From the NCBI GenBank assembly GCA_044229845.1, contig JBGASG010000002.1, positions 288,001 through 352,000 of the forward strand: a stretch of 64,000 nt of DNA, in the 5' to 3' direction. The position numbers were made by a program, and so were the translations under genes. The notes under the pieces are model-generated. The model was given only the letters and a program-made list of their open reading frames with translations, had not been told where the DNA came from and searched no databases. Position 1 is the first letter of the stretch. Each line of letters begins with the position of its first letter. The DNA is from Candidatus Obscuribacteraceae bacterium (GTDB lineage: Bacteria; Cyanobacteriota; Vampirovibrionia; Obscuribacterales; Obscuribacteraceae). Positions 1-64,000 of this stretch are shown here, piece by piece.

Positions 1-174
1 TCTCGGTAAACTCTGTTGAACAGATTGGGAGAGGGATAGCGGCCTTAACGTAATCGACTAATTGTTGCATAAATTAAGTCAAATGTCTAATCCCTGCGCG
101 CTTTTGCCTGGCTGAGCCCGGTCGGGTAAACTGAGTACATCGACGCAAACCTGCATCCAACCTGGGGTTTCCTC

Positions 175-564
175 ATGAAAAAGAGCCTTTTAACAACTAT
201 TACGGCAGCTGCAATACTCGCGCTTTCGGGTTGTGGGCAAGCCGGGTCGGACACTGGCAACGTCGGTCCTGTTCTGAGCCAGGCAGGTACCGACGCTTAC
301 AACACAGTCAATCAGTATTCCAGCGAAAATGGCGGAACGCTGCCGCCCAACGCCAGCGCTCTCAGCGCTTACGCGGTGCAAAAGGGCATCAAACTGGCGT
401 ATCCGGTAATTGATCTGAGCGCAGAAAGCTGGAAGATGTACAGCCAGACACCGCGGCCTGCCATCGGCAATGGTGCCCTGCACAATTTGATCGGCTATTA
501 CGTCGACCAGAACACGAAGCGCTTCGGTATTTGCACCGAAGCCGCCACTCTGTCCAATCAATAG
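175..564 (+). CDS. Hypothetical lipoprotein
   Basis: MKK start, hydrophobic core and lipobox-like LSGC; no recognisable domain. Confidence 0.75.
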   Translation: MKKSLLTTITAAAILALSGCGQAGSDTGNVGPVLSQAGTDAYNTVNQYSSENGGTLPPNASALSAYAVQKGIKLAYPVIDLSAESWKMYSQTPRPAIGNGALHNLIGYYVDQNTKRFGICTEAATLSNQ

Positions 565-567
565 ACT

Positions 568-1716
568 CTACTTTTTGAGCGTTACCGGGCGAATGCCAAT
601 CTTGGTGCGCATCAGCGCGTACGGCCGCTCGCGGGCTTCGACGCTGTTATGAAACTGCGCCTGCCTGTGCAATTGATTGACAGTGAAGTAGAGATAGCCG
701 TCGCTGGCCAAACACATCGTATCCGGCCACATGAGGCGCAGGTCGTGAATCAGCGTTTCGTACTGCCCTCTGGCATTGCGCCGCACGATGGCGTTGTGCT
801 CGTAGTTGGTGATGTACAGGTTGCCGGCACCATCCGATTCCAGCCCATCGGCACCGCCACCTTTGTCTCCCAGTTTGATCACCGTCTTCGCCACCTGCGC
901 ATCAGTCAGTTTGGCATTGCTGAGCGCATCGACACTGACGCTGTACAACTGACGACTGGAGAGCGGGCAGTAGAACAGGCGCTTACCATCGGCACTGATG
1001 GCGATACCATCGCTGCCGACCGCTATGTGCTGCGGCGGCTTGTTGGCGGGGCGCACCATCAGTGGTTGCCCCTCGACGACCGGCAAAAAGCCGGGTTCGG
1101 CTTTCGTAGAAAAATGATTGGCGAGCCGTCTCCAGCTTTTACCGCTGGACAGATCGACAACAATGATGCCGCCACTGCTGCTGGAGTCGGTGATGTATGC
1201 CATGCCGCCTTTGCCGCGCCGCAAATCAAAACGCACATCGTTCAAATAACTGCGCGGCAACGCCACATTTGCTGGGAACAAGATCTTCTTCGCCACCTTA
1301 TTAGTGGACAGGTCGATGCCCACTAGTTTTGGTCCGCCAAACTTCGTCGGTCCGAAAGCAATGCTGCCAGTATCGAGAATCCAGAGCATGTCGTTGGCAT
1401 CAACCACGACGCTCTGCACAGACACCAGTCCGTCAGACTGGAAGGGCACTTCATTGCCGTTGACCAGCTCCGCAACGGTGGCGGTGACGTTGTCGCCCCA
1501 ACGCGGATAATTCACAAAGATGCGACCTCTGTGAGAAACGGTCACTCCGGTAGGCATCGGTCCGTTGAAGGTTTTGACGACTTCCATGTTGCCGAAATAC
1601 TTTTCGGTCGGCAGTTTCACCTGCTGCGCACGCACCGGCTGCACCGGCGCCGCCAGCCAGACGACGGCATACGCCAGAACCAGAACCAACGACGCAAGAC
1701 GTCCACGCTGCAACAT
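568..1716 (-). CDS. Secreted major royal jelly/yellow (L-dopachrome tautomerase-related) family beta-propeller protein
   Basis: Signal peptide; family motifs GRIFVNYPRW, LWILDTG, YLNDVRFD, YITDS, WPDT, NQLHRQ; start placed at MLQRG. Confidence 0.85.
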   Translation of the reverse strand: MLQRGRLASLVLVLAYAVVWLAAPVQPVRAQQVKLPTEKYFGNMEVVKTFNGPMPTGVTVSHRGRIFVNYPRWGDNVTATVAELVNGNEVPFQSDGLVSVQSVVVDANDMLWILDTGSIAFGPTKFGGPKLVGIDLSTNKVAKKILFPANVALPRSYLNDVRFDLRRGKGGMAYITDSSSSGGIIVVDLSSGKSWRRLANHFSTKAEPGFLPVVEGQPLMVRPANKPPQHIAVGSDGIAISADGKRLFYCPLSSRQLYSVSVDALSNAKLTDAQVAKTVIKLGDKGGGADGLESDGAGNLYITNYEHNAIVRRNARGQYETLIHDLRLMWPDTMCLASDGYLYFTVNQLHRQAQFHNSVEARERPYALMRTKIGIRPVTLKK

Positions 1717-1762
1717 GACAGCCACCTCAAACGATGCGCCTGAGATTATATCCGACGTATGG

Positions 1763-3238
1763 CTATTCAACGACTTGCGCCAGCCGTTTCACACCTTCAT
1801 TGATCTCTGCGGCGGACAGCGCTCCGTAATTCATGATGAACGACGCACCGGATCTGTGAGTCGCAAAGTGCATCGACGGCAGGATGCCCACACCCAGTTT
1901 GAGCGCCCGCTCCACAATCGTTTGCTCCGACATATCGGTCTGAAAGTGCACCAGAACGTGGATGCCGGCATCCTCACCGACCACCTGCACGCGCTTGCCG
2001 AAGTAGTGGCGCAACGCGGCGATCAAGACGCCGCGCCGCTCTTCGTACACTTTGCGCATGCGCCGCACATGCCGCTCCAGATGCCCTTGATCGATAAAAT
2101 CAGCCAGCACTTGCTGCTCGAGAATCGGCGAATGGCGATCGGTGAGCCACTTTCCGTGGGTGAAGACGTGCACCAGATCTGGTGGCACCACCATATAGCC
2201 CAGTCGCAACGAAACAAAGAGCACTTTGGAAAACGTTCCTATATATATGACCCGGTTGTTGTTGTCCAATCCCGCCAGAGCCGGCACCGGCTTGCCGTGA
2301 TAGCGAATCTCGCTGTCGTAGTCGTCTTCGACTATGAAGGTGTTGGTGCGTTGCGCCCAACCCAGAAGCTCCAGGCGGCGAGCCAGTGATAACGATGCGC
2401 CCGTCGGGAACTGGTGCGAGGGCGTCAGGTAGAGAAACTTGAGGCGCGGTGTATCGCCCTGCAACAACTGCGTGGTAGAGATGCCTTCTTTGTCGACAGA
2501 AATCGGGAAGCAGCGCGCGCCGTGCGCTTCGAAAATCGTCTTGGCACCGACCCAGCACGGATCTTCTAAGCCGACATGATCGCCGCGTTCGACAAACGCG
2601 CGCGACACCAGATCCATGGCTTGCTGCGATCCATTCACAATCACTATTTGCGATGCATCGACTTTCATGCCGCGCGCTCGCCCGAGATAGCGAGCCAGAG
2701 CCTCGCGCAAAGGAGCATAGCCCTGCGAGCGCTTCGGCATGTCCAGCTGCGAAAACTGTTTGCGCTTGCAATGCATATTGAGCAGCCTGAGCCACGTGCT
2801 CATCGGGAACGAATCCATATCAGGTCTGCCGAAAGCAAACTGAATCTCCGGCTCCTGGTTGCTACCCAGAAGTTCGGTTTTCGCCAGATGGCGCCCGAAA
2901 TTTGAGAGCGTGTCGAACACCTGTTCGCGACAAAGTGCACTGGGTTCGAACGGCACGAACGGCTGCGCTCGCGCCTCCATCAATTCATCCGGCAATTCGG
3001 AGGCAACGAAAGTGCCGGCCCCAATCTTGCCGTCCAGATAGCCTTCGCTGACCAGCGCGTCATAGACCAGCGTCACGGTCGTTCGCGAGATACCAAGAGA
3101 TCGAGCCAGCTCACGACTGGGCGGCAGCTTCATGCCGCGAGCCAATCGTCCGACCAAAATTCCTGTCCGGATTTCATTATAAAGCTGCCGTTGTAAAGGT
3201 TCAGTACCGGTGGGGTCGACCGTGATTGCTAGCTGCAT
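1763..3238 (-). CDS. MocR/GabR/PdxR-family regulator (GntR HTH plus PLP aminotransferase-like domain)
   Basis: N-terminal LPPSRELA..LGISRTTV wHTH; TPSHQFPTG, EDDYDSE, GTFSK PLP-lysine motif; start placed at MQLAIT. Confidence 0.93.
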   Translation of the reverse strand: MQLAITVDPTGTEPLQRQLYNEIRTGILVGRLARGMKLPPSRELARSLGISRTTVTLVYDALVSEGYLDGKIGAGTFVASELPDELMEARAQPFVPFEPSALCREQVFDTLSNFGRHLAKTELLGSNQEPEIQFAFGRPDMDSFPMSTWLRLLNMHCKRKQFSQLDMPKRSQGYAPLREALARYLGRARGMKVDASQIVIVNGSQQAMDLVSRAFVERGDHVGLEDPCWVGAKTIFEAHGARCFPISVDKEGISTTQLLQGDTPRLKFLYLTPSHQFPTGASLSLARRLELLGWAQRTNTFIVEDDYDSEIRYHGKPVPALAGLDNNNRVIYIGTFSKVLFVSLRLGYMVVPPDLVHVFTHGKWLTDRHSPILEQQVLADFIDQGHLERHVRRMRKVYEERRGVLIAALRHYFGKRVQVVGEDAGIHVLVHFQTDMSEQTIVERALKLGVGILPSMHFATHRSGASFIMNYGALSAAEINEGVKRLAQVVE

Positions 3239-3244
3239 ACGCTT

Positions 3245-3300
3245 AATTGGTCTTATTGATATTTCCAAAATGGACCTTTCCATAATACCAATCAGCCATT
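3245..3300. promoter_or_regulatory. Putative MocR-family operator in the divergent intergenic region
   Basis: Direct repeats AATTGGTCTTA (3245) and AAATGGACCTT (3268) 23 bp apart, plus inverted ATACCAAT (3285); ATACCA is the B. subtilis GabR motif. Confidence 0.55.
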
Positions 3301-3436
3301 AGCATGTACATAGAAACGGGAATAATCCCGTTAGGCGAGCACAAAACCAAGGGCACCCCGAGCCCGGCAAACACACGGTTCACGCGGCGCAGTATGCCCG
3401 GCGCGAGCGACAGCGTTGTGTTTGAAGGAGACCGAC

Positions 3437-4519
3437 ATGACGACTGAATTCAACAAAACCAATCTGCACGCTCTGCGCACAACCGAAGACACCAGCGCAG
3501 GCAACGCAGAAAGCACCGGCGCAGGTCCCTCTCCGCTGGTCGTCTACAGCATGCTGGCTTTCTGCCTGATCACGTGGGCAAGCGCGTATTGCTTCATTCG
3601 CGTCGCCGTCAACACTTACGAGCCCCAGCACCTCTCGGCGCTGCGCTTCTTCTTCGCCTCAATTTTTCTGATCCTCTTCGCCCCCAAGGCGAAACTCAGC
3701 ATTCCCCGTGGTGGCACTCTGGTGCGCCTCCTCTGCTACGGATTCTGTGGTATCTCGCTCTACAACATCTTGTTGTGCCTCGGCGAGAAAACCGTCAGCG
3801 CCGGCACTGCTAGTTTCATCATCGGCATTTCGCCTCTCTTCACAGCACTTCTGGCGTCGGCCATTCTCAAAGAAAAAATCGGCAAACGCGGATGGATAGC
3901 TCTTCTGGGAGCGTTCATCGGTGCGGGGATCATGTCGCTTGGCTGCACATCCGGTTTCACCATTTCGCCGGCCATCCTGCTGCTGCTCTTCGCCTCCCTG
4001 CTGAGTGGTGTCGCCATCGTTCTCAACAAAAGCATCCTCAACACCATGCGTCCCGTGGAGAGCACCATATACGGTGTATGGGCCGGCACGCTCTTCCTGG
4101 TGCCGTTCCTGCCCGGCGCGTTCGCAACCATGGCACATGCACCGCTGACCGCCACCCTCGCCTGCGCATTCCTGGGCGTCTTCCCAGCAGCACTGGGCAC
4201 CCTCGGCTGGTCATTCGTTCTCAAATACTCGTCCGCCAACCGCGCCGCGCGCTTCCTCTACCTGATACCGGTGATCACCGCCATTCAATCGAGCGTCTTC
4301 CTCGGTGAACCACCAGGCATGCTGGAATCAATCGGTGCCGTCGTCACGCTGCTTTCAGTCGTTTCGGCCAGCCCTATGGTGGTTGGACTCTTGCGACCGA
4401 CCGGTCCGGTCCACTTCAAATTCGGTGAACTGCGCCTCAATCTTGAGCGCCTGGTATCAGACTGCCTGCGCCGCAAAACATGCTGCGACGACCCGGCTTG
4501 CGTGCAGACCACTCGATAA
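3437..4519 (+). CDS. DMT/EamA-family transporter with Cys-rich C-terminal tail
   Basis: About 10 TM segments, LITWASAY, SALRF, VFLGE motifs; AAGGAG RBS before ATG 3437; divergent from the MocR gene. Confidence 0.9.
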   Translation: MTTEFNKTNLHALRTTEDTSAGNAESTGAGPSPLVVYSMLAFCLITWASAYCFIRVAVNTYEPQHLSALRFFFASIFLILFAPKAKLSIPRGGTLVRLLCYGFCGISLYNILLCLGEKTVSAGTASFIIGISPLFTALLASAILKEKIGKRGWIALLGAFIGAGIMSLGCTSGFTISPAILLLLFASLLSGVAIVLNKSILNTMRPVESTIYGVWAGTLFLVPFLPGAFATMAHAPLTATLACAFLGVFPAALGTLGWSFVLKYSSANRAARFLYLIPVITAIQSSVFLGEPPGMLESIGAVVTLLSVVSASPMVVGLLRPTGPVHFKFGELRLNLERLVSDCLRRKTCCDDPACVQTTR

Positions 4520-4579
4520 CTGCCCGACACAACTCGCTGATTGCCAAGAGACACACGAAGCCCAGGGGGAGCGCCCCGA

Positions 4580-4636
4580 GCCCAAGTGATATCACTTCGC
4601 ATTTTCCAGCCGGAGCTAAAGTGATATCACTTCAGT
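4580..4636. repeat. Two copies of palindrome AAGTGATATCACTT, 35 bp apart
   Basis: Cores at 4584-4597 and 4619-4632; same family as 11584-11728. Confidence 0.85.
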
Positions 4637-4733
4637 TTTGACGAACTGGTTGCCAGAAGGTTCTGGACTCGGGCGCATGTCAACATGAGCGGCCGCCACC
4701 ATCTAAGGTATAGTTTTGGAAAGCGGAGTTCGT

Positions 4734-5003
4734 ATGGCGCTCTACACGTTTTTTCTCAGTTTTCGCGAAGGGACCTACATTTCTCAGGTCACCGCGTCTT
4801 CAACCAAGCAAGCACCCAAAGAGTGGGCGGAGAATCTCGAAGAGTGGTCCGTACCAGGTCTGGGAGCAGCCGGCGTCCAGCAGATCAAGCAACAGATCGG
4901 ATCGCTGGCCGTGGTTCCCATCGACAAATGTAAGCATGTCTGGAGCTATACGGTGATCGTTCGAGGAAACGCCGCCATAGTTCACTTTGTGCAGACCGAG
5001 TAG
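4734..5003 (+). CDS. Small hypothetical protein
   Basis: GGAG RBS before ATG (MALYTFF..EGTYISQV); 5 bp upstream of crcB. Confidence 0.65.
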   Translation: MALYTFFLSFREGTYISQVTASSTKQAPKEWAENLEEWSVPGLGAAGVQQIKQQIGSLAVVPIDKCKHVWSYTVIVRGNAAIVHFVQTE

Positions 5004-5008
5004 CAGAA

Positions 5009-5398
5009 ATGGATTTTGCGCTGGTCTTCGTGGGTGGTGGCATAGGATCTCTGTGCCGTTATCTCGTCAATTTAGCCGTTGTTAAATACTTGCCGATCGG
5101 TGTTTTTCCACTGGGTACCTTCACCGTCAACATGGTCGGTTGCGTAATTATTGGTGTGGTCGCGTATCTCGCCACCGAGAAAGCGATTATTCCAGCACAC
5201 ATCAAATTGTTGCTCACCGTCGGCTTCCTGGGCGGTTTCACCACGTTTTCATCCTTCGGTTTCGAAACCTTCGATCTGATCCGCAACGGGCATTACGGTT
5301 TTGCGATCGGCAATGCCGTCACGCAAGTGATTATGGGAACTGTCGGAGCCTGGGCTGGTTTCTCCATAGGCGCGCAGCTTTCGCGCTCCTGGAACTAG
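5009..5398 (+). CDS. crcB: Fluoride channel CrcB/FluC
   Basis: GGGIGSLCRY, PLGTFTVN, GFLGGFTTFSSF signature. Confidence 0.96.
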   Translation: MDFALVFVGGGIGSLCRYLVNLAVVKYLPIGVFPLGTFTVNMVGCVIIGVVAYLATEKAIIPAHIKLLLTVGFLGGFTTFSSFGFETFDLIRNGHYGFAIGNAVTQVIMGTVGAWAGFSIGAQLSRSWN

Positions 5399-5414
5399 CT
5401 CTCCGAGCACCAGG

Positions 5415-5992
5415 TTACCAGGCTTCTCCAACGCAGATCCATCCGGCCCAGGCTACCGGGTTGGCAAAATTGCCGCCTTCCTTTTTGACTGAGAGCTGCG
5501 CCTTGCGCAGTGCCTCAGCAATCGGCATCTTCTCCTGCAAGACGTTGTTATAGAAACGATCCATGATCAGCAGCGTCGCCGCATCAGGCACCTTCCATAA
5601 CGACATAACAATGCACCGCGCACCGGCAGCCATGATCGCGGCGCGCAAACCAAGCACGCCCTGACCGGTTACTTCCTCGCCCAGTCCGGTTTCGCACGCC
5701 GACAATGTCACCAGCTTTGTTTGATGGTGCCAAAACATTCAACGCTGCCACCACATCCGGGGTCCCGCGAAACACGCACCGCCTCCTCGAAGTTACCGGC
5801 ATCGATTAGAGGTGAGAGCTGCGCCTTCAATCGGTCGACACTGTCTTCGTCGCCGAAATTGACAGAAGGACTCGCCTGCGGCCGTCCCTCTTGCTTGCCG
5901 GCCGCTTGCGCACCACTAGTGGTGCCAATCAGCACCAGCAGAGACACAAGGATAGTGCACCGGCAGATTCGCCTTACTTCGGGAAGCATCAT
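5415..5992 (-). pseudogene. Remnant of a secreted TPR-CHAT (caspase-like) protease gene
   Basis: Signal peptide and first TPR-like helix in one frame; CHAT C-terminus (LVTLSACETGLG..SLWKVPD..FY..ALRKAQL..P.AWAGWICVG) in another; catalytic His region missing. Confidence 0.8.
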
Positions 5993-6060
5993 GCTTGGAA
6001 TCGGTTTGACATCCGGCAACTTAATCTTAACAGTCCATTCTATAGCCCGCGAAGCCATTT

Positions 6061-6372
6061 ATGCCTGATAATAGGGCTAAGGAGACCTATCCTGTGAAAC
6101 AACAACGCGAAAACTGCGTGTTCTGCGGCAGCGCCGAGTGTGAAAACCCGGGCGTTCCCGGTCAATGGCTGGTCAATTACGCCAAGGGCAAGTGCGAGAA
6201 GAAGCGGTCTGAAGACATCGAAGTGTATTCGGATGACGAATTAAAAGAGTTCATTCCGCAAGAGCCTCTCCTTCATCAGCTGTACGACAGCAAGCGCAAG
6301 AAAGGCATGTCTAAGTACGATGCCTTCCTGCACATCTTGAACCGGACAATCGAAAAGTCCGAGAAAAAATAA
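6061..6372 (+). CDS. Small hypothetical protein with Cys cluster
   Basis: CVFCGSAEC..KGKC; AAGGAG upstream of GTG at 6094 suggests an alternative start. Confidence 0.6.
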   Translation: MPDNRAKETYPVKQQRENCVFCGSAECENPGVPGQWLVNYAKGKCEKKRSEDIEVYSDDELKEFIPQEPLLHQLYDSKRKKGMSKYDAFLHILNRTIEKSEKK

Positions 6373-6388
6373 GATACCGTATTTGGTG

Positions 6389-6574
6389 CTAAGGGCGTTT
6401 CATTTCGCGAGTCTGGTCAGAAGCCTTCGCGCGTACCCTGCGCAGCTTCGGATGTTCCTCTGTTTCGGCCAGAGATTCGGTGGTGCCTTTGGGCAATTCT
6501 TCCGTTTCCTTCTCTTGCAATTCAAGATTGGGTATTTGGTTTTGCTGTTCGCGAGCTTGCAGCGGGTCTTGCAT
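6389..6574 (-). CDS. Small charged hypothetical protein
   Basis: GGAGGG RBS before ATG (MQDPLQ); convergent with the 6061 ORF. Confidence 0.5.
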   Translation of the reverse strand: MQDPLQAREQQNQIPNLELQEKETEELPKGTTESLAETEEHPKLRRVRAKASDQTREMKRP

Positions 6575-6704
6575 GTCTTTGCCCTCCAGGCGCGTCAGAG
6601 AACTGGATGTCACGACGAACGTGGAACCTCTACTGTTTCACTGGAGGCAGTTAGGCGAGGAAGCTATAATTCTGGGGTCCGTCGTATGACATAGGTGCCG
6701 TTTC

Positions 6705-7310
6705 ATGAAACAAGCCTTTACACTCCTCTTGACTGCCGCATATGTGTTTGCGGCTTTGCCGGCATTCGCCGACGAGGAGGCGGCCGCGACTACAAACAGT
6801 GCATCTGAAACAACGTCTGCAGCCGACAAGAAAGCTAAAGCGGACGCAAAAGCGAAAGCCAGCGAAACGCAAAGCACCGAAGCAAGCAGCACCGACGAGA
6901 AGGCAAAGTCCGACGGCGACGACAAAACCAAATCAGACGACAAAGCAAAATCGGACGGCGACGATAAAACCAAATCCGATACCACCAAAAAAGCAAAGGG
7001 CGCAAAAACCCCCGCCAAAGGCAATATCGCTTCGCGCGCCGCGTCCTTCGTCGCCGGCAGCATCGTCGGCATGCCGGTGGCCATCGCCCGCGAAATCGGC
7101 GGCGAAACAAAGATTGCCACCAGAGACCTGGTCGGCGAAACCAACAACTGGTTCAAAATCATTCCGGCTTTACCGATGGGTTTCATCGGTGGCTGCCTGA
7201 GTGCCGCACCGCAAGGTTTGATGTTCGGCATCAAAAACGCATGGGAAGGCAGTCACGACGAACCATTCGGACGAGAAGCGTTCAGCCTCGCCGACGAGCT
7301 GGAAAAATAA
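6705..7310 (+). CDS. Secreted hypothetical protein with D/K/S-rich linker
   Basis: Signal peptide ending AFA; 42-bp tandem duplication at 6894-6977 (DxKAKSDGDDKTKS x2); Gly-rich hydrophobic C-terminal domain. Confidence 0.75.
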   Translation: MKQAFTLLLTAAYVFAALPAFADEEAAATTNSASETTSAADKKAKADAKAKASETQSTEASSTDEKAKSDGDDKTKSDDKAKSDGDDKTKSDTTKKAKGAKTPAKGNIASRAASFVAGSIVGMPVAIAREIGGETKIATRDLVGETNNWFKIIPALPMGFIGGCLSAAPQGLMFGIKNAWEGSHDEPFGREAFSLADELEK

Positions 7311-7383
7311 CTGCTTCCGTGCCGAGCAATCGCGAGATAATTTGATCTGCTCAGCTTTGTAATGGCTAAGCACAGGAGTTAAG

Positions 7384-8325
7384 ATGGCCGAACGGCTTCT
7401 GATTGGCGCCCACTGCAACGGCAGTTTGAAAAGCTCAGTAGACAAAGCGCTGGAAATCGGCGCGCAGTCGATGCAGATCTTCATCGGTTCACCACAAACG
7501 TGGGCAACACCGAAACCGGCTGTCGACGACTTCGTCCGTTTCAAGGACGGCGTCAAACAACACAAGCTCGGTCCCGTCTTCGTCCACGGCAACTACCTGG
7601 TCAACCTGGCTACGTCATCACCAGACTTTTTGAAGAAGTCACTGGAAAACATGTATGCCGCACTGCGTCTAGCGGATCGCTGCGGCGCCGAGGGCTTGAT
7701 TTTCCACCCCGGGTCGGCAGGCACCACGCCTTATAAGGATGCGGTGCGGCGAGTGGTGCAGGCTATCGAAGTGGTGCTCGACGACTACGACGGTAAATGC
7801 AAGCTGCTGCTCGAGGTCTGCGCCGGGCAGGGAGAAACCATCGGCGATCGCTTCGAAGAATTCGCCGATATACTTGCGCAGCTCAATAACGACAAGCGGC
7901 TCGGTGTCTGCTGGGACACGTGTCACTTGTTCAATGCAGGCTATGACGTGTCCAGCGAAGCTGGTTTAAAAAAAACCGTCGATCAATTCGAAAAAACGGT
8001 GGGCTTCCAGTGGTTGAAGGCGGTTCACGCCAACGATTCGAAAACTCCGTTCGCGGCCCGGCGCGACCGCCACGAAAACATCGGCGAAGGGCACATCGGG
8101 GCGGAGGGGTTCCAGCGCATGCTGCAGCATCCTAAGTTGCGGCATCTGCCCTGGATGCTGGAGGTGCCCGGCTTCGAAAAGAAGGGACCCGATCGCAAAA
8201 ACATCGATCTGCTGCACCGCCTCGCCAACACGCCGATCAAAAAGACAAGCAACTCGTCAGCAACGCAGAAGGCGACGACACCAAAAGCACGCAAGAACGT
8301 CCGTACTGCTACGAAGAACGAGTAG
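7384..8325 (+). CDS. nfo: Endonuclease IV (AP endonuclease 2)
   Basis: IGAH, HGNYLVNL, FHPGS, DTCHLF, HANDSK, DRHENIGEG, LEVP metal ligands. Confidence 0.95.
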   Translation: MAERLLIGAHCNGSLKSSVDKALEIGAQSMQIFIGSPQTWATPKPAVDDFVRFKDGVKQHKLGPVFVHGNYLVNLATSSPDFLKKSLENMYAALRLADRCGAEGLIFHPGSAGTTPYKDAVRRVVQAIEVVLDDYDGKCKLLLEVCAGQGETIGDRFEEFADILAQLNNDKRLGVCWDTCHLFNAGYDVSSEAGLKKTVDQFEKTVGFQWLKAVHANDSKTPFAARRDRHENIGEGHIGAEGFQRMLQHPKLRHLPWMLEVPGFEKKGPDRKNIDLLHRLANTPIKKTSNSSATQKATTPKARKNVRTATKNE

Positions 8326-9045
8326 ACGACGTGTCGAAACCCGAACCACCCATCACACAACGCATTTTGAAACGCCTGAGCGCCAGCAAAGCCATCATCC
8401 TGGTGGCAACACTGTTGGCGGCATCAGCGTTCACATTCATTGAAGTGGCGAGCGAAGTCAGCGAAGGCGAGACTCTGCACCTGGACAACACGATTTTGCA
8501 TGCACTGCGCAATCCAACCGATCCATCGATACCCATCGGTCCATCATGGCTCCTGCCCGGGGTTCAAGACATCAGCGCATTAGGCGGCGTGGCGGTGTTG
8601 ATCGCCTTGACTCTGGCAGTCTCAGGTTTTTGCTGGTTCGACAGAAAGAAGAAGTTGTTGCTGTTTTTCCTTGGTTCCGTCGGTGGTGGCACTATGGCAA
8701 TGGTGCTGCTCAAACACTTTTTCGCGCGACCGCGACCGAGCATCGTGCCGCACCTGGTGCCGGTGGCGATGGAGAGCTTTCCGAGCGGACATTCGATGAT
8801 CTCGGCAATATTCTATTTGACGCTGGGCGCACTGCTGGCGCAGGCGACCCAGGATCGAGTGCTAAAAATCTACTATTATGCCAGCGCCTGCCTGATCACA
8901 TTGCTGATCGGCATCAGCCGGGTATATCTGGGAGTTCACTATCCAACCGATGTCCTGGCGGGATGGTGCGCAGGCATTGCGTGGTCCGCGACTACTTACT
9001 TGATCTCCGAATGGCTGCAGCGCCGTGGAAAACTAGAGGAAGGCG

Positions 9046-10594
<1,549 letters not shown>

Positions 10595-10655
10595 TTAATC
10601 TGCCTTCGCAACGCCATCGCGAAGACTCCGTCACCAGTTCGAGCAACGAGTCCGA

Positions 10656-11486
10656 TTAGCAGGTGTACTTGCCCGACTCGTCGATCAACTCACCCTCGCC
10701 AAGATATCCAGGATGCGCCTCGGCCAGCGCCAGCGCTCGGCTATAGATCGATTTTGCCGGGTCCGTTTTGTTCTGACGAATCAGACACCGCGCATACTCG
10801 TGCGCGCATGCCGCCGCCTTAACTCCCGCGTTGTCCGCCGAGAGATCCTCTATCTTGTCGTACAGTGCCAGTGCCCGCGTGTACGCGGCTTCCGCGTCAG
10901 CTTCCCGCCCCTGTTCGACACAGCATCGAGCCAGGTCAAACAAAGCATTCGGAACGAAAGTGGGCGCGTGCGGCGACTTCTCAGTCTGATTGATCAACTT
11001 GGTCAGCACGCCCTCCGCCTCGCCGAACGCTTTCTTCTCCATCAAGCATTCAGACAACTTGCGGTTGGACTCGATCACCTTTAGATCATCAGGTTGAAAC
11101 TTCTCGTGCAACATCTTCAACGCATACTTGTGAAGACCTTCGGCTTCGGACAGCCGGCGCTGGCTGCGCAGCAAGCGCGCCAGTTCCTCCAGAGCCTCCG
11201 CTGACTGTTCCCACTCTTCTGAGTCTTCCCAGGTTCTGAACGCCTTGGTGTAGTGCTTTTCCGCCACAACGTTTTTGTTCTGTTTCTCACAAGCCTTCGC
11301 CGCTCCAAATGCGGCAATGGCGATGAAGTGATAGTTCTTAGTCTCCTCAGCCATTTCAAGGGCTCGCCCGTAACACTTCTCTGCATAGGCGTAGTCTTCT
11401 TCAGCAAACGCCTCATCAGCTTGCTGCACCCATTGATCGACTTTCTTGGTGCCAAGCACCTCGCTGACCCAGCCAAAAAGTCCCAT
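10656..11486 (-). CDS. Tetratricopeptide repeat protein
   Basis: Repeated AE..Y..AL helices; GAAGGA RBS before MGLFGW. Confidence 0.85.
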   Translation of the reverse strand: MGLFGWVSEVLGTKKVDQWVQQADEAFAEEDYAYAEKCYGRALEMAEETKNYHFIAIAAFGAAKACEKQNKNVVAEKHYTKAFRTWEDSEEWEQSAEALEELARLLRSQRRLSEAEGLHKYALKMLHEKFQPDDLKVIESNRKLSECLMEKKAFGEAEGVLTKLINQTEKSPHAPTFVPNALFDLARCCVEQGREADAEAAYTRALALYDKIEDLSADNAGVKAAACAHEYARCLIRQNKTDPAKSIYSRALALAEAHPGYLGEGELIDESGKYTC

Positions 11487-11583
11487 TGTTCCTTCTCCGC
11501 CCTGCTTCGTTATTTTCGATTTTTCCAACTTTCACATATTTTGCGCCATCCCGACGCCTCACGACAAGAGGTGACTCCGAAAT

Positions 11584-11728
11584 GCTCAAGCGATATCGCT
11601 TGAGCGTTTCTAAGAATCGAGAGCTAAAGCGATATCACTTCAGCGTCGCCAAAAATCCAGAGGCAAAGTGATATCAGTTCGGTTTGGACAAGAAACGAGA
11701 AGCTCAAGCGATATCGCTTGAGCTTCTC
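11584..11728. repeat. Four-unit array of palindromic repeat GCTCAAGCGATATCGCTTGAGC (period 39-40 bp)
   Basis: Cores at 11588, 11627, 11666, 11706; the last unit sits in a perfect 32-bp palindrome at 11697-11728. Confidence 0.9.
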
Positions 11729-11749
11729 AAGTGAAGGTGAGGCGACCGC

Positions 11750-12715
11750 CTATTGGGCCTTGACGTGCTCGTCGATCCAGCCGAGGGTATCGTTCATTAC
11801 CTTGTCATCGACCTGCACGTCTTCGAAGACGTAGTGATCACCGTTGGAAACCATCATCAGCTTCTTGTCTTTGGTTTTCAATTTTTCGGCGATGCTTTCG
11901 GCGCTCGAGGGCTTGGTCATTTTGTCTTGTTCGCCCTGGACAATCAGTACCGGCTGGGTCTTGATTTTGCGCGCCATGCCCTTGGTTTTGTACATCAGGA
12001 ACTGACAGTCCATCAGCTCTTTCGGCGTCAGATCGAGCCGCACCAGCGGGTCTTTTTCATATGCTTCGCGGAGGGAAGGCTTGGGAGTACCCATCGCAAC
12101 CAGCTCTTTGCCGTAGTCGAAGCGCTTGTTCGGACCCTTGAACATGCGGTGGCAGACGGTCAGGTAGTTGGTGAGTGTTTTGAAGTGAGCACCACCAGGA
12201 GCAGAGGAAATGATGCCTTGCGTAAGCGTTGGAAATTCCTTGGCGGCGCGCAGCGCGGTCGCCCCGCCCATCGCTTCGCCCAGAAGAAATACGGGAGTGT
12301 TTGGATACTCCTTGTGCAGCCCTTCCAAGGCCGCTTTGACGTCGGAAAGAATGTCGTCGTGATCCATTTTTTGTTTCGGATCTTTTTGACGCCAGGCGCC
12401 GAAGCCGCGCAGATCCATGGAGTACACGGTGATGCCTTTCTTGGCTGAGCGCTCACCGAAGTTTTCGAAGGCGCCGGCATGCAACCCCAGCTCGTGCAGC
12501 GTTAGAACAACGGCTTTCGGAGTGCCGTCGGCTTTCCAGACCCAGAGCGGCGGTGCATTGGGAATCAAGTCTTCCTTGGTGGCGGTGCTTTCGCGGGCAT
12601 CGGCAACCAAGGTAGTTACCGGTCCGAGTGCCGTCAGAAAAACTGCCAATCCGACGGTCAGTGCCTTGAAGGTCAGCTTCGCCGCATTTAGTCTGGTCAT
12701 GCTATTTAACTCCAA
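11750..12715 (-). CDS. Secreted lysophospholipase-like alpha/beta hydrolase (Hydrolase_4), nucleophile Ser replaced by Ala
   Basis: Signal peptide; HELGLH, DLRGFG, GEAMGG (GCG at 12272-12274), QGEQD, GDH. Confidence 0.88.
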   Translation of the reverse strand: MELNSMTRLNAAKLTFKALTVGLAVFLTALGPVTTLVADARESTATKEDLIPNAPPLWVWKADGTPKAVVLTLHELGLHAGAFENFGERSAKKGITVYSMDLRGFGAWRQKDPKQKMDHDDILSDVKAALEGLHKEYPNTPVFLLGEAMGGATALRAAKEFPTLTQGIISSAPGGAHFKTLTNYLTVCHRMFKGPNKRFDYGKELVAMGTPKPSLREAYEKDPLVRLDLTPKELMDCQFLMYKTKGMARKIKTQPVLIVQGEQDKMTKPSSAESIAEKLKTKDKKLMMVSNGDHYVFEDVQVDDKVMNDTLGWIDEHVKAQ

Positions 12716-12740
12716 CTCCAGTGTGCGTGATTCAGTGCTA

Positions 12741-15503
12741 CTAGTTGCTCTTGGGGGTGGTCTTCACCGTATTTGGTGCGGCGCCCTTTTTAATCGACCG
12801 GGTCGTGTCGGAAACGGGAACCGCCGCTGATTTGGCGTCAATGTCAACTTGGATGCCGGGTCCGGGACTGCAGGGTTTCACTCCAAGAACCACTTCGGCG
12901 CCTTTCCACTTATTGGCGATGAAGACTGGGGTCTGAACTTGAGCGCGATCGCGCAGGACCTCTTCTTCAACTCTCGCCTTCATGTAGCTGTAGGCATCCT
13001 TGAGTGTGGTCTCAGTTCCTTTGAGCCGCAAACCGTCGATAAGTTTACGGGTAAACACGCCGTTAGGGTAGTTCTTGGACTCCCACGAGATTTGATCGGC
13101 TTCACTTGAGGCAACAATCAGCTGACCGGCGCCCACTTGCACGTTGTCGTTGATGATACCGGCACGGTGCATGCCTTTACCGCCCTCGCCGGCTGCAATT
13201 TCCACGCCTTTTCCGCCTTCGCCGCCGGTTCCACCGGCTGAGGCGCCAGAGCCACCGCCGCGACTGGCGACCGTATCGTCCATGGCGCCACCATGGCATA
13301 CGTCAGCGACCAGCACCACACGGTTGCAGTGAATGAGATCCTTTATCCCGGCGGTCAGGTACTTCATAGGAATGCCGGTAAGAATCAAATTGTTCATGGT
13401 CGCATCGTAGGGAACGACGAAGTTGGCGTTTCCGAGTTGCTCCACCGCGCTGCTGCCGTGGGTGGAGATGTAAACAACCACCAGGTCGTCGCAGGTCGCA
13501 ACTTTGCCCAGATACTTGTCACCTAAGTAGTTGGTGATGTTCTGGCGAGTGGCATCCTGATCCAGAAGCAGCTTGACATGATCGGGAGCGAAGTTTGCTT
13601 CGTTGATCAAATAATTCTTGAAGTCGGTGGCATCTTTGGCGGCAAACTTCAAATTGAGGTCGGTATCTTTGAAGTTGCTGATGCCAATCACTAGAGCCCA
13701 CTTGTCGTGGACAGAAGCATTGGATCCGGTGTCCGCAGCATCAGCGGGTGCCGCCGCCTGTGATGCGGATGAGCTGGGGCTGCGATAACCGGGCAGTTTA
13801 GACTTGATGCTGTCGGCGCGTTTCTGCAATGCGACTGCTTCTTCGGTCTTAGAAGAATCGTTCTGCGCCACCAACGCCTGAGACAGGCATTCGAGATCAC
13901 CGGCAATCGCGCCATCTTCATTGGCCAGTTCGTCGTTCTTCAGGAGCTTGCGATAGAGTTTCTCTGTCTGAGTCGGTTGCTGAGTAATTGAGTAGAGCTC
14001 AGCCAGTGTCCGCATCACTTCAACAGTGATCGGACCGGTTTCTCCCTGGGTGTCAATCAGCATCGGCAATGCTTCTTTCAGCAGGCTTTCGGCGGAGGCA
14101 TATTGCTGGCGAGAGATACGCACGCGTGCCAGGTGGAACATCTGAATGGCGATGCGCGCATCATGGCAGTCTGTACAGGAATCGGTGCGCAGCTTGCGAG
14201 CCTTCTCGAGAATCGCGTCAGCCTTCTCCAATTTGCCCCAGTCGTAGTTCAACAATCCATCGCTATTCAACGCAATGATCAGGTTGGGTGACTTGGTTCC
14301 TTCTCCCTCGACAATCAGCTGCAGTGCGTAAAGGTAAAGCTTCTCGGCTTTCTCGTACTTGCCCTGCAGCATGAAAACGCGCGCCAGCTCACTGGCATAC
14401 GGCGCCACCACCACCGGACTACCTTCGCACTTGACTGAGATTTCCAGAGCTTTTTCGGCGGCCCGCTCGGCAGCAACATACTGGTCGGCATCCGTGAGTG
14501 GCTTGGTCAGCTGACGGAGCAGCTCGGCGACCTTGAGATTGTCCTCGCCGAAAGCATCTTGCTGCGTTTGCACAGCGCCTTGCAGCAGTTTGATCGACTG
14601 CGGATAATCTCCCCGAGAAAGGTAGAGTTTCGAAAGCTCCGCTACCAGACTTGTATATTCGTCGCCCGGGCGCGGGTTTTTCTCAAGCGATGCTATACCC
14701 TTTTTCAGTAGCGCTTCGGCGTCAGACATCTTTCCTTGCGCGAGATAGAGCCGCGCCAGCAAAAGTTCACCATGGACGGTGGCTGGAGCATCGGGTCCCA
14801 ACTGCTCGTTCTCCGCCAGCGCCTGCTTAAGCAAAGGCTCCGCATCCAGAACTTTCTTTTGTTGAAGATAGAGCACCGCCAGCCATTCCAGCTGCGGAGC
14901 GGTAAACGGTTTGCCCTTGCCCGCCGACTTTTGCGCGAAAGCAAGAGCCTTTCTGTAAGTGGCTTCGGCTTCCGACTCCTTCCCGACGGCTTGATAGATG
15001 ATGCCCTGGGCATGCAGCGCCCGCAATAACTGCTCCGGAGAGTCGGACTTTTTCTCGAGAATAGCGACAGCACGATCAGCAGCGGACTGGGCGTCGGCAT
15101 ACTGCTCCATCGTTACCAAAACACTGGCATAGCCAGTCAAGTCGACACCCAGATCCGGACTGCCGGCACCCCGGACTTTTTCATCGATGGCAATAGCCTG
15201 TTTCCAGAGTTCCGCCGCCTCGGCGGTCTTGTTGCGATTGACTTTCACGTCGGCAAGCGTACGCAGCAAGTCTCGCCTGCGGGTGTCTTTCTCCGGGAAA
15301 TCGGCAGTTTCTTTGAGAGCAGACTGGAACTGGCGCTCAGCTTCCGAATACTTACCTCGGTCGAGAGCCGCGAAACCGGCATCATTGAGGCTCTTATACA
15401 ACACCGCGTCGGCAAAAGCCGGCTGCGACAGCAGCATAAAGGCGACCGAGAGTGTCGTCGCCAGTTTGGCAGACCTGTAAATAGTCGTTTTGGAAAGAAA
15501 CAT
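12741..15503 (-). CDS. Secreted TPR-repeat protein with C-terminal caspase-like (peptidase C14) domain
   Basis: Signal peptide ending AFA; ~550 aa of TPRs; KWALVIGISNF, ISTHG (His), ADVCHGG (Cys), NGVFT, QTP. Confidence 0.92.
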   Translation of the reverse strand: MFLSKTTIYRSAKLATTLSVAFMLLSQPAFADAVLYKSLNDAGFAALDRGKYSEAERQFQSALKETADFPEKDTRRRDLLRTLADVKVNRNKTAEAAELWKQAIAIDEKVRGAGSPDLGVDLTGYASVLVTMEQYADAQSAADRAVAILEKKSDSPEQLLRALHAQGIIYQAVGKESEAEATYRKALAFAQKSAGKGKPFTAPQLEWLAVLYLQQKKVLDAEPLLKQALAENEQLGPDAPATVHGELLLARLYLAQGKMSDAEALLKKGIASLEKNPRPGDEYTSLVAELSKLYLSRGDYPQSIKLLQGAVQTQQDAFGEDNLKVAELLRQLTKPLTDADQYVAAERAAEKALEISVKCEGSPVVVAPYASELARVFMLQGKYEKAEKLYLYALQLIVEGEGTKSPNLIIALNSDGLLNYDWGKLEKADAILEKARKLRTDSCTDCHDARIAIQMFHLARVRISRQQYASAESLLKEALPMLIDTQGETGPITVEVMRTLAELYSITQQPTQTEKLYRKLLKNDELANEDGAIAGDLECLSQALVAQNDSSKTEEAVALQKRADSIKSKLPGYRSPSSSASQAAAPADAADTGSNASVHDKWALVIGISNFKDTDLNLKFAAKDATDFKNYLINEANFAPDHVKLLLDQDATRQNITNYLGDKYLGKVATCDDLVVVYISTHGSSAVEQLGNANFVVPYDATMNNLILTGIPMKYLTAGIKDLIHCNRVVLVADVCHGGAMDDTVASRGGGSGASAGGTGGEGGKGVEIAAGEGGKGMHRAGIINDNVQVGAGQLIVASSEADQISWESKNYPNGVFTRKLIDGLRLKGTETTLKDAYSYMKARVEEEVLRDRAQVQTPVFIANKWKGAEVVLGVKPCSPGPGIQVDIDAKSAAVPVSDTTRSIKKGAAPNTVKTTPKSN

Positions 15504-15593
15504 GGGGTTTTTCAGCACTACTTCAGTTTATCCGGCAAGTACCCGTGTGGGCGAGGTATCCTATATTTTTGACAGGGAAAGGCGCAACTTTAG

Positions 15594-16331
15594 GTGTCTG
15601 TTGACAACGAATTAATATCCGCGGCGAGGGCAGCTCTGGGCGAACCCAACGGCGAGCTGGCGGAAAAGCTCTACGACGAGCTGATTGCGCTCATCGAGGC
15701 CAAGCACTCTGGCAACCAGCGCGAGGTAGCAGCCACACTGGGGGCGCTGGCAAAAGCTCTGGATGCGGAGGATTCGCCCGAGAAGTCGATGCAATTCAAA
15801 CAGCGCACGACGGAAATCATGCTCAAACGCAGCATGGCCGCCCGCATGGCTGAGCGCCAGCTGCCTAAAATGCAGAACCAGCCGACTCTACATTCGACGC
15901 CTCCGCCGCCTTTTGCCAAGTTGGAGTACCTGTACATAGGTTGCGCCGATTTCGAGCGTGACCTCAAGTATTACCGAGAGGTGCTCGGCGCGCAGCTCTT
16001 GTGGGCCTTCGACAAGTTCGACGCCAAGGTTGCCGCGCTGAAAGTGGCTTCAGGACCGCCGCTTCTTCTGGCAACCCACCGTCCGGCACCGTCCTGCCAG
16101 CCTATTTTTTCACTGCCCGTGGGCGGTTCTCTCGATGCGCTGATGAAGAATCTCAAGCAACGGGGCTGGCAAGTAGAAGGCGAGCCGATGGAAACGCCGA
16201 ATGGACCGACCGTGCTGTTCAAAGATCCCAGCGGCAACTTGTTTGCCGTACTGCAAAACGATCGACCGGATGCTATGGAAAAGTCCTATGCGGATGAAAA
16301 CAATCCCAATGCGATTCGCATGAAGGACTGA
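15594..16331 (+). CDS. VOC/glyoxalase-family protein with N-terminal helical (TPR-like) extension
   Basis: C-terminal YIGCADFERDLKYYREVLG..ETPNG..FKDPSGN. Confidence 0.8.
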   Translation: MSVDNELISAARAALGEPNGELAEKLYDELIALIEAKHSGNQREVAATLGALAKALDAEDSPEKSMQFKQRTTEIMLKRSMAARMAERQLPKMQNQPTLHSTPPPPFAKLEYLYIGCADFERDLKYYREVLGAQLLWAFDKFDAKVAALKVASGPPLLLATHRPAPSCQPIFSLPVGGSLDALMKNLKQRGWQVEGEPMETPNGPTVLFKDPSGNLFAVLQNDRPDAMEKSYADENNPNAIRMKD

Positions 16332-16354
16332 ACAGGACTGAACAGGACTGAACA
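16324..16354. repeat. Tandem repeat AGGACTGAAC x3
   Basis: Spans the VOC stop codon between convergent genes. Confidence 0.85.
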
Positions 16355-16356
16355 AG

Positions 16357-17403
16357 TCACTCGCGAATCGGAATCACGGATAGTCGCTTCAAATCGGTGA
16401 CCTGACCGACGCCGGCATCGATCAGTTGCTTCAACAGCTCGCCGCAGGAAGTTTCCTTAGCGAAGTCGCGCTCTTGCCTGGTGATGCGCGTAGCGATCAC
16501 CATCTGCATCAAGCCATTGGAGAGCTGCACCGTAGATGGTATCGACTCGGTTTGCGCCGGCATAAACAAAAAGTCGAAGAACGAGCCGTCGAAAAGCCGC
16601 AGATCCTGGACGGTGATGCCGCCATGCTCGACAATTTTTCCGAAGATGTCCCGGCAATCGTTGAGTTCATTCTCCGCCACCCAGGTGAGCACCGCCATCG
16701 AATCGGTATCGGCGGGATCGGCGAGAATCAGTCCCACCTCATATCCGTAGCCCGCCCAATGTGGTGGCACATATGCGGGAACGCGACGCGCCAGCCTCGT
16801 ATTGAACGACTTGTTGCCGTCCGGTTCGTCGACTCGCTCGAAATCGGCCACGTAGGCACTGCTGGGCATGTCCGGGTTGGACAGACCGCAAGTCACCTGC
16901 ACCCGCTTACCAGCCAGTTTGCAGTCTTGACTGAAATCGAACAATCCGCCGCCCGGCCAGTGCACTGTCATCAGCTTGTTGATATCTTGAGGAATGGCAC
17001 CGAAGTGGTCTGCGAAAAAGGTTTCCCGTTCTTCGTAGACGCGGTTCCAGATCACCTCGTCACGCTCGTCGCGCTCGGCTTCGATGTCGTCGGTGTCGAG
17101 GTACGCCGTCTTCATCGAGAACGACCAGCCCTCGCCTTCCTGAGCCATGGTAACGTTGATGCCTTCGGCACCGAGCGCGATAATGGCTTCCCAAGCCGCT
17201 TCGTGCAGCTCAGCTGTCGGCACGGTAATCACTTCGCCGGCACACGACTCGCTGGTGATGCTGTACGAATATCGTCCCGTGCACTGCTCAGGCACCTGTT
17301 CGACCCGGCAGTCTATAGACGTAAATCGTTCCGGCGTCGAGCTGATTAGAGCCGATGCCAGGTTGTTGATGCGCTCTTGTACTTCTTCTTCGGTGACGGT
17401 CAT
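16357..17403 (-). CDS. Suppressor-of-fused (SUFU) domain protein
   Basis: VTCGLSNP, GYGYE, ITRQERDFAKE..LL..L..VTDLKR.S tail typical of bacterial SUFU; acidic composition. Confidence 0.7.
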   Translation of the reverse strand: MTVTEEEVQERINNLASALISSTPERFTSIDCRVEQVPEQCTGRYSYSITSESCAGEVITVPTAELHEAAWEAIIALGAEGINVTMAQEGEGWSFSMKTAYLDTDDIEAERDERDEVIWNRVYEERETFFADHFGAIPQDINKLMTVHWPGGGLFDFSQDCKLAGKRVQVTCGLSNPDMPSSAYVADFERVDEPDGNKSFNTRLARRVPAYVPPHWAGYGYEVGLILADPADTDSMAVLTWVAENELNDCRDIFGKIVEHGGITVQDLRLFDGSFFDFLFMPAQTESIPSTVQLSNGLMQMVIATRITRQERDFAKETSCGELLKQLIDAGVGQVTDLKRLSVIPIRE

Positions 17404-17498
17404 GGTTCTCAAATTACCGCTGATTTGGAGGGGACGGTTCAAGCTCCATGTACCTCTATAATCTGTAGGCTTAAACCCCAGAGCAAAGGAATCCCTCC

Positions 17499-19517
17499 GT
17501 GCCGCAAAAAAACCTGCTTACAACCACCCTGACAGCCGTCATTTCTACAGTTGCCATTGGCTGGGTGCCGCCGGCAGGTCATGCAGAAAATTCCAGCGCG
17601 CCACCCCCGCCCCCAACATTACCGCTGCCGGCCAACATGGTGCTGGAGAATGTGCCACCAATTCCGGTGGCATTGCGGACCTTGCTCGATCGCTACGCTT
17701 TTTACCGTCAAGCCGGATGCTATTCGTGGCATCCCAAGAAGCGCCAACTTCTGATTGGCACCACTTTTGCCGACACATCGCAGATTCACCATTTGACCCA
17801 GCCGCTGGGAGCGCGCACGCAGTTTACGTTCGCGCGTGAGCGCTCCACCGATGCCTCCTATCAGCCGACTGAAGGCAACTTCTTTATCTTCAGCCGCGAC
17901 GCGGGCGGCAACGAAAATTACCAGAAGTATCTATTTTCACCGGAGGCGCACTCGGAAACGCGGCTTACCGACGGCACGTCCCGCAACCTCCACACGGTGT
18001 GGTCGACACAGGGTGATTGCTTCGCGTACAGTTCCAATGCCCGCAACAAAGACGAAATGGATCTTTGCCTGCTGCAACCTGCCGCATCACCGCCGGTGGC
18101 AAAAATACTCTGCGAGCTGCACGGCGAAGGTTGGGCTCCTCGCGATTGGTCGCCCGACGACAAGCAGATATTGCTGCATCAACAGGTATCCGTCAACGAA
18201 TCGTATTTCTGGCTGGTCGATGTCGCCACCGGTGAAAAACGACGTTTCTTGCCGAAAAATGAAACCAAAGGCGCGCCAGTCGCCTATGGCGGCGGCACGT
18301 TTTCGCCCGACGGCAAGCGCGTTTACATCACCTGCGACCGCGACGGAGAGTTCGACCGGCTGGCCTGGGTCGACGTCGCCACCGGAGAGATCAATTACCT
18401 GACCGCGGATAAATGGAACGTCGATTCCTACGCCCTCTCATGGGACGGCAAGCAGATCGCCTACGTTCAAAATGAAGACGGTTTCTCCGTCCTGCACATG
18501 CTTGACACGCAAAGCGGCAAAGAAATACCGATCGCCGCTGCTCTGCCGAAAGGCACCATCGACGACCTCACCTGGCACAAGAGCAACTGCGAACTGGCTT
18601 TTTCGTTTGAAAACTACGCCACCGCCAATGATGTCTACTCGCTGAGCGCCGACGGCAGCAAACTGGAGCGCTGGACCGAATCCGAAACGGGCTACTTCAA
18701 CGCCGCCCGCGATGCTATGCCACCACAACTGGTGCGGTGGCGATCTTTTGACGGCAAAGAAATTCCGGGACTGCTCTACAAACCGCCGGCCAGGTTTACC
18801 GGCAAACGGCCGGTGATCGTCATGATCCACGGCGGACCGGAGGCGCAGTCGCGAGCGCTTTACCTCAACAAGGGCAACTATTACTTGAACGAACTGGGCG
18901 TGGCGCTCATCTATCCCAACATTCGCGGCTCGTCCGGATACGGCAAAAGCTACATCGCCGCCGACAACGGCATAAACCGGGAAGTAGCGTTCAAGGACAT
19001 CGGCGCGCTGCTCGACTGGATCAAGACGCAACCCGATCTGGACGCAGACCGGGTGATGATTATGGGCGGCAGCTACGGTGGATTTATGACGCTGGCCATC
19101 TCAACTTTGTACAGCGACCGCATTCGCTGCTCCATCGACATCGTCGGTATCTCGAACTTGATCACCTTTCTGGAAAACACCAGCGGTTATCGGCGCGATC
19201 TGCGGCGTGTCGAGTACGGCGACGAACGCGTCGCCGAGATGCGCGAATTCATGAAACGGATTGCCCCGGCTCTGCATGCGGACAAGATCAAGAAACCATT
19301 GTTCGTCGTGCAGGGCGAAAACGACCCGCGCGTGCCGGCCAGCGAAGCACTGCAGATGGTGGCAAAGGTGCGTGAGCAGGGAACCCCGGTCTGGTTTTTA
19401 ATGGCCAAAGACGAGGGGCACGGTTTTAACCGTAAAGCCAACGTCGATTACCTGTTTTACGCCACCGTGCTGTTCGTTAAGAAGTTCTTGCTCGACGAGC
19501 CGGCTCAGCAGCCTTGA
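17499..19517 (+). CDS. Secreted S9 (prolyl oligopeptidase family) peptidase
   Basis: Signal peptide, PD40-type propeller (WSPD, FSPDGK), HGGPE, GGSYGG, NDPRVP, DEGHGF. Confidence 0.95.
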   Translation: MPQKNLLTTTLTAVISTVAIGWVPPAGHAENSSAPPPPPTLPLPANMVLENVPPIPVALRTLLDRYAFYRQAGCYSWHPKKRQLLIGTTFADTSQIHHLTQPLGARTQFTFARERSTDASYQPTEGNFFIFSRDAGGNENYQKYLFSPEAHSETRLTDGTSRNLHTVWSTQGDCFAYSSNARNKDEMDLCLLQPAASPPVAKILCELHGEGWAPRDWSPDDKQILLHQQVSVNESYFWLVDVATGEKRRFLPKNETKGAPVAYGGGTFSPDGKRVYITCDRDGEFDRLAWVDVATGEINYLTADKWNVDSYALSWDGKQIAYVQNEDGFSVLHMLDTQSGKEIPIAAALPKGTIDDLTWHKSNCELAFSFENYATANDVYSLSADGSKLERWTESETGYFNAARDAMPPQLVRWRSFDGKEIPGLLYKPPARFTGKRPVIVMIHGGPEAQSRALYLNKGNYYLNELGVALIYPNIRGSSGYGKSYIAADNGINREVAFKDIGALLDWIKTQPDLDADRVMIMGGSYGGFMTLAISTLYSDRIRCSIDIVGISNLITFLENTSGYRRDLRRVEYGDERVAEMREFMKRIAPALHADKIKKPLFVVQGENDPRVPASEALQMVAKVREQGTPVWFLMAKDEGHGFNRKANVDYLFYATVLFVKKFLLDEPAQQP

Positions 19518-20057
19518 CATCGGCGCGTTTTTGCTCTACAGTAGGCAATGGCAGCGCTTTTTGCTGCTATCTGGAAACACTTACTAACAACCAAACGCCA
19601 CGGAGGTGCCGACCAGCGCCGTAGCCGTCACGCTTCTTGTGACTGCCGACGCCATCGACTCCAGAACCGCGCACAGCCCTACGGGACGTGCGCAGTTATC
19701 GCAGCGACAGCCAATTCTTCTCGTCATGCGTCAGCCTGGCATCAAGCTATGCCGCCGTGCCCTTCGGCACTGCATATAGTGGCATGCCTGTGTGCCGGTG
19801 CGCGCTCACGCGCGTCCCGAGCAAACTGCCGGCGCGGATGAGGGGCGGCAGTCCTGCTTCCCCTGACATTGCGAAAGGGGCGAGCTCTTGTTCGCCTCCA
19901 ACCGGACAGGAAAAGAGTTGCCCGCGCCGGACGAACACGTCCGGGCAGTAATACTCTGAAACTGCAAGTCCGGCTGGGGAAAGCGGCCGCATGGGGCAGT
20001 GAAACCGATGAAAATGGTCGCCACTACAGGTGGTGTTCACTCCACGGGTAATCATCC

Positions 20058-20315
20058 ATGTCGAAGACAAATAAACTCGCCTTCATGGCGGCCGTCATGC
20101 TGACAGTCGCCATCGGCACCAACGTGCTCGAGGCCAACGCCCGAACCCGATTCGAGAAACTGCGCATCGCGCCCCCTCAAAGAACCGTCCATGCGCACAA
20201 GTACCGCAAACCGACGCCGATGCCGCTCATGTACAACCAGCGCTCGGTCGCCACATCCTCAACCCATGCGGATGAACTGGCGCAAATTCAGGGAAGCAAC
20301 TCCCTGATTCAGTAG
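20058..20315 (+). CDS. Small secreted hypothetical protein
   Basis: Signal peptide ending ANA; terminator downstream. Confidence 0.6.
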   Translation: MSKTNKLAFMAAVMLTVAIGTNVLEANARTRFEKLRIAPPQRTVHAHKYRKPTPMPLMYNQRSVATSSTHADELAQIQGSNSLIQ

Positions 20316-20371
20316 CAAACTGATTAGATAGATAGTTTTATTTTAGGAAGGCAGAAAACGGTAACCGGGAG

Positions 20372-20395
20372 GAGGAGTCGCAAGACTCCTCTTTT
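20372..20395 (+). terminator. Rho-independent terminator
   Basis: GAGGAGTC-GCAA-GACTCCTC hairpin followed by TTTT and further T-rich tracts. Confidence 0.8.
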
Positions 20396-20429
20396 CGTTC
20401 GGCGTTTCTTTTCGTCGTTTCGTTTTCGT

Positions 20430-20849
20430 TCAGTGCTGGGTGACGATATAGGCGCCAGCACAAATCAGCACGGCTCCCAGCGCCACTTTCCAGGTCAATG
20501 CCTCGGAAAGAAAAATCGCCGCCAGCGCCACCGTCACCACCAGCGAAGCCTTATCGATAGCCGCCACCCGCCCTGCGTCGCCGACTTTCAGCGCCGCGAA
20601 ATAACAGAGCCAGGAGGCGGCACCACACAGTCCACTCAATATCACCGGCAACCAGTCTTTACCGGAGAGTTTCAGCACGGCATCCGGCTTGCCTTGAAAA
20701 AGTAATACCGCCACCAGCATGGCTGTCATCACCAGACAGCGCGCCGTGGTGGCAACGGTGGGATCCACCGCCTTCAATCCGACTTTCCCGAATATAGGCA
20801 CCAGTCCAGCGAACAATGCAGAGCCGACAGCCAACAGGATCCAGTTCAT
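20430..20849 (-). CDS. Small EamA-family (half-DMT) transporter
   Basis: FAGL..IFGKVGL, SWLCYFAALK.G, IDKAS, FLSE. Confidence 0.9.
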   Translation of the reverse strand: MNWILLAVGSALFAGLVPIFGKVGLKAVDPTVATTARCLVMTAMLVAVLLFQGKPDAVLKLSGKDWLPVILSGLCGAASWLCYFAALKVGDAGRVAAIDKASLVVTVALAAIFLSEALTWKVALGAVLICAGAYIVTQH

Positions 20850-20858
20850 AACATCCTC

Positions 20859-22088
20859 TTATCTCGTGCGGGGCAGCGAAAGCGTGAAAGTACTGCCGAC
20901 CCCCAGCTTGCTCTCAATATCGAGCGTACCTCGATGCGCATCGGCAACTGCCTTCACAATCGCCAGCCCCAGTCCGGTGCCCCCGGAAGCGCGCGACCGA
21001 GATTTGTCGACACGGACAAACCGATCGCAAATTCTGGGCAGGCTCTCTTCAGGTATACCTATGCCTGTGTCAGTGACCGCAATTGCTACGGTTTTCTCAG
21101 TAGTCAAAAGTCTCACCACCACGTTTCCGCCTTCGTTTGTGTAACGCAGCGCATTCTCCAGCAAGTTGGAGAGCGCGCGATGCAGCGCCTCGGCATTACC
21201 GGTCACAATCACGCTGGTCATTGCTTCCGCGCTCAATTCTACAGTCTTCTCGCGAAACCGGTCTTTGACTTCTTCAACAGCCGCTCCGGCAACCAGCGCC
21301 ACATCTACCGGTTTTCTCTTCATAGTCAACAGAGGATCTTCAACTTCGGAGAGCAAGAGCAAATCGTTGACCACCTGATTCAAGCGGTCCATAGAGCTAA
21401 CCGCCACCTTCAGATCATCTTCTTCGACACCCAGTTTTTGCAGCCTTCGCTCTAGAGTCTCCAGGCGCGCCTGCAGAATGGTCAAAGGCGTGTTTAGCTC
21501 ATGACTGGCATCGGCCACGAACGTCTTCAAGATCTGAACGCTCTCTTTAATCGGCAAAGTGACACGATATGCCACCCAATAACTGGCAGCACTGAGCAAA
21601 CCGAGAAAAAGCACGCCGATGTAACAGGCACTCACTTGCAGTTGCTGGAGGGCTTCATCCCTTTGCCGAGTCGACTGCTGCAACTGCACATAGCCTCTGG
21701 TCAGGTTGCCTTGCATGATCGGGCTGCAAGCAACGCGCACGCATTGTCCGCCTTGCTTCCACTCTCTGGCGCTCGGAATCAATCGCTCAACCCCAGCCGG
21801 TCCGTAGTGCTCGAGCAATCGGCCTTGACTGTCGAAAAGTTGAATCGTCACCAGCGAACGAACGGGATCGGTTCGCACCGTGCGAATCCAGTCTCTGAAC
21901 TTCGGTCGATCGCCCTGCACATCGATCGCGTGCCCGATCTGCGAAACGATGACTTTCAACTCGTCGTCGATCGATGCCGTCAATCCGTGCTCGAATATAA
22001 CGAGACCGAGCAAACTGAGAGTGATGTAAATGACTGCCGAAAGCCCCACGAACATGAGGGTTATCTTCAGTCGCAGGTCTTCAAACAT
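20859..22088 (-). CDS. Sensor histidine kinase
   Basis: Two TMs; ADASHELNTPL H-box; NLLENALRY, DTGIGI, GTGLGL. Confidence 0.95.
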   Translation of the reverse strand: MFEDLRLKITLMFVGLSAVIYITLSLLGLVIFEHGLTASIDDELKVIVSQIGHAIDVQGDRPKFRDWIRTVRTDPVRSLVTIQLFDSQGRLLEHYGPAGVERLIPSAREWKQGGQCVRVACSPIMQGNLTRGYVQLQQSTRQRDEALQQLQVSACYIGVLFLGLLSAASYWVAYRVTLPIKESVQILKTFVADASHELNTPLTILQARLETLERRLQKLGVEEDDLKVAVSSMDRLNQVVNDLLLLSEVEDPLLTMKRKPVDVALVAGAAVEEVKDRFREKTVELSAEAMTSVIVTGNAEALHRALSNLLENALRYTNEGGNVVVRLLTTEKTVAIAVTDTGIGIPEESLPRICDRFVRVDKSRSRASGGTGLGLAIVKAVADAHRGTLDIESKLGVGSTFTLSLPRTR

Positions 22089-22762
22089 CAGGAAGTCTCA
22101 AGCTTGTAGCCCATGCCATAGACGTTTTTGATCAAAGAATTTTCCGATGCGCCGTCGATCTTTTTGCGCAAGGTCTTTATATTACTGCGGACGGTCTCAG
22201 CTGTCACAGAACTATCGGAGCCCCACACCTGGTCGAGCAGCGCATCGACCGATACGACCGACTTCTCGTGACGCATCAGGTATTCCAGAAGCATGAATTC
22301 TTTTGGCAGCAAATGCAAAGGCTTGCCTGACTTGGTTACGGTGCAGGCATTGCGGTCCAGTATTAGATCTCCGACCGCAAACTCGGCTTTTGGCGCACCC
22401 TGCCGGCGCAACAACGCCCGCGCGCGAGCGGAAAGCTCGCGCAATTGAAACGGCTTGGTCAGATAGTCGTCTGCCCCGGCATCCAATCCCGACTCTTTCG
22501 ACGTCAGCGAAGAGCGCGCCGTTAAAACCAAAATCGGCATCGCGCCACCATTTCTCCGGTACTGCTTGCAAACTTCGATGCCGTTCAGCTCAGGCAACAT
22601 CAAGTCGAGAATCAATAGATCATACGCTCGCGACTCCAGCAGGGTCATCGCAGAACGCCCATCGCCAGCCAGCTCAACCAGGTGCAGGTCCTCCTCTTGC
22701 AACCAGTTGCGGATCACCTCAGCCAGCTCGACTTCATCTTCCACAAGCAATATCTTTGGCAC
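22088..22762 (-). CDS. OmpR-family response regulator
   Basis: LLVEDE, LDLMLP, GADDYLTKPF, winged-helix C-terminus YGMGY. Confidence 0.95.
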   Translation of the reverse strand: MPKILLVEDEVELAEVIRNWLQEEDLHLVELAGDGRSAMTLLESRAYDLLILDLMLPELNGIEVCKQYRRNGGAMPILVLTARSSLTSKESGLDAGADDYLTKPFQLRELSARARALLRRQGAPKAEFAVGDLILDRNACTVTKSGKPLHLLPKEFMLLEYLMRHEKSVVSVDALLDQVWGSDSSVTAETVRSNIKTLRKKIDGASENSLIKNVYGMGYKLETS

Positions 22763-22769
22763 GATAGAT

Positions 22770-24098
22770 TCACTCGCCTGCTGCTGAGGCCCTTCGTTTG
22801 CCGGCCGTTTCGAGGTCGGTGGCGTTGGCAGCCCTGGTTTGCACGGATGCGCCTGTCTTGTAGTCGTCCGAGCCCTTTAGCAGAATTGTATCTCCCGCCT
22901 GCAAATCACCAACTATCTCGATGCGATTGTCCATCGTATCACCGGTTTTCACCGAAACCACATCGACTTTGCCATTCTTGACGCGGACAACGAATGTATC
23001 GCGCAGCGTCGTTACTACACTGGAGGTGGGCACGAGCAGCGTAGCGTACGGTCGCCTCACTTGCCACTGCACACTTGCATACATGCCAGGCTCCAATTGA
23101 CCACTGGCGTTGTCGACGTCCATTTCCACCGGCATGGTGCGTGTCTCAACGTCTAGAGCATGCCCGATGCGACTGATCGTGCCAGTGAACTTCTTGCCCA
23201 GATAAGCGGGCACAGTGAATGTCAGCTTTTCGCCTAGCTGGGTGCCGGCTACTTCCAGCTCAGGAACCGACACAACCACCCGCAGCCGGTCGGTCTGCAC
23301 CAGTCGCAAAAGCGGATGCGCTTCGCTGTTGCGCGCCGGATCAACCCCAGCCATGTCGCCTTCGTGCACCCAGCGCTCCGTGATCGTGCCGGCAATCGGT
23401 GCTTTGATCGTCAAATATTCTCTGGTCGATTCCAGCGCCTTGAGAGAGCTGGCTTCAGCATTGATGCTTTGCTGCTTAGCCCCAACGACCGACTGCGCCG
23501 CTTTCACTTTCGAACGCGCGGCATTGATGCGGGCTTGATCTCCTTCAACAGTCTTCGCGGCAGTGTCGACTTCGTTTTGAGCCACCGCACCAGGCTCTTG
23601 TGCTGCTTGCTTCAAGCGTTGCAAAGTCAGGTGGTCACTGTCCAGTTTCGCCTGCAATTCCAATTGCGTCGCTTTGTCAGCCTCCAACTGGGAGAGCGCC
23701 TCTGCGTAGCCGGCTCGCGCCGCCGCCAATTTGGCACCCAACTCTTCAACCTGCGCATCGATTTCGGGCGCCGTCAGCTTGATCAGCACCTGCCCTGCGG
23801 CTACTTTCGAGCCGCGATCGACGCCGATCCAGGAAACGAATCCCTTTAGCTTAGAATGCAGTTTTACATCGCGAAACGCCTGCAACTCCGCCGGCAGTTC
23901 AATCGCTCTGTCCATCATCCCGGAAGCGACGGTCACCACAGGCACCTGATCGTCGGCAGGGCGAGCAGTGGTATCACTGCCGACGCTGCCCGCATTGGCG
24001 CCCGACGGTGCAGCCTGATCGCCCGGTGCCGTGCACGACGTCAGCGCCGCCAGCAAGAGCAGGCAAAGGATGTTCAACGCCGTCTCGCGCACTTTCAA
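22770..24098 (-). CDS. RND efflux periplasmic adaptor (MFP), lipoprotein
   Basis: LTSC lipobox; lipoyl halves, coiled-coil hairpin, IKAPIAG, LEPGMY. Confidence 0.93.
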   Translation of the reverse strand: MKVRETALNILCLLLLAALTSCTAPGDQAAPSGANAGSVGSDTTARPADDQVPVVTVASGMMDRAIELPAELQAFRDVKLHSKLKGFVSWIGVDRGSKVAAGQVLIKLTAPEIDAQVEELGAKLAAARAGYAEALSQLEADKATQLELQAKLDSDHLTLQRLKQAAQEPGAVAQNEVDTAAKTVEGDQARINAARSKVKAAQSVVGAKQQSINAEASSLKALESTREYLTIKAPIAGTITERWVHEGDMAGVDPARNSEAHPLLRLVQTDRLRVVVSVPELEVAGTQLGEKLTFTVPAYLGKKFTGTISRIGHALDVETRTMPVEMDVDNASGQLEPGMYASVQWQVRRPYATLLVPTSSVVTTLRDTFVVRVKNGKVDVVSVKTGDTMDNRIEIVGDLQAGDTILLKGSDDYKTGASVQTRAANATDLETAGKRRASAAGE

Positions 24099-27000
24099 TT
24101 GCTCCCTCCTGCGGATGTTGAGACCGCGTGCGTTTCATGATCGATGTCTTGCGTTGCCAAAAGATCGGCGCTGCGTCGTCCCGCCCGGCGGCGCGCTAGA
24201 GCGAACACCAGAGGCAGGATCAGCAATACAGAAGAGGTTGAGGCCAAAAGTCCTCCGATCACGGCCCGCCCCAGCGGTGCGGTGCGCTCACCGCCCTCTC
24301 CCAATCCGAGGGCCATCGGAATCATTCCTGCGATCATAGCCAGACTGGTCATCAAAACGGGACGCAATCGCGACGAGGCACCACGCAGTGCTGCCTGGAA
24401 CGCGCCGGCACCGCGCATACGCTTTGCCTCCGCAAAAACAACCACCAATATTGCGTTGGCGACACCGACGCCGATCGCCATGATGGTGCCCATGAACGAC
24501 TGCACGTTTATCGTCGTAGAGGTAAGAAACAAAGATGCCAGCGCCCCACAGATAACGGCGGGTATGACGGCGGCAACAGCCAGAGCCAGGGCAAGAGACT
24601 GGAAGTACGCCAGTAGCATGAGCAGAATCACAATCACGGCAAAAGCCACCCCGGCAATTAAGGCATCGAAAGTCGACTTCATGGTCGGCACCTGACCGCG
24701 CACAGTGAGATGCACTCCCCGCGGTGGCTCGTGCAATTTCTTGAGGGCCTTGTTAATCGACCGCACGGAACCGCCCAGATCGTCGCCGGTGATGTTGGCA
24801 GTCAGGCTCACCATACGCCTCATATTGTAATGATCGTATTCACCGACCATGGTGCCGAGCCGGACGCGAGCAGCATCGCGAAGAAACGGTCCTGAAAAAC
24901 TTCCCGTCTTGACCGGGATGCTTTCGATGTCGGTTATGGATTTCATCTGGGCTTGCGGCACTTCGATCTGCACCTGGTATGACAGCCCGCTTGAGGGGTC
25001 GCGCCAGAACACCGGCTCGACAAATCGACTGGAATAAGTGGCAGCAATCTCGGATTTGCCCACATCTCTGGCAGTCAGTCCGAGCTGCCCCGCACGACGG
25101 CGGTCTACGTCGATATTAACGGTGGGATACTCAAGTGGCTGCACGATGCCGACATCACGCAATTGTGGAATTGCCTGCAGCGCCGTCAACACCTCGTGGG
25201 CGTATGCAGAATCGCGCGAGAAGTTTGGACCATCGATGTCGATTTGAATGGGTGTCGGCGATCCAAAGTTCATAATCTGGCTGACGATGTCGCCCGCCTC
25301 GAAAGTAAAAGAAACATCCGGAAAGTCTTTCTTCAAAAGTGGGCGCAGGCGTTCCTGCAACTGCCGAACTTGCACATGCGACTGCGGGCGCAACGCCACC
25401 AGCAAGACTGCTTCTTGCGGTCCGCTAGTCCAGATATACACGTTGCTCACTGCATAACTGGGCGGTTGAGTCCCGACATAGCCTATGGAAATTTCGACGT
25501 TCTGCTCGCCGACTTCGTGCGAAATCACTTGCAATACATCTTGTGCAATCGCTTCGGTCTTTTCAAATCTAGTGCCGGCAGGCGCGCGTAAACGCAATTG
25601 AAACCCGGAAGGATTGCCGGTCGGGAAGATCTCGCTACCCAAAAGCGGATAAACGCAGCAGCAGCAAATCAGGATCAAAGCATAAGCAGCCAGCGCGAAA
25701 GTCGGAGCGCGCAATACTTTCAGCAAACTCCGCTTGTATCGCGCCTCAAACGTGCTGAAGGGCGAACGTCCGCGCCTCGCATGAGCGCTGGCAGCTGGTT
25801 TCAAAATCCATGCCGAGACTACCGGCACAAATGTATTCGACAGCACATACGATGCCACCATGGCAAAGCCGACAGCCAGAGAGAGCGGCACAAACAAAGC
25901 TTGCGTGCTGCCCACCATAAAAAAGGAAGGCATGAACACTGAGACGACGGCAAGCATCGCCAGCAGTTGCGGAGTGACGACTTCGCAACAGGCATCGAAG
26001 ACTGCTCTGGCTACATTGGCTGTCTTATGCAGGTGTGTGTGTATGTTTTCAATCGCGACGGTCGCCTCGTCGACCAGAATGCCGACGGCGAGCGATAGCC
26101 CGCCAAGAGTCATAATGTTGACAGTCTGCCCGCTTGCCCACAGTCCAACAATCGCCGCCAGCAAGGCGACTGGGATGTTCATGACCACAATCAATGCGCT
26201 GCGCCAGTCGCGCAAGAACAACAGCACCGTCAGTCCTGTCAACACCGCTCCCAGCAAGCCTTCAATACAAACGCCATTGATCGCCTCGGTGACATAGATT
26301 GACTGGTCGAACTGGAAGCTCACCTGAATGTCCTCCGGCAACAATGACTGCATGTAGCCAATCTTGTCTTTGATGCCGTTGACGACAGCCAGCGTTGACG
26401 CGCTCGATTGTTTTGAAATCGCCATATACACCGCACGCCTGCCGTTGACTAACGCATATCCGGTGGCGATATCTGTGTCGTCGGCAATATTGGCGATATC
26501 ACGCAAATAGACTGACGGTCCGGACCCCAGTCGCATCGGGATATCACCGAGTTCCGAAATATCACCGACCGTCGAGTCGATAGAGGCGATGCGCTGCACA
26601 TCGCCCGTCCGCACGACCCCGGATGGCACGATCAAGTTGCCGGTCGTCAACCCTTTCACCACATCGTCAAGCGACAGATGATATTCATTGAGGCGCTCGC
26701 TGTTGATCGTGATAACAATCGAACGCTGGTTGCCTCCGAAAGGCGGCGGGGTAGAAACGCCGGGCGTGGTTGAAACAACCGGACGAACGCGCGCGTAAGC
26801 CAGATCTTGAATCTCGGACAGGCTGCGCGCTGGACTGCTGAAAACCAGGAAGCCCACAGGAACATTGCCTACGTCATAACGCAATATAAAAGGCGTCACC
26901 GTGCCGGGAGGCATATAGGCGCGTGACCGTTCCACCTGTGCCACCACTTGCGCCATCGCATCAGCCATGTCGGTGCCCGGCTGGAAGTAAATATTCATGA

Positions 27001-27268
27001 TCGCGCAGCTTTGAATTGCTTTGGAAGAAACGTGATCGACTCCGCTGATATAGAAGAAGTGCTGTTCATAGTTAGTGACCAGGAAACCTTCCATCTGTGC
27101 GGCGTCCATGCCGCCATACGGCTGAACCACAGTAATCATCGGCACGTTCAAGTCGGGGAAGATATCCACCTTCATGCGTGTCAGGGATAGTGCCGCCATC
27201 ACGACCACAGATATGACGACCACCATCATGGTGACAGGGCGGTTCATGGCCAGGCGAATCAACCACAT
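24095..27268 (-). CDS. RND efflux permease (AcrB/CzcA superfamily)
   Basis: 1057 aa; VDIFP, NIMTLGGLSLAVGILVDEATV.IEN, RLRPVLMT, APLGRAVIGG. Confidence 0.95.
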   Translation of the reverse strand: MWLIRLAMNRPVTMMVVVISVVVMAALSLTRMKVDIFPDLNVPMITVVQPYGGMDAAQMEGFLVTNYEQHFFYISGVDHVSSKAIQSCAIMNIYFQPGTDMADAMAQVVAQVERSRAYMPPGTVTPFILRYDVGNVPVGFLVFSSPARSLSEIQDLAYARVRPVVSTTPGVSTPPPFGGNQRSIVITINSERLNEYHLSLDDVVKGLTTGNLIVPSGVVRTGDVQRIASIDSTVGDISELGDIPMRLGSGPSVYLRDIANIADDTDIATGYALVNGRRAVYMAISKQSSASTLAVVNGIKDKIGYMQSLLPEDIQVSFQFDQSIYVTEAINGVCIEGLLGAVLTGLTVLLFLRDWRSALIVVMNIPVALLAAIVGLWASGQTVNIMTLGGLSLAVGILVDEATVAIENIHTHLHKTANVARAVFDACCEVVTPQLLAMLAVVSVFMPSFFMVGSTQALFVPLSLAVGFAMVASYVLSNTFVPVVSAWILKPAASAHARRGRSPFSTFEARYKRSLLKVLRAPTFALAAYALILICCCCVYPLLGSEIFPTGNPSGFQLRLRAPAGTRFEKTEAIAQDVLQVISHEVGEQNVEISIGYVGTQPPSYAVSNVYIWTSGPQEAVLLVALRPQSHVQVRQLQERLRPLLKKDFPDVSFTFEAGDIVSQIMNFGSPTPIQIDIDGPNFSRDSAYAHEVLTALQAIPQLRDVGIVQPLEYPTVNIDVDRRRAGQLGLTARDVGKSEIAATYSSRFVEPVFWRDPSSGLSYQVQIEVPQAQMKSITDIESIPVKTGSFSGPFLRDAARVRLGTMVGEYDHYNMRRMVSLTANITGDDLGGSVRSINKALKKLHEPPRGVHLTVRGQVPTMKSTFDALIAGVAFAVIVILLMLLAYFQSLALALAVAAVIPAVICGALASLFLTSTTINVQSFMGTIMAIGVGVANAILVVVFAEAKRMRGAGAFQAALRGASSRLRPVLMTSLAMIAGMIPMALGLGEGGERTAPLGRAVIGGLLASTSSVLLILPLVFALARRRAGRRSADLLATQDIDHETHAVSTSAGGSN

Positions 27269-27271
27269 AGA

Positions 27272-28834
27272 CTACCGGCTCCGCTTTTCGAGACGCACCG
27301 CTTCGTCCATGAACGGCTTCAGCTCGCCATGCACGGCCGCCACCGCCAGCAGTGCCTGCCACACTCCTACTTGAGCGACGGCCGCCTTCACTCGCGAGTC
27401 GGCTAAGACCTGATTGGCTTCGGCCACCTGGGCGACCGACCCCAGACCCACCTGATAACGCGCCTGCGCCTGCCGGCTGGCTTTATATGCCGCCGCCACC
27501 TGAACCGGCATGTTAGCCGCCAGCTCAACCGCTGCCTTGACGCGCGCCCGCGCCTGCATGTCTTGTGTGCGTAAGCTGGAAAGAATGTAATCGTAGTTGT
27601 GGCGCTGGGCAGCGATACGTTCTTGAACGACTTTCTTTTGGGCTTGAATGCGCAGAATGTCCATGAATGGGAAATCGATCACGACACCAACGTTCCAGTT
27701 AGGAATCGCGGTCGCAAACCCGTGTGCGTCCGCGGATTGGTCAAGTCCTTTGGTATTGAGACTGGAGCCGCGAAAGTTCATACCGCCCAGCCATCGAAAG
27801 ACCGGATAATACTCTTTGTCCAAGATGCGCTTGTAAGCGACTTCGCGAAGAATCGTCGCCTTGCCGCGCAAGGACAGAGGATGTGATTCAAACGAAGGGG
27901 TGCCCAGCTGCATATCAGGCGGCTCCGCAACATCGATGATCTCGCTGCTGTCGATCGCCAACCGCTTGCCACCGACGCCCAGCGAATTAGCCAGTTCAGC
28001 AATCGCCAGGTCATATTGCAGTCTGGCTCGAATCAGATCGTTTTGCGCATTCGCCAGTTGCGCATCAGCTAATGAGGCATCCGCCTCTGGTCGTAAATCC
28101 GCCCTGGCCTGCGCATGCACCACGCGGCTGAACTCGGCAAAGCGGTCGACGTTCGCTTGCGCAGCTTTGACTTGCTGCTCCATGACCACCGCCTGCAAAT
28201 AATCGCCGGCCGCCTGCACAACCACATCTAGTTGTGTTACCGCGTATTCGCTTTCCGCCACCGTCAGATCCGCTTTGGCACCTTGAATGCGCGCCTTGTG
28301 CAACCCAAAATCGATCGGCGCCCAGTCGATGATGAATCCGCTTCCCGAAAAGAACCCAGGGCTCATGTCAATCTTCTTGAAGCCCGGACCAGGGTTTGGT
28401 GGCAACACTGGACTGGAGAAGATCAGCTGAGTCAACTTATTGTGAGTCGCGACAACCTGTTGATACGATGCTAATGCAGTCGGATTGTATTCGCGAACCT
28501 TTTGCAGGGTCACTCCGCGCCTGGCAGCGGACACATCCGCACGTGCCTTCAATATCTTGGGATAGTTGGCGGCGGCGTACGCTACCGCACCTTGAAGGGT
28601 CAGTGCCTGAACAGGCGCCGACGGCTCACCATATGGTTTCAAAAAGATCGCCTGCCCTTTGACAAACGGTGTCACCTGGGGCGGATTTACAAGTGGTGGC
28701 GTATTCGGTGATGGCGGACGCAACGGTAGCGGCGCGTCCGACTCGGCAGCGCGGCACCGCCCAACTGCGGCAAGCAGAACCAGTCCCAAGAGGGCACAGC
28801 TGTGCAGAATTCTTATTGATATGCAGCGTCTCAC
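27272..28834 (-). CDS. TolC-family outer membrane efflux protein
   Basis: Signal peptide; OEP repeats (ARYQVGLGS); first gene of the RND operon. Confidence 0.9.
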   Translation of the reverse strand: MRRCISIRILHSCALLGLVLLAAVGRCRAAESDAPLPLRPPSPNTPPLVNPPQVTPFVKGQAIFLKPYGEPSAPVQALTLQGAVAYAAANYPKILKARADVSAARRGVTLQKVREYNPTALASYQQVVATHNKLTQLIFSSPVLPPNPGPGFKKIDMSPGFFSGSGFIIDWAPIDFGLHKARIQGAKADLTVAESEYAVTQLDVVVQAAGDYLQAVVMEQQVKAAQANVDRFAEFSRVVHAQARADLRPEADASLADAQLANAQNDLIRARLQYDLAIAELANSLGVGGKRLAIDSSEIIDVAEPPDMQLGTPSFESHPLSLRGKATILREVAYKRILDKEYYPVFRWLGGMNFRGSSLNTKGLDQSADAHGFATAIPNWNVGVVIDFPFMDILRIQAQKKVVQERIAAQRHNYDYILSSLRTQDMQARARVKAAVELAANMPVQVAAAYKASRQAQARYQVGLGSVAQVAEANQVLADSRVKAAVAQVGVWQALLAVAAVHGELKPFMDEAVRLEKRSR

Positions 28835-28919
28835 AATGGTTCGCCGGCAACAATCGGTTCACTGAGAACGTACCAAATGTGCGTTCGAATATTGTGCAAA
28901 CATTGTGTAAGTCGGGGGG

Positions 28920-29795
28920 TTAAGTGCCGATTTTGGCCAGCAATCCCAACTCGCGCGCTCTCTCGAACAAGTGATGAAACAACCACCCGGCTGCCACCAG
29001 ATAAACCAGATTCAGTCCCGAGGCGATCAACAGGTCATTCAGGGGCAAGCTGTTTCCCGCCAGCACCGCACGCATGCCTTCGAAGGCGTGACTGGCCGGA
29101 ATCGCCTGCGCCAGAGGCTGCAGCCAGGGCGGCAAAACACTGATCGGATAGAACACCGCCGCCAGCGGCTGAATCAGAAACGGAATCGCCCACGCCAATG
29201 CTTCCGCCTGGTGCCCATAGCGCAAAATCAGTCCGGTGGTAGCCATACCAATCGCCCAGCCGAAGACCAGAAGATTAGCGAAGAGCGGCACCACATACCA
29301 ACCCAACGCAAAGAGATTGAAGTTGTAAGCCATGCCCATCACTGAAAGTACGGCTACGACAATCAAGGTCTGCACGAAACCTATAAAGTAAGTAGCGGCA
29401 ACGAACTCGCGCACACGCACCGGCGCCACGAAAATATTGAGAAAATTGCGCGACCAGACATCTTCCAGGAAAGAAACCGTCACCGACTGCTGAGCGCGAT
29501 ACAGCACGTTCCACAAGATGGCAGCGGCAATCAGAAATGTAATTGCTGCCGGAACCGGACCTGCGGAACCAATCGCGGCCGCGCCACCACCATTCCCACT
29601 CACCGCACCATTCACTGCGCCGGCTGCGCCACCGGCGGCACCGCTCATGCGCATCAGGTAAACCGAAACAAAACCCCAGACCAACAAATCCATTGCCGGC
29701 CAGAAGAAAATATCCAGGATGCGAAATGACGTGCGCGAATACAAAAAGATGTAGCGCAGGATCAGTCCGCGCACGGCAGACCAGTTCATCAACAT
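28920..29795 (-). CDS. ABC-2 type permease
   Basis: Six TMs, EDVWSRN, VFYPISVLP.WLQ, FEGMR; GGGAGG RBS before ATG 29795; Gly/Ala-rich insert after TM1. Confidence 0.9.
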   Translation of the reverse strand: MLMNWSAVRGLILRYIFLYSRTSFRILDIFFWPAMDLLVWGFVSVYLMRMSGAAGGAAGAVNGAVSGNGGGAAAIGSAGPVPAAITFLIAAAILWNVLYRAQQSVTVSFLEDVWSRNFLNIFVAPVRVREFVAATYFIGFVQTLIVVAVLSVMGMAYNFNLFALGWYVVPLFANLLVFGWAIGMATTGLILRYGHQAEALAWAIPFLIQPLAAVFYPISVLPPWLQPLAQAIPASHAFEGMRAVLAGNSLPLNDLLIASGLNLVYLVAAGWLFHHLFERARELGLLAKIGT

Positions 29796-29853
29796 GATGC
29801 CGAGCCTCCCGCCGTGCTCACCGCGCTGTTCACCGTCCGGCTCACCGCCCCGT

Positions 29854-30654
29854 TCACGGTCCTTCTCCCTCTTCTTCGCCCTCAGCAATCAAATCGCCGC
29901 CGCGAGAGATATGTATAAACACCTCTTCCAAATTGTTCTGGTCAAAGCGCTGCACAATCTCATCAGGAGTTCCCGAGGCCAGCAGCCTTCCTTTACTGAC
30001 AAATATGAGGCGGTCGCAAACCTCCTCCACGTCCCGCATGTTATGCGAAGTTTGGATCATAGTAATTTTGCGTTCGCTCTGAACTCGCCTGAGCAACTTG
30101 CGCACCTTATCGGCAATGTCCGGATCCAGACTCGCCGTCGGTTCGTCCAACAAGAGCAGTTCCGGCTCGTTGAGCAACGCCTTGCAGAGATTGATGCGTG
30201 TCTGTTCGCCGCTGGATAGCTTTCCAGTGATCGAATTGCGAAACTGCTGCATCTCCAACAACTCGAGAAGCTCATCGATTTTCTTGAGCGGCTGCCGCAC
30301 TCCGTAGAGTTCCGCGAAGACGAGCAGGTTCTCCCACACCTTCAGGTTATGCGGCAGCATGACATACGCCGACGAAAAATTGCATCGCTTCAACACCTGC
30401 ACGCGATGCTTGTTCACATCCATCCCGAACACATTGACTGTGCCCTGCGTAGGGCTGATCAGACCCAACAATATTTGGATGGCTGTGGTTTTGCCGGCGC
30501 CATTCGGTCCCAGCAATCCCAAGATCTCTCCCTGGTTGACCGTGAACGAAAGGTCTTCGATAGCTACTTTGCTGCCGAAGGTTTTTCGTAAGTGCTGAAT
30601 CTCAACCACCGGTTTCTGGTGAGTGAGGACTGTTGCGTCCACTGGCATGACCAC
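29854..30654 (-). CDS. ABC transporter ATP-binding protein
   Basis: GPNGAGKT, LSSGE, LLLDEPT, SH. Confidence 0.95.
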   Translation of the reverse strand: MVMPVDATVLTHQKPVVEIQHLRKTFGSKVAIEDLSFTVNQGEILGLLGPNGAGKTTAIQILLGLISPTQGTVNVFGMDVNKHRVQVLKRCNFSSAYVMLPHNLKVWENLLVFAELYGVRQPLKKIDELLELLEMQQFRNSITGKLSSGEQTRINLCKALLNEPELLLLDEPTASLDPDIADKVRKLLRRVQSERKITMIQTSHNMRDVEEVCDRLIFVSKGRLLASGTPDEIVQRFDQNNLEEVFIHISRGGDLIAEGEEEGEGP

Positions 30655-30718
30655 ATCGGGAGCCGCCTAGTATACACCAACGCACCGGAAGCCGGCGGCG
30701 CAGCCGCCTACAATGACG

Positions 30719-30752
30719 AAGGAGCGGCACCGAGTTTGGTGCCGCTTCTTTG
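30719..30752. terminator. Hairpin, possible intrinsic terminator or attenuator
   Basis: AAGGAGCGGCACC-GAGTTT-GGTGCCGCTTCTT stem-loop ~65 bp upstream of the ABC ATPase start. Confidence 0.45.
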
Positions 30753-31510
30753 CGCTCGTCAAATTTCTTCTTCCCCCGCCAGCCGCGCAGATTCGCACGT
30801 CACCGAATCGCCAAATTCGATGATATGAGGGACGGCAACAAAACGATGGCGCATCGGCGTCACGATCTTGTGTGGATTGGTGTTGCAGACGCTCGGTGCG
30901 CCTGCCTCGCTTTGCTGTGTTAGTGCCTTTAGGATGAGCGCTTATATACGGAGGCTGTCGATTTTTGACAACTTCTTGCCAACTTCGTTAAAGAAGGCGC
31001 CAGCTGCCCTTTTGAAGACTCACACATCGACCACCCACACCGACCACCTGTTCTCGTCGGTCACAAGTGTGCATAGCGCAGGTCCTCATGCCACCATTCA
31101 CGGTGGCTGAAATTCTCATTTCTCGGGTCGGCTCGGCTAAGCCCCCTCAATCTGGTAGCAGCTCAGCCATAAAACAAGGTTAACCGGCTGGTTCAGCGTC
31201 GCCATCTGTCCTCGTCGCAGAAAACAAAAAGACCGAGCGCCTGCTGCACCTTCTGCTGGCAACCAGTCCAGCATCCCCGCCGGTTGCCAAGCGCCGCAAC
31301 CCCGGAAAGCCTCTCCAGCGCCTGCTTCAACTTGAATTACCCTGTCCAGAAAATTGCCAAACGATATCACTTTGGAGTTGACAGACTGGGGGAGCCGCCA
31401 AGAGGCTGTGTTCAAATGGGGCAAAAAGTCCCGCAAATAATGCAGATGTAAGCTCTCGCCAACATCCTGAACGAAGGTCAAGGTGCAGGTAATTAATAGC
31501 TAAGAGTGAT

Positions 31511-31539
31511 TTGACATCCCCTTTAATGTCGGACAATAT
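31511..31539 (+). promoter_or_regulatory. Putative sigma70 promoter for the TonB-C gene
   Basis: TTGACA-17 bp-CAATAT, ~70 bp upstream of ATG 31608. Confidence 0.5.
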
Positions 31540-31607
31540 GGAGACTAAGGGCAAGGCGTCCCACGCCCGCCCCAGGCGCGCTAAGCGAGAGGAAGCCTGC
31601 TTCGTCC

Positions 31608-32786
31608 ATGCCGTCAACAAAAACACCACAAAAGAAACGTCGCAAACTGGAATCGCCGAAGTTGTCCGCGCCAAGGTCAGAATTCAGGGCCGGTCTGCCC
31701 CCCATCACTACCCGCCAGGAACGCATCGCCACAATGCTTTCGGTTCTGCCTGGCTTGGGTCAGATGTACAACGGCGAAGTGGGCAAAGGCTTTCTGTTTC
31801 TTGCGGTCACGCTGACCAACATAGCTTTCTGCTTGCTGCTGATTTTTCCTAATCACGTCACCCAGTTCATGGGCAATATCGCTCTGTCGCTAGGCGTTCA
31901 TCCCAAGTGGGATTTGAAGGCTGCTGCTGAGATTGCCCGCGAAGGCGCCCCGGCACTGTTTATCTACGTGGCCTGCCTGATTGCCTTCAGTGTTTACTCG
32001 ATCCGTGATGCGCAATCCAAGGCATTGCAGCGGCTACGAGGCGCGAGGCACCATCGTTTTCAGTTGACCATGTCGGAAGCGACCAGCGGCTCATTTCTTG
32101 GTCACTATCTGGCACTGGTGCTGTCGCTCGGCATGATTGTGTTTTTCGTGGCGCCACCAGGTCCGGTGAAACAAATCACGGACATTGAACTGGTGCCGCC
32201 GGCTCCTGAGCCTCCGCCACCCAAGCCAAAGACTCCCGATCCGCCCAAGCCTAAAGAGCAGCCGGTGAAGGTCGAGCAGCCAAAACCTCAACCGAAGAAA
32301 CCAGAACCGCCGAAGCCGACTCCGGTCGCAATTGCGGTAAAGACCGACACACCTACGCCTGACCCGGTTGTTCAGTCAGACACGCCGGCACCATCTCCCC
32401 AACCAGACCCAACTCCGTCCACCCCAGGTCCTGCCGGCGGCGGTGGCGGCGGCACTTCGGATGGAGGCGGCGGCGGTGACGGCATCGATTTCGGACCCTA
32501 CCTGTCTGAGATGCAGCGCCGCATCAAGCGGGCATGGTTCCCCCCCAAAGGTAATGAGTCGAAGAAGATCGTGATGAAGTTCACGATCCACAAAGACGGG
32601 TCGGTGACCGACATTCGCTTGTCGCGCTCATCCGGACTGCAAATTGCAGATGAAGCTGCGATGACTGCGATTCAGAACGCAGGATTGCCACCACTGCCAC
32701 CCGGCACAGATGATCAGGTGCAGGTGAAGTTTACCTTCGACTATAACGTGTTCAACGGAACCGGCGGCGGCGCTTCAGTTCGCTAA
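31608..32786 (+). CDS. Multi-TM protein with proline-rich linker and TonB/TolA C-terminal domain
   Basis: LSVLPGLGQMYNG..KG TM motif; PEPPPPKPK linker; YL..MQRRIKRAW.PP, SSG...DEAA..AI, FTFDY. Confidence 0.85.
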   Translation: MPSTKTPQKKRRKLESPKLSAPRSEFRAGLPPITTRQERIATMLSVLPGLGQMYNGEVGKGFLFLAVTLTNIAFCLLLIFPNHVTQFMGNIALSLGVHPKWDLKAAAEIAREGAPALFIYVACLIAFSVYSIRDAQSKALQRLRGARHHRFQLTMSEATSGSFLGHYLALVLSLGMIVFFVAPPGPVKQITDIELVPPAPEPPPPKPKTPDPPKPKEQPVKVEQPKPQPKKPEPPKPTPVAIAVKTDTPTPDPVVQSDTPAPSPQPDPTPSTPGPAGGGGGGTSDGGGGGDGIDFGPYLSEMQRRIKRAWFPPKGNESKKIVMKFTIHKDGSVTDIRLSRSSGLQIADEAAMTAIQNAGLPPLPPGTDDQVQVKFTFDYNVFNGTGGGASVR

Positions 32787-32839
32787 GCGTCAGGAAGCTC
32801 ACGCTGCACGGCAGCGTTTCTTCGCTGAGCTGGCAGGAT

Positions 32840-33370
32840 CTAGCTTGAAGGATCTCTGCTGGCAAGAGTGCGTTGTGCGCGCTCAGCAGCGGACTTCACG
32901 AGCGCCAGGCGTTGTTTGACTTTAGCTTTCGTGAATTGGTTGACGAACATCTGCGGCAGACCGGTGTCTACGAAATTGGTCAACTGCAGCTCGGTGGTGT
33001 TGTTGTCGACCGGCTTCAAGACCCAGCTTCCAGACATGTCTTTGAACTTATCAGACTTCACCATGTGATAGTCGATGCGTTGATGGGGCACTTCATTTGA
33101 CTGAAACAAAACTGTTGCAGTACCGATGACAGGCAGTTTGCTGAACTTTTGTTCAAGCATCGAAGTGTTACCACTGCGAGACAGAACTTTACTGTAGATG
33201 AGATCTGGATCAGTGCTCCGTTGATCGGCTACAGCCTGCCATACCACTTTAGGTGGGGCCTCGATGATGATCGAACTGGAAACACCTTTGGATTTTGCAT
33301 GTGATTCCAGAGTCATGGCCGGCATGAAGCTCACAGCCATACCGATGGAAAGCGCAAGGAGACTCCGCAT
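32840..33370 (-). CDS. Secreted SRPBCC/START (polyketide cyclase-like) protein
   Basis: Signal peptide; I.APP..VW, RIDYHM...FK..SGSW.L.P pattern. Confidence 0.8.
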   Translation of the reverse strand: MRSLLALSIGMAVSFMPAMTLESHAKSKGVSSSIIIEAPPKVVWQAVADQRSTDPDLIYSKVLSRSGNTSMLEQKFSKLPVIGTATVLFQSNEVPHQRIDYHMVKSDKFKDMSGSWVLKPVDNNTTELQLTNFVDTGLPQMFVNQFTKAKVKQRLALVKSAAERAQRTLASRDPSS

Positions 33371-33535
33371 TGATACCTACCTCTGGCATTTCGCCGCCAG
33401 ACACACAACCGCTTACGTAGGTCTTTTGACGTAGTGGTCGTTTTCGTGTTCCAAACGGTGCAAAAGGATATACAAAGGGCGCCAAATTCACCTGACTCAT
33501 CTATAATTACAACTGGGCTGTTAAGGAATTTAATC

Positions 33536-34228
33536 GTGCGATTCGCCATAGGCCTTGTGGTCGCAGGTTTACTGTTGATGTGTTCGATTGCCGTTGCACC
33601 GGCGGTGCAGGCGGCAAACCCTGAAATTGCCACCAGTGTGCCGCATGTCACTGCCAGCGCCTCATCACTTCTCGAAGAGATGGAGACACATGCCTCCACA
33701 TTGAATGAATACAAATACGAGTGTGAAATCACCAGCCAGAAAGGCAGCAAGACCATCAAAGAGCAGGGGACTTTCTACTTTAAGAAACCCAATTCGATTC
33801 GCGTCGACGTCACCGCTGGACCAAAGAATGGCTCAGTCGCCGTACTGCGACCAGATGGTAAAGTGCGTGGACATATGGGTGGTTTGCTGAAGTATTTCAC
33901 GGGCACTGTTTCCGCTGATTCTTCTTTGCTGACCAGCACCACCGGTTTCTCACTGGTGCGCTCCGACTATAGAACACTGGCCACCGAACTGCGCAAGTAT
34001 GTGCGCCAGGGCTGGACCGCCGACGTGGAACGCACCGCCAGTGGTGGCAACTACGTCTTACAAATGAAGTCGCCGGAAGGCAAATTGGGCAAACGGATCA
34101 CGGTCGACGAAAAAACATACTTGCCTCTCGAGTGGGAAAACACATCGGGCGGTAAGTCCATCTCAGTATGCAAGTTCCGCAACGTCGTCGTCAATCCTGG
34201 TTTCTCCTCGACGCTTTTCAAAATTTAG
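33536..34228 (+). CDS. LolA-like periplasmic carrier/sorting protein
   Basis: Signal peptide; G.FYFKKPN.IR, VDEKTYLP, F.NV.VNPG...LF; GTG start after AAGGA. Confidence 0.75.
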   Translation: MRFAIGLVVAGLLLMCSIAVAPAVQAANPEIATSVPHVTASASSLLEEMETHASTLNEYKYECEITSQKGSKTIKEQGTFYFKKPNSIRVDVTAGPKNGSVAVLRPDGKVRGHMGGLLKYFTGTVSADSSLLTSTTGFSLVRSDYRTLATELRKYVRQGWTADVERTASGGNYVLQMKSPEGKLGKRITVDEKTYLPLEWENTSGGKSISVCKFRNVVVNPGFSSTLFKI

Positions 34229-34243
34229 TTCCCAGTCCCAGAC

Positions 34244-37200
34244 CTAGGGTCTGCTCAGCTGCGCCTCGTCCGGATTGAGCATGACGCATAATGCCGTGGC
34301 ATAACGTTCGTTGACGCGCGTCGCCACCGGGCAGCGATATGGCTGTGCACCATACTGCGTGTTGATCGTCGTTGCAACTATTGCTTCACCGCCGGCCGCA
34401 TCAAATTTTTCAACCACAAATCCATTGCGGAAGGCGCCCTGAAAACCGGTTCCCAACGCCTTCGCCAGGGCTTCCTTGGCACACCATAGTTGTGCCACCA
34501 GTCGATCGCGGTCGACGCCGGTGACTGCGGAAAACAAATTTTGCTCCCCTTCGGAAAAGGCAAATTCAATAAATTCTTGATCGCGCGGCGCAATCGTCTG
34601 TAAATCGACACCGATCGGATATTCCGAATTGATGGCTACCGCGACGGCGACATCATCAGAGTGGGCAATCGAAATCCAGGGCGCCCAGCCCAGCACCTGA
34701 GCCAGCAAGGGTGAAATCACCGGACGCCCGCTTTCGTCATAGACGATCTCGACATCTTGATCCAGAAGACGCACCCCGCTGTGCCGCATCACCAGTTTGC
34801 GCACAGCTTCCTTGGCGGCGATGCGTCCGAGCAGCCACTGCGCTTTGCGCTGTTCCTCGCGCGCATGGGCACGCCAGAGGGCGCGTTCCGGCTCGGTAAG
34901 CAGATAATCGGCACACCAATCGACAACCACGGGGTCGGCTGAAAGAACGCTCTGCTCGCAGATTGCCGCCTCGCCATAGGAAGGGAGCGACATGTGCGAC
35001 AGCAATTCCGGAGCCGGTTGCGAAAACGACTGACTGGACGGGTCGTGTACAAAGTTGAGCCAGTTCTCGTCCAGAGCTATGCGCCGGCTGCTGATGTTGT
35101 TGAGGCGCAAGAGTAAGTTGCCGTCGTCGTTTGCGACCTCGACCGAAGCTTGAGTACCGCGCTCGGTTATGGCATGCAACTGCGCGCGTCCAAAAACTAG
35201 GTCCTGCAAATTGGGATACGCGAAGAACTCGATCGACTCTATATGAAAGGGCAAGAGCGCGATCACGGGCACCGGCTGTTCGAACAAATGGAATAACACC
35301 AGCTGACTGGCATTGTCCAGCAGCAATGGATTGAGAAGGAAGAGCGGTGACTGCAGCGAGCCAAACCACCCTTGCGGTTGGCGATCTGTGACCTCGCCGG
35401 TGATGGCGCGCGGAGCAACCGCAGTCAGGCGGCTAACCGCCTGCATACGCGGCCCGTGAAACATTGTGTACGGCGTATAAAGATCCGCGCCGGACAGGTG
35501 CGCGGCTCGCGCCTCCGGCAGCGCAGTAGTGGTGGCGTGCGGCAAGGGCGGATAGCCGTCTGCAAAGACTACATCGCAACTCATCATGGCATCTGCGGTC
35601 TCATCGTTTCCACGCCAGAGTTGCACCTGCACACGGTTTTGGGCGGCGAGAGTAGCAATGGCGCGCACGGCAAATCCCTCGGCGCCCACACGAATTCGTT
35701 CGCTGGCCCGCACGTTCTCCACTTTTACCACCGCTTTGTTGGTGCAGAGCATGGAGGCTGCCTCAGCCATAATCTCCAGTGCCACCATCAAAGGCAGCAG
35801 GTGCACTCGCTCACCGAATCCGAACAACTGCCTGACCGTGCCGCCGATGGCGTGGTCAAGCAAATACTGGTCCTCATTTAGTGTAAGCAGGTAGAGGACA
35901 TCGATCTGTCCCTCCGCCAACTGGCGAATGGTGCCCCGCAAAAACGGCAACCCCGACGACTCGACCTGTCCGCCGGTCTGTCCCATGTAAGCGTGGAAAA
36001 CCTGTCCTTGCACAGACATCAGTTGCTGATGAAAGCCCGCCATTGTCTGCAAATACTGCGCAACGGCCTCCGACCCACCGGCACTGACCGGCAACGACTC
36101 GGCGGCATATCCGGCCGGCGCGGCAGCGGCGTATCCGGTCTGGGGCTCGGCGTACGCCACCGTTGACGGTGCCGGCTGCGAGTAGACATGCGCTGCCAGT
36201 TTGGCGGCCATCCCCTGAGTAAACTGCGGATCTAGTTTCAGTTCGGGATACTTCAAGTCCAGCTTCTGCGGGCGCGAAGGCGGCGCCGCCACAGCTGAGA
36301 GGTCCAGCGAGTGCGGTGCCCGCTTACTGTAAAGGTTGAGCAGATTCATGTGCACGCCCTGCACGAACAGCTGTGCGAGCAGATGATGTATCTGCGTCAC
36401 GGCCGGGCGTCCGGCAAGATTGGAGGCGACCGCCACGTGTACTTTGTCGGCAAGAATGTCGCCGACCAGAGTAGTCAATCCCCCTTTCGGTCCGACTTCC
36501 ACGAAGACGCGTACACCCTCGGCGTACATACGCTCAATCGTTTCTCTCAGTTTGATCGGCTTCGAGAATAGCTCCGTGGTGATGCGGCGAATCGCCTCCG
36601 GATCGCGCGGCATCTCGCCGCCAGTGGAGCACAGCCAGGCGGTCTTGCTGGGCGCAGTGAAAGCCAGTTCACGAAACTCTTTCTGGCTGGTATCAATAGA
36701 ATCTTTAACCAGCTCGGTATGGTACGGAATGGCAATCGGCAAGAAGTGGAAGTCCACTGAATTCTGCTTCAGCACTTCGGCGCATCGTTTCATCGCCTCT
36801 TCCGAACCGGTCAAAATCACGTGCTGCGGTGCCAGATATGAAGACAGAAAGACGGGATTGGGAATCTGCATGAGCAGCGGCTCAACCGCTTCGTAGTCGG
36901 CAAACACACGCATGCTGCGCAGTTCTTCCAGTCGCTCTTCGGGCACCGCCTGAGCACGTCGATGCTGCCCGACATAGTAATCGCCGCGAACTCGCCGGTG
37001 CTGCAACCGAGCAAGATATCCGGCTCGATTTCGAGGCTGCGCAGAAGCTCCGACAGAGCAAATTCGACCATCAAAACAGTGACGACGGCGGCATCCATTT
37101 TGGCCAGAGCCCCGGGGTCATCGCCGGAGGCCGTGCGCGGGAAGATTTTGGTGCTGGGCAGTTCGAGCTCGCCATTTTGCACAGCCAGGAAGTCGACATA

Positions 37201-39078
37201 ATCGAATACTTCGCGCACGTCAGGAAACTGCGCACACAGGTCGGCCAGCATGTTGGTGTAGGCGGAACCAAGACCGGGCAGGAGAAACGCCATCTTGCCC
37301 CGCGTGGCACTCTCAGGATTACGATAGTAAATGCCTGTCAGGTTGCCGTCCAAGCGCGGGCTGCGCTTGCTCAGCTCTTCAGCGAGCGCTGAGAGTTTCT
37401 GCAGAATGTCCTCGCGCGACCTGACGATCAATGCAGCACGATGCTGCATCTTTTCGTTGGGCTCGACAAAGTTCCACGAAAACGCCAGGTCCTTCAGGTC
37501 GACATTCTCGTGTGCCTCTACATAGCACCAGAGGTCGTGCGCCTTGCGACTGAGCGCTTCCGGAGAGTCTGCATTGAGAACAATCAATTCCGAATCCCAG
37601 GCATGCAGTTTCGACTGAAACTGATAGCTGGCTCGCTTGTCGTCTGGAGCTTCTTCGAGCACCACGTGGGCATTGATACCGCCAAATCCAAAAGCGCTGA
37701 CGGCCGCACGCCGCGGCTGGGCTTTCGTGTCCCAGGCAGCCGGATGGATCCAGGGACGCGTGCGGCTGTTGATATAACAAGGATGGCGATCCCAGCCGAC
37801 CTTGGCCAGCGGTTTCTCAACATGCAACGTCGGCGGCAACACTTTTTCATGGAGAGCCAGCGCCGTCTTGATCAAGCCCGCCGCCCCACTGGCTGCCTGG
37901 CAGTGACCGATCATCGACTTCACAGAACCCAGGGCACACCAGGAGCCTTTCGCTTCACCGCGCCACGCCTGCGCGATCGCTTGCAGTTCAGCCAGGTCAC
38001 CAGCAGTGGTGCCGGTGCCGTGCGCCTCCAGAAGAGCGATGCTGGATGGCGAAACTTGCGCCATCTCCAATGCCCGCTCGATTGCCAGCGCCTCGCCGTC
38101 CACAGAGGGAGCCAGCACGCTGGTGCCGGCGCCGTCGCTCGATGACCCGACCCCGATGATCGTGGCATATATGCGATCGCCGTCGGCAATGGCATCCTGC
38201 AACCGTTTCATCACCAGAATTCCGGCTCCTTCGCCGAGCAAGGTGCCATCGGCACGCTCATCGAAGGGGCGCAGCACGCCGGCGCGCGAAACGGCTCCCA
38301 GCCCACAGAACATCTGAAAGAAATATGCGCACGAGTTGATGTGAATGCCGCCGGCGACGACAAGATCCGCCTGCAATGAAAGCAAGTCGCGCACACCCAT
38401 TTCGACGGCTATCAAAGATGACGCGCATGCGGCATCCAGGACCAGGTTTCGTCCCTGAAAACCGAGCTTGCTGGCGATACGCCCGGCAATGACGTTCGGC
38501 ATGACACCGGGAATGGTGTCGGCATTGCACTGCTTGAGGCTGGCTCGCAGAGCCAATTCGATCTGGTGCAGATCATCACGGCTGTACTGGGGGCAGAGGG
38601 CATGCAAGGCATCCAGCACTTGCGCCACGGTCTGACCGTTCTGAATCAGGTTCATGGCGCCGACAGATGGTGCCATCGTCCGCCCCAGTATCACCTGAGC
38701 CTTTTCACGCTCGAATTCGCGCGTGGCATAACCGGCATCGGCCATGGCATCCAGAGCCAGTCGCAAAGCCAGCAGCTGATCAGGATCGGTGCCCGGAATG
38801 CTGTTCGGCATGACGCCGTACTTCAATGGATCGAAATCAGCGTACTCGGTGATGAAACCGGCCCGCGTCATATAGGAATGCTGAAACGCTCTCTCCGGAG
38901 GCGGCGGAGCGGACAATCCGGCGGAGTTCTGACCGTAGCGCGACGCGTCCCACTCATTGGGCGACACATCGCGAATAGAATCGACCCCGTTGACCAGGTT
39001 AGCCCAGTAACGCGTCAGGTCGGCCGCGCCTGGAAACAGTGCGGACATCCCGATGATCGCAACCGCCGGTCTAGTCAC
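34244..39078 (-). pseudogene. Type I PKS KS-AT-DH-PPTase, interrupted by a frameshift at ~36950 (ORFs 36817-39078 and 34244-37006)
   Basis: KS: DAACASS, EAHGTGT, IGHCQAASG. AT: GCSTGE then PYHT in the second frame. DH: LDHAIGG..LLP, LLDNASQ. Sfp-type PPTase: GRIAAKEA, SIAHS, GVD, WCAKEA. Confidence 0.85.
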
Positions 39079-39108
39079 AGGAGGTCTCCCGCAACTCGGC
39101 CGGGCTTA

Positions 39109-42100
39109 TCATTGGCTTGACCCCGACCTTAGAGCTTTGGGTTGGGAAGCGAAACGATTCAACGACTTGTTGCCGATGCCGCCCAGTCCTTCCACTACCA
39201 TCACCAGCTGATTCTGCTCGTTGTAGATAGCCAGATCGCAGAGCAGTTCGGTCTTGCCGGTATCCGGCGGAATAAAGACGCGACCAGTGAACGTGGTGCC
39301 CAGCGGTGCCTTGAAGTAGTGCAGCGCTTTGAAGCCGGTCGGTAACACTGTGATGTCGAGGTAGTGGCGAGCCCACACGCCGGCTAACTGCATAGCGCTG
39401 TCGAAGAGGATCGGATCGATCACCCACTCGGTCGCGCCAGGAGTCTGCAAGCATTCAGCAGGAGCGGATGGCGCCAGCGAGCCGACGATGCCGTCGATGC
39501 CGAGCGCGGACAATCCGGTGATGCCCTGGAATGCCGGTCCGTGGAACATGTAGTTGGTGTAGATGTGCTTCACCGTGGGCGGAGTCGCCTCCGCCTGTTC
39601 CAGAGTCGGTGCGTGAAAGGCGACCGGTACGGAAGTGGTGGCACCGGTAACTGTCGTGCCGCTGGTTTGCGACGGCGACGCACCCAACTCAATCAATGAC
39701 TTGAAGTGCACTTTGCCGGAGGCATTGCTGACGGAAACCCGCGCCAGCACCACCTGATTGGCGTGGCTCTCGGCAGTCACTTTGACGACCATCTTTTTGC
39801 TGGCAGTGTCAAAGACCAGCCCGGACGGAATATCCATTTCGGTGATGCGACGCAGCGTCATCCCGGGGAAGGTGGCGATGGCGGCTTCAGACATCAATTC
39901 CAGCGCAAATGCCATAGGCAGCACCGGCACTCCGTCGAACTTGTGGTCGTCGAGATAGCGGTCTTCGCCTGTGGACAGCGTCACTTCAAACTCAGCTTCA
40001 CCGGGTTGCGCACGGCGCACCTGGGCTTGACCGAGGCGCGCTCCCGCAGCCTTGACGGATGAGGCATCCAGCAGTTCACCACCACTGCCACCGCCGGTGT
40101 CGGACAGCTTGCCGACCAGCATTACTTCCGCATCGGATTTCTTGCCGTGCTGCAATTCTTCTATAAAGGAACGGCGGCCGTCGCCAACTTCGATCATCGC
40201 CCAGCCGTAGCGGGCAAATATTTCTTCCAGCTCCGGTTGCGCCATGCCGGCTTTCCACGGTCCCCACAGAAGTGAGGCGACGCGAGCATCGGTGGTCTGG
40301 TTCAGTTGTTGAGCCAGCTTGTTGAGGACTTCGTTGGCGGAGACGTAGTCGGATTGACCGGCGTTGCCTGTGCGTCCGACGATGGAGGAGAAGAAAGTGA
40401 GAAACTTCAGAGTGTCGAAGCGCAAGGCGGATGCCAGTGAGAACGCGCTGTTGACCTTGGTGAAGAAGACCCGATCAAACGACTCGACGGTCTTATCTTT
40501 GATATACGCATCTTCGATGATGCCGGCACCGTGTACGACACCATCGATGTTGCCGAACGATTCGTAGAGATTGCCAATGAATTCAGTAAACGCTTTCCGG
40601 TCGCGCACATCCACCGAGTTGTACATGACGGAGGCGCCCGCCTTGCGGATGCGAGCCAGGTTGTTGCGCACTTCGCGCTCGCGCATCAACTGCTGGTAGA
40701 TCGTCTCGACGCCGGCTACCGATACCGGTTTGCCCTGCGCCTTCAGTTTCTCCATGATGGCGGCTTTCACTTCGCGTGCCGTCTGGAAAGCAGCAGTAGA
40801 AGCATCTTCTTCGTCGACAGGCTTAGGCAGTCTGCCCACCAGAATGATCTGCGGCTGGTACTTTTCTGCCAGTTCAACCGCGATTTCCGCGGTGATACCG
40901 CGAGCACCACCGGTGATCAGAATTACGGACGACTTGTCCAGTTTCATGCCGCTGGTCAACTTTGTATCGACAGGAACCGCGACGATGTCCAATCCAAGAC
41001 GCTGCTCGCCTTGATAAGCAATTTCCACGACATCGCAATCGTGAGTCAATTCTTTCAGAATCAACTCAGCTCGCTGAGCCGGCTTCACCGCCGATTGAAA
41101 GTCCACGCATCGCACTTGCAGGTGCGCCCACTCTTTCTTGAATGTCTTGGTCAATCCCACGACGGCCGCCGAGACCGGCAGCGTGCTCGGTGACTCTTTG
41201 ACGCCGTCGAATCCAAAGGCGCCGCCCAGATCCACGGCTGAGACAACCGCGACACGCTGCTTGCTGCCGCTGAAATGCGGATGCAATGCTTTGCCCAGCA
41301 GGAAGAGCGAACGCACCGCCTGAGCCGACTTCTCGACGTCGTCACCGTCCACGTCCAACGCGGACAGATGAACAATCGCATCAATGGGAGCTTTCACCCC
41401 TGTCAGTTTCTTCTGCAGCGTTTCGGCACTGGCAAAGTCTTCGGACTTCAGCAAAGTGACGCTGGCGCCTTCGGTCTTCAGTTTCGAAGAAACTTTCTCA
41501 GCCAGCCCTTTGCCATCACCGATCACGATCGCCGAGGTGATCTTCGCGGGCTTTCCCTCGAGAGACACCGCTATCAGTTGCACTTGTCCGCGGCTCACTT
41601 CTTTGGCGAGCGTCGGTCCGGCTTCTGTCGATGCAACATTTGATGAGTTGATAGGGGAGGAAACGGTTCCGGCTGCGGCAGTTGCGTCGGTTGCAGCCGT
41701 GGCTTGGGCGGCTGGACCACCGCCACCGATATTTTCGCTCTTAATCCAATCGATGATGCCTTGCAGGGTTTTGGTGCCGGCGAGTTGCTCCAGGCTGCCC
41801 TCTAAGTGATCTTGCGTCGATTGAGGCAACAGCTTGCGGAAGCTGTTGAGAATTTCGACTCGCTTAATAGAATCGATGCCCAGATCGGCCTCCAGATCCA
41901 GTGCGGGATCGAGCATTTCCGGTGGGTAGCCGGTGCGTTGACTGACAATTTCCAGAAGTCCGGCAATCAGCTGCTCGGCGTTCATAGATTGGTCAGCAGC
42001 TTCATTGGACGGATCGCCACCATTGTTGCCGTGGTTGTGCGCATGGGGATCGCTGCCGTTACCGGAAGCGGCATAGCCGCTCGGGTCATGTCCGTTGGAG

Positions 42101-45100
42101 TCGGCAGAACTCGGAGCCACAGCCGACTGGGGCAGGGGCTGCGCGAATTGCTGCGGCTGCGCGTGTTGTGGGAACTGCGGTTGGGCGTATTGCTGCGGTT
42201 GGGCAAACTGCTGCATCGGCAACGGTTGCACCGGGATTTGCATTTGCGGTTGCTGGAATTGTTGGAACTGCGGTGCCTGGAACTGCGGTTGCGGGAACTG
42301 CGGCATCTGCGGAGCATAGCCTTGCGGCTGGGCCCCCAGGTAAGCCAGCATGACACGCTGTTGAGTTTCGAGGAAGCTCTGCGTCATCTGCAGCATGGTT
42401 TGCTGGAATTGCATCATCACGGCTGCCGAAGCCGGGTCGATGCCGGCTCTGCCGGCTGCCGGGAGCACCGGCATGGGCACCGCCGTGGGCAGAGCGTAGG
42501 CGGTGGGAGCGGGCACGCCTTGCGGTGCGCCTTGCTGGGCAGGCACCGCCTGTGATGCGGGCAGCGGGCGACCGATTGCCGCCGCTTGTGGTTGCATTGC
42601 AGACACTGGGGGCGGCGGTTTGGGCAACGCATTCGCTGTTGCTTGCACCAGCGGCTGAGCGGGCAGCGGAGCGTGCTGTCCGTGTCCATTGCCGTTCCCA
42701 TTGCCATGACCGTTGCCGTGGCCGTTGCCATTGCCGTTACCGTTGCCACCGAAGGGCTCAGATATCGTTCCGGAGATCGGTTGCATATTGACGTGACCCG
42801 ACGTTTTGCCGTTTCCGCCGTTGTTTCCGTTTGCGCCATTGTCCATGGGGCCAGTCGTCGCTCCCTGTATCTTCTTGAACGTCGCCGACACAGCTTGCTG
42901 TGTCGAAGGCGTTCCTATCCGCTTGATCTGCGCGCTGTTGACGCGATAAATCAATTTGCCGCGAGCCGCTTTGGGCTGCCGCTCAAAATCTGCTTCCAGC
43001 GCCCGGGTCGCTATTCCCGGACGACTAAACAATCTGGAAAGGTCAGCCCGCACGCCATGAACCAGCAATTGAGCCAGCACATGCTGCAACTGTGTGATGC
43101 CATGCTTGCCGTTGCGATCGCTCGCCACAGCCACATGCTCACGGTCTTCCAGAATTGCGGAGACGAGTCCGGTCAGCACTTGCCCGGGACCCACTTCGAT
43201 AAATATGCGTGCTCCGTCGTCATGCATGCGCTGCACTTCGCCGACGAAGTTGACCGGCTCTACCAGGTGCTGAGCCAGGGACGACGCAAACTTGCCTTCG
43301 TGCGGGACAGTGGTCGTGTTGGAGTAGACCGGCAGCTCAGGTTCACGGAACTCGATCTTCTTAAGGGCGGTTTCCAGTTCGGTGCGGGCAGCCTGCATGA
43401 GTGGGCTGTGGAAAGCAGCCGAAACTGCGATTGGCTTGTTCGCCACACCCTCGCGGGTGAGCGCTTCGCACGCATCTTTGATATCAGCATGCGCACCGGA
43501 AATGATTGTCTGGTTGGGAGCGTTGATGTTGGCGATCACCACGCCGGGATGCGACTTCAGCGCTGTCTTCACTTTATCGGCTGGCGCGGCGACGGCAGCC
43601 ATGGTGCCGGTCTCGCCACCCACAGGACGAGCCAGGAGGCGTCCGCGCAACTCCGAGATATCAAACAGATCTTGTTGCGAGACGGAACCGGCCGCGTAGA
43701 GGGCGACGTACTCGCCGTAGCTGTGTCCCGCCACCATATTCGGTGTGACGCCGAGTGCAGCAAGCAAGTGGAACATAGCCAGGTCGGCCGCACCAACAGC
43801 CGGTTGGGCCACGTGTGTATCGGTGAGCGCGGTCTGCTGCTGCTTGCGTTCTTCGTCGCTGAAAGCCGGTGCCGGATAGACGTAATTGCTCAGCGGTGCC
43901 GCATAGCATTTAGCCAGTTGCTTGTCGGCAGCGGTGAACGTGTCGCGGATCTCCGGGAAGTAGAGGGAGAGTTGCCGCAGCATGTCGACGCGCTGCGAAC
44001 CCTGTCCCGGGAAAAGGAAAGCAATCTTGCCGGCTGGCGCCAGTGGTTTCTCCACAAAGAAAATGCCGCGCGGGTCATTTATAAATGCAACGCCTTCATC
44101 TAATTTGACAGCCGCGAAAGCGGCTTTGGTTTCCAGGTCAGCGGCGCTTTGCGCCACGATAGCCACGGTCAAGGCGGCATCGGAGCGCTCAGCGGCGCGC
44201 GTGTAGAGGTTGTAGGACAGGTCTGCCAGGGCGCGCGCATCATCGCTGGTGCACTGCGAACGAGCGCTGTCGGACTGCTGTGCCACCAATTTTTTGGCAG
44301 TTTCCTGAGCCGCATGCAGAGCTTTGCTCAGGTCGGCTTTGGTGTTAGCACGCCAGACAAACAGTTCAGTCGGCAGCGTCTCTGAGACTGTCTCAGGGTC
44401 GCTGCTCGGATGTCCGGTGTACTCTTCCAGAACGGTGTGGAAATTGGTGCCGCCAAATCCGAAAGCGCTGACGCCGGCACGGCGCGGCTGCTCTGCGGTG
44501 TGCACCCAGGGACGCGCTTCCGAGTTGATGTAGAACGGGCTTTCTTCAAAGCGGCAGCTCGGGTTGGGCTGCTGGACGCCGATTGTCGGCGGCAAAACTT
44601 TATGGTGTAGCGACTTGGCGATTTTTATCAGCGAGGCCAGTCCGGCGGCGCACTTGCTGTGCCCGATGTTGGTCTTCACCGAACCTATGGCGCAAGCGCG
44701 GTCAGCCGCATCGTGGGCACGGAAGACGCGAGTCAATGCTTCGACTTCGGCTCTGTCACCAGCTACGGTGCCGGTGCCATGAGCTTCGACCAGTTCGACG
44801 GTGGAAGGCGAGAGTCCGGCGTCTTCGTAGGCGCGATTGAGTGCCACCATCTGCCCGGCCGGACGCGGCGCAGTCAAGCTCAGGTCGCGGCCGTCGCTGC
44901 TGCCGCCGATGCCTTTGATCACGGCGTAAATCTTGTCGCCGTCGCGCTCCGCGTCGGAGAGACGCTTGAGGACAAGCATGGCAATGCCTTCGGAGATGAC
45001 GATGCCGTCGGCGGTGGCATCGAAGGTGCGGCAACGTCCACCAGGCGACAGTGCATGCGTGTTGCTGAAACTCAGGTAGTCGCCGGGCTGGTTGTGAGTG

Positions 45101-47907
45101 TCGGTGGCGCCCAGCAAGACGACATCGCTGGTGCCGGCGCGCAACTCGTTGATGCCTACGTATAAGGCAGCCAGTGATGAGGCGCAGGCTGCATCGACGG
45201 CGAAGTTGATACCGCCGAGGTCAAAGCGGTTGGCGACTCTGCCGGCGGTGACGTTGCCCAGATAACCAGGGAAGGAGTCTTCGCTCCACTCGGGCAATTG
45301 CGACTCGATGTATTTCTTGGTGGTCTCGTCCATGTCGTGCAGCTTCCAGCCGAGCATGGAGCGCAGCGAATAAAGAGCGGTGATCGGTCCGTGTCCGGCG
45401 TTGGCCAGCAGCACAGAAGTCTTCTGACGGGCAAAGCCGCGCTTGCTGTAGCCGGCGTCGGCAAGCGCCGCCTGCGTGATTTCCAGCAAGAGCACTTGCA
45501 TGGGATCTATAGATGCCAAACTGCTCGGCGGAATTCCGTACTTAGATGGATCGAAGACGACGTCTTCCAAAAACCCGCCCCACTTCGAGATGACGCGATC
45601 TTTGTCGAGCGGATCGGTGGTGTAGTAGTTGCGCCAGTCCCATTGATATTCCGGCACTTCTTCAATGGCATCGACCTTATTGAGGATGTTCTGCCAGTAG
45701 GTTTCAACGTCATTGGCTTTCGGGAACATGCAGGACATGCCGATGATGGCAATCGGCTCGGACGGCTTGCGCGACTTTTGAGCATCGTTGACCGAGACGG
45801 TGATGCTGCGCACTTGCTTGTCCAGTATCTGCTTGCCGCCCGCAGCAATCTCTTCATGCAGTTCGGCGATGGTGATCACGCGGTCATGCATGGCGGCCAC
45901 CTGGCCGATCATATACATGCCGCTCGCCCACTGCTCGTCATCGTTGATCGAGATCAGTCCATCGGCAGTGGTTTTGCCCTGCGCGCGGCTCAGTCCCTTG
46001 CTGGCAATACGCAGGCGACCGAGATTCATCATCTCCAGTTCCTGGCGAATTTCTTCGCGTCCCTTGCTTTGCGACTCGAGGTTGCGACGCTGTTCGTCGA
46101 ATATCGATTTATATGGCGAGTCGATGCATCTGATCGAATGTCCGGGACCGGTCTCCAGCAAGACCGTTTCATCACACTGAATAGCGGCTTCCTGAAAGCG
46201 TTTGACAATGGCGCCGGCATCGACGGCTTCTTGAGTGAACAGGTAAGCAGTGCCGACCAGCACGCCGACCTTGACGCCCCGCGCCGCCAGTGGGGCGGAG
46301 AGGGTGGCCACCATGGCCGCGGACAATCCGTCATGGATGCCGCCGGCAAAAAGCACGTGGTAGGCACCGGCATCTTCGCGCGGTGCGATGCTGGAAAGCA
46401 GCACATCGACCATCGATTCCCAGAGCACGAAGCTGCTGCGCGGTCCGACGTGCCCGCCGCATTCTTTGCCTTCAAAGATGAACCGGCGCGAACCCATCTC
46501 GACAAACGACTTGAGCAGAAGCGGCGACGGCACATGCAGATAGGTGGTGATGCCGCCATCTTCCATGGCTTTCGCCTGGTCCGGACGTCCGCCGGCGATC
46601 AGAGCAAATGGCGGTTTGTACCGCTCGATCACTTCCATCTGTTCCTGGCGCAACTGCTGCGGGACAAACCCGAGCATGCCGACGCCCCACGGCAAGTCGC
46701 CGAGAGCCTCTTTGGTTTCTTTAATCAGTTTTTCGATCTCGCGAGCGCGCATCAGCGCCAGTGCGAGAAACGGCAACGCGCCGCCTTCTGCAACTTTGAG
46801 CGCGAACTCGGCCGTGTCGCTGACCCGGGTCATGGCGCCTTGTACGATCGGATACTTGGTCTTGTGCGAGCGAGCCAGAGGTGAGTCCGCCCCAACGATC
46901 TCGACCTGGGTGGATTGAGTGAGGTGTTCCTTCACAGCATCGCGCAGACCGTCGATGACACCGGCAGTAGTGCCGAAGCGATCAGCGAACGAAGAGGCAA
47001 AAGCGACATCTTGTCCGGCGGCGAGGATAAAATCCTTGCCGTTGACGTCGTCGTCGGCCGTCAGTTCTTGCTTGATCGCCGCCAGCCAACCCAACGACTT
47101 CGTTTCTTCCGAAAGCGGCTTCGAGCCTGGCACGTCCATTTTTTTGGTCAGGTCCTGCAATGCATCATGGGCGGTGCTGCCGGCGCGCGCGTAGATGCGC
47201 CATGTCTGGCGCTGGGGTCCGGTGAAAATCTGCGATTCGGTGCCGTCCATGCGCGACAGTTTTACTTTCAGCGGCAGCGGCAAAATCGACTCGCGCACCA
47301 GAGCCAGCTGCCAGTCGAGCACCACGCCCTGAGCGCCGGCGGTGCGGCAGGCAGCCGCGGTGTGGACGCCGACGCCGCCATGTGCCCAGAACGGCACTTT
47401 CACTTCTTGCGCCAGGCGCTGCAAGAGAACAAAAGTTGTTTCTTCCCCGACTCGTCCGCCCGCTTCGTGTCCCTTGGCGATCAAAGCGTCGCAGCCGGCG
47501 GTCTCAGCCAGGCGAGCTTCCTTGAGCGAAGTCACTTCCACAAAAGACAGCCAGCCGCAAGCTCTCACCAGTTTGACGGCGGCTTCCAAATCAACGCGTT
47601 CAATCTGCGGCGCGCCGGCGGTCACAATGATGAGCGTGCTCTCGGGCAGTGCCAGCGTATCAAGCTGGTCGGAGAGGCGGCGAAACTGTTCGGCACCGCA
47701 TTTGATACCAAGCCCGGAATTGACGGAAGCGGCGGCCGCGGCGGCGGTCAAAGACTGCACGGCGGCAAAAGCGGCGGCGTCGTCGAGCAATTCGACATCG
47801 ACCACACCAAAGGCGCCGGCGCGTGCAGCGGCGATCGCGATGGCGGGATTCGCAAAGGACTCCTGGCGGTGCGCAGGCTGGACAGCGATGATACCGAAAC
47901 TCGACAT
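39109..47907 (-). CDS. Iterative Pfa/HglE-like type I PKS: tandem FabK/PfaD-like ER, KS, AT, ACP, KR, DH
   Basis: KGHEAGGRVG and QGAMTRVSD..ECGGHVG..AGGIHD (NMO/FabK TIM barrels); DAACASS, EAHGTGT, IGHSK; GHSYGE, AFHS; DLGIDSIKRVEI; TGGARGIT, DYVSAN; DHKFDGVPVLP, FDSAMQ. Confidence 0.95.
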   Translation of the reverse strand: MSSFGIIAVQPAHRQESFANPAIAIAAARAGAFGVVDVELLDDAAAFAAVQSLTAAAAAASVNSGLGIKCGAEQFRRLSDQLDTLALPESTLIIVTAGAPQIERVDLEAAVKLVRACGWLSFVEVTSLKEARLAETAGCDALIAKGHEAGGRVGEETTFVLLQRLAQEVKVPFWAHGGVGVHTAAACRTAGAQGVVLDWQLALVRESILPLPLKVKLSRMDGTESQIFTGPQRQTWRIYARAGSTAHDALQDLTKKMDVPGSKPLSEETKSLGWLAAIKQELTADDDVNGKDFILAAGQDVAFASSFADRFGTTAGVIDGLRDAVKEHLTQSTQVEIVGADSPLARSHKTKYPIVQGAMTRVSDTAEFALKVAEGGALPFLALALMRAREIEKLIKETKEALGDLPWGVGMLGFVPQQLRQEQMEVIERYKPPFALIAGGRPDQAKAMEDGGITTYLHVPSPLLLKSFVEMGSRRFIFEGKECGGHVGPRSSFVLWESMVDVLLSSIAPREDAGAYHVLFAGGIHDGLSAAMVATLSAPLAARGVKVGVLVGTAYLFTQEAVDAGAIVKRFQEAAIQCDETVLLETGPGHSIRCIDSPYKSIFDEQRRNLESQSKGREEIRQELEMMNLGRLRIASKGLSRAQGKTTADGLISINDDEQWASGMYMIGQVAAMHDRVITIAELHEEIAAGGKQILDKQVRSITVSVNDAQKSRKPSEPIAIIGMSCMFPKANDVETYWQNILNKVDAIEEVPEYQWDWRNYYTTDPLDKDRVISKWGGFLEDVVFDPSKYGIPPSSLASIDPMQVLLLEITQAALADAGYSKRGFARQKTSVLLANAGHGPITALYSLRSMLGWKLHDMDETTKKYIESQLPEWSEDSFPGYLGNVTAGRVANRFDLGGINFAVDAACASSLAALYVGINELRAGTSDVVLLGATDTHNQPGDYLSFSNTHALSPGGRCRTFDATADGIVISEGIAMLVLKRLSDAERDGDKIYAVIKGIGGSSDGRDLSLTAPRPAGQMVALNRAYEDAGLSPSTVELVEAHGTGTVAGDRAEVEALTRVFRAHDAADRACAIGSVKTNIGHSKCAAGLASLIKIAKSLHHKVLPPTIGVQQPNPSCRFEESPFYINSEARPWVHTAEQPRRAGVSAFGFGGTNFHTVLEEYTGHPSSDPETVSETLPTELFVWRANTKADLSKALHAAQETAKKLVAQQSDSARSQCTSDDARALADLSYNLYTRAAERSDAALTVAIVAQSAADLETKAAFAAVKLDEGVAFINDPRGIFFVEKPLAPAGKIAFLFPGQGSQRVDMLRQLSLYFPEIRDTFTAADKQLAKCYAAPLSNYVYPAPAFSDEERKQQQTALTDTHVAQPAVGAADLAMFHLLAALGVTPNMVAGHSYGEYVALYAAGSVSQQDLFDISELRGRLLARPVGGETGTMAAVAAPADKVKTALKSHPGVVIANINAPNQTIISGAHADIKDACEALTREGVANKPIAVSAAFHSPLMQAARTELETALKKIEFREPELPVYSNTTTVPHEGKFASSLAQHLVEPVNFVGEVQRMHDDGARIFIEVGPGQVLTGLVSAILEDREHVAVASDRNGKHGITQLQHVLAQLLVHGVRADLSRLFSRPGIATRALEADFERQPKAARGKLIYRVNSAQIKRIGTPSTQQAVSATFKKIQGATTGPMDNGANGNNGGNGKTSGHVNMQPISGTISEPFGGNGNGNGNGHGNGHGNGNGNGHGQHAPLPAQPLVQATANALPKPPPPVSAMQPQAAAIGRPLPASQAVPAQQGAPQGVPAPTAYALPTAVPMPVLPAAGRAGIDPASAAVMMQFQQTMLQMTQSFLETQQRVMLAYLGAQPQGYAPQMPQFPQPQFQAPQFQQFQQPQMQIPVQPLPMQQFAQPQQYAQPQFPQHAQPQQFAQPLPQSAVAPSSADSNGHDPSGYAASGNGSDPHAHNHGNNGGDPSNEAADQSMNAEQLIAGLLEIVSQRTGYPPEMLDPALDLEADLGIDSIKRVEILNSFRKLLPQSTQDHLEGSLEQLAGTKTLQGIIDWIKSENIGGGGPAAQATAATDATAAAGTVSSPINSSNVASTEAGPTLAKEVSRGQVQLIAVSLEGKPAKITSAIVIGDGKGLAEKVSSKLKTEGASVTLLKSEDFASAETLQKKLTGVKAPIDAIVHLSALDVDGDDVEKSAQAVRSLFLLGKALHPHFSGSKQRVAVVSAVDLGGAFGFDGVKESPSTLPVSAAVVGLTKTFKKEWAHLQVRCVDFQSAVKPAQRAELILKELTHDCDVVEIAYQGEQRLGLDIVAVPVDTKLTSGMKLDKSSVILITGGARGITAEIAVELAEKYQPQIILVGRLPKPVDEEDASTAAFQTAREVKAAIMEKLKAQGKPVSVAGVETIYQQLMREREVRNNLARIRKAGASVMYNSVDVRDRKAFTEFIGNLYESFGNIDGVVHGAGIIEDAYIKDKTVESFDRVFFTKVNSAFSLASALRFDTLKFLTFFSSIVGRTGNAGQSDYVSANEVLNKLAQQLNQTTDARVASLLWGPWKAGMAQPELEEIFARYGWAMIEVGDGRRSFIEELQHGKKSDAEVMLVGKLSDTGGGSGGELLDASSVKAAGARLGQAQVRRAQPGEAEFEVTLSTGEDRYLDDHKFDGVPVLPMAFALELMSEAAIATFPGMTLRRITEMDIPSGLVFDTASKKMVVKVTAESHANQVVLARVSVSNASGKVHFKSLIELGASPSQTSGTTVTGATTSVPVAFHAPTLEQAEATPPTVKHIYTNYMFHGPAFQGITGLSALGIDGIVGSLAPSAPAECLQTPGATEWVIDPILFDSAMQLAGVWARHYLDITVLPTGFKALHYFKAPLGTTFTGRVFIPPDTGKTELLCDLAIYNEQNQLVMVVEGLGGIGNKSLNRFASQPKALRSGSSQ

Positions 47908-48167
47908 TTGAAATCCCATCAGCGGCAATGCAATCCTTTGCCGTTAAAAACTGCGTGCGCCATGAATTCGCAAAACCCGCAACACCGAACCTCTTCGGGC
48001 GTCATAGAGTATATAAATTCAAATAGGCGCAACCATTGAAGAGGTTTTAAGAAGCAAAGCAAAAAGCCTATGAGCGCCGTGTGAGAACTTGCCAACAGTT
48101 AAAGATTATGTTTTGTTACTCCGCCCAAAACGGCGCCGGTGCTCGATCAATATGCGCTGTCCATGCT

Positions 48168-49358
48168 TCAGGAAATGACAAGAGTTTCAGTTGGGCTTCG
48201 TAACTCATAGGTGATACCGCGCCACTGAATTCGGTTCGTGATTACGGAATACAAAGTTAACCAGGGCAAAACAAAATGGGCCAGGGGGATGGCCATACAG
48301 GAAGCAGCCAGCGACTCCTGCAGGTAGCTTTGGCGATCAGAGAGAACCCGTTGCCAGAGCCCACGGGCATGCAGCAAGAACCAGATTTCCACCGGGAAAA
48401 TGCAGGCGCCGGCCATGGTCGCAAGCCCGAAAGCCATATCGCCTGTAGCCAACCAACCGATGACGGCAAAAGACATGGCAAACAGCCAGACCGCCATCAG
48501 AGTTGCGCGCACGATGGCTCTCCGCCAGAGTTTCGGGTAATAGACCTTAGTGAGAATCAGCTGGCGGTTGGTCCACTCGAAAATTTCAGCAACGGTCTGG
48601 TCGCCGTCGCTTGCCACCAGGCATTGCGGTACGAAGTGAACGCGCAGTCCCAACTCTTTAACGGCGGTGGTGAGAGACAAATCATCATCACAGGCGCGGT
48701 CCCAATGGTCGGCCACACGCGCCTCTTCGAAGATCGAGCGGCGAATAGCCATGGCGCCGCCCCATGCGAATGCATCCGGACCAGCCATTTCCCAAGCCGA
48801 CATGCGATTCCAGAGAGAGCGAAGAACCGATGGCCAGTTGGTTACAGAGGCGATGTAAAACCGGTAACCGGTGCAGACGCCGATCTGCGGATTTTGCAAC
48901 GGAGCCACCAGATGACGAAGGAAGTCCTGACGGGCAATCACGTCGGCATCAACGAATACGATTACTTCCGTGTCGGATGAGACATCTTTAAGCGCTCGCA
49001 GCTGATTGTTGACCTTCTGTGCCCTCTGCGGATTGACGCCGGCGATCACGATCGCGGTGCGAACTTGATTTTGCTCGGCACAAATTTCCTTTAAAGCTGG
49101 ATATGCAGGATCGGCTTCGGAAGCTAAACAAAAGATCACCTGAAAGTCCGGGTAGTCTTGAGAGAGCAACTTGCGAATATTGTCGTGAAAACCGACGTCC
49201 AAACCCTTGCACGGGAGAATGACTGTGGTCCTGGGCACGTATGGCGCTAAGGGTCGATTTAGCTCCGCTTGTACATAGTTGAACAATCGCTTGAAGGCGA
49301 TCGATTGCACTACCGCTACGATGATGGTCATCGCCAGAAGCAAAAGAACAATCGTCAT
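48168..49358 (-). CDS. GT2/GT21 ceramide glucosyltransferase (HpnI-like) family glycosyltransferase
   Basis: N-terminal TM, ILPCKG, QKVNNQ, FVDAD, WGGAMA, DDDLSL, W..RQ, C-terminal TMs and I.WRG..Y; start placed at MTIVLL. Confidence 0.85.
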   Translation of the reverse strand: MTIVLLLLAMTIIVAVVQSIAFKRLFNYVQAELNRPLAPYVPRTTVILPCKGLDVGFHDNIRKLLSQDYPDFQVIFCLASEADPAYPALKEICAEQNQVRTAIVIAGVNPQRAQKVNNQLRALKDVSSDTEVIVFVDADVIARQDFLRHLVAPLQNPQIGVCTGYRFYIASVTNWPSVLRSLWNRMSAWEMAGPDAFAWGGAMAIRRSIFEEARVADHWDRACDDDLSLTTAVKELGLRVHFVPQCLVASDGDQTVAEIFEWTNRQLILTKVYYPKLWRRAIVRATLMAVWLFAMSFAVIGWLATGDMAFGLATMAGACIFPVEIWFLLHARGLWQRVLSDRQSYLQESLAASCMAIPLAHFVLPWLTLYSVITNRIQWRGITYELRSPTETLVIS

Positions 49359-49453
49359 AGAAAACCCTATAGGTGAGCTCCGGCTTCCGTCCGGAACTGG
49401 CAGTATAATGCCAAAATTCGATTTTTGTTGTCCTCGAAGACCGGAGACGATGC

Positions 49454-51133
49454 GTGTTTCGCAAGGTTCTATATTCAGCATTCAGCCTGCTCGGTGAGCG
49501 CCAGGTAAAACGCTTTATGCAGGCCAGCACTGAGCCGCGCGCCGCACAGCAGGCTCAATTGATGAGCATAATTTCAAGCAATAAAACGTCGCAGTTCGGG
49601 CGTCAACATGATTTCTCTTCAATCAAAGACATTCGTGACTTTCAGTCGGCAGTCCCGATCACTGATTACGAGGAGATGCGTCCCTGGGTCGAACGGGCGA
49701 CCGGTGGACAGTCGGCAGTTTTGACCAGCGACGACCCCGTCATGTTTGCCACTACCAGTGGTACCACAGCCCAGCCCAAATACATTCCGATAACCAAAGG
49801 ATATATCGAAGAGTTTCGCCGGGCATCAGTCGTATCGGGGTACTTCCTGCTAAAGAATTTCCCGCAGCTGGTCAACGGCACGACGCTTTCAGTCGTCTCC
49901 CCCGCCGAAGAGGGGCGCACGCCGGGGGGCACGCCCTACGGCGCTATTTCCGGGCAGCTGTTTCGCCAGGAGCCATTCCTTATAAAGAAGTACATCTCCC
50001 CTATTCCTTATGATGTGTTTTTGATCAAGGATTACGAGACCAAGTACTACACGCTTCTAAGATTGGCGCTGTCCCTGCCGGTTTCGGTCTTCTACACACT
50101 CAACCCGAGCACGATCGCCTTGCTCTGCCGGCGCCTGCAGAAATATGCACCGGATCTGGTGCGAGACATAAGAGACGGCACCATCACACCTCCCACTCCG
50201 CTTTCCCAAACAACGCTGGCGGCAGTGAAGCATTTTCTCTCGCCCGATCCGGCGCGGGCCGCGCAGCTGGCGCTGCTCGCCGAACAGGGTCAGTTCGTGC
50301 CCCACAAACTCTGGCCGACCTTGCAGGTCGTCTCCTGCTGGACCAAAGCAGCAGCCAGTTTTTATCTCGCCGACTTTCCGGAGTTTTTCGGGAAGGTGCC
50401 GGTCTGCGATATTACTTACGGCGCCAGCGAAGGACGCGGCACTGTATTCATCGGTCCCAATCAACAAATGCTGGCACTACTCTGTCACTTCTTCGAATTC
50501 ATAGCCGAAGACGAGATCGACAGCCCTCAGCCGCAGGTGCTGCTCGCCGATCAGTTAGAGCTGGGGCGCAATTACTTCATTTTGTTCACGACCTCGGGCG
50601 GACTCTATCGCTACAACATAAATGATGTCGTGAAGGTGGTCGGTTTTCACAACGCCACCCCACTTCTGGAATTCCAGTACAAAGGCGGCAACATCTGTTC
50701 CTTTACAGGAGAGAAAATCACCGAGTTGCAAGTCACGCGGGCGATGTCGGAAGCGATGGCGCAAACCGGCGTACAGACTCGTTTCTTCACGGTGCTGCCC
50801 GAGTTCAGACCCAACCCTCACTACGAAGTGTGGATCGAGCCGCTCGACCAGCTGCCACCACAGACAGTATCGATATTGACCAGCGCTTTTGACGAAATTC
50901 TCGGCAAGTTAAACGTCGAATACAAGACGAAACGTGACTCGTTACGACTGGACGATGTGTCGGCCAGACTGATCGCACCTGGCACCTATGAGAGTTTTCG
51001 CAAACACCTGGTGAGCGCCGGTGTCGCAGACGCACAAATCAAAGTCAGCCATCTCAATCCCAAGCAAGAGACGCGCGACTATTTCCAGCAGGCATTGATC
51101 AGTGAGGGCAGCACCGCATGGGCGACCGCATAA
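49454..51133 (+). CDS. GH3-family (auxin-responsive) acyl-adenylate/amide ligase
   Basis: VPITDYE, TTSGTT..PKYIP, YGASEG, FFEFI, GLYRYNINDVV, GEKITE. Confidence 0.92.
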   Translation: MFRKVLYSAFSLLGERQVKRFMQASTEPRAAQQAQLMSIISSNKTSQFGRQHDFSSIKDIRDFQSAVPITDYEEMRPWVERATGGQSAVLTSDDPVMFATTSGTTAQPKYIPITKGYIEEFRRASVVSGYFLLKNFPQLVNGTTLSVVSPAEEGRTPGGTPYGAISGQLFRQEPFLIKKYISPIPYDVFLIKDYETKYYTLLRLALSLPVSVFYTLNPSTIALLCRRLQKYAPDLVRDIRDGTITPPTPLSQTTLAAVKHFLSPDPARAAQLALLAEQGQFVPHKLWPTLQVVSCWTKAAASFYLADFPEFFGKVPVCDITYGASEGRGTVFIGPNQQMLALLCHFFEFIAEDEIDSPQPQVLLADQLELGRNYFILFTTSGGLYRYNINDVVKVVGFHNATPLLEFQYKGGNICSFTGEKITELQVTRAMSEAMAQTGVQTRFFTVLPEFRPNPHYEVWIEPLDQLPPQTVSILTSAFDEILGKLNVEYKTKRDSLRLDDVSARLIAPGTYESFRKHLVSAGVADAQIKVSHLNPKQETRDYFQQALISEGSTAWATA

Positions 51134-52314
51134 AGGTAGCTCTGCTCAGCTGCGGTCTCGGGCACGTCACACGTGGTTTCGAGGTCTCTACGCTGCGCTG
51201 GTATGAAGCCCTCAAGCGCCAGGGCGACCTGGATGTGAAACTTTTTGCCGGGGGCAAGTATCCCGACACGCACTGGGTGTGGAATCTGAACCGCGACGGC
51301 GCCCTTAATGTGCCGTTTCGTCATTTTCCGTTTCTAGACGAGAAGCAGCAGTGGGAATTCAGTTATGGGGCTGAACAGGTCAGCTTCGGCTGCTCGTTCA
51401 TAGTCGAGCAGTTTCGCTTTTTTCGCCCGGACATCGTCTGGACAAAAGAAGCACCGCTCGCCCACGTCATCGATTTCTGGCGACAGTTGTTAGGTCTTGA
51501 TTTCAAAATCATCTTCGCCAACGGCGGCGCGTTCAATCCGCGCACTTATCGCCAGTTCGACTTCATCCAGCACCTGCAGCCCGATTCGATGGCGCAGGCA
51601 TTGGCGTTCGGACTGCCGGAAGCGCAGATGAACATCATTCCCAACGTTGTGCAGCCTCTGCCACCGTCGGCGGCGCGCACCAAACTGCGCGCTCAGTACG
51701 GCTTGCAACCGGACGACTTCGCCATCGTCAGCGTGGCCGCCTGGAATCAGTATCATAAACGCATCGGCTACATAATCGAAGAAGTAAGCCGGCTCAGCGA
51801 CCCGCGCATCAAACTGATATTGTGCGGACAGAGCGAAACAGAAACACCGCCCCTGCAGGAGAAGGCGGCGCGACTCTTGCCTGGTCGCGTCTTCTGGCTT
51901 TCGGTGCCGCCCCGAGAAGTATTCGACGTGCTTTACGCCAGCGATCTTTTCGCCCTCGCCAGCCTCAACGAGGGGCTGGGCATGGCAGTGATCGAAGCAG
52001 CCATGGCCGGTCTGCCGGTAATCTGCCACCCGCACGGCGGCAGCCGCTATATAGTCGACAACGAGCAATACTGGTTGCGCGACTTGAGTCAAGAAGGCTC
52101 GCTGTCGCGTCGCATCACCGAAATTCGCCGGCAGGGCATCGACCCGGCACGCCTGGCGGCGCTCAAACGCCAGGTGCGCGAACGATTTGGTGAGCAAGCG
52201 CTGGTCAGCGAATTCACCACCATGGTCGAGCGCCTGGTCGGGCGCAGCACCAGATTTGATACCACCGTCGCGAGCGATGAGCACCTGGCGTCCCTGCCGG
52301 GCAGAGACTCGTGA
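51118..52314 (+). CDS. GT4 glycosyltransferase
   Basis: RGFE, HKR, EGLGMAVIEAAMAGLPVI (EX7E motif); overlaps the GH3 stop. Confidence 0.92.
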   Translation: MGDRIKVALLSCGLGHVTRGFEVSTLRWYEALKRQGDLDVKLFAGGKYPDTHWVWNLNRDGALNVPFRHFPFLDEKQQWEFSYGAEQVSFGCSFIVEQFRFFRPDIVWTKEAPLAHVIDFWRQLLGLDFKIIFANGGAFNPRTYRQFDFIQHLQPDSMAQALAFGLPEAQMNIIPNVVQPLPPSAARTKLRAQYGLQPDDFAIVSVAAWNQYHKRIGYIIEEVSRLSDPRIKLILCGQSETETPPLQEKAARLLPGRVFWLSVPPREVFDVLYASDLFALASLNEGLGMAVIEAAMAGLPVICHPHGGSRYIVDNEQYWLRDLSQEGSLSRRITEIRRQGIDPARLAALKRQVRERFGEQALVSEFTTMVERLVGRSTRFDTTVASDEHLASLPGRDS

Positions 52315-53906
52315 GCGAAACCTACGTCAAGCTCACCCGTTCACAGCTAATTGCCACCATTATCGGTTTGCAGCTGTCGCTACTGGTTGCCGCCGTCGAT
52401 CAAACGATCGTCGCGGCGGCCATGCCGATCATGGTAGCCAATCTGGGCGGCTTCGACAGATATGCCTGGGTGACCACAGCCTATCTGCTCACATCGACGA
52501 CGGCGGTGCCGATTTTCGGTAAGCTCTCAGACCTGTACGGGCGCAAGTGGCTCTTGCTCTTCGGAGTAGTTTTGTTCGTGGTTTCATCGATGTTCTGCGG
52601 ACTGGCAGGACAATATGATTTGCCCGGCATGGACGGCATGACCCAATTGATTGCAGCGCGGGCGCTGCAAGGACTGGGCGGAGGCATCATCATGTCACTG
52701 ACGTTTGCCTCGGTGGGCGACATTTTTTCGCCGGCGGAACGGGGCAAGTATCAAGGCATATTCGCCTCCGTCTTCGCACTTTCCGGTCTGGCCGGTCCCG
52801 CACTCGGCGGTTTCATCTCCGAAAAATTCTCCTGGCGCTGGGTGTTTTACATCAACCTGCCGATCGGCATCATTGCTTGCCTGGCGCTGATTCTGGCGTT
52901 TCCCAATTTGCAAACCGGCAGGCGCCGTCCCGAGATCGATTACCTGGGTATAGGTCTTTTGATCGGTTTTGTGGTGCCGTTGCTCCTGGCACTGAATATG
53001 GTGACCAACCCGCGCGAATTCTACAGCGCCGGCGCGCTGTTTTTGCTGTCGGCAATCATGCTGGTATTGCTTTTGATGACCGAAGCGCAGGCGGTCGAGC
53101 CGATTATTCCGCTGCAAATTCTCAGGCAGCCGATCGCAGCCGTATCTTTGATCACCGTCTTCATTACGGGAATCGGCATGTTCGGCTCGACCATGTTGCT
53201 GCCGATCTTTTTCCAGTCGGTGATGGGCCTTTCACCAACCATGTCGGGCTCGTTGCTTACTCCTTTGATGGTGACCGTAGCTGTAGGCAGCACCTTATCT
53301 GGTGCGATGCTTTCGAAGTTCGGCAAATACAAGACTCTCGCCCTCACAGGCTGCACCGGCATGGCCCTGGGCACGGCTCTGCTCGGTTTCCTGACAGGCA
53401 GCCGATCGCTGCCGCCAATCCTGGGCTCGATGGTTGTCAGTGGAATCGGACTGGGGCTTTTGCTGCCGATGTACACAATTGTCATCCAGAACTCGTTGCC
53501 CCAATCGCAGCTGGGTCTGGCTACCGGACTGACGCAATTTTTCCGGACGCTGGGCGGGGCCCTGGGTAGCGCCGTTTTCGGGCTTACGATTCTTTATCTA
53601 TATAATGGCAAGCTGGGAGAGAGTTTACCCAATAATCTGCCGGAAAGCGTCCGCCAGGCTGTCAGTGATCCCCTGAATCCCGGTAAACTTAGGGCTGTCA
53701 TCGAGGGTCATCTTGGCAACACCGCGCAAGCAAGCGATCTATTGCATTCAGTTCAGATAGCACTGATGCATGCCATCGGAACCGTGTTCGTCATTTATGG
53801 AACCCTCCTGTTCTCAGTCGTCATACTCAATTTGTTTCTGAAGGAAATTCCGCTGCGGAAGAAGCCGGCGAATGAACCGAATGAACTCCAAGTTTCTACT
53901 GAATAG
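52311..53906 (+). CDS. MFS DHA2 (14-TM) efflux transporter
   Basis: DQTIV, GKLSDLYGRK, RALQGLGGG, WRWVFYINLPIG; GTGA overlap with the GT4 gene. Confidence 0.93.
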   Translation: MSETYVKLTRSQLIATIIGLQLSLLVAAVDQTIVAAAMPIMVANLGGFDRYAWVTTAYLLTSTTAVPIFGKLSDLYGRKWLLLFGVVLFVVSSMFCGLAGQYDLPGMDGMTQLIAARALQGLGGGIIMSLTFASVGDIFSPAERGKYQGIFASVFALSGLAGPALGGFISEKFSWRWVFYINLPIGIIACLALILAFPNLQTGRRRPEIDYLGIGLLIGFVVPLLLALNMVTNPREFYSAGALFLLSAIMLVLLLMTEAQAVEPIIPLQILRQPIAAVSLITVFITGIGMFGSTMLLPIFFQSVMGLSPTMSGSLLTPLMVTVAVGSTLSGAMLSKFGKYKTLALTGCTGMALGTALLGFLTGSRSLPPILGSMVVSGIGLGLLLPMYTIVIQNSLPQSQLGLATGLTQFFRTLGGALGSAVFGLTILYLYNGKLGESLPNNLPESVRQAVSDPLNPGKLRAVIEGHLGNTAQASDLLHSVQIALMHAIGTVFVIYGTLLFSVVILNLFLKEIPLRKKPANEPNELQVSTE

Positions 53907-54981
53907 TTTGTTGTCGACAATAATGCTCGGCACGATGGCGTTGCCGACAATGGCTGCCGATAGCAATGGCACCGACGCTGATGGACAGTTTCTGGCTATC
54001 AAAAAACCAAAGTCAGGATTGACCGGCGGCGTGCAAGAGAACATCACACCAACCTCGGTGGTGCGCGAGAACGTCAACGAGTTTTCGCAGTCGCTGAAAA
54101 TTCCCATTATCAAATGGTCACAGCACGACAGTCAGGCACCACAAGCTGTGCTGGTCGCCCTGCACGGCTCGACGCTGCACAGCGGCGTCTTCGAAGAGTT
54201 TTCTCGGCAAATGGTCGGCCGCGGCTACATGGTAGTAGCACCGGACATGCGCGGATTTGGACGGTGGCGCACCGACCCGAAAAATTTTGAGAACGGCACC
54301 AAAATCGAGTTCTACAAAGACCGCGCCGATCTCGTCAATCTCTTGCAGATGCTGCGCAATCAATATCCCAAGACACCGCTCTATTGCATCGGCGAAAGTT
54401 TGGGCGGCAACCTGTCACTGTGGGTGGCCAGCGTCCATCCCGATCTCGTAGACGGCATCATTCTCTCCAGTCCGTGCATCAAGCGGCACTGGTGCATCAA
54501 CCGCACACTGGCAGTCGACTTCTTCAAAGCGGCGCGCTTCCCTCACCGCCAGGTGCCGACGGCACCATACGCCAAGCGCTATCTCTCCGAGAGCAAAGAA
54601 GTGACGGCGGCGTATCTGGCCGATCCCGGCATCAGAAAAGCGATGACTGCATACGAGTCATTCCAGAGTTTTCACGTCAATCGTTCGTGCTTGCTGTATG
54701 CGGAGAACGTTCCCCCGGACATGCCGATTCTCGTGATTGAAGGAACGAACGATCGCATGTACGTGGCCAAAGCGGTAGGACCGCTGATGAAACGCGTCCC
54801 GTCCAGCGATGAAACAGTCCATTATCTGAAGAATCGCGGACACATTCATTTGGAGACCCCGCACATCAAAGACGATGTGGTGGAGACGGTAGATGATTGG
54901 CTGCGTATCCATATTCAGACTGAGTCGGCGCGCAAGCGCAGCACTCCGGCTTCAATTTCCGCCAATCCAGAGCAGCTCTAG
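53881..54981 (+). CDS. Secreted lysophospholipase-like alpha/beta hydrolase
   Basis: Signal peptide; HGSTLH, DMRGFG, GESLGG, EGTND, RGH (intact triad). Confidence 0.88.
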   Translation: MNSKFLLNSLLSTIMLGTMALPTMAADSNGTDADGQFLAIKKPKSGLTGGVQENITPTSVVRENVNEFSQSLKIPIIKWSQHDSQAPQAVLVALHGSTLHSGVFEEFSRQMVGRGYMVVAPDMRGFGRWRTDPKNFENGTKIEFYKDRADLVNLLQMLRNQYPKTPLYCIGESLGGNLSLWVASVHPDLVDGIILSSPCIKRHWCINRTLAVDFFKAARFPHRQVPTAPYAKRYLSESKEVTAAYLADPGIRKAMTAYESFQSFHVNRSCLLYAENVPPDMPILVIEGTNDRMYVAKAVGPLMKRVPSSDETVHYLKNRGHIHLETPHIKDDVVETVDDWLRIHIQTESARKRSTPASISANPEQL

Positions 54982-55241
54982 AATTGTCCCTGTTCGACCG
55001 CGGGCTTTTGTGGCGTCGTGCCGGCTTGTGGCGCGGTAGATTGACCAGTGCCGCGTTCTTCCGGAGGAATCCAGGCCGGTTGCTCGAACTTAAGTGAGTC
55101 GGTAGGAGCAGTGATCATCGTGCCCCCGTTCAAGCTCAGGGCGTACACACCGCCAAAGATGGCGAATGCCGCCAGGCTGACGATAGTAATAATCAAGGTC
55201 AAGCTGGCCGATTTTTGGGCGGGCGGTTGGTAGTTTCTCAT
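54978..55241 (-). CDS. Small single-TM hypothetical protein
   Basis: MRNYQPP start after GGAG; one TM helix and a P/Q/T-rich tail. Confidence 0.6.
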   Translation of the reverse strand: MRNYQPPAQKSASLTLIITIVSLAAFAIFGGVYALSLNGGTMITAPTDSLKFEQPAWIPPEERGTGQSTAPQAGTTPQKPAVEQGQF

Positions 55242-55486
55242 TCTCAGAAGGTCTCCCGGAGGACGCGCAAATTGGGGCTGGGCAATACTGACTGGATCGA
55301 TAGACGTCGACGTAGGTGCATGTTCCCGATTGTGGCACTTTGCAAATGATTGCGCCAATCGGTCGGCGGGCGCGCCTAAACGGAACCGGCTCAACGTTAT
55401 GGAGAAACTACAAGCCAGGGCGGGGTTACCCCGCTCAGGCATTTGGGCGATAAAATGATGTATCGCGACAACGGAGTACAGTACCA

Positions 55487-57124
55487 ATGAAGCGTCTTCT
55501 GGCGAACGTTCTCGGATTCACATTGTGCACCGCCCTTCTGGCACCGTGCTTCACAGCCGCCGGTCTGCCTGGGGTGGCGGAAGCAAAGTCCAGCTCTAAG
55601 TCCAGCTCTAAAGCTGAGTCCTCCGACGACAACGCCGCGGACGACGACAAGAAGTTGCCGAAGGGCGTAATCGAGAACCCCACCGACATTCCGACATTGA
55701 AGTGGACAAACATCGTCGGACCTCCGCGCGCTGCAGTCTTATGTATTCACGGACTGGGACTGCACAAAGAAACCTATGAAGCCTTCGCGCATGAACTGAA
55801 CAAAAAGGGGATCATCGTCTGGGCCATTGACGTGCGCGGATTTGGTGAGTGGATCAAGCGCGACCCCAATAACCGCGTCAACTATCCCCAGTGCTTTCAA
55901 GACATCAAAGTGACGCTGCAAGCGATGCACCGCGAGCATCAAAACATGCCCATATACATTGCGGGCGAATCGATGGGCGGAGCGATTGCGCTGCGTGCCA
56001 CCGCCGAGTTTCAAGATTTGCTGGACGGCATGTTTTCTTCGGTGCCGGCAGGAGACCGAGTACACGAAGGGCGCATGACCTTGAAAGTGGCAATGCACGC
56101 TCTCACCTCGGGTTTCAACAGCCTGATGCCGATCGGGACAGACGTGATCGCCTACGGCACCGACCGCACCGGCACCACTCCGGATGATGCTCTGCGCAAA
56201 ACCTGGCTGGCCGATCCGGACGGCAGAAACACGATGACGCCCAAGGAATTGATGCAATTCGACGGTTTGTGCGACGGCAATTTCAAAGCCGCTAAACGCG
56301 TCACCAGGGTTCCCGTATTGTTCGTGCAGGGTGGCTATGACGGACTGATCGTGCCAGCATCTACTACTCAACTCGCCGATGCCTTCCCACCCGAAAACAC
56401 CGATCGGCACATTGCCTACAGTCAAAACTCCGAGCACCTGATCTTCGAATACGGCAACTTCAAACCGGAGGACCTCACTTACGTCACCGACTGGCTCGAT
56501 AGGCACATCGCGTCCTGGAACAAGCAAGTCGGCACCGTTGCCGATGCCACCGTCAAAATCGATGCACCCGGACAGGGTGCCAAGCTCTCATACTGGATCG
56601 AGTTATTGCGCGACGGCAAGTTCTATCGCTGCAACAACAAGATGGTCTTCAAGACGGGCGACGAAATACGTTTTCACATGACGCCCAGCAATAACGGCTA
56701 CGTGATCGTCATGATGAAGGGCAGCAGCGGCAAGACTGCGATTCTGTTCCCGGGCGACCAGACCGGGTTGAACAACGAACTTTTGGCCGGCAAAGACTGT
56801 GTGGTGCCCAATCAATCCTATCTGAAGTTCGACTCCACACCGGGCACCGAAAAACTGGCGGTACTTTTCTCGAGAGAGAAGATCAATCCCAACATGCAGC
56901 TCTATCAACCCTCGACCGTCACTGCTTACATATCGCCGAGCGCGGATGGTTCGAAAGACATCATGCCCACTCGCATGCAGTTAAAGTGGGATGACACCGA
57001 CGTTGTCGCCATGGCACCGGATGCAGTGGCTTCATCGGTAACCAAGAACGCCGGCGTCGTAAATGTTGTATACAGCGGGTCACACCCGGTCATGGCAGTA
57101 GACATCGCGCTGGAGCACCAATGA
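55487..57124 (+). CDS. Secreted alpha/beta hydrolase fused to a C-terminal DUF4384-like domain
   Basis: Signal peptide; HGLGLH, GESMGG, QGGYD, SEH; C-terminal FKTGDEIRF..GYV..GSSG...LFP..PGTE. Confidence 0.88.
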   Translation: MKRLLANVLGFTLCTALLAPCFTAAGLPGVAEAKSSSKSSSKAESSDDNAADDDKKLPKGVIENPTDIPTLKWTNIVGPPRAAVLCIHGLGLHKETYEAFAHELNKKGIIVWAIDVRGFGEWIKRDPNNRVNYPQCFQDIKVTLQAMHREHQNMPIYIAGESMGGAIALRATAEFQDLLDGMFSSVPAGDRVHEGRMTLKVAMHALTSGFNSLMPIGTDVIAYGTDRTGTTPDDALRKTWLADPDGRNTMTPKELMQFDGLCDGNFKAAKRVTRVPVLFVQGGYDGLIVPASTTQLADAFPPENTDRHIAYSQNSEHLIFEYGNFKPEDLTYVTDWLDRHIASWNKQVGTVADATVKIDAPGQGAKLSYWIELLRDGKFYRCNNKMVFKTGDEIRFHMTPSNNGYVIVMMKGSSGKTAILFPGDQTGLNNELLAGKDCVVPNQSYLKFDSTPGTEKLAVLFSREKINPNMQLYQPSTVTAYISPSADGSKDIMPTRMQLKWDDTDVVAMAPDAVASSVTKNAGVVNVVYSGSHPVMAVDIALEHQ

Positions 57125-58812
57125 AGAAACGGCAATTCGGACTACTTCTCGCTGCTGCACTGGCCTCATCAGGCTTGCTCAGCTCGACGGCAATCGCAGC
57201 CGCCGACACCGGCAGTTATACCACCCAGCAGGATCTGAACCCAAACAAGTCTTCAACGAACCGCCCGATCAAAAACAAGTGGGCGCTGGTGATTGGCGCT
57301 TCCAAATTCAGCACCACGAGACTGAATACTAACCAAGACTTCGATGCCGCGGCCCGCAATTTTCAGGCATACCTGATCGACCCGCACGGGGGACGGTTCG
57401 AAAAGTCGCATGTGAAAGCGCTGATCAATTCGGCAGCCGTCTACCACAATCTGGAATCGGCATTGAAAGACGGCTTTCTCGGCAAGGTCGCGGAAGAAGA
57501 CGATCTGGTCGTCATATTCGTGGCCACCCGCGGTTTCCCAACTACAGACGGCAAGGTTTATCTTTGCGCGCACGACGTAGCGCTCAACAACATTGGCGGC
57601 ACGTGCATGAAAGTCGAAGACTTGATCAAAATGATAAAAACCAACGTCAAGTCAAAACGCATCGTCCTTGTAATTGAAGCCTCCGGAAGCGGACCTGAGG
57701 ACCCCACGGTCGGTAAGGCACTCAAAGTCGCACAGAATGTCGACGTCGATAAACTCAACACCGGCGAAGGTTTCATCATTCTCTCTTCCAGCGGACCGGA
57801 TCAAGTTACGTGGGGAACTCAGTTTTCGACGAACTTGATCAAATGCTTGCGAGAGAACGATGGAATGGTGTCGTTACGCACCGCGTTCCAGTCTGCGCGG
57901 ACGGCTACCGAGGCTGCCACCGCCGCTGATGTCAAACGCCAGAACAAGCAAACACCGGTGATGAGCTGGAACTGGAGCGGTCAGGACATGGTGTTGGGCG
58001 CGCCGAGTGGAACCGAATCCGCTGCGCTGCAGAAGGTGTTGGGCGCCGAATCACATTATTTCAGAGCGCTACAGGCGCAGGGCAGCAATGACCTTGTCAC
58101 CGCTCAAACCGAGTTTGAAGCGGCCATAAAAGAGGATCCCTATTACGGCGATGCGCTCAACGACTATGGCGGCATGCTGGCCGGGAAGGGTGATTGGACC
58201 GGCGCTTCGCAAAAATTCGAGCAGGCAGTGGAGGTGCGTCCCGACGATGCGCTCTTCCATTATAACTACGCACGCGCTCTGGCTAAACTCAAGAAACCTG
58301 ATGAATCTCTGGCGGAACTTCAGAAGTCCTACAGTCTGAACAACAGAGATCGCAACACGCTTATTGCGCTTGCCGATTTGATGAACAAAAAAGATGAACC
58401 GGACAAAGCCCTGCAATACCTGCAGGAAGCACTCCTGACGGCACCGGACGACGCAGATCTCTTGACGCGCATCAGCGTTTCGCAATGCAAAAAAGGACAG
58501 GTCGACACTGCGATCGAAACCGCGCGACAAGCAATCGCGAAGGATCCCAGTTACCTGACTGCCTATCTCAACCTGGGCAGCTATTATCTCGGCAATAAGA
58601 ACGCCGACATGGCTGCTGAAACATACCGTCATGCCACCATTATCAATCCCAACAGTGCGGATGCTCATCTATATTTAGGAAAAGCTTTGCAACAGCTCAA
58701 CCAGGAAACGGAAGCGGTGGCGGAGTATCGCAAGTTTCTTGATCTCTGCGGCAGCAACGACCCGCGCGCGGAAGATACACGCAAAGTCATCAGCGAACTC
58801 GGCAAAATCTAA
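57121..58812 (+). CDS. Secreted caspase-like (catalytically degenerate) plus TPR protein
   Basis: KWALVIG, DDLVVIFVATRG (His to Arg), IEASGSG (Cys to Ser), QTPV; C-terminal TPRs; ATGA overlap with the upstream hydrolase. Confidence 0.88.
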   Translation: MKKRQFGLLLAAALASSGLLSSTAIAAADTGSYTTQQDLNPNKSSTNRPIKNKWALVIGASKFSTTRLNTNQDFDAAARNFQAYLIDPHGGRFEKSHVKALINSAAVYHNLESALKDGFLGKVAEEDDLVVIFVATRGFPTTDGKVYLCAHDVALNNIGGTCMKVEDLIKMIKTNVKSKRIVLVIEASGSGPEDPTVGKALKVAQNVDVDKLNTGEGFIILSSSGPDQVTWGTQFSTNLIKCLRENDGMVSLRTAFQSARTATEAATAADVKRQNKQTPVMSWNWSGQDMVLGAPSGTESAALQKVLGAESHYFRALQAQGSNDLVTAQTEFEAAIKEDPYYGDALNDYGGMLAGKGDWTGASQKFEQAVEVRPDDALFHYNYARALAKLKKPDESLAELQKSYSLNNRDRNTLIALADLMNKKDEPDKALQYLQEALLTAPDDADLLTRISVSQCKKGQVDTAIETARQAIAKDPSYLTAYLNLGSYYLGNKNADMAAETYRHATIINPNSADAHLYLGKALQQLNQETEAVAEYRKFLDLCGSNDPRAEDTRKVISELGKI

Positions 58813-58998
58813 TCAAAGCTCGTCTGCTGCGAAAACAGTAGAGTTTCACGGTTGAGCTTGCGGGCCGTCACGAAAATCTGGGAACTGGCGGCTGCCAAAT
58901 AGCATCGTTCTGGGCAGAGTTAGTGCGCTGCAGTGGATTGGCAGCGTAATTTATTGGTCCCAAACGGGCGCCTGGGCGGCGTTCCCGGAGGTATTGCT

Positions 58999-59280
58999 AT
59001 GTCCCCCGAAGAGAGAAGCTTTGATCGACTGCAGCGCCTTTTAGGCGATGCGATCTCCGAGTTGCGCAGAACCAGAGGATTATCGGTGGCGGAACTAGCA
59101 GACGCAGCCGGCATCAGCGAGCCAGCTATGACGGCCATCGAGACGGGCTTCGATCCACCAACCATCGTGTGTTTCGTGAGAATTTGCGGCGCTCTAGAAT
59201 GTGAGGCGTCCGAGATGCTGGCTGCCGCCGAGCAAAGATTTCGCACATCTAACTTTTTCGGCGAACACGACAGCTACTGA
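58999..59280 (+). CDS. XRE-family HTH regulator
   Basis: LRRTRGLS..ELA.AAGIS...IETG..PT; GGAGG RBS. Confidence 0.85.
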   Translation: MSPEERSFDRLQRLLGDAISELRRTRGLSVAELADAAGISEPAMTAIETGFDPPTIVCFVRICGALECEASEMLAAAEQRFRTSNFFGEHDSY

Positions 59281-59318
59281 CCATGCAACTTTGCGAGCCA
59301 TCGAACGTCGCTCGGTAC

Positions 59319-60107
59319 ATGCTCAACAATAAAATTGGCTCTGCCACCATGTTAATAGCCGCGACTCTAATCTGTGGTGCTGCTCACGCAGGCACAGTCC
59401 ATCAAGCACCGGATGTGGTGCTGACTCCAGAGCAACTGCGCAACCTGCCACCAGCAGAAGTGGCAAGACTGGCGGTGCCGGTGAAAGTGAACGCATGGCG
59501 AGCCAAAGCCGCTGAGTACGAAGTGCAGGGCGACTATGCCGGCGCGCGTGCCCTCTACGAGCGCGAGTACGCGATCTGGCGGGCCCGTTATGGCGACACC
59601 GACATGCATCTGGTGGCGCCGCTGCACAGTCTGGGAGCGCTCGCCGAACTGGATGGCGACTATGACCAGGCTTGGAAGTACTTTGCCGAGGAATTGGCGC
59701 TGCATGAAAGGACATTCGGTCCGACGCATCCGCTCAATATTCCTTCGCTTCGGCAGCTGGCCAATATCGCGGAGCAAAAACACGACTATTCGGCAGCACT
59801 CAGACTTTATCAGCAGGAGCTGGCGGCGATTCAGGGCAGCATGCCCAGAACCACAGCCCTGCCGGCAAATACACACGCTCGTCTGGGTCATGTGTACGAG
59901 AAAACTGGAGATTTCGCACATGCCGAGACTGAGTTAAAAGCCGCAATCGCTCTCCTGCAACCGATTAGCGACCCTGGCGATCCCTATATCCCGGACTTGC
60001 TGAAGGATCTGGCTCGGATCTATGAAAAACAGGGACGGCCCGCGGAGGCAAAAGCCTCACTGGCTCGGGCGGACGCGATTATTAAATCGCCCAAGAGCGT
60101 CTTGTAA
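59319..60107 (+). CDS. Secreted TPR protein
   Basis: Signal peptide ending AHA; ~42-aa TPR repeats (G..HP..L..LA). Confidence 0.85.
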   Translation: MLNNKIGSATMLIAATLICGAAHAGTVHQAPDVVLTPEQLRNLPPAEVARLAVPVKVNAWRAKAAEYEVQGDYAGARALYEREYAIWRARYGDTDMHLVAPLHSLGALAELDGDYDQAWKYFAEELALHERTFGPTHPLNIPSLRQLANIAEQKHDYSAALRLYQQELAAIQGSMPRTTALPANTHARLGHVYEKTGDFAHAETELKAAIALLQPISDPGDPYIPDLLKDLARIYEKQGRPAEAKASLARADAIIKSPKSVL

Positions 60108-60203
60108 TCTTTAAACATCAGATCTATTTCTCTATTTAGACGGATACCTCTTATGCGGCGGGTATAAGACTAAGCAGATTGACCCTTTTGGTAAGGTGTC
60201 TCG

Positions 60204-63200
60204 ATGGAGCGGAAACCCAACCGATCCATGTGGGATCCGCTGTCGGAACCTCTTTTCAGAGCTTTGTGGATAGCGGCCCTGGCTTCGAACATCGGCAGTT
60301 GGATGCACGATGTGGCAGCCGCATGGCTGATGACCTCGCTTTCCAACTCTCCGGTCATGATTTCGCTTATGCAGACGGCAAGCTACTTGCCGTTTTTCTT
60401 GTTGGCATTACCGGCGGGTGCCTTCGCCGACATTTTCAACCGGCGAACGGTCTTGCTGGTCGGTCAAGCCTGGATGCTGGTCGCTGCTGCGGCCATTGGA
60501 GTGTGCAGCCTCTGCGGGTGGATGAACCCCTGGCTTTTGCTCACGCTTACTTTGATGCTGGGGGTCGGCGGGGCAATCACGAGCCCAGCCTGGAATGCCG
60601 TTCTGCCGGAGTTGGTCACCAAGAAAAACCTCGAAGGCGCGGTCGCCCTGGGCGGCATGGGTTGGAACATAGCTCGCGGCGTCGGCTCGGCGATCGGTGG
60701 TTTCATCGTCGCTATGTCGGGTCCCGGAGCCGTCTTCCTGCTCAACGCCGCTTCGTTTCTCGCAGTGCTCTGGGTGTTCTGGTCCTGGAAACGTCCGGCG
60801 TCAGCCGAGAGCACCAATAACGAGCGGGTGGTCGGAGCGATTCGCGCCGGCGTCCGTTTCGTGCGCCATTCGCCAGTGCTGCTGGCGGTGCTCTGGCGCA
60901 CCATAGTATTCGTTTCTTGCTCTACATGTTTCTGGGCGCTCTTGCCCTTGTTCTGCCGCGTGCACTTGAAACTGGAAGCGCACCAGTACGGATTGGTGCT
61001 GACTCTCTTCGGTGCCGGCGCCATCGTCGGAGCCGGACTTTTACCCAAGATGCGCAAAACCATGTCCCTCGATGCTTGCGCGGCGGTAGGCACCTTGCTC
61101 TTCGCCAGCGGCATGTTGGGACTGGCTTTCAGTCCCAGTTTCGGATTTGCAATCATCAGCAGCACCATCGCTGGTATCGCCTGGATATCGGTCACCTCCA
61201 GCCTCAATATGGGAGCGCAACTGGCTTGCCCAGCCTGGGTGCGCTCGCGGGCGCTGGCCGTCTACATCCTCGTCTGGCACGGCACCATGGCGGTCGCCAG
61301 CCTTGCCTGGGGAACCTTCGCCAACTTCTTTAATATGGAGAATGCACTGCTGGTGGCGGCGTGCGGCCTGATGATCAGCATGTTGCTGTCACCGCGCCGG
61401 CACAAGCTCGGCGACCTGGAGCACGTCGACCTTACCGCCTCAGGGCATTGGCCGGAGCCGGTGCTTGCCGTCACACCGCACCCTGAACATGGTCCGGTGC
61501 AGGTCAGTATCGAGTATTTGATTGAGCCGGAGAAAGCCAAAGAATTCGCCGATGCGATGTCTCAACTGGCTGTCCAACGCCGTCGAGATGGTGCTTTTCA
61601 GTGGCACTTGATGTGCGATCTGGAAGACCCAAGCAAGTATCTGGAGACATATTTTGTTGAGACGTGGGCGGAACACGAGCGACAGCACCAGCGCGTCACA
61701 ATAGCAGATAAGGCTGCCGAGGAAAAAGTTGATTCTTTCCATATCGGACCGCAGCGACCGCAAGTGCGCCACCTTATTTCAGGTATCGGGCTGGACGGCG
61801 AATTGATAGCGCCCGAGCGCACCGAAGTGCTGCCCGGCACTGAGCCCGGACAGCCGCCATGCGGCGTTTGTGGAGACAGCGATGCTGCGGATGTTGCGAA
61901 TGCTGCGGATGTTGCGAATGCTGCGGATGTTGCAGGCGCCGGCGGTGCCAGCACGGCAGAAACACCAGTGGAACCTCTGGCACAAGTTGCAAAGCCAGGA
62001 GTTGCGGCCTCACCGCCGACGACTGAACCTCTTACAGTCGACACCTCGGACCACGAAGTCTACGCGGAGACTGGCGAGCAAACGGCGTTCTCTCCAGAAG
62101 ACGACTTGAATACTCCAGCTGTACCATTACCGGTCGTGAAGCCTGCCGGCAGCCCAGGGGCCGATGCAGGCGCCGGAACCAGCACCTCCGGACCCGCCAC
62201 CATAGGCAATACCACCCTCATGTCAGCCACCAGAGAAGGTGATTCGCTGGCGGATTTCCTCAGCGACTTGAGTACGCACCAGGTGCCCCCAAAGGAGGTG
62301 CCAACCGCCGACGGACAAAAGAGCGCCATGATGAAAAACGGCTCGCCGGGCGACGGTGACTCGCTGGCCGACTTCCTCAGCGACCTCGGTTCACAGGGAT
62401 CGCCGGCAGTGCCGCTCGATGACAGGATCGAAAAAATCGATTCGTCGGTAGATATCGAAGCGCTGTTCAAACAAGATCCCGGTGATACGCTGACAAAAAT
62501 TCGTCCCTTGCGCAGTCCGGAATGGGTCGACACGTTCGACGGCATCGAACGCCCCAATTTGCGGGACGGAAACGTGGTTGATATAGATTCGCTTTTCAGC
62601 AAGCAAGATCGGCTGCATGTCGTCGATGACGACGAATCCATCAACACAGCCGGCAATGGAGAGTCTGCCTCTGTGGACGGACCGGCGGCGCAGAGCTTGT
62701 TTGATTTGTTCGATAGTTTCGAGGCGTCGGCAGGCGGGCGCTGCAAAGACGCATCAAAGGCCCCCCCCACCGACACACCGATGCCTGGGCTGCTGGCTAA
62801 ATCAGCCTTGGAAGCCGAAGAACAGATCGACACACTGCAGGACATCGAAGCGCTAAAGGACCAGCCTCAAGAGGCGAAGCTGACCGATGCTGCTGGCAAA
62901 AACAAAGGCGGCAATGAAACACCAGACCCAGCGGCTGACAAGAACGTACCATCCGATACGCTCGTCGATATGGATGCCTATTTCGGTCAGGACCCCGGCG
63001 ATACGCTCGTCGACATAGAGGCACTTTCCAGGCGCAATCCCGAAGACCGGCTACTTCTGGAAACAGATAAAATAGACACGCTCGTTGATATCGAAGCTCT
63101 GGAGGTGTATTGCAGCCAGAATCCGGAAGACAAACTGACACGCCCCAAATCGGACAACAGCTCACTTTTCCGCACACCGATGTTCACCGGTGTCGATGAT

Positions 63201-64000
63201 GTCGACGGCGATGACCCGCGCGACACCATAACCGGAATCGAGTCATATTCGACTCGAGCCAATACTCCCAACGGTGACAATCAATCTGTATTGTCGGTGG
63301 AGACAGGTGATGATTACCCAACTATTAACACGGGTGAAATGGAAGCGCTGCACATCGACACCGATGATGAGTTAGCTCCCATCACTGGACCAATCACCGG
63401 CGAGGTGACAGCGGTCGACATAGAGGATGCGGTGCCTGTGTCCGAAGTAGATGCGCCTGAGGCAGATGCGGTGCCCGTTGTAGCAGCTGCGCCTGAGGCG
63501 ACGGCACCTCCCAAGGATGCCGTCAGCAAAGCCAAGGATGCCTTGATAGCACTTCGCGACTCCGCCAATGCTGCGAAAGCCGCTAAGTCCGCCCATGATT
63601 ACCCCACCGAGCCGGCCATCAAGTCCGCGGCTAATTCGCTTTCGAAGCCGATGCCTCGACCGTCCTTAGCGGACGCGAAATCAATTCTACATAGCAGCGC
63701 AAAGAAATCAGATCCTCCATCTGATTCAAATAATCAATCTGATGCAGGAAGAGACGACGCTGTAAGGGACGACCCGGGAGGCAACGTCTCAGCCAAGTCC
63801 TTGCCCAGCAAGAAAGCCGACGGAGCATCCAGTGGACGCAAATTGCTACCGCTCGACCCGCGTTCTGATTCTCACTCGAAAGATTCCAAATCCGGTGGTT
63901 CCAAGCCGCGCGGTCTGCCGTCTCGCAGCAAGCTGGATACGAAATCGGAGACGGAAACACAAAGTGGAGCCGACTCGCAGCCGCCCGAGAGCAAACGCAC
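60204..64000 (+). CDS. MFS_3 (EntS-like) transporter with C-terminal soluble domain and very long acidic tail; runs off the window end
   Basis: Own translation from ATG 60204 is open for 1265 codons: FRALWIAALASNIGSWM..AAAWLM, LALPAGAFAD..NRR, HWPEP..GPV..EY, RRRDGA..W, WAEHERQHQRVT; absent from the ORF track. Confidence 0.9.
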   Translation, partial: MERKPNRSMWDPLSEPLFRALWIAALASNIGSWMHDVAAAWLMTSLSNSPVMISLMQTASYLPFFLLALPAGAFADIFNRRTVLLVGQAWMLVAAAAIGVCSLCGWMNPWLLLTLTLMLGVGGAITSPAWNAVLPELVTKKNLEGAVALGGMGWNIARGVGSAIGGFIVAMSGPGAVFLLNAASFLAVLWVFWSWKRPASAESTNNERVVGAIRAGVRFVRHSPVLLAVLWRTIVFVSCSTCFWALLPLFCRVHLKLEAHQYGLVLTLFGAGAIVGAGLLPKMRKTMSLDACAAVGTLLFASGMLGLAFSPSFGFAIISSTIAGIAWISVTSSLNMGAQLACPAWVRSRALAVYILVWHGTMAVASLAWGTFANFFNMENALLVAACGLMISMLLSPRRHKLGDLEHVDLTASGHWPEPVLAVTPHPEHGPVQVSIEYLIEPEKAKEFADAMSQLAVQRRRDGAFQWHLMCDLEDPSKYLETYFVETWAEHERQHQRVTIADKAAEEKVDSFHIGPQRPQVRHLISGIGLDGELIAPERTEVLPGTEPGQPPCGVCGDSDAADVANAADVANAADVAGAGGASTAETPVEPLAQVAKPGVAASPPTTEPLTVDTSDHEVYAETGEQTAFSPEDDLNTPAVPLPVVKPAGSPGADAGAGTSTSGPATIGNTTLMSATREGDSLADFLSDLSTHQVPPKEVPTADGQKSAMMKNGSPGDGDSLADFLSDLGSQGSPAVPLDDRIEKIDSSVDIEALFKQDPGDTLTKIRPLRSPEWVDTFDGIERPNLRDGNVVDIDSLFSKQDRLHVVDDDESINTAGNGESASVDGPAAQSLFDLFDSFEASAGGRCKDASKAPPTDTPMPGLLAKSALEAEEQIDTLQDIEALKDQPQEAKLTDAAGKNKGGNETPDPAADKNVPSDTLVDMDAYFGQDPGDTLVDIEALSRRNPEDRLLLETDKIDTLVDIEALEVYCSQNPEDKLTRPKSDNSSLFRTPMFTGVDDVDGDDPRDTITGIESYSTRANTPNGDNQSVLSVETGDDYPTINTGEMEALHIDTDDELAPITGPITGEVTAVDIEDAVPVSEVDAPEADAVPVVAAAPEATAPPKDAVSKAKDALIALRDSANAAKAAKSAHDYPTEPAIKSAANSLSKPMPRPSLADAKSILHSSAKKSDPPSDSNNQSDAGRDDAVRDDPGGNVSAKSLPSKKADGASSGRKLLPLDPRSDSHSKDSKSGGSKPRGLPSRSKLDTKSETETQSGADSQPPESKR
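61882..61934 (+). repeat. 18-bp coding tandem repeat ATGCTGCGGATGTTGCGA x3
   Basis: Encodes AADVAN repeats at the start of the MFS tail. Confidence 0.9.

Follow-up and report, generated by a model that had tools for sequence, protein, structure and literature searches.

A four-gene core comprising GH3a, a GT21-like glycosyltransferase (GT2) and the polyketide synthases PKS1 and PKS2 is conserved in Ca. Obscuribacterales, and we consider it about an even chance that the gene set makes an amide-linked glycolipid, in which a long acyl chain would leave the synthase, GH3 would turn it into an amide, and the GT21-like enzyme and GT4 would attach sugars. The core is arranged as GH3 <> GT21-like GT > PKS1 (ER-KS-AT-ACP-KR-DH) > PKS2 (KS-AT-DH-PPTase) and lies in the window analysed here, a 64,000-nucleotide stretch of a genome belonging to this order. 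The genes named in the original prediction are present as listed, but the cluster had been drawn too large and its conservation is far greater than drawn. The features are as follows, by position in the window.

32840..33370, minus strand: START-fold protein (Pfam, 30.7 vs 27.4); a neighbour, not a conserved part
33434..34228, plus strand: LolA-fold (DUF1571/MucB-like) protein (Pfam, 23.9 vs 23.6); a neighbour, not a conserved part
34244..39078, minus strand: PKS2, KS - non-malonyl AT - DH - PPTase, a single gene of ~1625 aa in relatives and two frames here; core, with AT and PPTase invariant
36949..36950, no strand: 43-bp gap shifting the PKS2 frame within the second AT (alignment to genome G001 and 4/4 sequencing runs)
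39109..47928, minus strand: PKS1, 2939 aa, FabK/NMO-type ER - KS - malonyl AT - one ACP - KR - DH (Pfam and NCBIfam); core
48168..49358, minus strand: GT21-like membrane GT2, 396 aa, single copy (HpnI HMM, PDB matches); core
49359..49453, no strand: 95-bp spacer between the divergent GT2 and GH3 genes
49454..51133, plus strand: GH3a, predicted acyl-adenylate/amide ligase of a PKS-linked clade (all three Pfam GH3 domains); core
51118..52314, plus strand: GT4 glycosyltransferase, a single-copy ortholog co-occurring with GT2 (synteny, distribution); probable pathway member
52311..53906, plus strand: DHA2-type MFS transporter (EmrB-like), linked in 18/35 loci; accessory
53872..54981, plus strand: alpha/beta-hydrolase with a signal-like N-terminus, in 11/35 loci; doubtful member

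The divergent spacing between the GT2 ATG (49358) and the GH3 GTG (49454) was confirmed, as was the overlapping GH3-GT4-MFS-hydrolase run, with overlaps of 16, 4 and 35 bp. No sigma-70 consensus promoter was found in the spacer, where a promoter scan gave nothing over chance level. Four RNA runs, viewed over 30 bins and set against no silent control, yielded short contigs of low depth in 1 to 15 of them.

Synteny was compared across 47 Obscuribacterales-type loci, 35 of which have at least 9 kb upstream of PKS1. All 35 carry a divergent GH3-GT2 pair upstream of PKS1, strongly supporting the predicted linkage of both genes to the PKS, and the remaining misses among the 47 (four for GT2, seven for GH3) are contig ends. 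PKS1, GT2 and GH3 (≥53% identity) were each present in 21 of 24 same-family genomes, with the identical three genomes lacking all of them, and of the 16 GT2-less family genomes 14 contain neither the PKS1 ER region nor GH3a, these being counts from kin and not independent events; the other two retain GH3a <> PKS1 > AT-PPTase. The PKS, GH3 and GT genes are gained and lost together. The family is uncultured and consists of non-photosynthetic relatives of cyanobacteria. Of its 77 genomes, 61 carry the gene set in single copy, roughly four in every five Obscuribacteraceae searched; the set was found in none of 171 other class members and is missing from entire genera (g19, 0/6). Five genomes from other phyla had no GH3a or GT2 with such a PKS, two of them carrying unlinked GH3s at 35-36% identity, GT2 had no match among plasmid records, and the GH3s detected in 40 of 400 phylum genomes are only 29-38% identical to GH3a.

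The catalytic residues of PKS1 are intact (C915/H1050/H1090, S1403/H1507, ACP S2020, KR Y2528, DH H2662/D2843) and the malonyl-binding Arg of its AT is present in 54/54 sequences. Its ER is of the FabK/NMO type and fused at the N-terminus, with free-standing PfaD absent, and a single G[IVL]DS ACP motif with no tandem ACPs occurs in 14/14 orthologs, leaving out the row for G020 (wrong ORF). Neither a KS-CLF didomain nor a FabA-type DH/isomerase pair was found in PKS1 or PKS2, in which the DH matches PKS-type only. Based on this layout, PKS1 is a predicted ArsA-type long-chain synthase, as in the Beijerinckia ars cluster, and not a Pfa/Hgl PUFA synthase. The best match among 72,556 plasmid records to an ER-KS-AT query was the Beijerinckia synthase (46.7% over 95% of the query), and type P secondary-lipid synthases as described by Shulse and Allen yield C22-C26 chains (PMC3098273). 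The comparison with the phenolic-lipid ars cluster of Azotobacter and Beijerinckia (ArsA-D, type P) used this Beijerinckia plasmid locus, whose type P identity was taken from strain name and gene content. Both systems have an N-terminal ER fused to KS-AT-ACP-KR and a partner ending in DH-PPTase; here, however, PKS1 itself includes a DH and carries a single ACP motif rather than two, the partner has an extra KS-AT, the cluster has no type III PKS, and GH3 and the GT21-like gene are additional. The prediction's 'Pfa/HglE-like' label proved loose, as PKS1 does pass the NCBIfam PfaA subfamily cut-off (TIGR02813, 1206.6 vs 1010.1) but has one ACP, a fused FabK-type ER and the ArsA-type layout. KS phylogeny was discarded as proof of ArsA kinship: a quick tree separated the PKS KS from PfaA/HglE-type KS, while a careful tree, in which the KS clade follows lineage, gave no such support, leaving the KS position open and grouping with PfaA/HglE-type KS unrejected (p-AU 0.059).

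PKS2 begins 30 bp from PKS1, with no type III PKS genes in between, and ends in a PPTase domain overlooked earlier. Two adjacent iterative PKS genes had been proposed; this holds for PKS1, a full iterative synthase, but not for PKS2, which has neither ACP nor KR. The same-genus genome G001 has 43 additional bases at the frame break in PKS2 and one 1625-aa ORF, and 43 extra letters occur between 36949 and 36950 in 4/4 sequencing runs. Misassembly is the most likely origin of the break, with strain variation as the alternative; on the same evidence a pseudogene is rejected for the species. The KS of PKS2 keeps its Cys-His-His in 13 of 20 genomes, and its decay in the other seven resembles the inactive KS of PfaB. 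The second AT (AT2) has an Arg at +25 in 2/46 sequences, a His at -1 in 0/46 and the catalytic His in 46/46. Loss of the malonyl Arg also marks PfaB, a long-chain terminal AT (PMC12895367), and by analogy the Arg-less AT2 likely releases the chain. AT2 falls far under the PfaB family cut-off (22.4 vs 144.3), however, and bacterial PfaB has been argued to be a transferase, not a hydrolase (PMC12895367), which together count against free-acid release by AT2. Chain release, described earlier as unexplained, thus has a putative candidate in AT2, although there is indeed no HglB-type domain in 32840-54981. The likeness to Pfa PUFA synthases extends to the TIGR02813 cut-off for PKS1 and the Arg loss in AT2; the present system differs in its one ACP and in having no KS-CLF, FabA-type DH pair or free PfaD, with AT2 under the PfaB cut-off.

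GT2 does not reach the HpnI HMM cut-off (112.6 bits vs 310), and its only PDB matches are to GT21 ceramide glucosyltransferase, at a weak E of 2.5e-9. Three Asp motifs and one Arg align with that enzyme, but the RW of (Q/R)xxRW is missing, which counts against the amide-glycolipid reading. In the source genome, which is 88% complete, no PF13243 match for a squalene-hopene cyclase was found, and no serine palmitoyltransferase was found among the seven of 19 PF00155 matches scanned (the six best and one in the window), two AONS-type proteins being Kbl and BioF-like and under the serine palmitoyltransferase cut-offs; GT2 is therefore left without its two textbook acceptors. Relocated elsewhere in some genera, GT2 is tracked by GT4, which is present in 19 of 21 GT2-bearing genomes versus 1 of 16 without GT2 and left the PKS vicinity jointly with GT2 in four genomes (G006, G016, G051, G097). 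This supports GT4 as a probable member of the pathway, following GT2 even where unlinked from the PKS. Orthologs of GT2 and GT4 were not found in G135 and G221, which retain the PKS and GH3a, so that glycosylation is not obligatory, a further point against the amide-glycolipid reading.

GH3a forms its own clade (support 99), sister to a second clade, GH3b, and its nucleotide-binding motifs (TSGTTAQPK, YGASE, GLYRYNIND) match the three GH3 motifs listed in PMC12493201. The same study characterises OlsH, a bacterial enzyme of the GH3 family that uses ATP to amidate free fatty acids, and names the many uncharacterised bacterial GH3 clades as an open question (PMC12493201). In the planctomycete OlsH/OlsI ornithine-lipid pathway a GH3 couples an amino acid to a free fatty acid, and an alpha/beta-hydrolase gene lies close by (PMC12493201). 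The ols operon as described has no PKS or GT, and in the present cluster the hydrolase, which appears to be secreted, is not a constant member. The characterised GH3s compared (OlsH and plant enzymes) are amide synthetases. Three observations count against the amide-glycolipid reading: GH3a is far from OlsH (110.3 bits against the OlsH HMM, cut-off 620); the locus has no conserved gene for an aminotransferase or for making an amine; and in a Streptomyces record (L163) a GH3 gene adjoins a modular PKS whose gene order we take to be that of the borrelidin cluster, the GH3 presumably being borL with a starter role, and borrelidin is a product without an amide.

Among the accessory genes, the MFS is sometimes inserted within the cluster and remains next to a displaced GT4 in G007 and G022, but was not found in many PKS-bearing genomes. 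The window hydrolase is unlikely to be the missing thioesterase given its signal-like N-terminus, its 16 paralogs in the source genome (itself included) and its linkage in only 11/35 loci, where the linked copies form no clean ortholog group; a late pathway role may apply, with a hydrolase adjoining the displaced GT4 in G006 and lying ≤5 kb away in G020 and G013. At the other end, the START fold was confirmed, while the LolA call is marginal, with DUF1571/MucB/DUF2092 as the nearest Atlas clusters and the gene in convergent orientation to PKS2, on the other strand. Their proposed role as product carriers is not supported: START follows PKS2 in 2/19 relatives and the LolA-fold gene in 1/19, START is multicopy and also occurs in PKS-less genomes, and close paralogs of both sit in another conserved locus. 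This GH3b locus (START, ICMT-like, LolA-fold, diiron, hydrolase, enolase, GH3b and three SDRs) was kept in 20/20 stretches examined. Proline dehydrogenase, MscL, TPR, a pyruvate-dehydrogenase-type operon and bestrophin recur as neighbours of the cluster; as candidate members they were set aside, showing subclade synteny and no clear link.

The amide-glycolipid reading builds on domain layout, intact catalytic residues, synteny and co-occurrence, which were observed, and from these we infer the following steps. The PPTase of PKS2 would prime the single ACP of PKS1, which would iterate KS-KR-DH-ER on malonyl units and so, like ArsA, build a chain that is long and mostly saturated. AT2, with no malonyl-binding Arg and no His beside its serine, would unload the finished chain from the ACP as an acid, with KS2 and DH2 as optional trims. 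GH3a would then adenylate the acid and form an amide; the simplest amine, at a guess, would be an amino alcohol or a hydroxy amino acid, and a ceramide-like head would result. The GT21-like membrane enzyme would add a first sugar and GT4 a second, and in some lineages export or flipping of the lipid may fall to the MFS. A bolder version, which we hold as a tentative possibility, is a glycosphingolipid mimic made without serine palmitoyltransferase, in which an ArsA-type chain is unloaded by a PfaB-like AT, GH3 N-acylates a hydroxy amine as a substitute for ceramide synthase, and the GT21-like enzyme and GT4 supply two sugars to an order-specific envelope component. To our knowledge, the one well-described exit for secondary-lipid synthases of this class is hand-off to a type III PKS; exit through an Arg-less AT and a GH3 ligase would, if true, be a new route by which a megasynthase chain acquires its head group. 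One of many uncharacterised bacterial GH3 clades would also gain a function, and the product might serve as a lipid biomarker in a group with almost no record outside metagenomes.

GH3a could instead act before the synthase, activating a starter acid and loading the PKS1 ACP via AT2 or directly, so that a nitrogen-free long chain is glycosylated on its own hydroxyl, as in heterocyst glycolipids. In favour of this, the PKS is accompanied more closely by GH3a than by GT2 or GT4, loading a starter is as conceivable for a non-malonyl AT as unloading a product, and the GH3 of L163, presumably borL with its starter role, sits next to a modular PKS. We nevertheless regard this as unlikely, as no GH3 lies near the ER-KS-AT-ACP-KR synthases of L133-L136, L121, L124 and L126, indicating that the synthase class needs none to start. 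Furthermore, the second AT is absent from the Beijerinckia and Methylosinus clusters, that is, exactly where type III PKSs come after the synthase and take the chain; with GH3 upstream, no conserved release enzyme except AT2 would be left; and the characterised GH3s favour amide synthesis. The ArsA-like layout raises the further alternative that an unlinked type III PKS takes over the PKS1 chain and makes ars-type phenolic lipids, glycosylated by the GTs, with a side role for GH3a. One unlinked type III PKS was found in each of G000 and G001, and a GT4 also occurs in the Beijerinckia and Methylosinus ars-like clusters. However, the enzyme was absent from the three other PKS-bearing genomes among the five searched (G013, G016, G221), that of G000 has its own methyltransferase and FAD-oxidase neighbours, and the invariant AT2 and GH3a would be left unexplained, making this extremely improbable.

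The amide and sugar chemistry might also be correct but the product a secreted small molecule (surfactant, signal or antibiotic) rather than a structural membrane lipid, which we judge quite unlikely. The linkage of the EmrB-like MFS and the genera without the set are in keeping with secretion, but the patchy occurrence of the MFS is not, and single-copy conservation in most family genomes together with the lineage-following KS clade is more in line with an envelope role than with an antibiotic cluster of patchy distribution. Finally, the cluster could be half of a larger pathway in which the GH3b locus supplies an amine head, a second acyl chain or carriers. Although the sister relationship of GH3a and GH3b and the constancy of the GH3b locus, with its START and LolA-fold paralogs, would suit such a scheme, it is very unlikely, given that the locus is retained in PKS-less genomes (G003, G019, G024 and others) and that the f2 genomes G026 and G027 (88% and 76% complete) have the PKS cluster with only one GH3 match.

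As had been surmised, no characterised cluster with this gene combination was found in literature searches aimed at it. The hgl island of the same phylum also pairs a Pfa-related synthase with a glycosyltransferase for a long-chain glycolipid (PMC11804610), but the present cluster has no HglB-type reductase, another synthase layout, and GH3 and GT21-like genes instead. Glycosphingolipid synthesis shares the GT21 relationship of GT2 and differs in the weak match, the RW motif and the serine palmitoyltransferase noted above. An uncharacterised two-gene cluster in Streptomyces (NZ_CP108492.1) likewise has an ER-KS-AT-ACP-KR synthase followed by KS-AT-DH-PPTase, and a GT; it differs in having no GH3 and in carrying a free ACP, a hydrolase, a GT of the GT1 type and a methyltransferase.

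We judge the gene set to be a genuine secondary-lipid cluster that extends across the lineage, a variation on the ArsA-type system, and its proposed mechanism is testable. ORF calls of the window confirmed the gene positions in the original prediction, and Pfam and NCBIfam supported the identities it had given:

32840-33370 (-): START protein
33434-34228 (+): LolA-fold protein
34244-39078 (-): PKS2, second PKS gene
39109-47928 (-): PKS1
48168-49358 (-): GT2, GT21-like glycosyltransferase
49454-51133 (+): GH3a
51118-52314 (+): GT4
52311-53906 (+): MFS
53872-54981 (+): hydrolase

The 95-bp gap between the divergent GT2 and GH3 genes is exact. PKS1 (2939 aa) has the domain order ER-KS-AT-ACP-KR-DH with intact catalytic residues, and PUFA-synthase hallmarks are absent from the synthase. 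Of the two iterative PKS genes proposed, PKS1 stands as such, but the second has neither ACP nor KR and reads KS-AT-DH-PPTase. PKS2 is split over two frames in the window assembly; in G001, a genome of the same genus, 43 more bases at the break yield a single 1625-aa ORF, and 43 extra letters at 36949/36950 were present in 4/4 runs from four studies, two of the four being marked as runs from which this DNA may itself derive. The gene is taken as intact in the species.

The named homologues and loci belong to Ca. Obscuribacterales or Melainabacteria. The 47 Obscuribacterales-type loci compared include a few records labelled otherwise (e.g. Flavobacterium, Planktothrix, Chloroflexota), which have identical gene order and 50-55% identity; five loci (L121, L124, L126, L127 and L129) were set apart for their differing context, and some source genomes of the 47 are also among the individually compared genomes, so that the samples overlap. 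GT2 was present in 43 and GH3 in 40 of the 47 loci, with every miss on a contig ending ≤1.7 kb upstream. The expected linkage of both genes to the PKS in relatives was borne out, GH3 and GT2 being divergent neighbours in 35/35 loci with at least 9 kb upstream; the same 35 contained MFS in 18 cases, GT4 in 16 and a hydrolase in 11. PKS1, GT2 and GH3a were each found in 21/24 same-family genomes, with the same three genomes lacking all of them. When the class was sampled more widely, GT2 occurred in 61/77 family genomes, 1/2 of the sister family and 0/171 others. Fourteen of the 16 GT2-less family genomes were also without the PKS1 ER region and GH3a, and the remaining two (G135 and G221) retain GH3a divergent from PKS1, which is followed by an AT-PPTase gene, and nothing else. 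GT4 was found as a single copy in 19/21 GT2-bearing family genomes, 1/16 GT2-less and 0/3 sister-family genomes, and forms with GT2 a divergent pair remote from the PKS in four genomes (G006, G016, G051 and G097). Based on these locus and genome-level distributions, membership is tiered: GH3a, PKS1 and AT-PPTase, then GT2, then GT4, then MFS. Since the genomes are related and often incomplete, none of these counts represents independent events, and an absence is to be read as 'not found'.

The START and LolA-fold genes had also been predicted to be linked to the PKS, and were rejected as cluster parts: they follow PKS2 in 2/19 and 1/19 relatives, respectively (1.4-15 kb of stretch available), neither occurs in the 35 loci with at least 9 kb upstream, and START is a multicopy family in 35/37 family genomes, PKS-less ones included. 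A LolA-fold gene lies 23-24 kb away in two further relatives. Both START proteins, of which a relative's genome can have as many as 8, and signal-bearing Hydrolase_4 proteins, with 16 in this genome, are greatly expanded (window 53872-57124 and genome-wide). A run of genes 3.6 kb past PKS2 (20859-30654, minus strand; ABC-2 pair, outer membrane factor, RND pump, adaptor and two-component system) adjoins the cluster in just one of the relatives whose stretches were compared, G001, and Hydrolase-DUF4384, caspase-TPR, HTH and TPR genes lie downstream of the cluster (55487-60107). In three relatives, PKS2 is followed by a lipoyl synthase and 2-oxoacid dehydrogenase operon (G005, L047-L048; G002, L033-L034; G010, L053-L054), possibly for precursor supply or only as ancestral synteny.

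The best plasmid match of the ER-KS-AT region is from Beijerinckia indica (46.7% over 95%), where the locus differs in combining the synthase with two type III PKSs, DH-PPTase, GT4 and an ABC exporter. PMC3098273 places this B. indica strain and Azotobacter in type P, with C22-C26 chains for phenolic lipids, and a review (PMC6274091) describes ArsA-bound fatty acids as passed straight on to ArsB and ArsC. Within the order, the KS1 domains fall into a single clade (100/99). A quick tree placed this clade with the ars-like enzymes, a result that a careful tree did not reproduce; nor was an affiliation to PfaA-like KS domains rejected (p 0.059). The likeness to ArsA is therefore one of layout and similarity, not of phylogeny. 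Synthases of the same ER-first type were also observed in planctomycetes, a Syntrophobacteraceae genome, Streptomyces and a Rhodobacteraceae plasmid (loci L121, L126, L124, L135 and L136), with either a hydrolase, GT1 and methyltransferase or a TauD dioxygenase and methyltransferase as partners, so that the class swaps head-group modules.

The KS triad of PKS2 is retained in 13/20 sequences and the AT Ser and His in 20/20, while DH was lost in four (G002, G005, G006 and G016). Of 46 distinct AT2 sequences, two carry the malonyl-binding Arg and none the His that precedes the serine; all 54 AT1 sequences have this Arg. According to PMC12895367, PfaB shows the same loss of the Arg and is termed a terminal long-chain AT, its main function being argued to be transfer, with hydrolase activity in some homologues. 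HMM scoring does not place AT2 in the PfaB family. Given that AT2 is invariant, Arg-less like PfaB and absent from the ars-like loci that bear type III PKSs, it is probably the exit for the finished chain. PKS2 shrinks from ~1650 aa to 881-1468 aa through decay of KS2, and in some also of DH2, leaving the AT-PPTase, in nine genomes of several genera (G013, G006, G002, G007, G016, G005 and G020, L027-L052; G135 and G221, L148-L151).

GH3a has the three nucleotide-binding motifs. Its sequences group in a clade of their own, to which the second paralog is sister (FastTree, 99; the G007 sequence, cut by the locus edge, was left out). A bacterial GH3 can amidate free fatty acids, as PMC12493201 reports for OlsH, although NCBIfam indicates that GH3a is not OlsH. 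Hydrophobic segments lie at both ends of GT2, one N-terminal and two C-terminal, and ceramide glucosyltransferase provides its only relatives in the PDB. LpxC was found in the genome and a hopene cyclase was not; none of the seven PLP enzymes scanned was a serine palmitoyltransferase. Since a fully reduced chain would have no hydroxyl, the sugar would have to be accepted either by the amine partner or by a hydroxyl kept in the last PKS cycle, and for a GT21-like enzyme the simplest candidate acceptor would be an N-acyl hydroxy amine. Counting against an amide glycolipid, no amine-forming gene is conserved near the locus and two PKS-bearing genomes have no GT. A real rival is that GH3 activates a starter instead of forming an amide, because a GH3 gene also adjoins a modular PKS on a Streptomyces plasmid (L163:1-15383; modular PKS, P450, aminotransferase, dehydrogenase, GH3, F420 oxidoreductase, FAH hydrolase, ThrRS), in a gene order that we presume to be that of the borrelidin cluster.

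The individual parts are of known kinds. A targeted literature search, whose reach excluded MIBiG and most subscription papers, did not find their combination, and the original prediction likewise knew of no characterised cluster with it. In the portions available, a 2026 paper surveying hybrid PUFA-synthase-like clusters (PMC13291983) does not mention 'GH3', the combination does not appear in a 2026 amino-lipid review (PMC12971839) or a heterocyst glycolipid study (PMC11804610), and PMC12358690, PMC8487521 and PMC13386636 added nothing further.

A second conserved GH3 locus (L041:6056-16650; contig C1 of this genome, about 511000-521650) includes START and LolA paralogs. Its order is START, ICMT-like methyltransferase, LolA-fold and TenA/CADD-like diiron genes, divergent from alpha/beta-hydrolase, enolase-superfamily, GH3b and three extended SDR genes. 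All 20 stretches retrieved contain GH3b, 19 of them the enolase and most of them the SDRs, PKS-less genomes included, and the locus appears to encode an amino-lipid pathway of its own, so far undescribed. An enolase-superfamily gene also adjoins GH3 in 3/7 loci of other cyanobacterial-phylum genomes (L182, L185 and L186), and the pair would therefore be older than this order. On a Citrobacter plasmid (L164:7968-16568), GH3 precedes a set of four radical SAM genes together with genes for an N-acetyltransferase and a PAP2 phosphatase. Contig C18 of the present genome carries a small separate cluster of methyltransferase, FAD oxidoreductase and type III PKS (L181:3517-6482).
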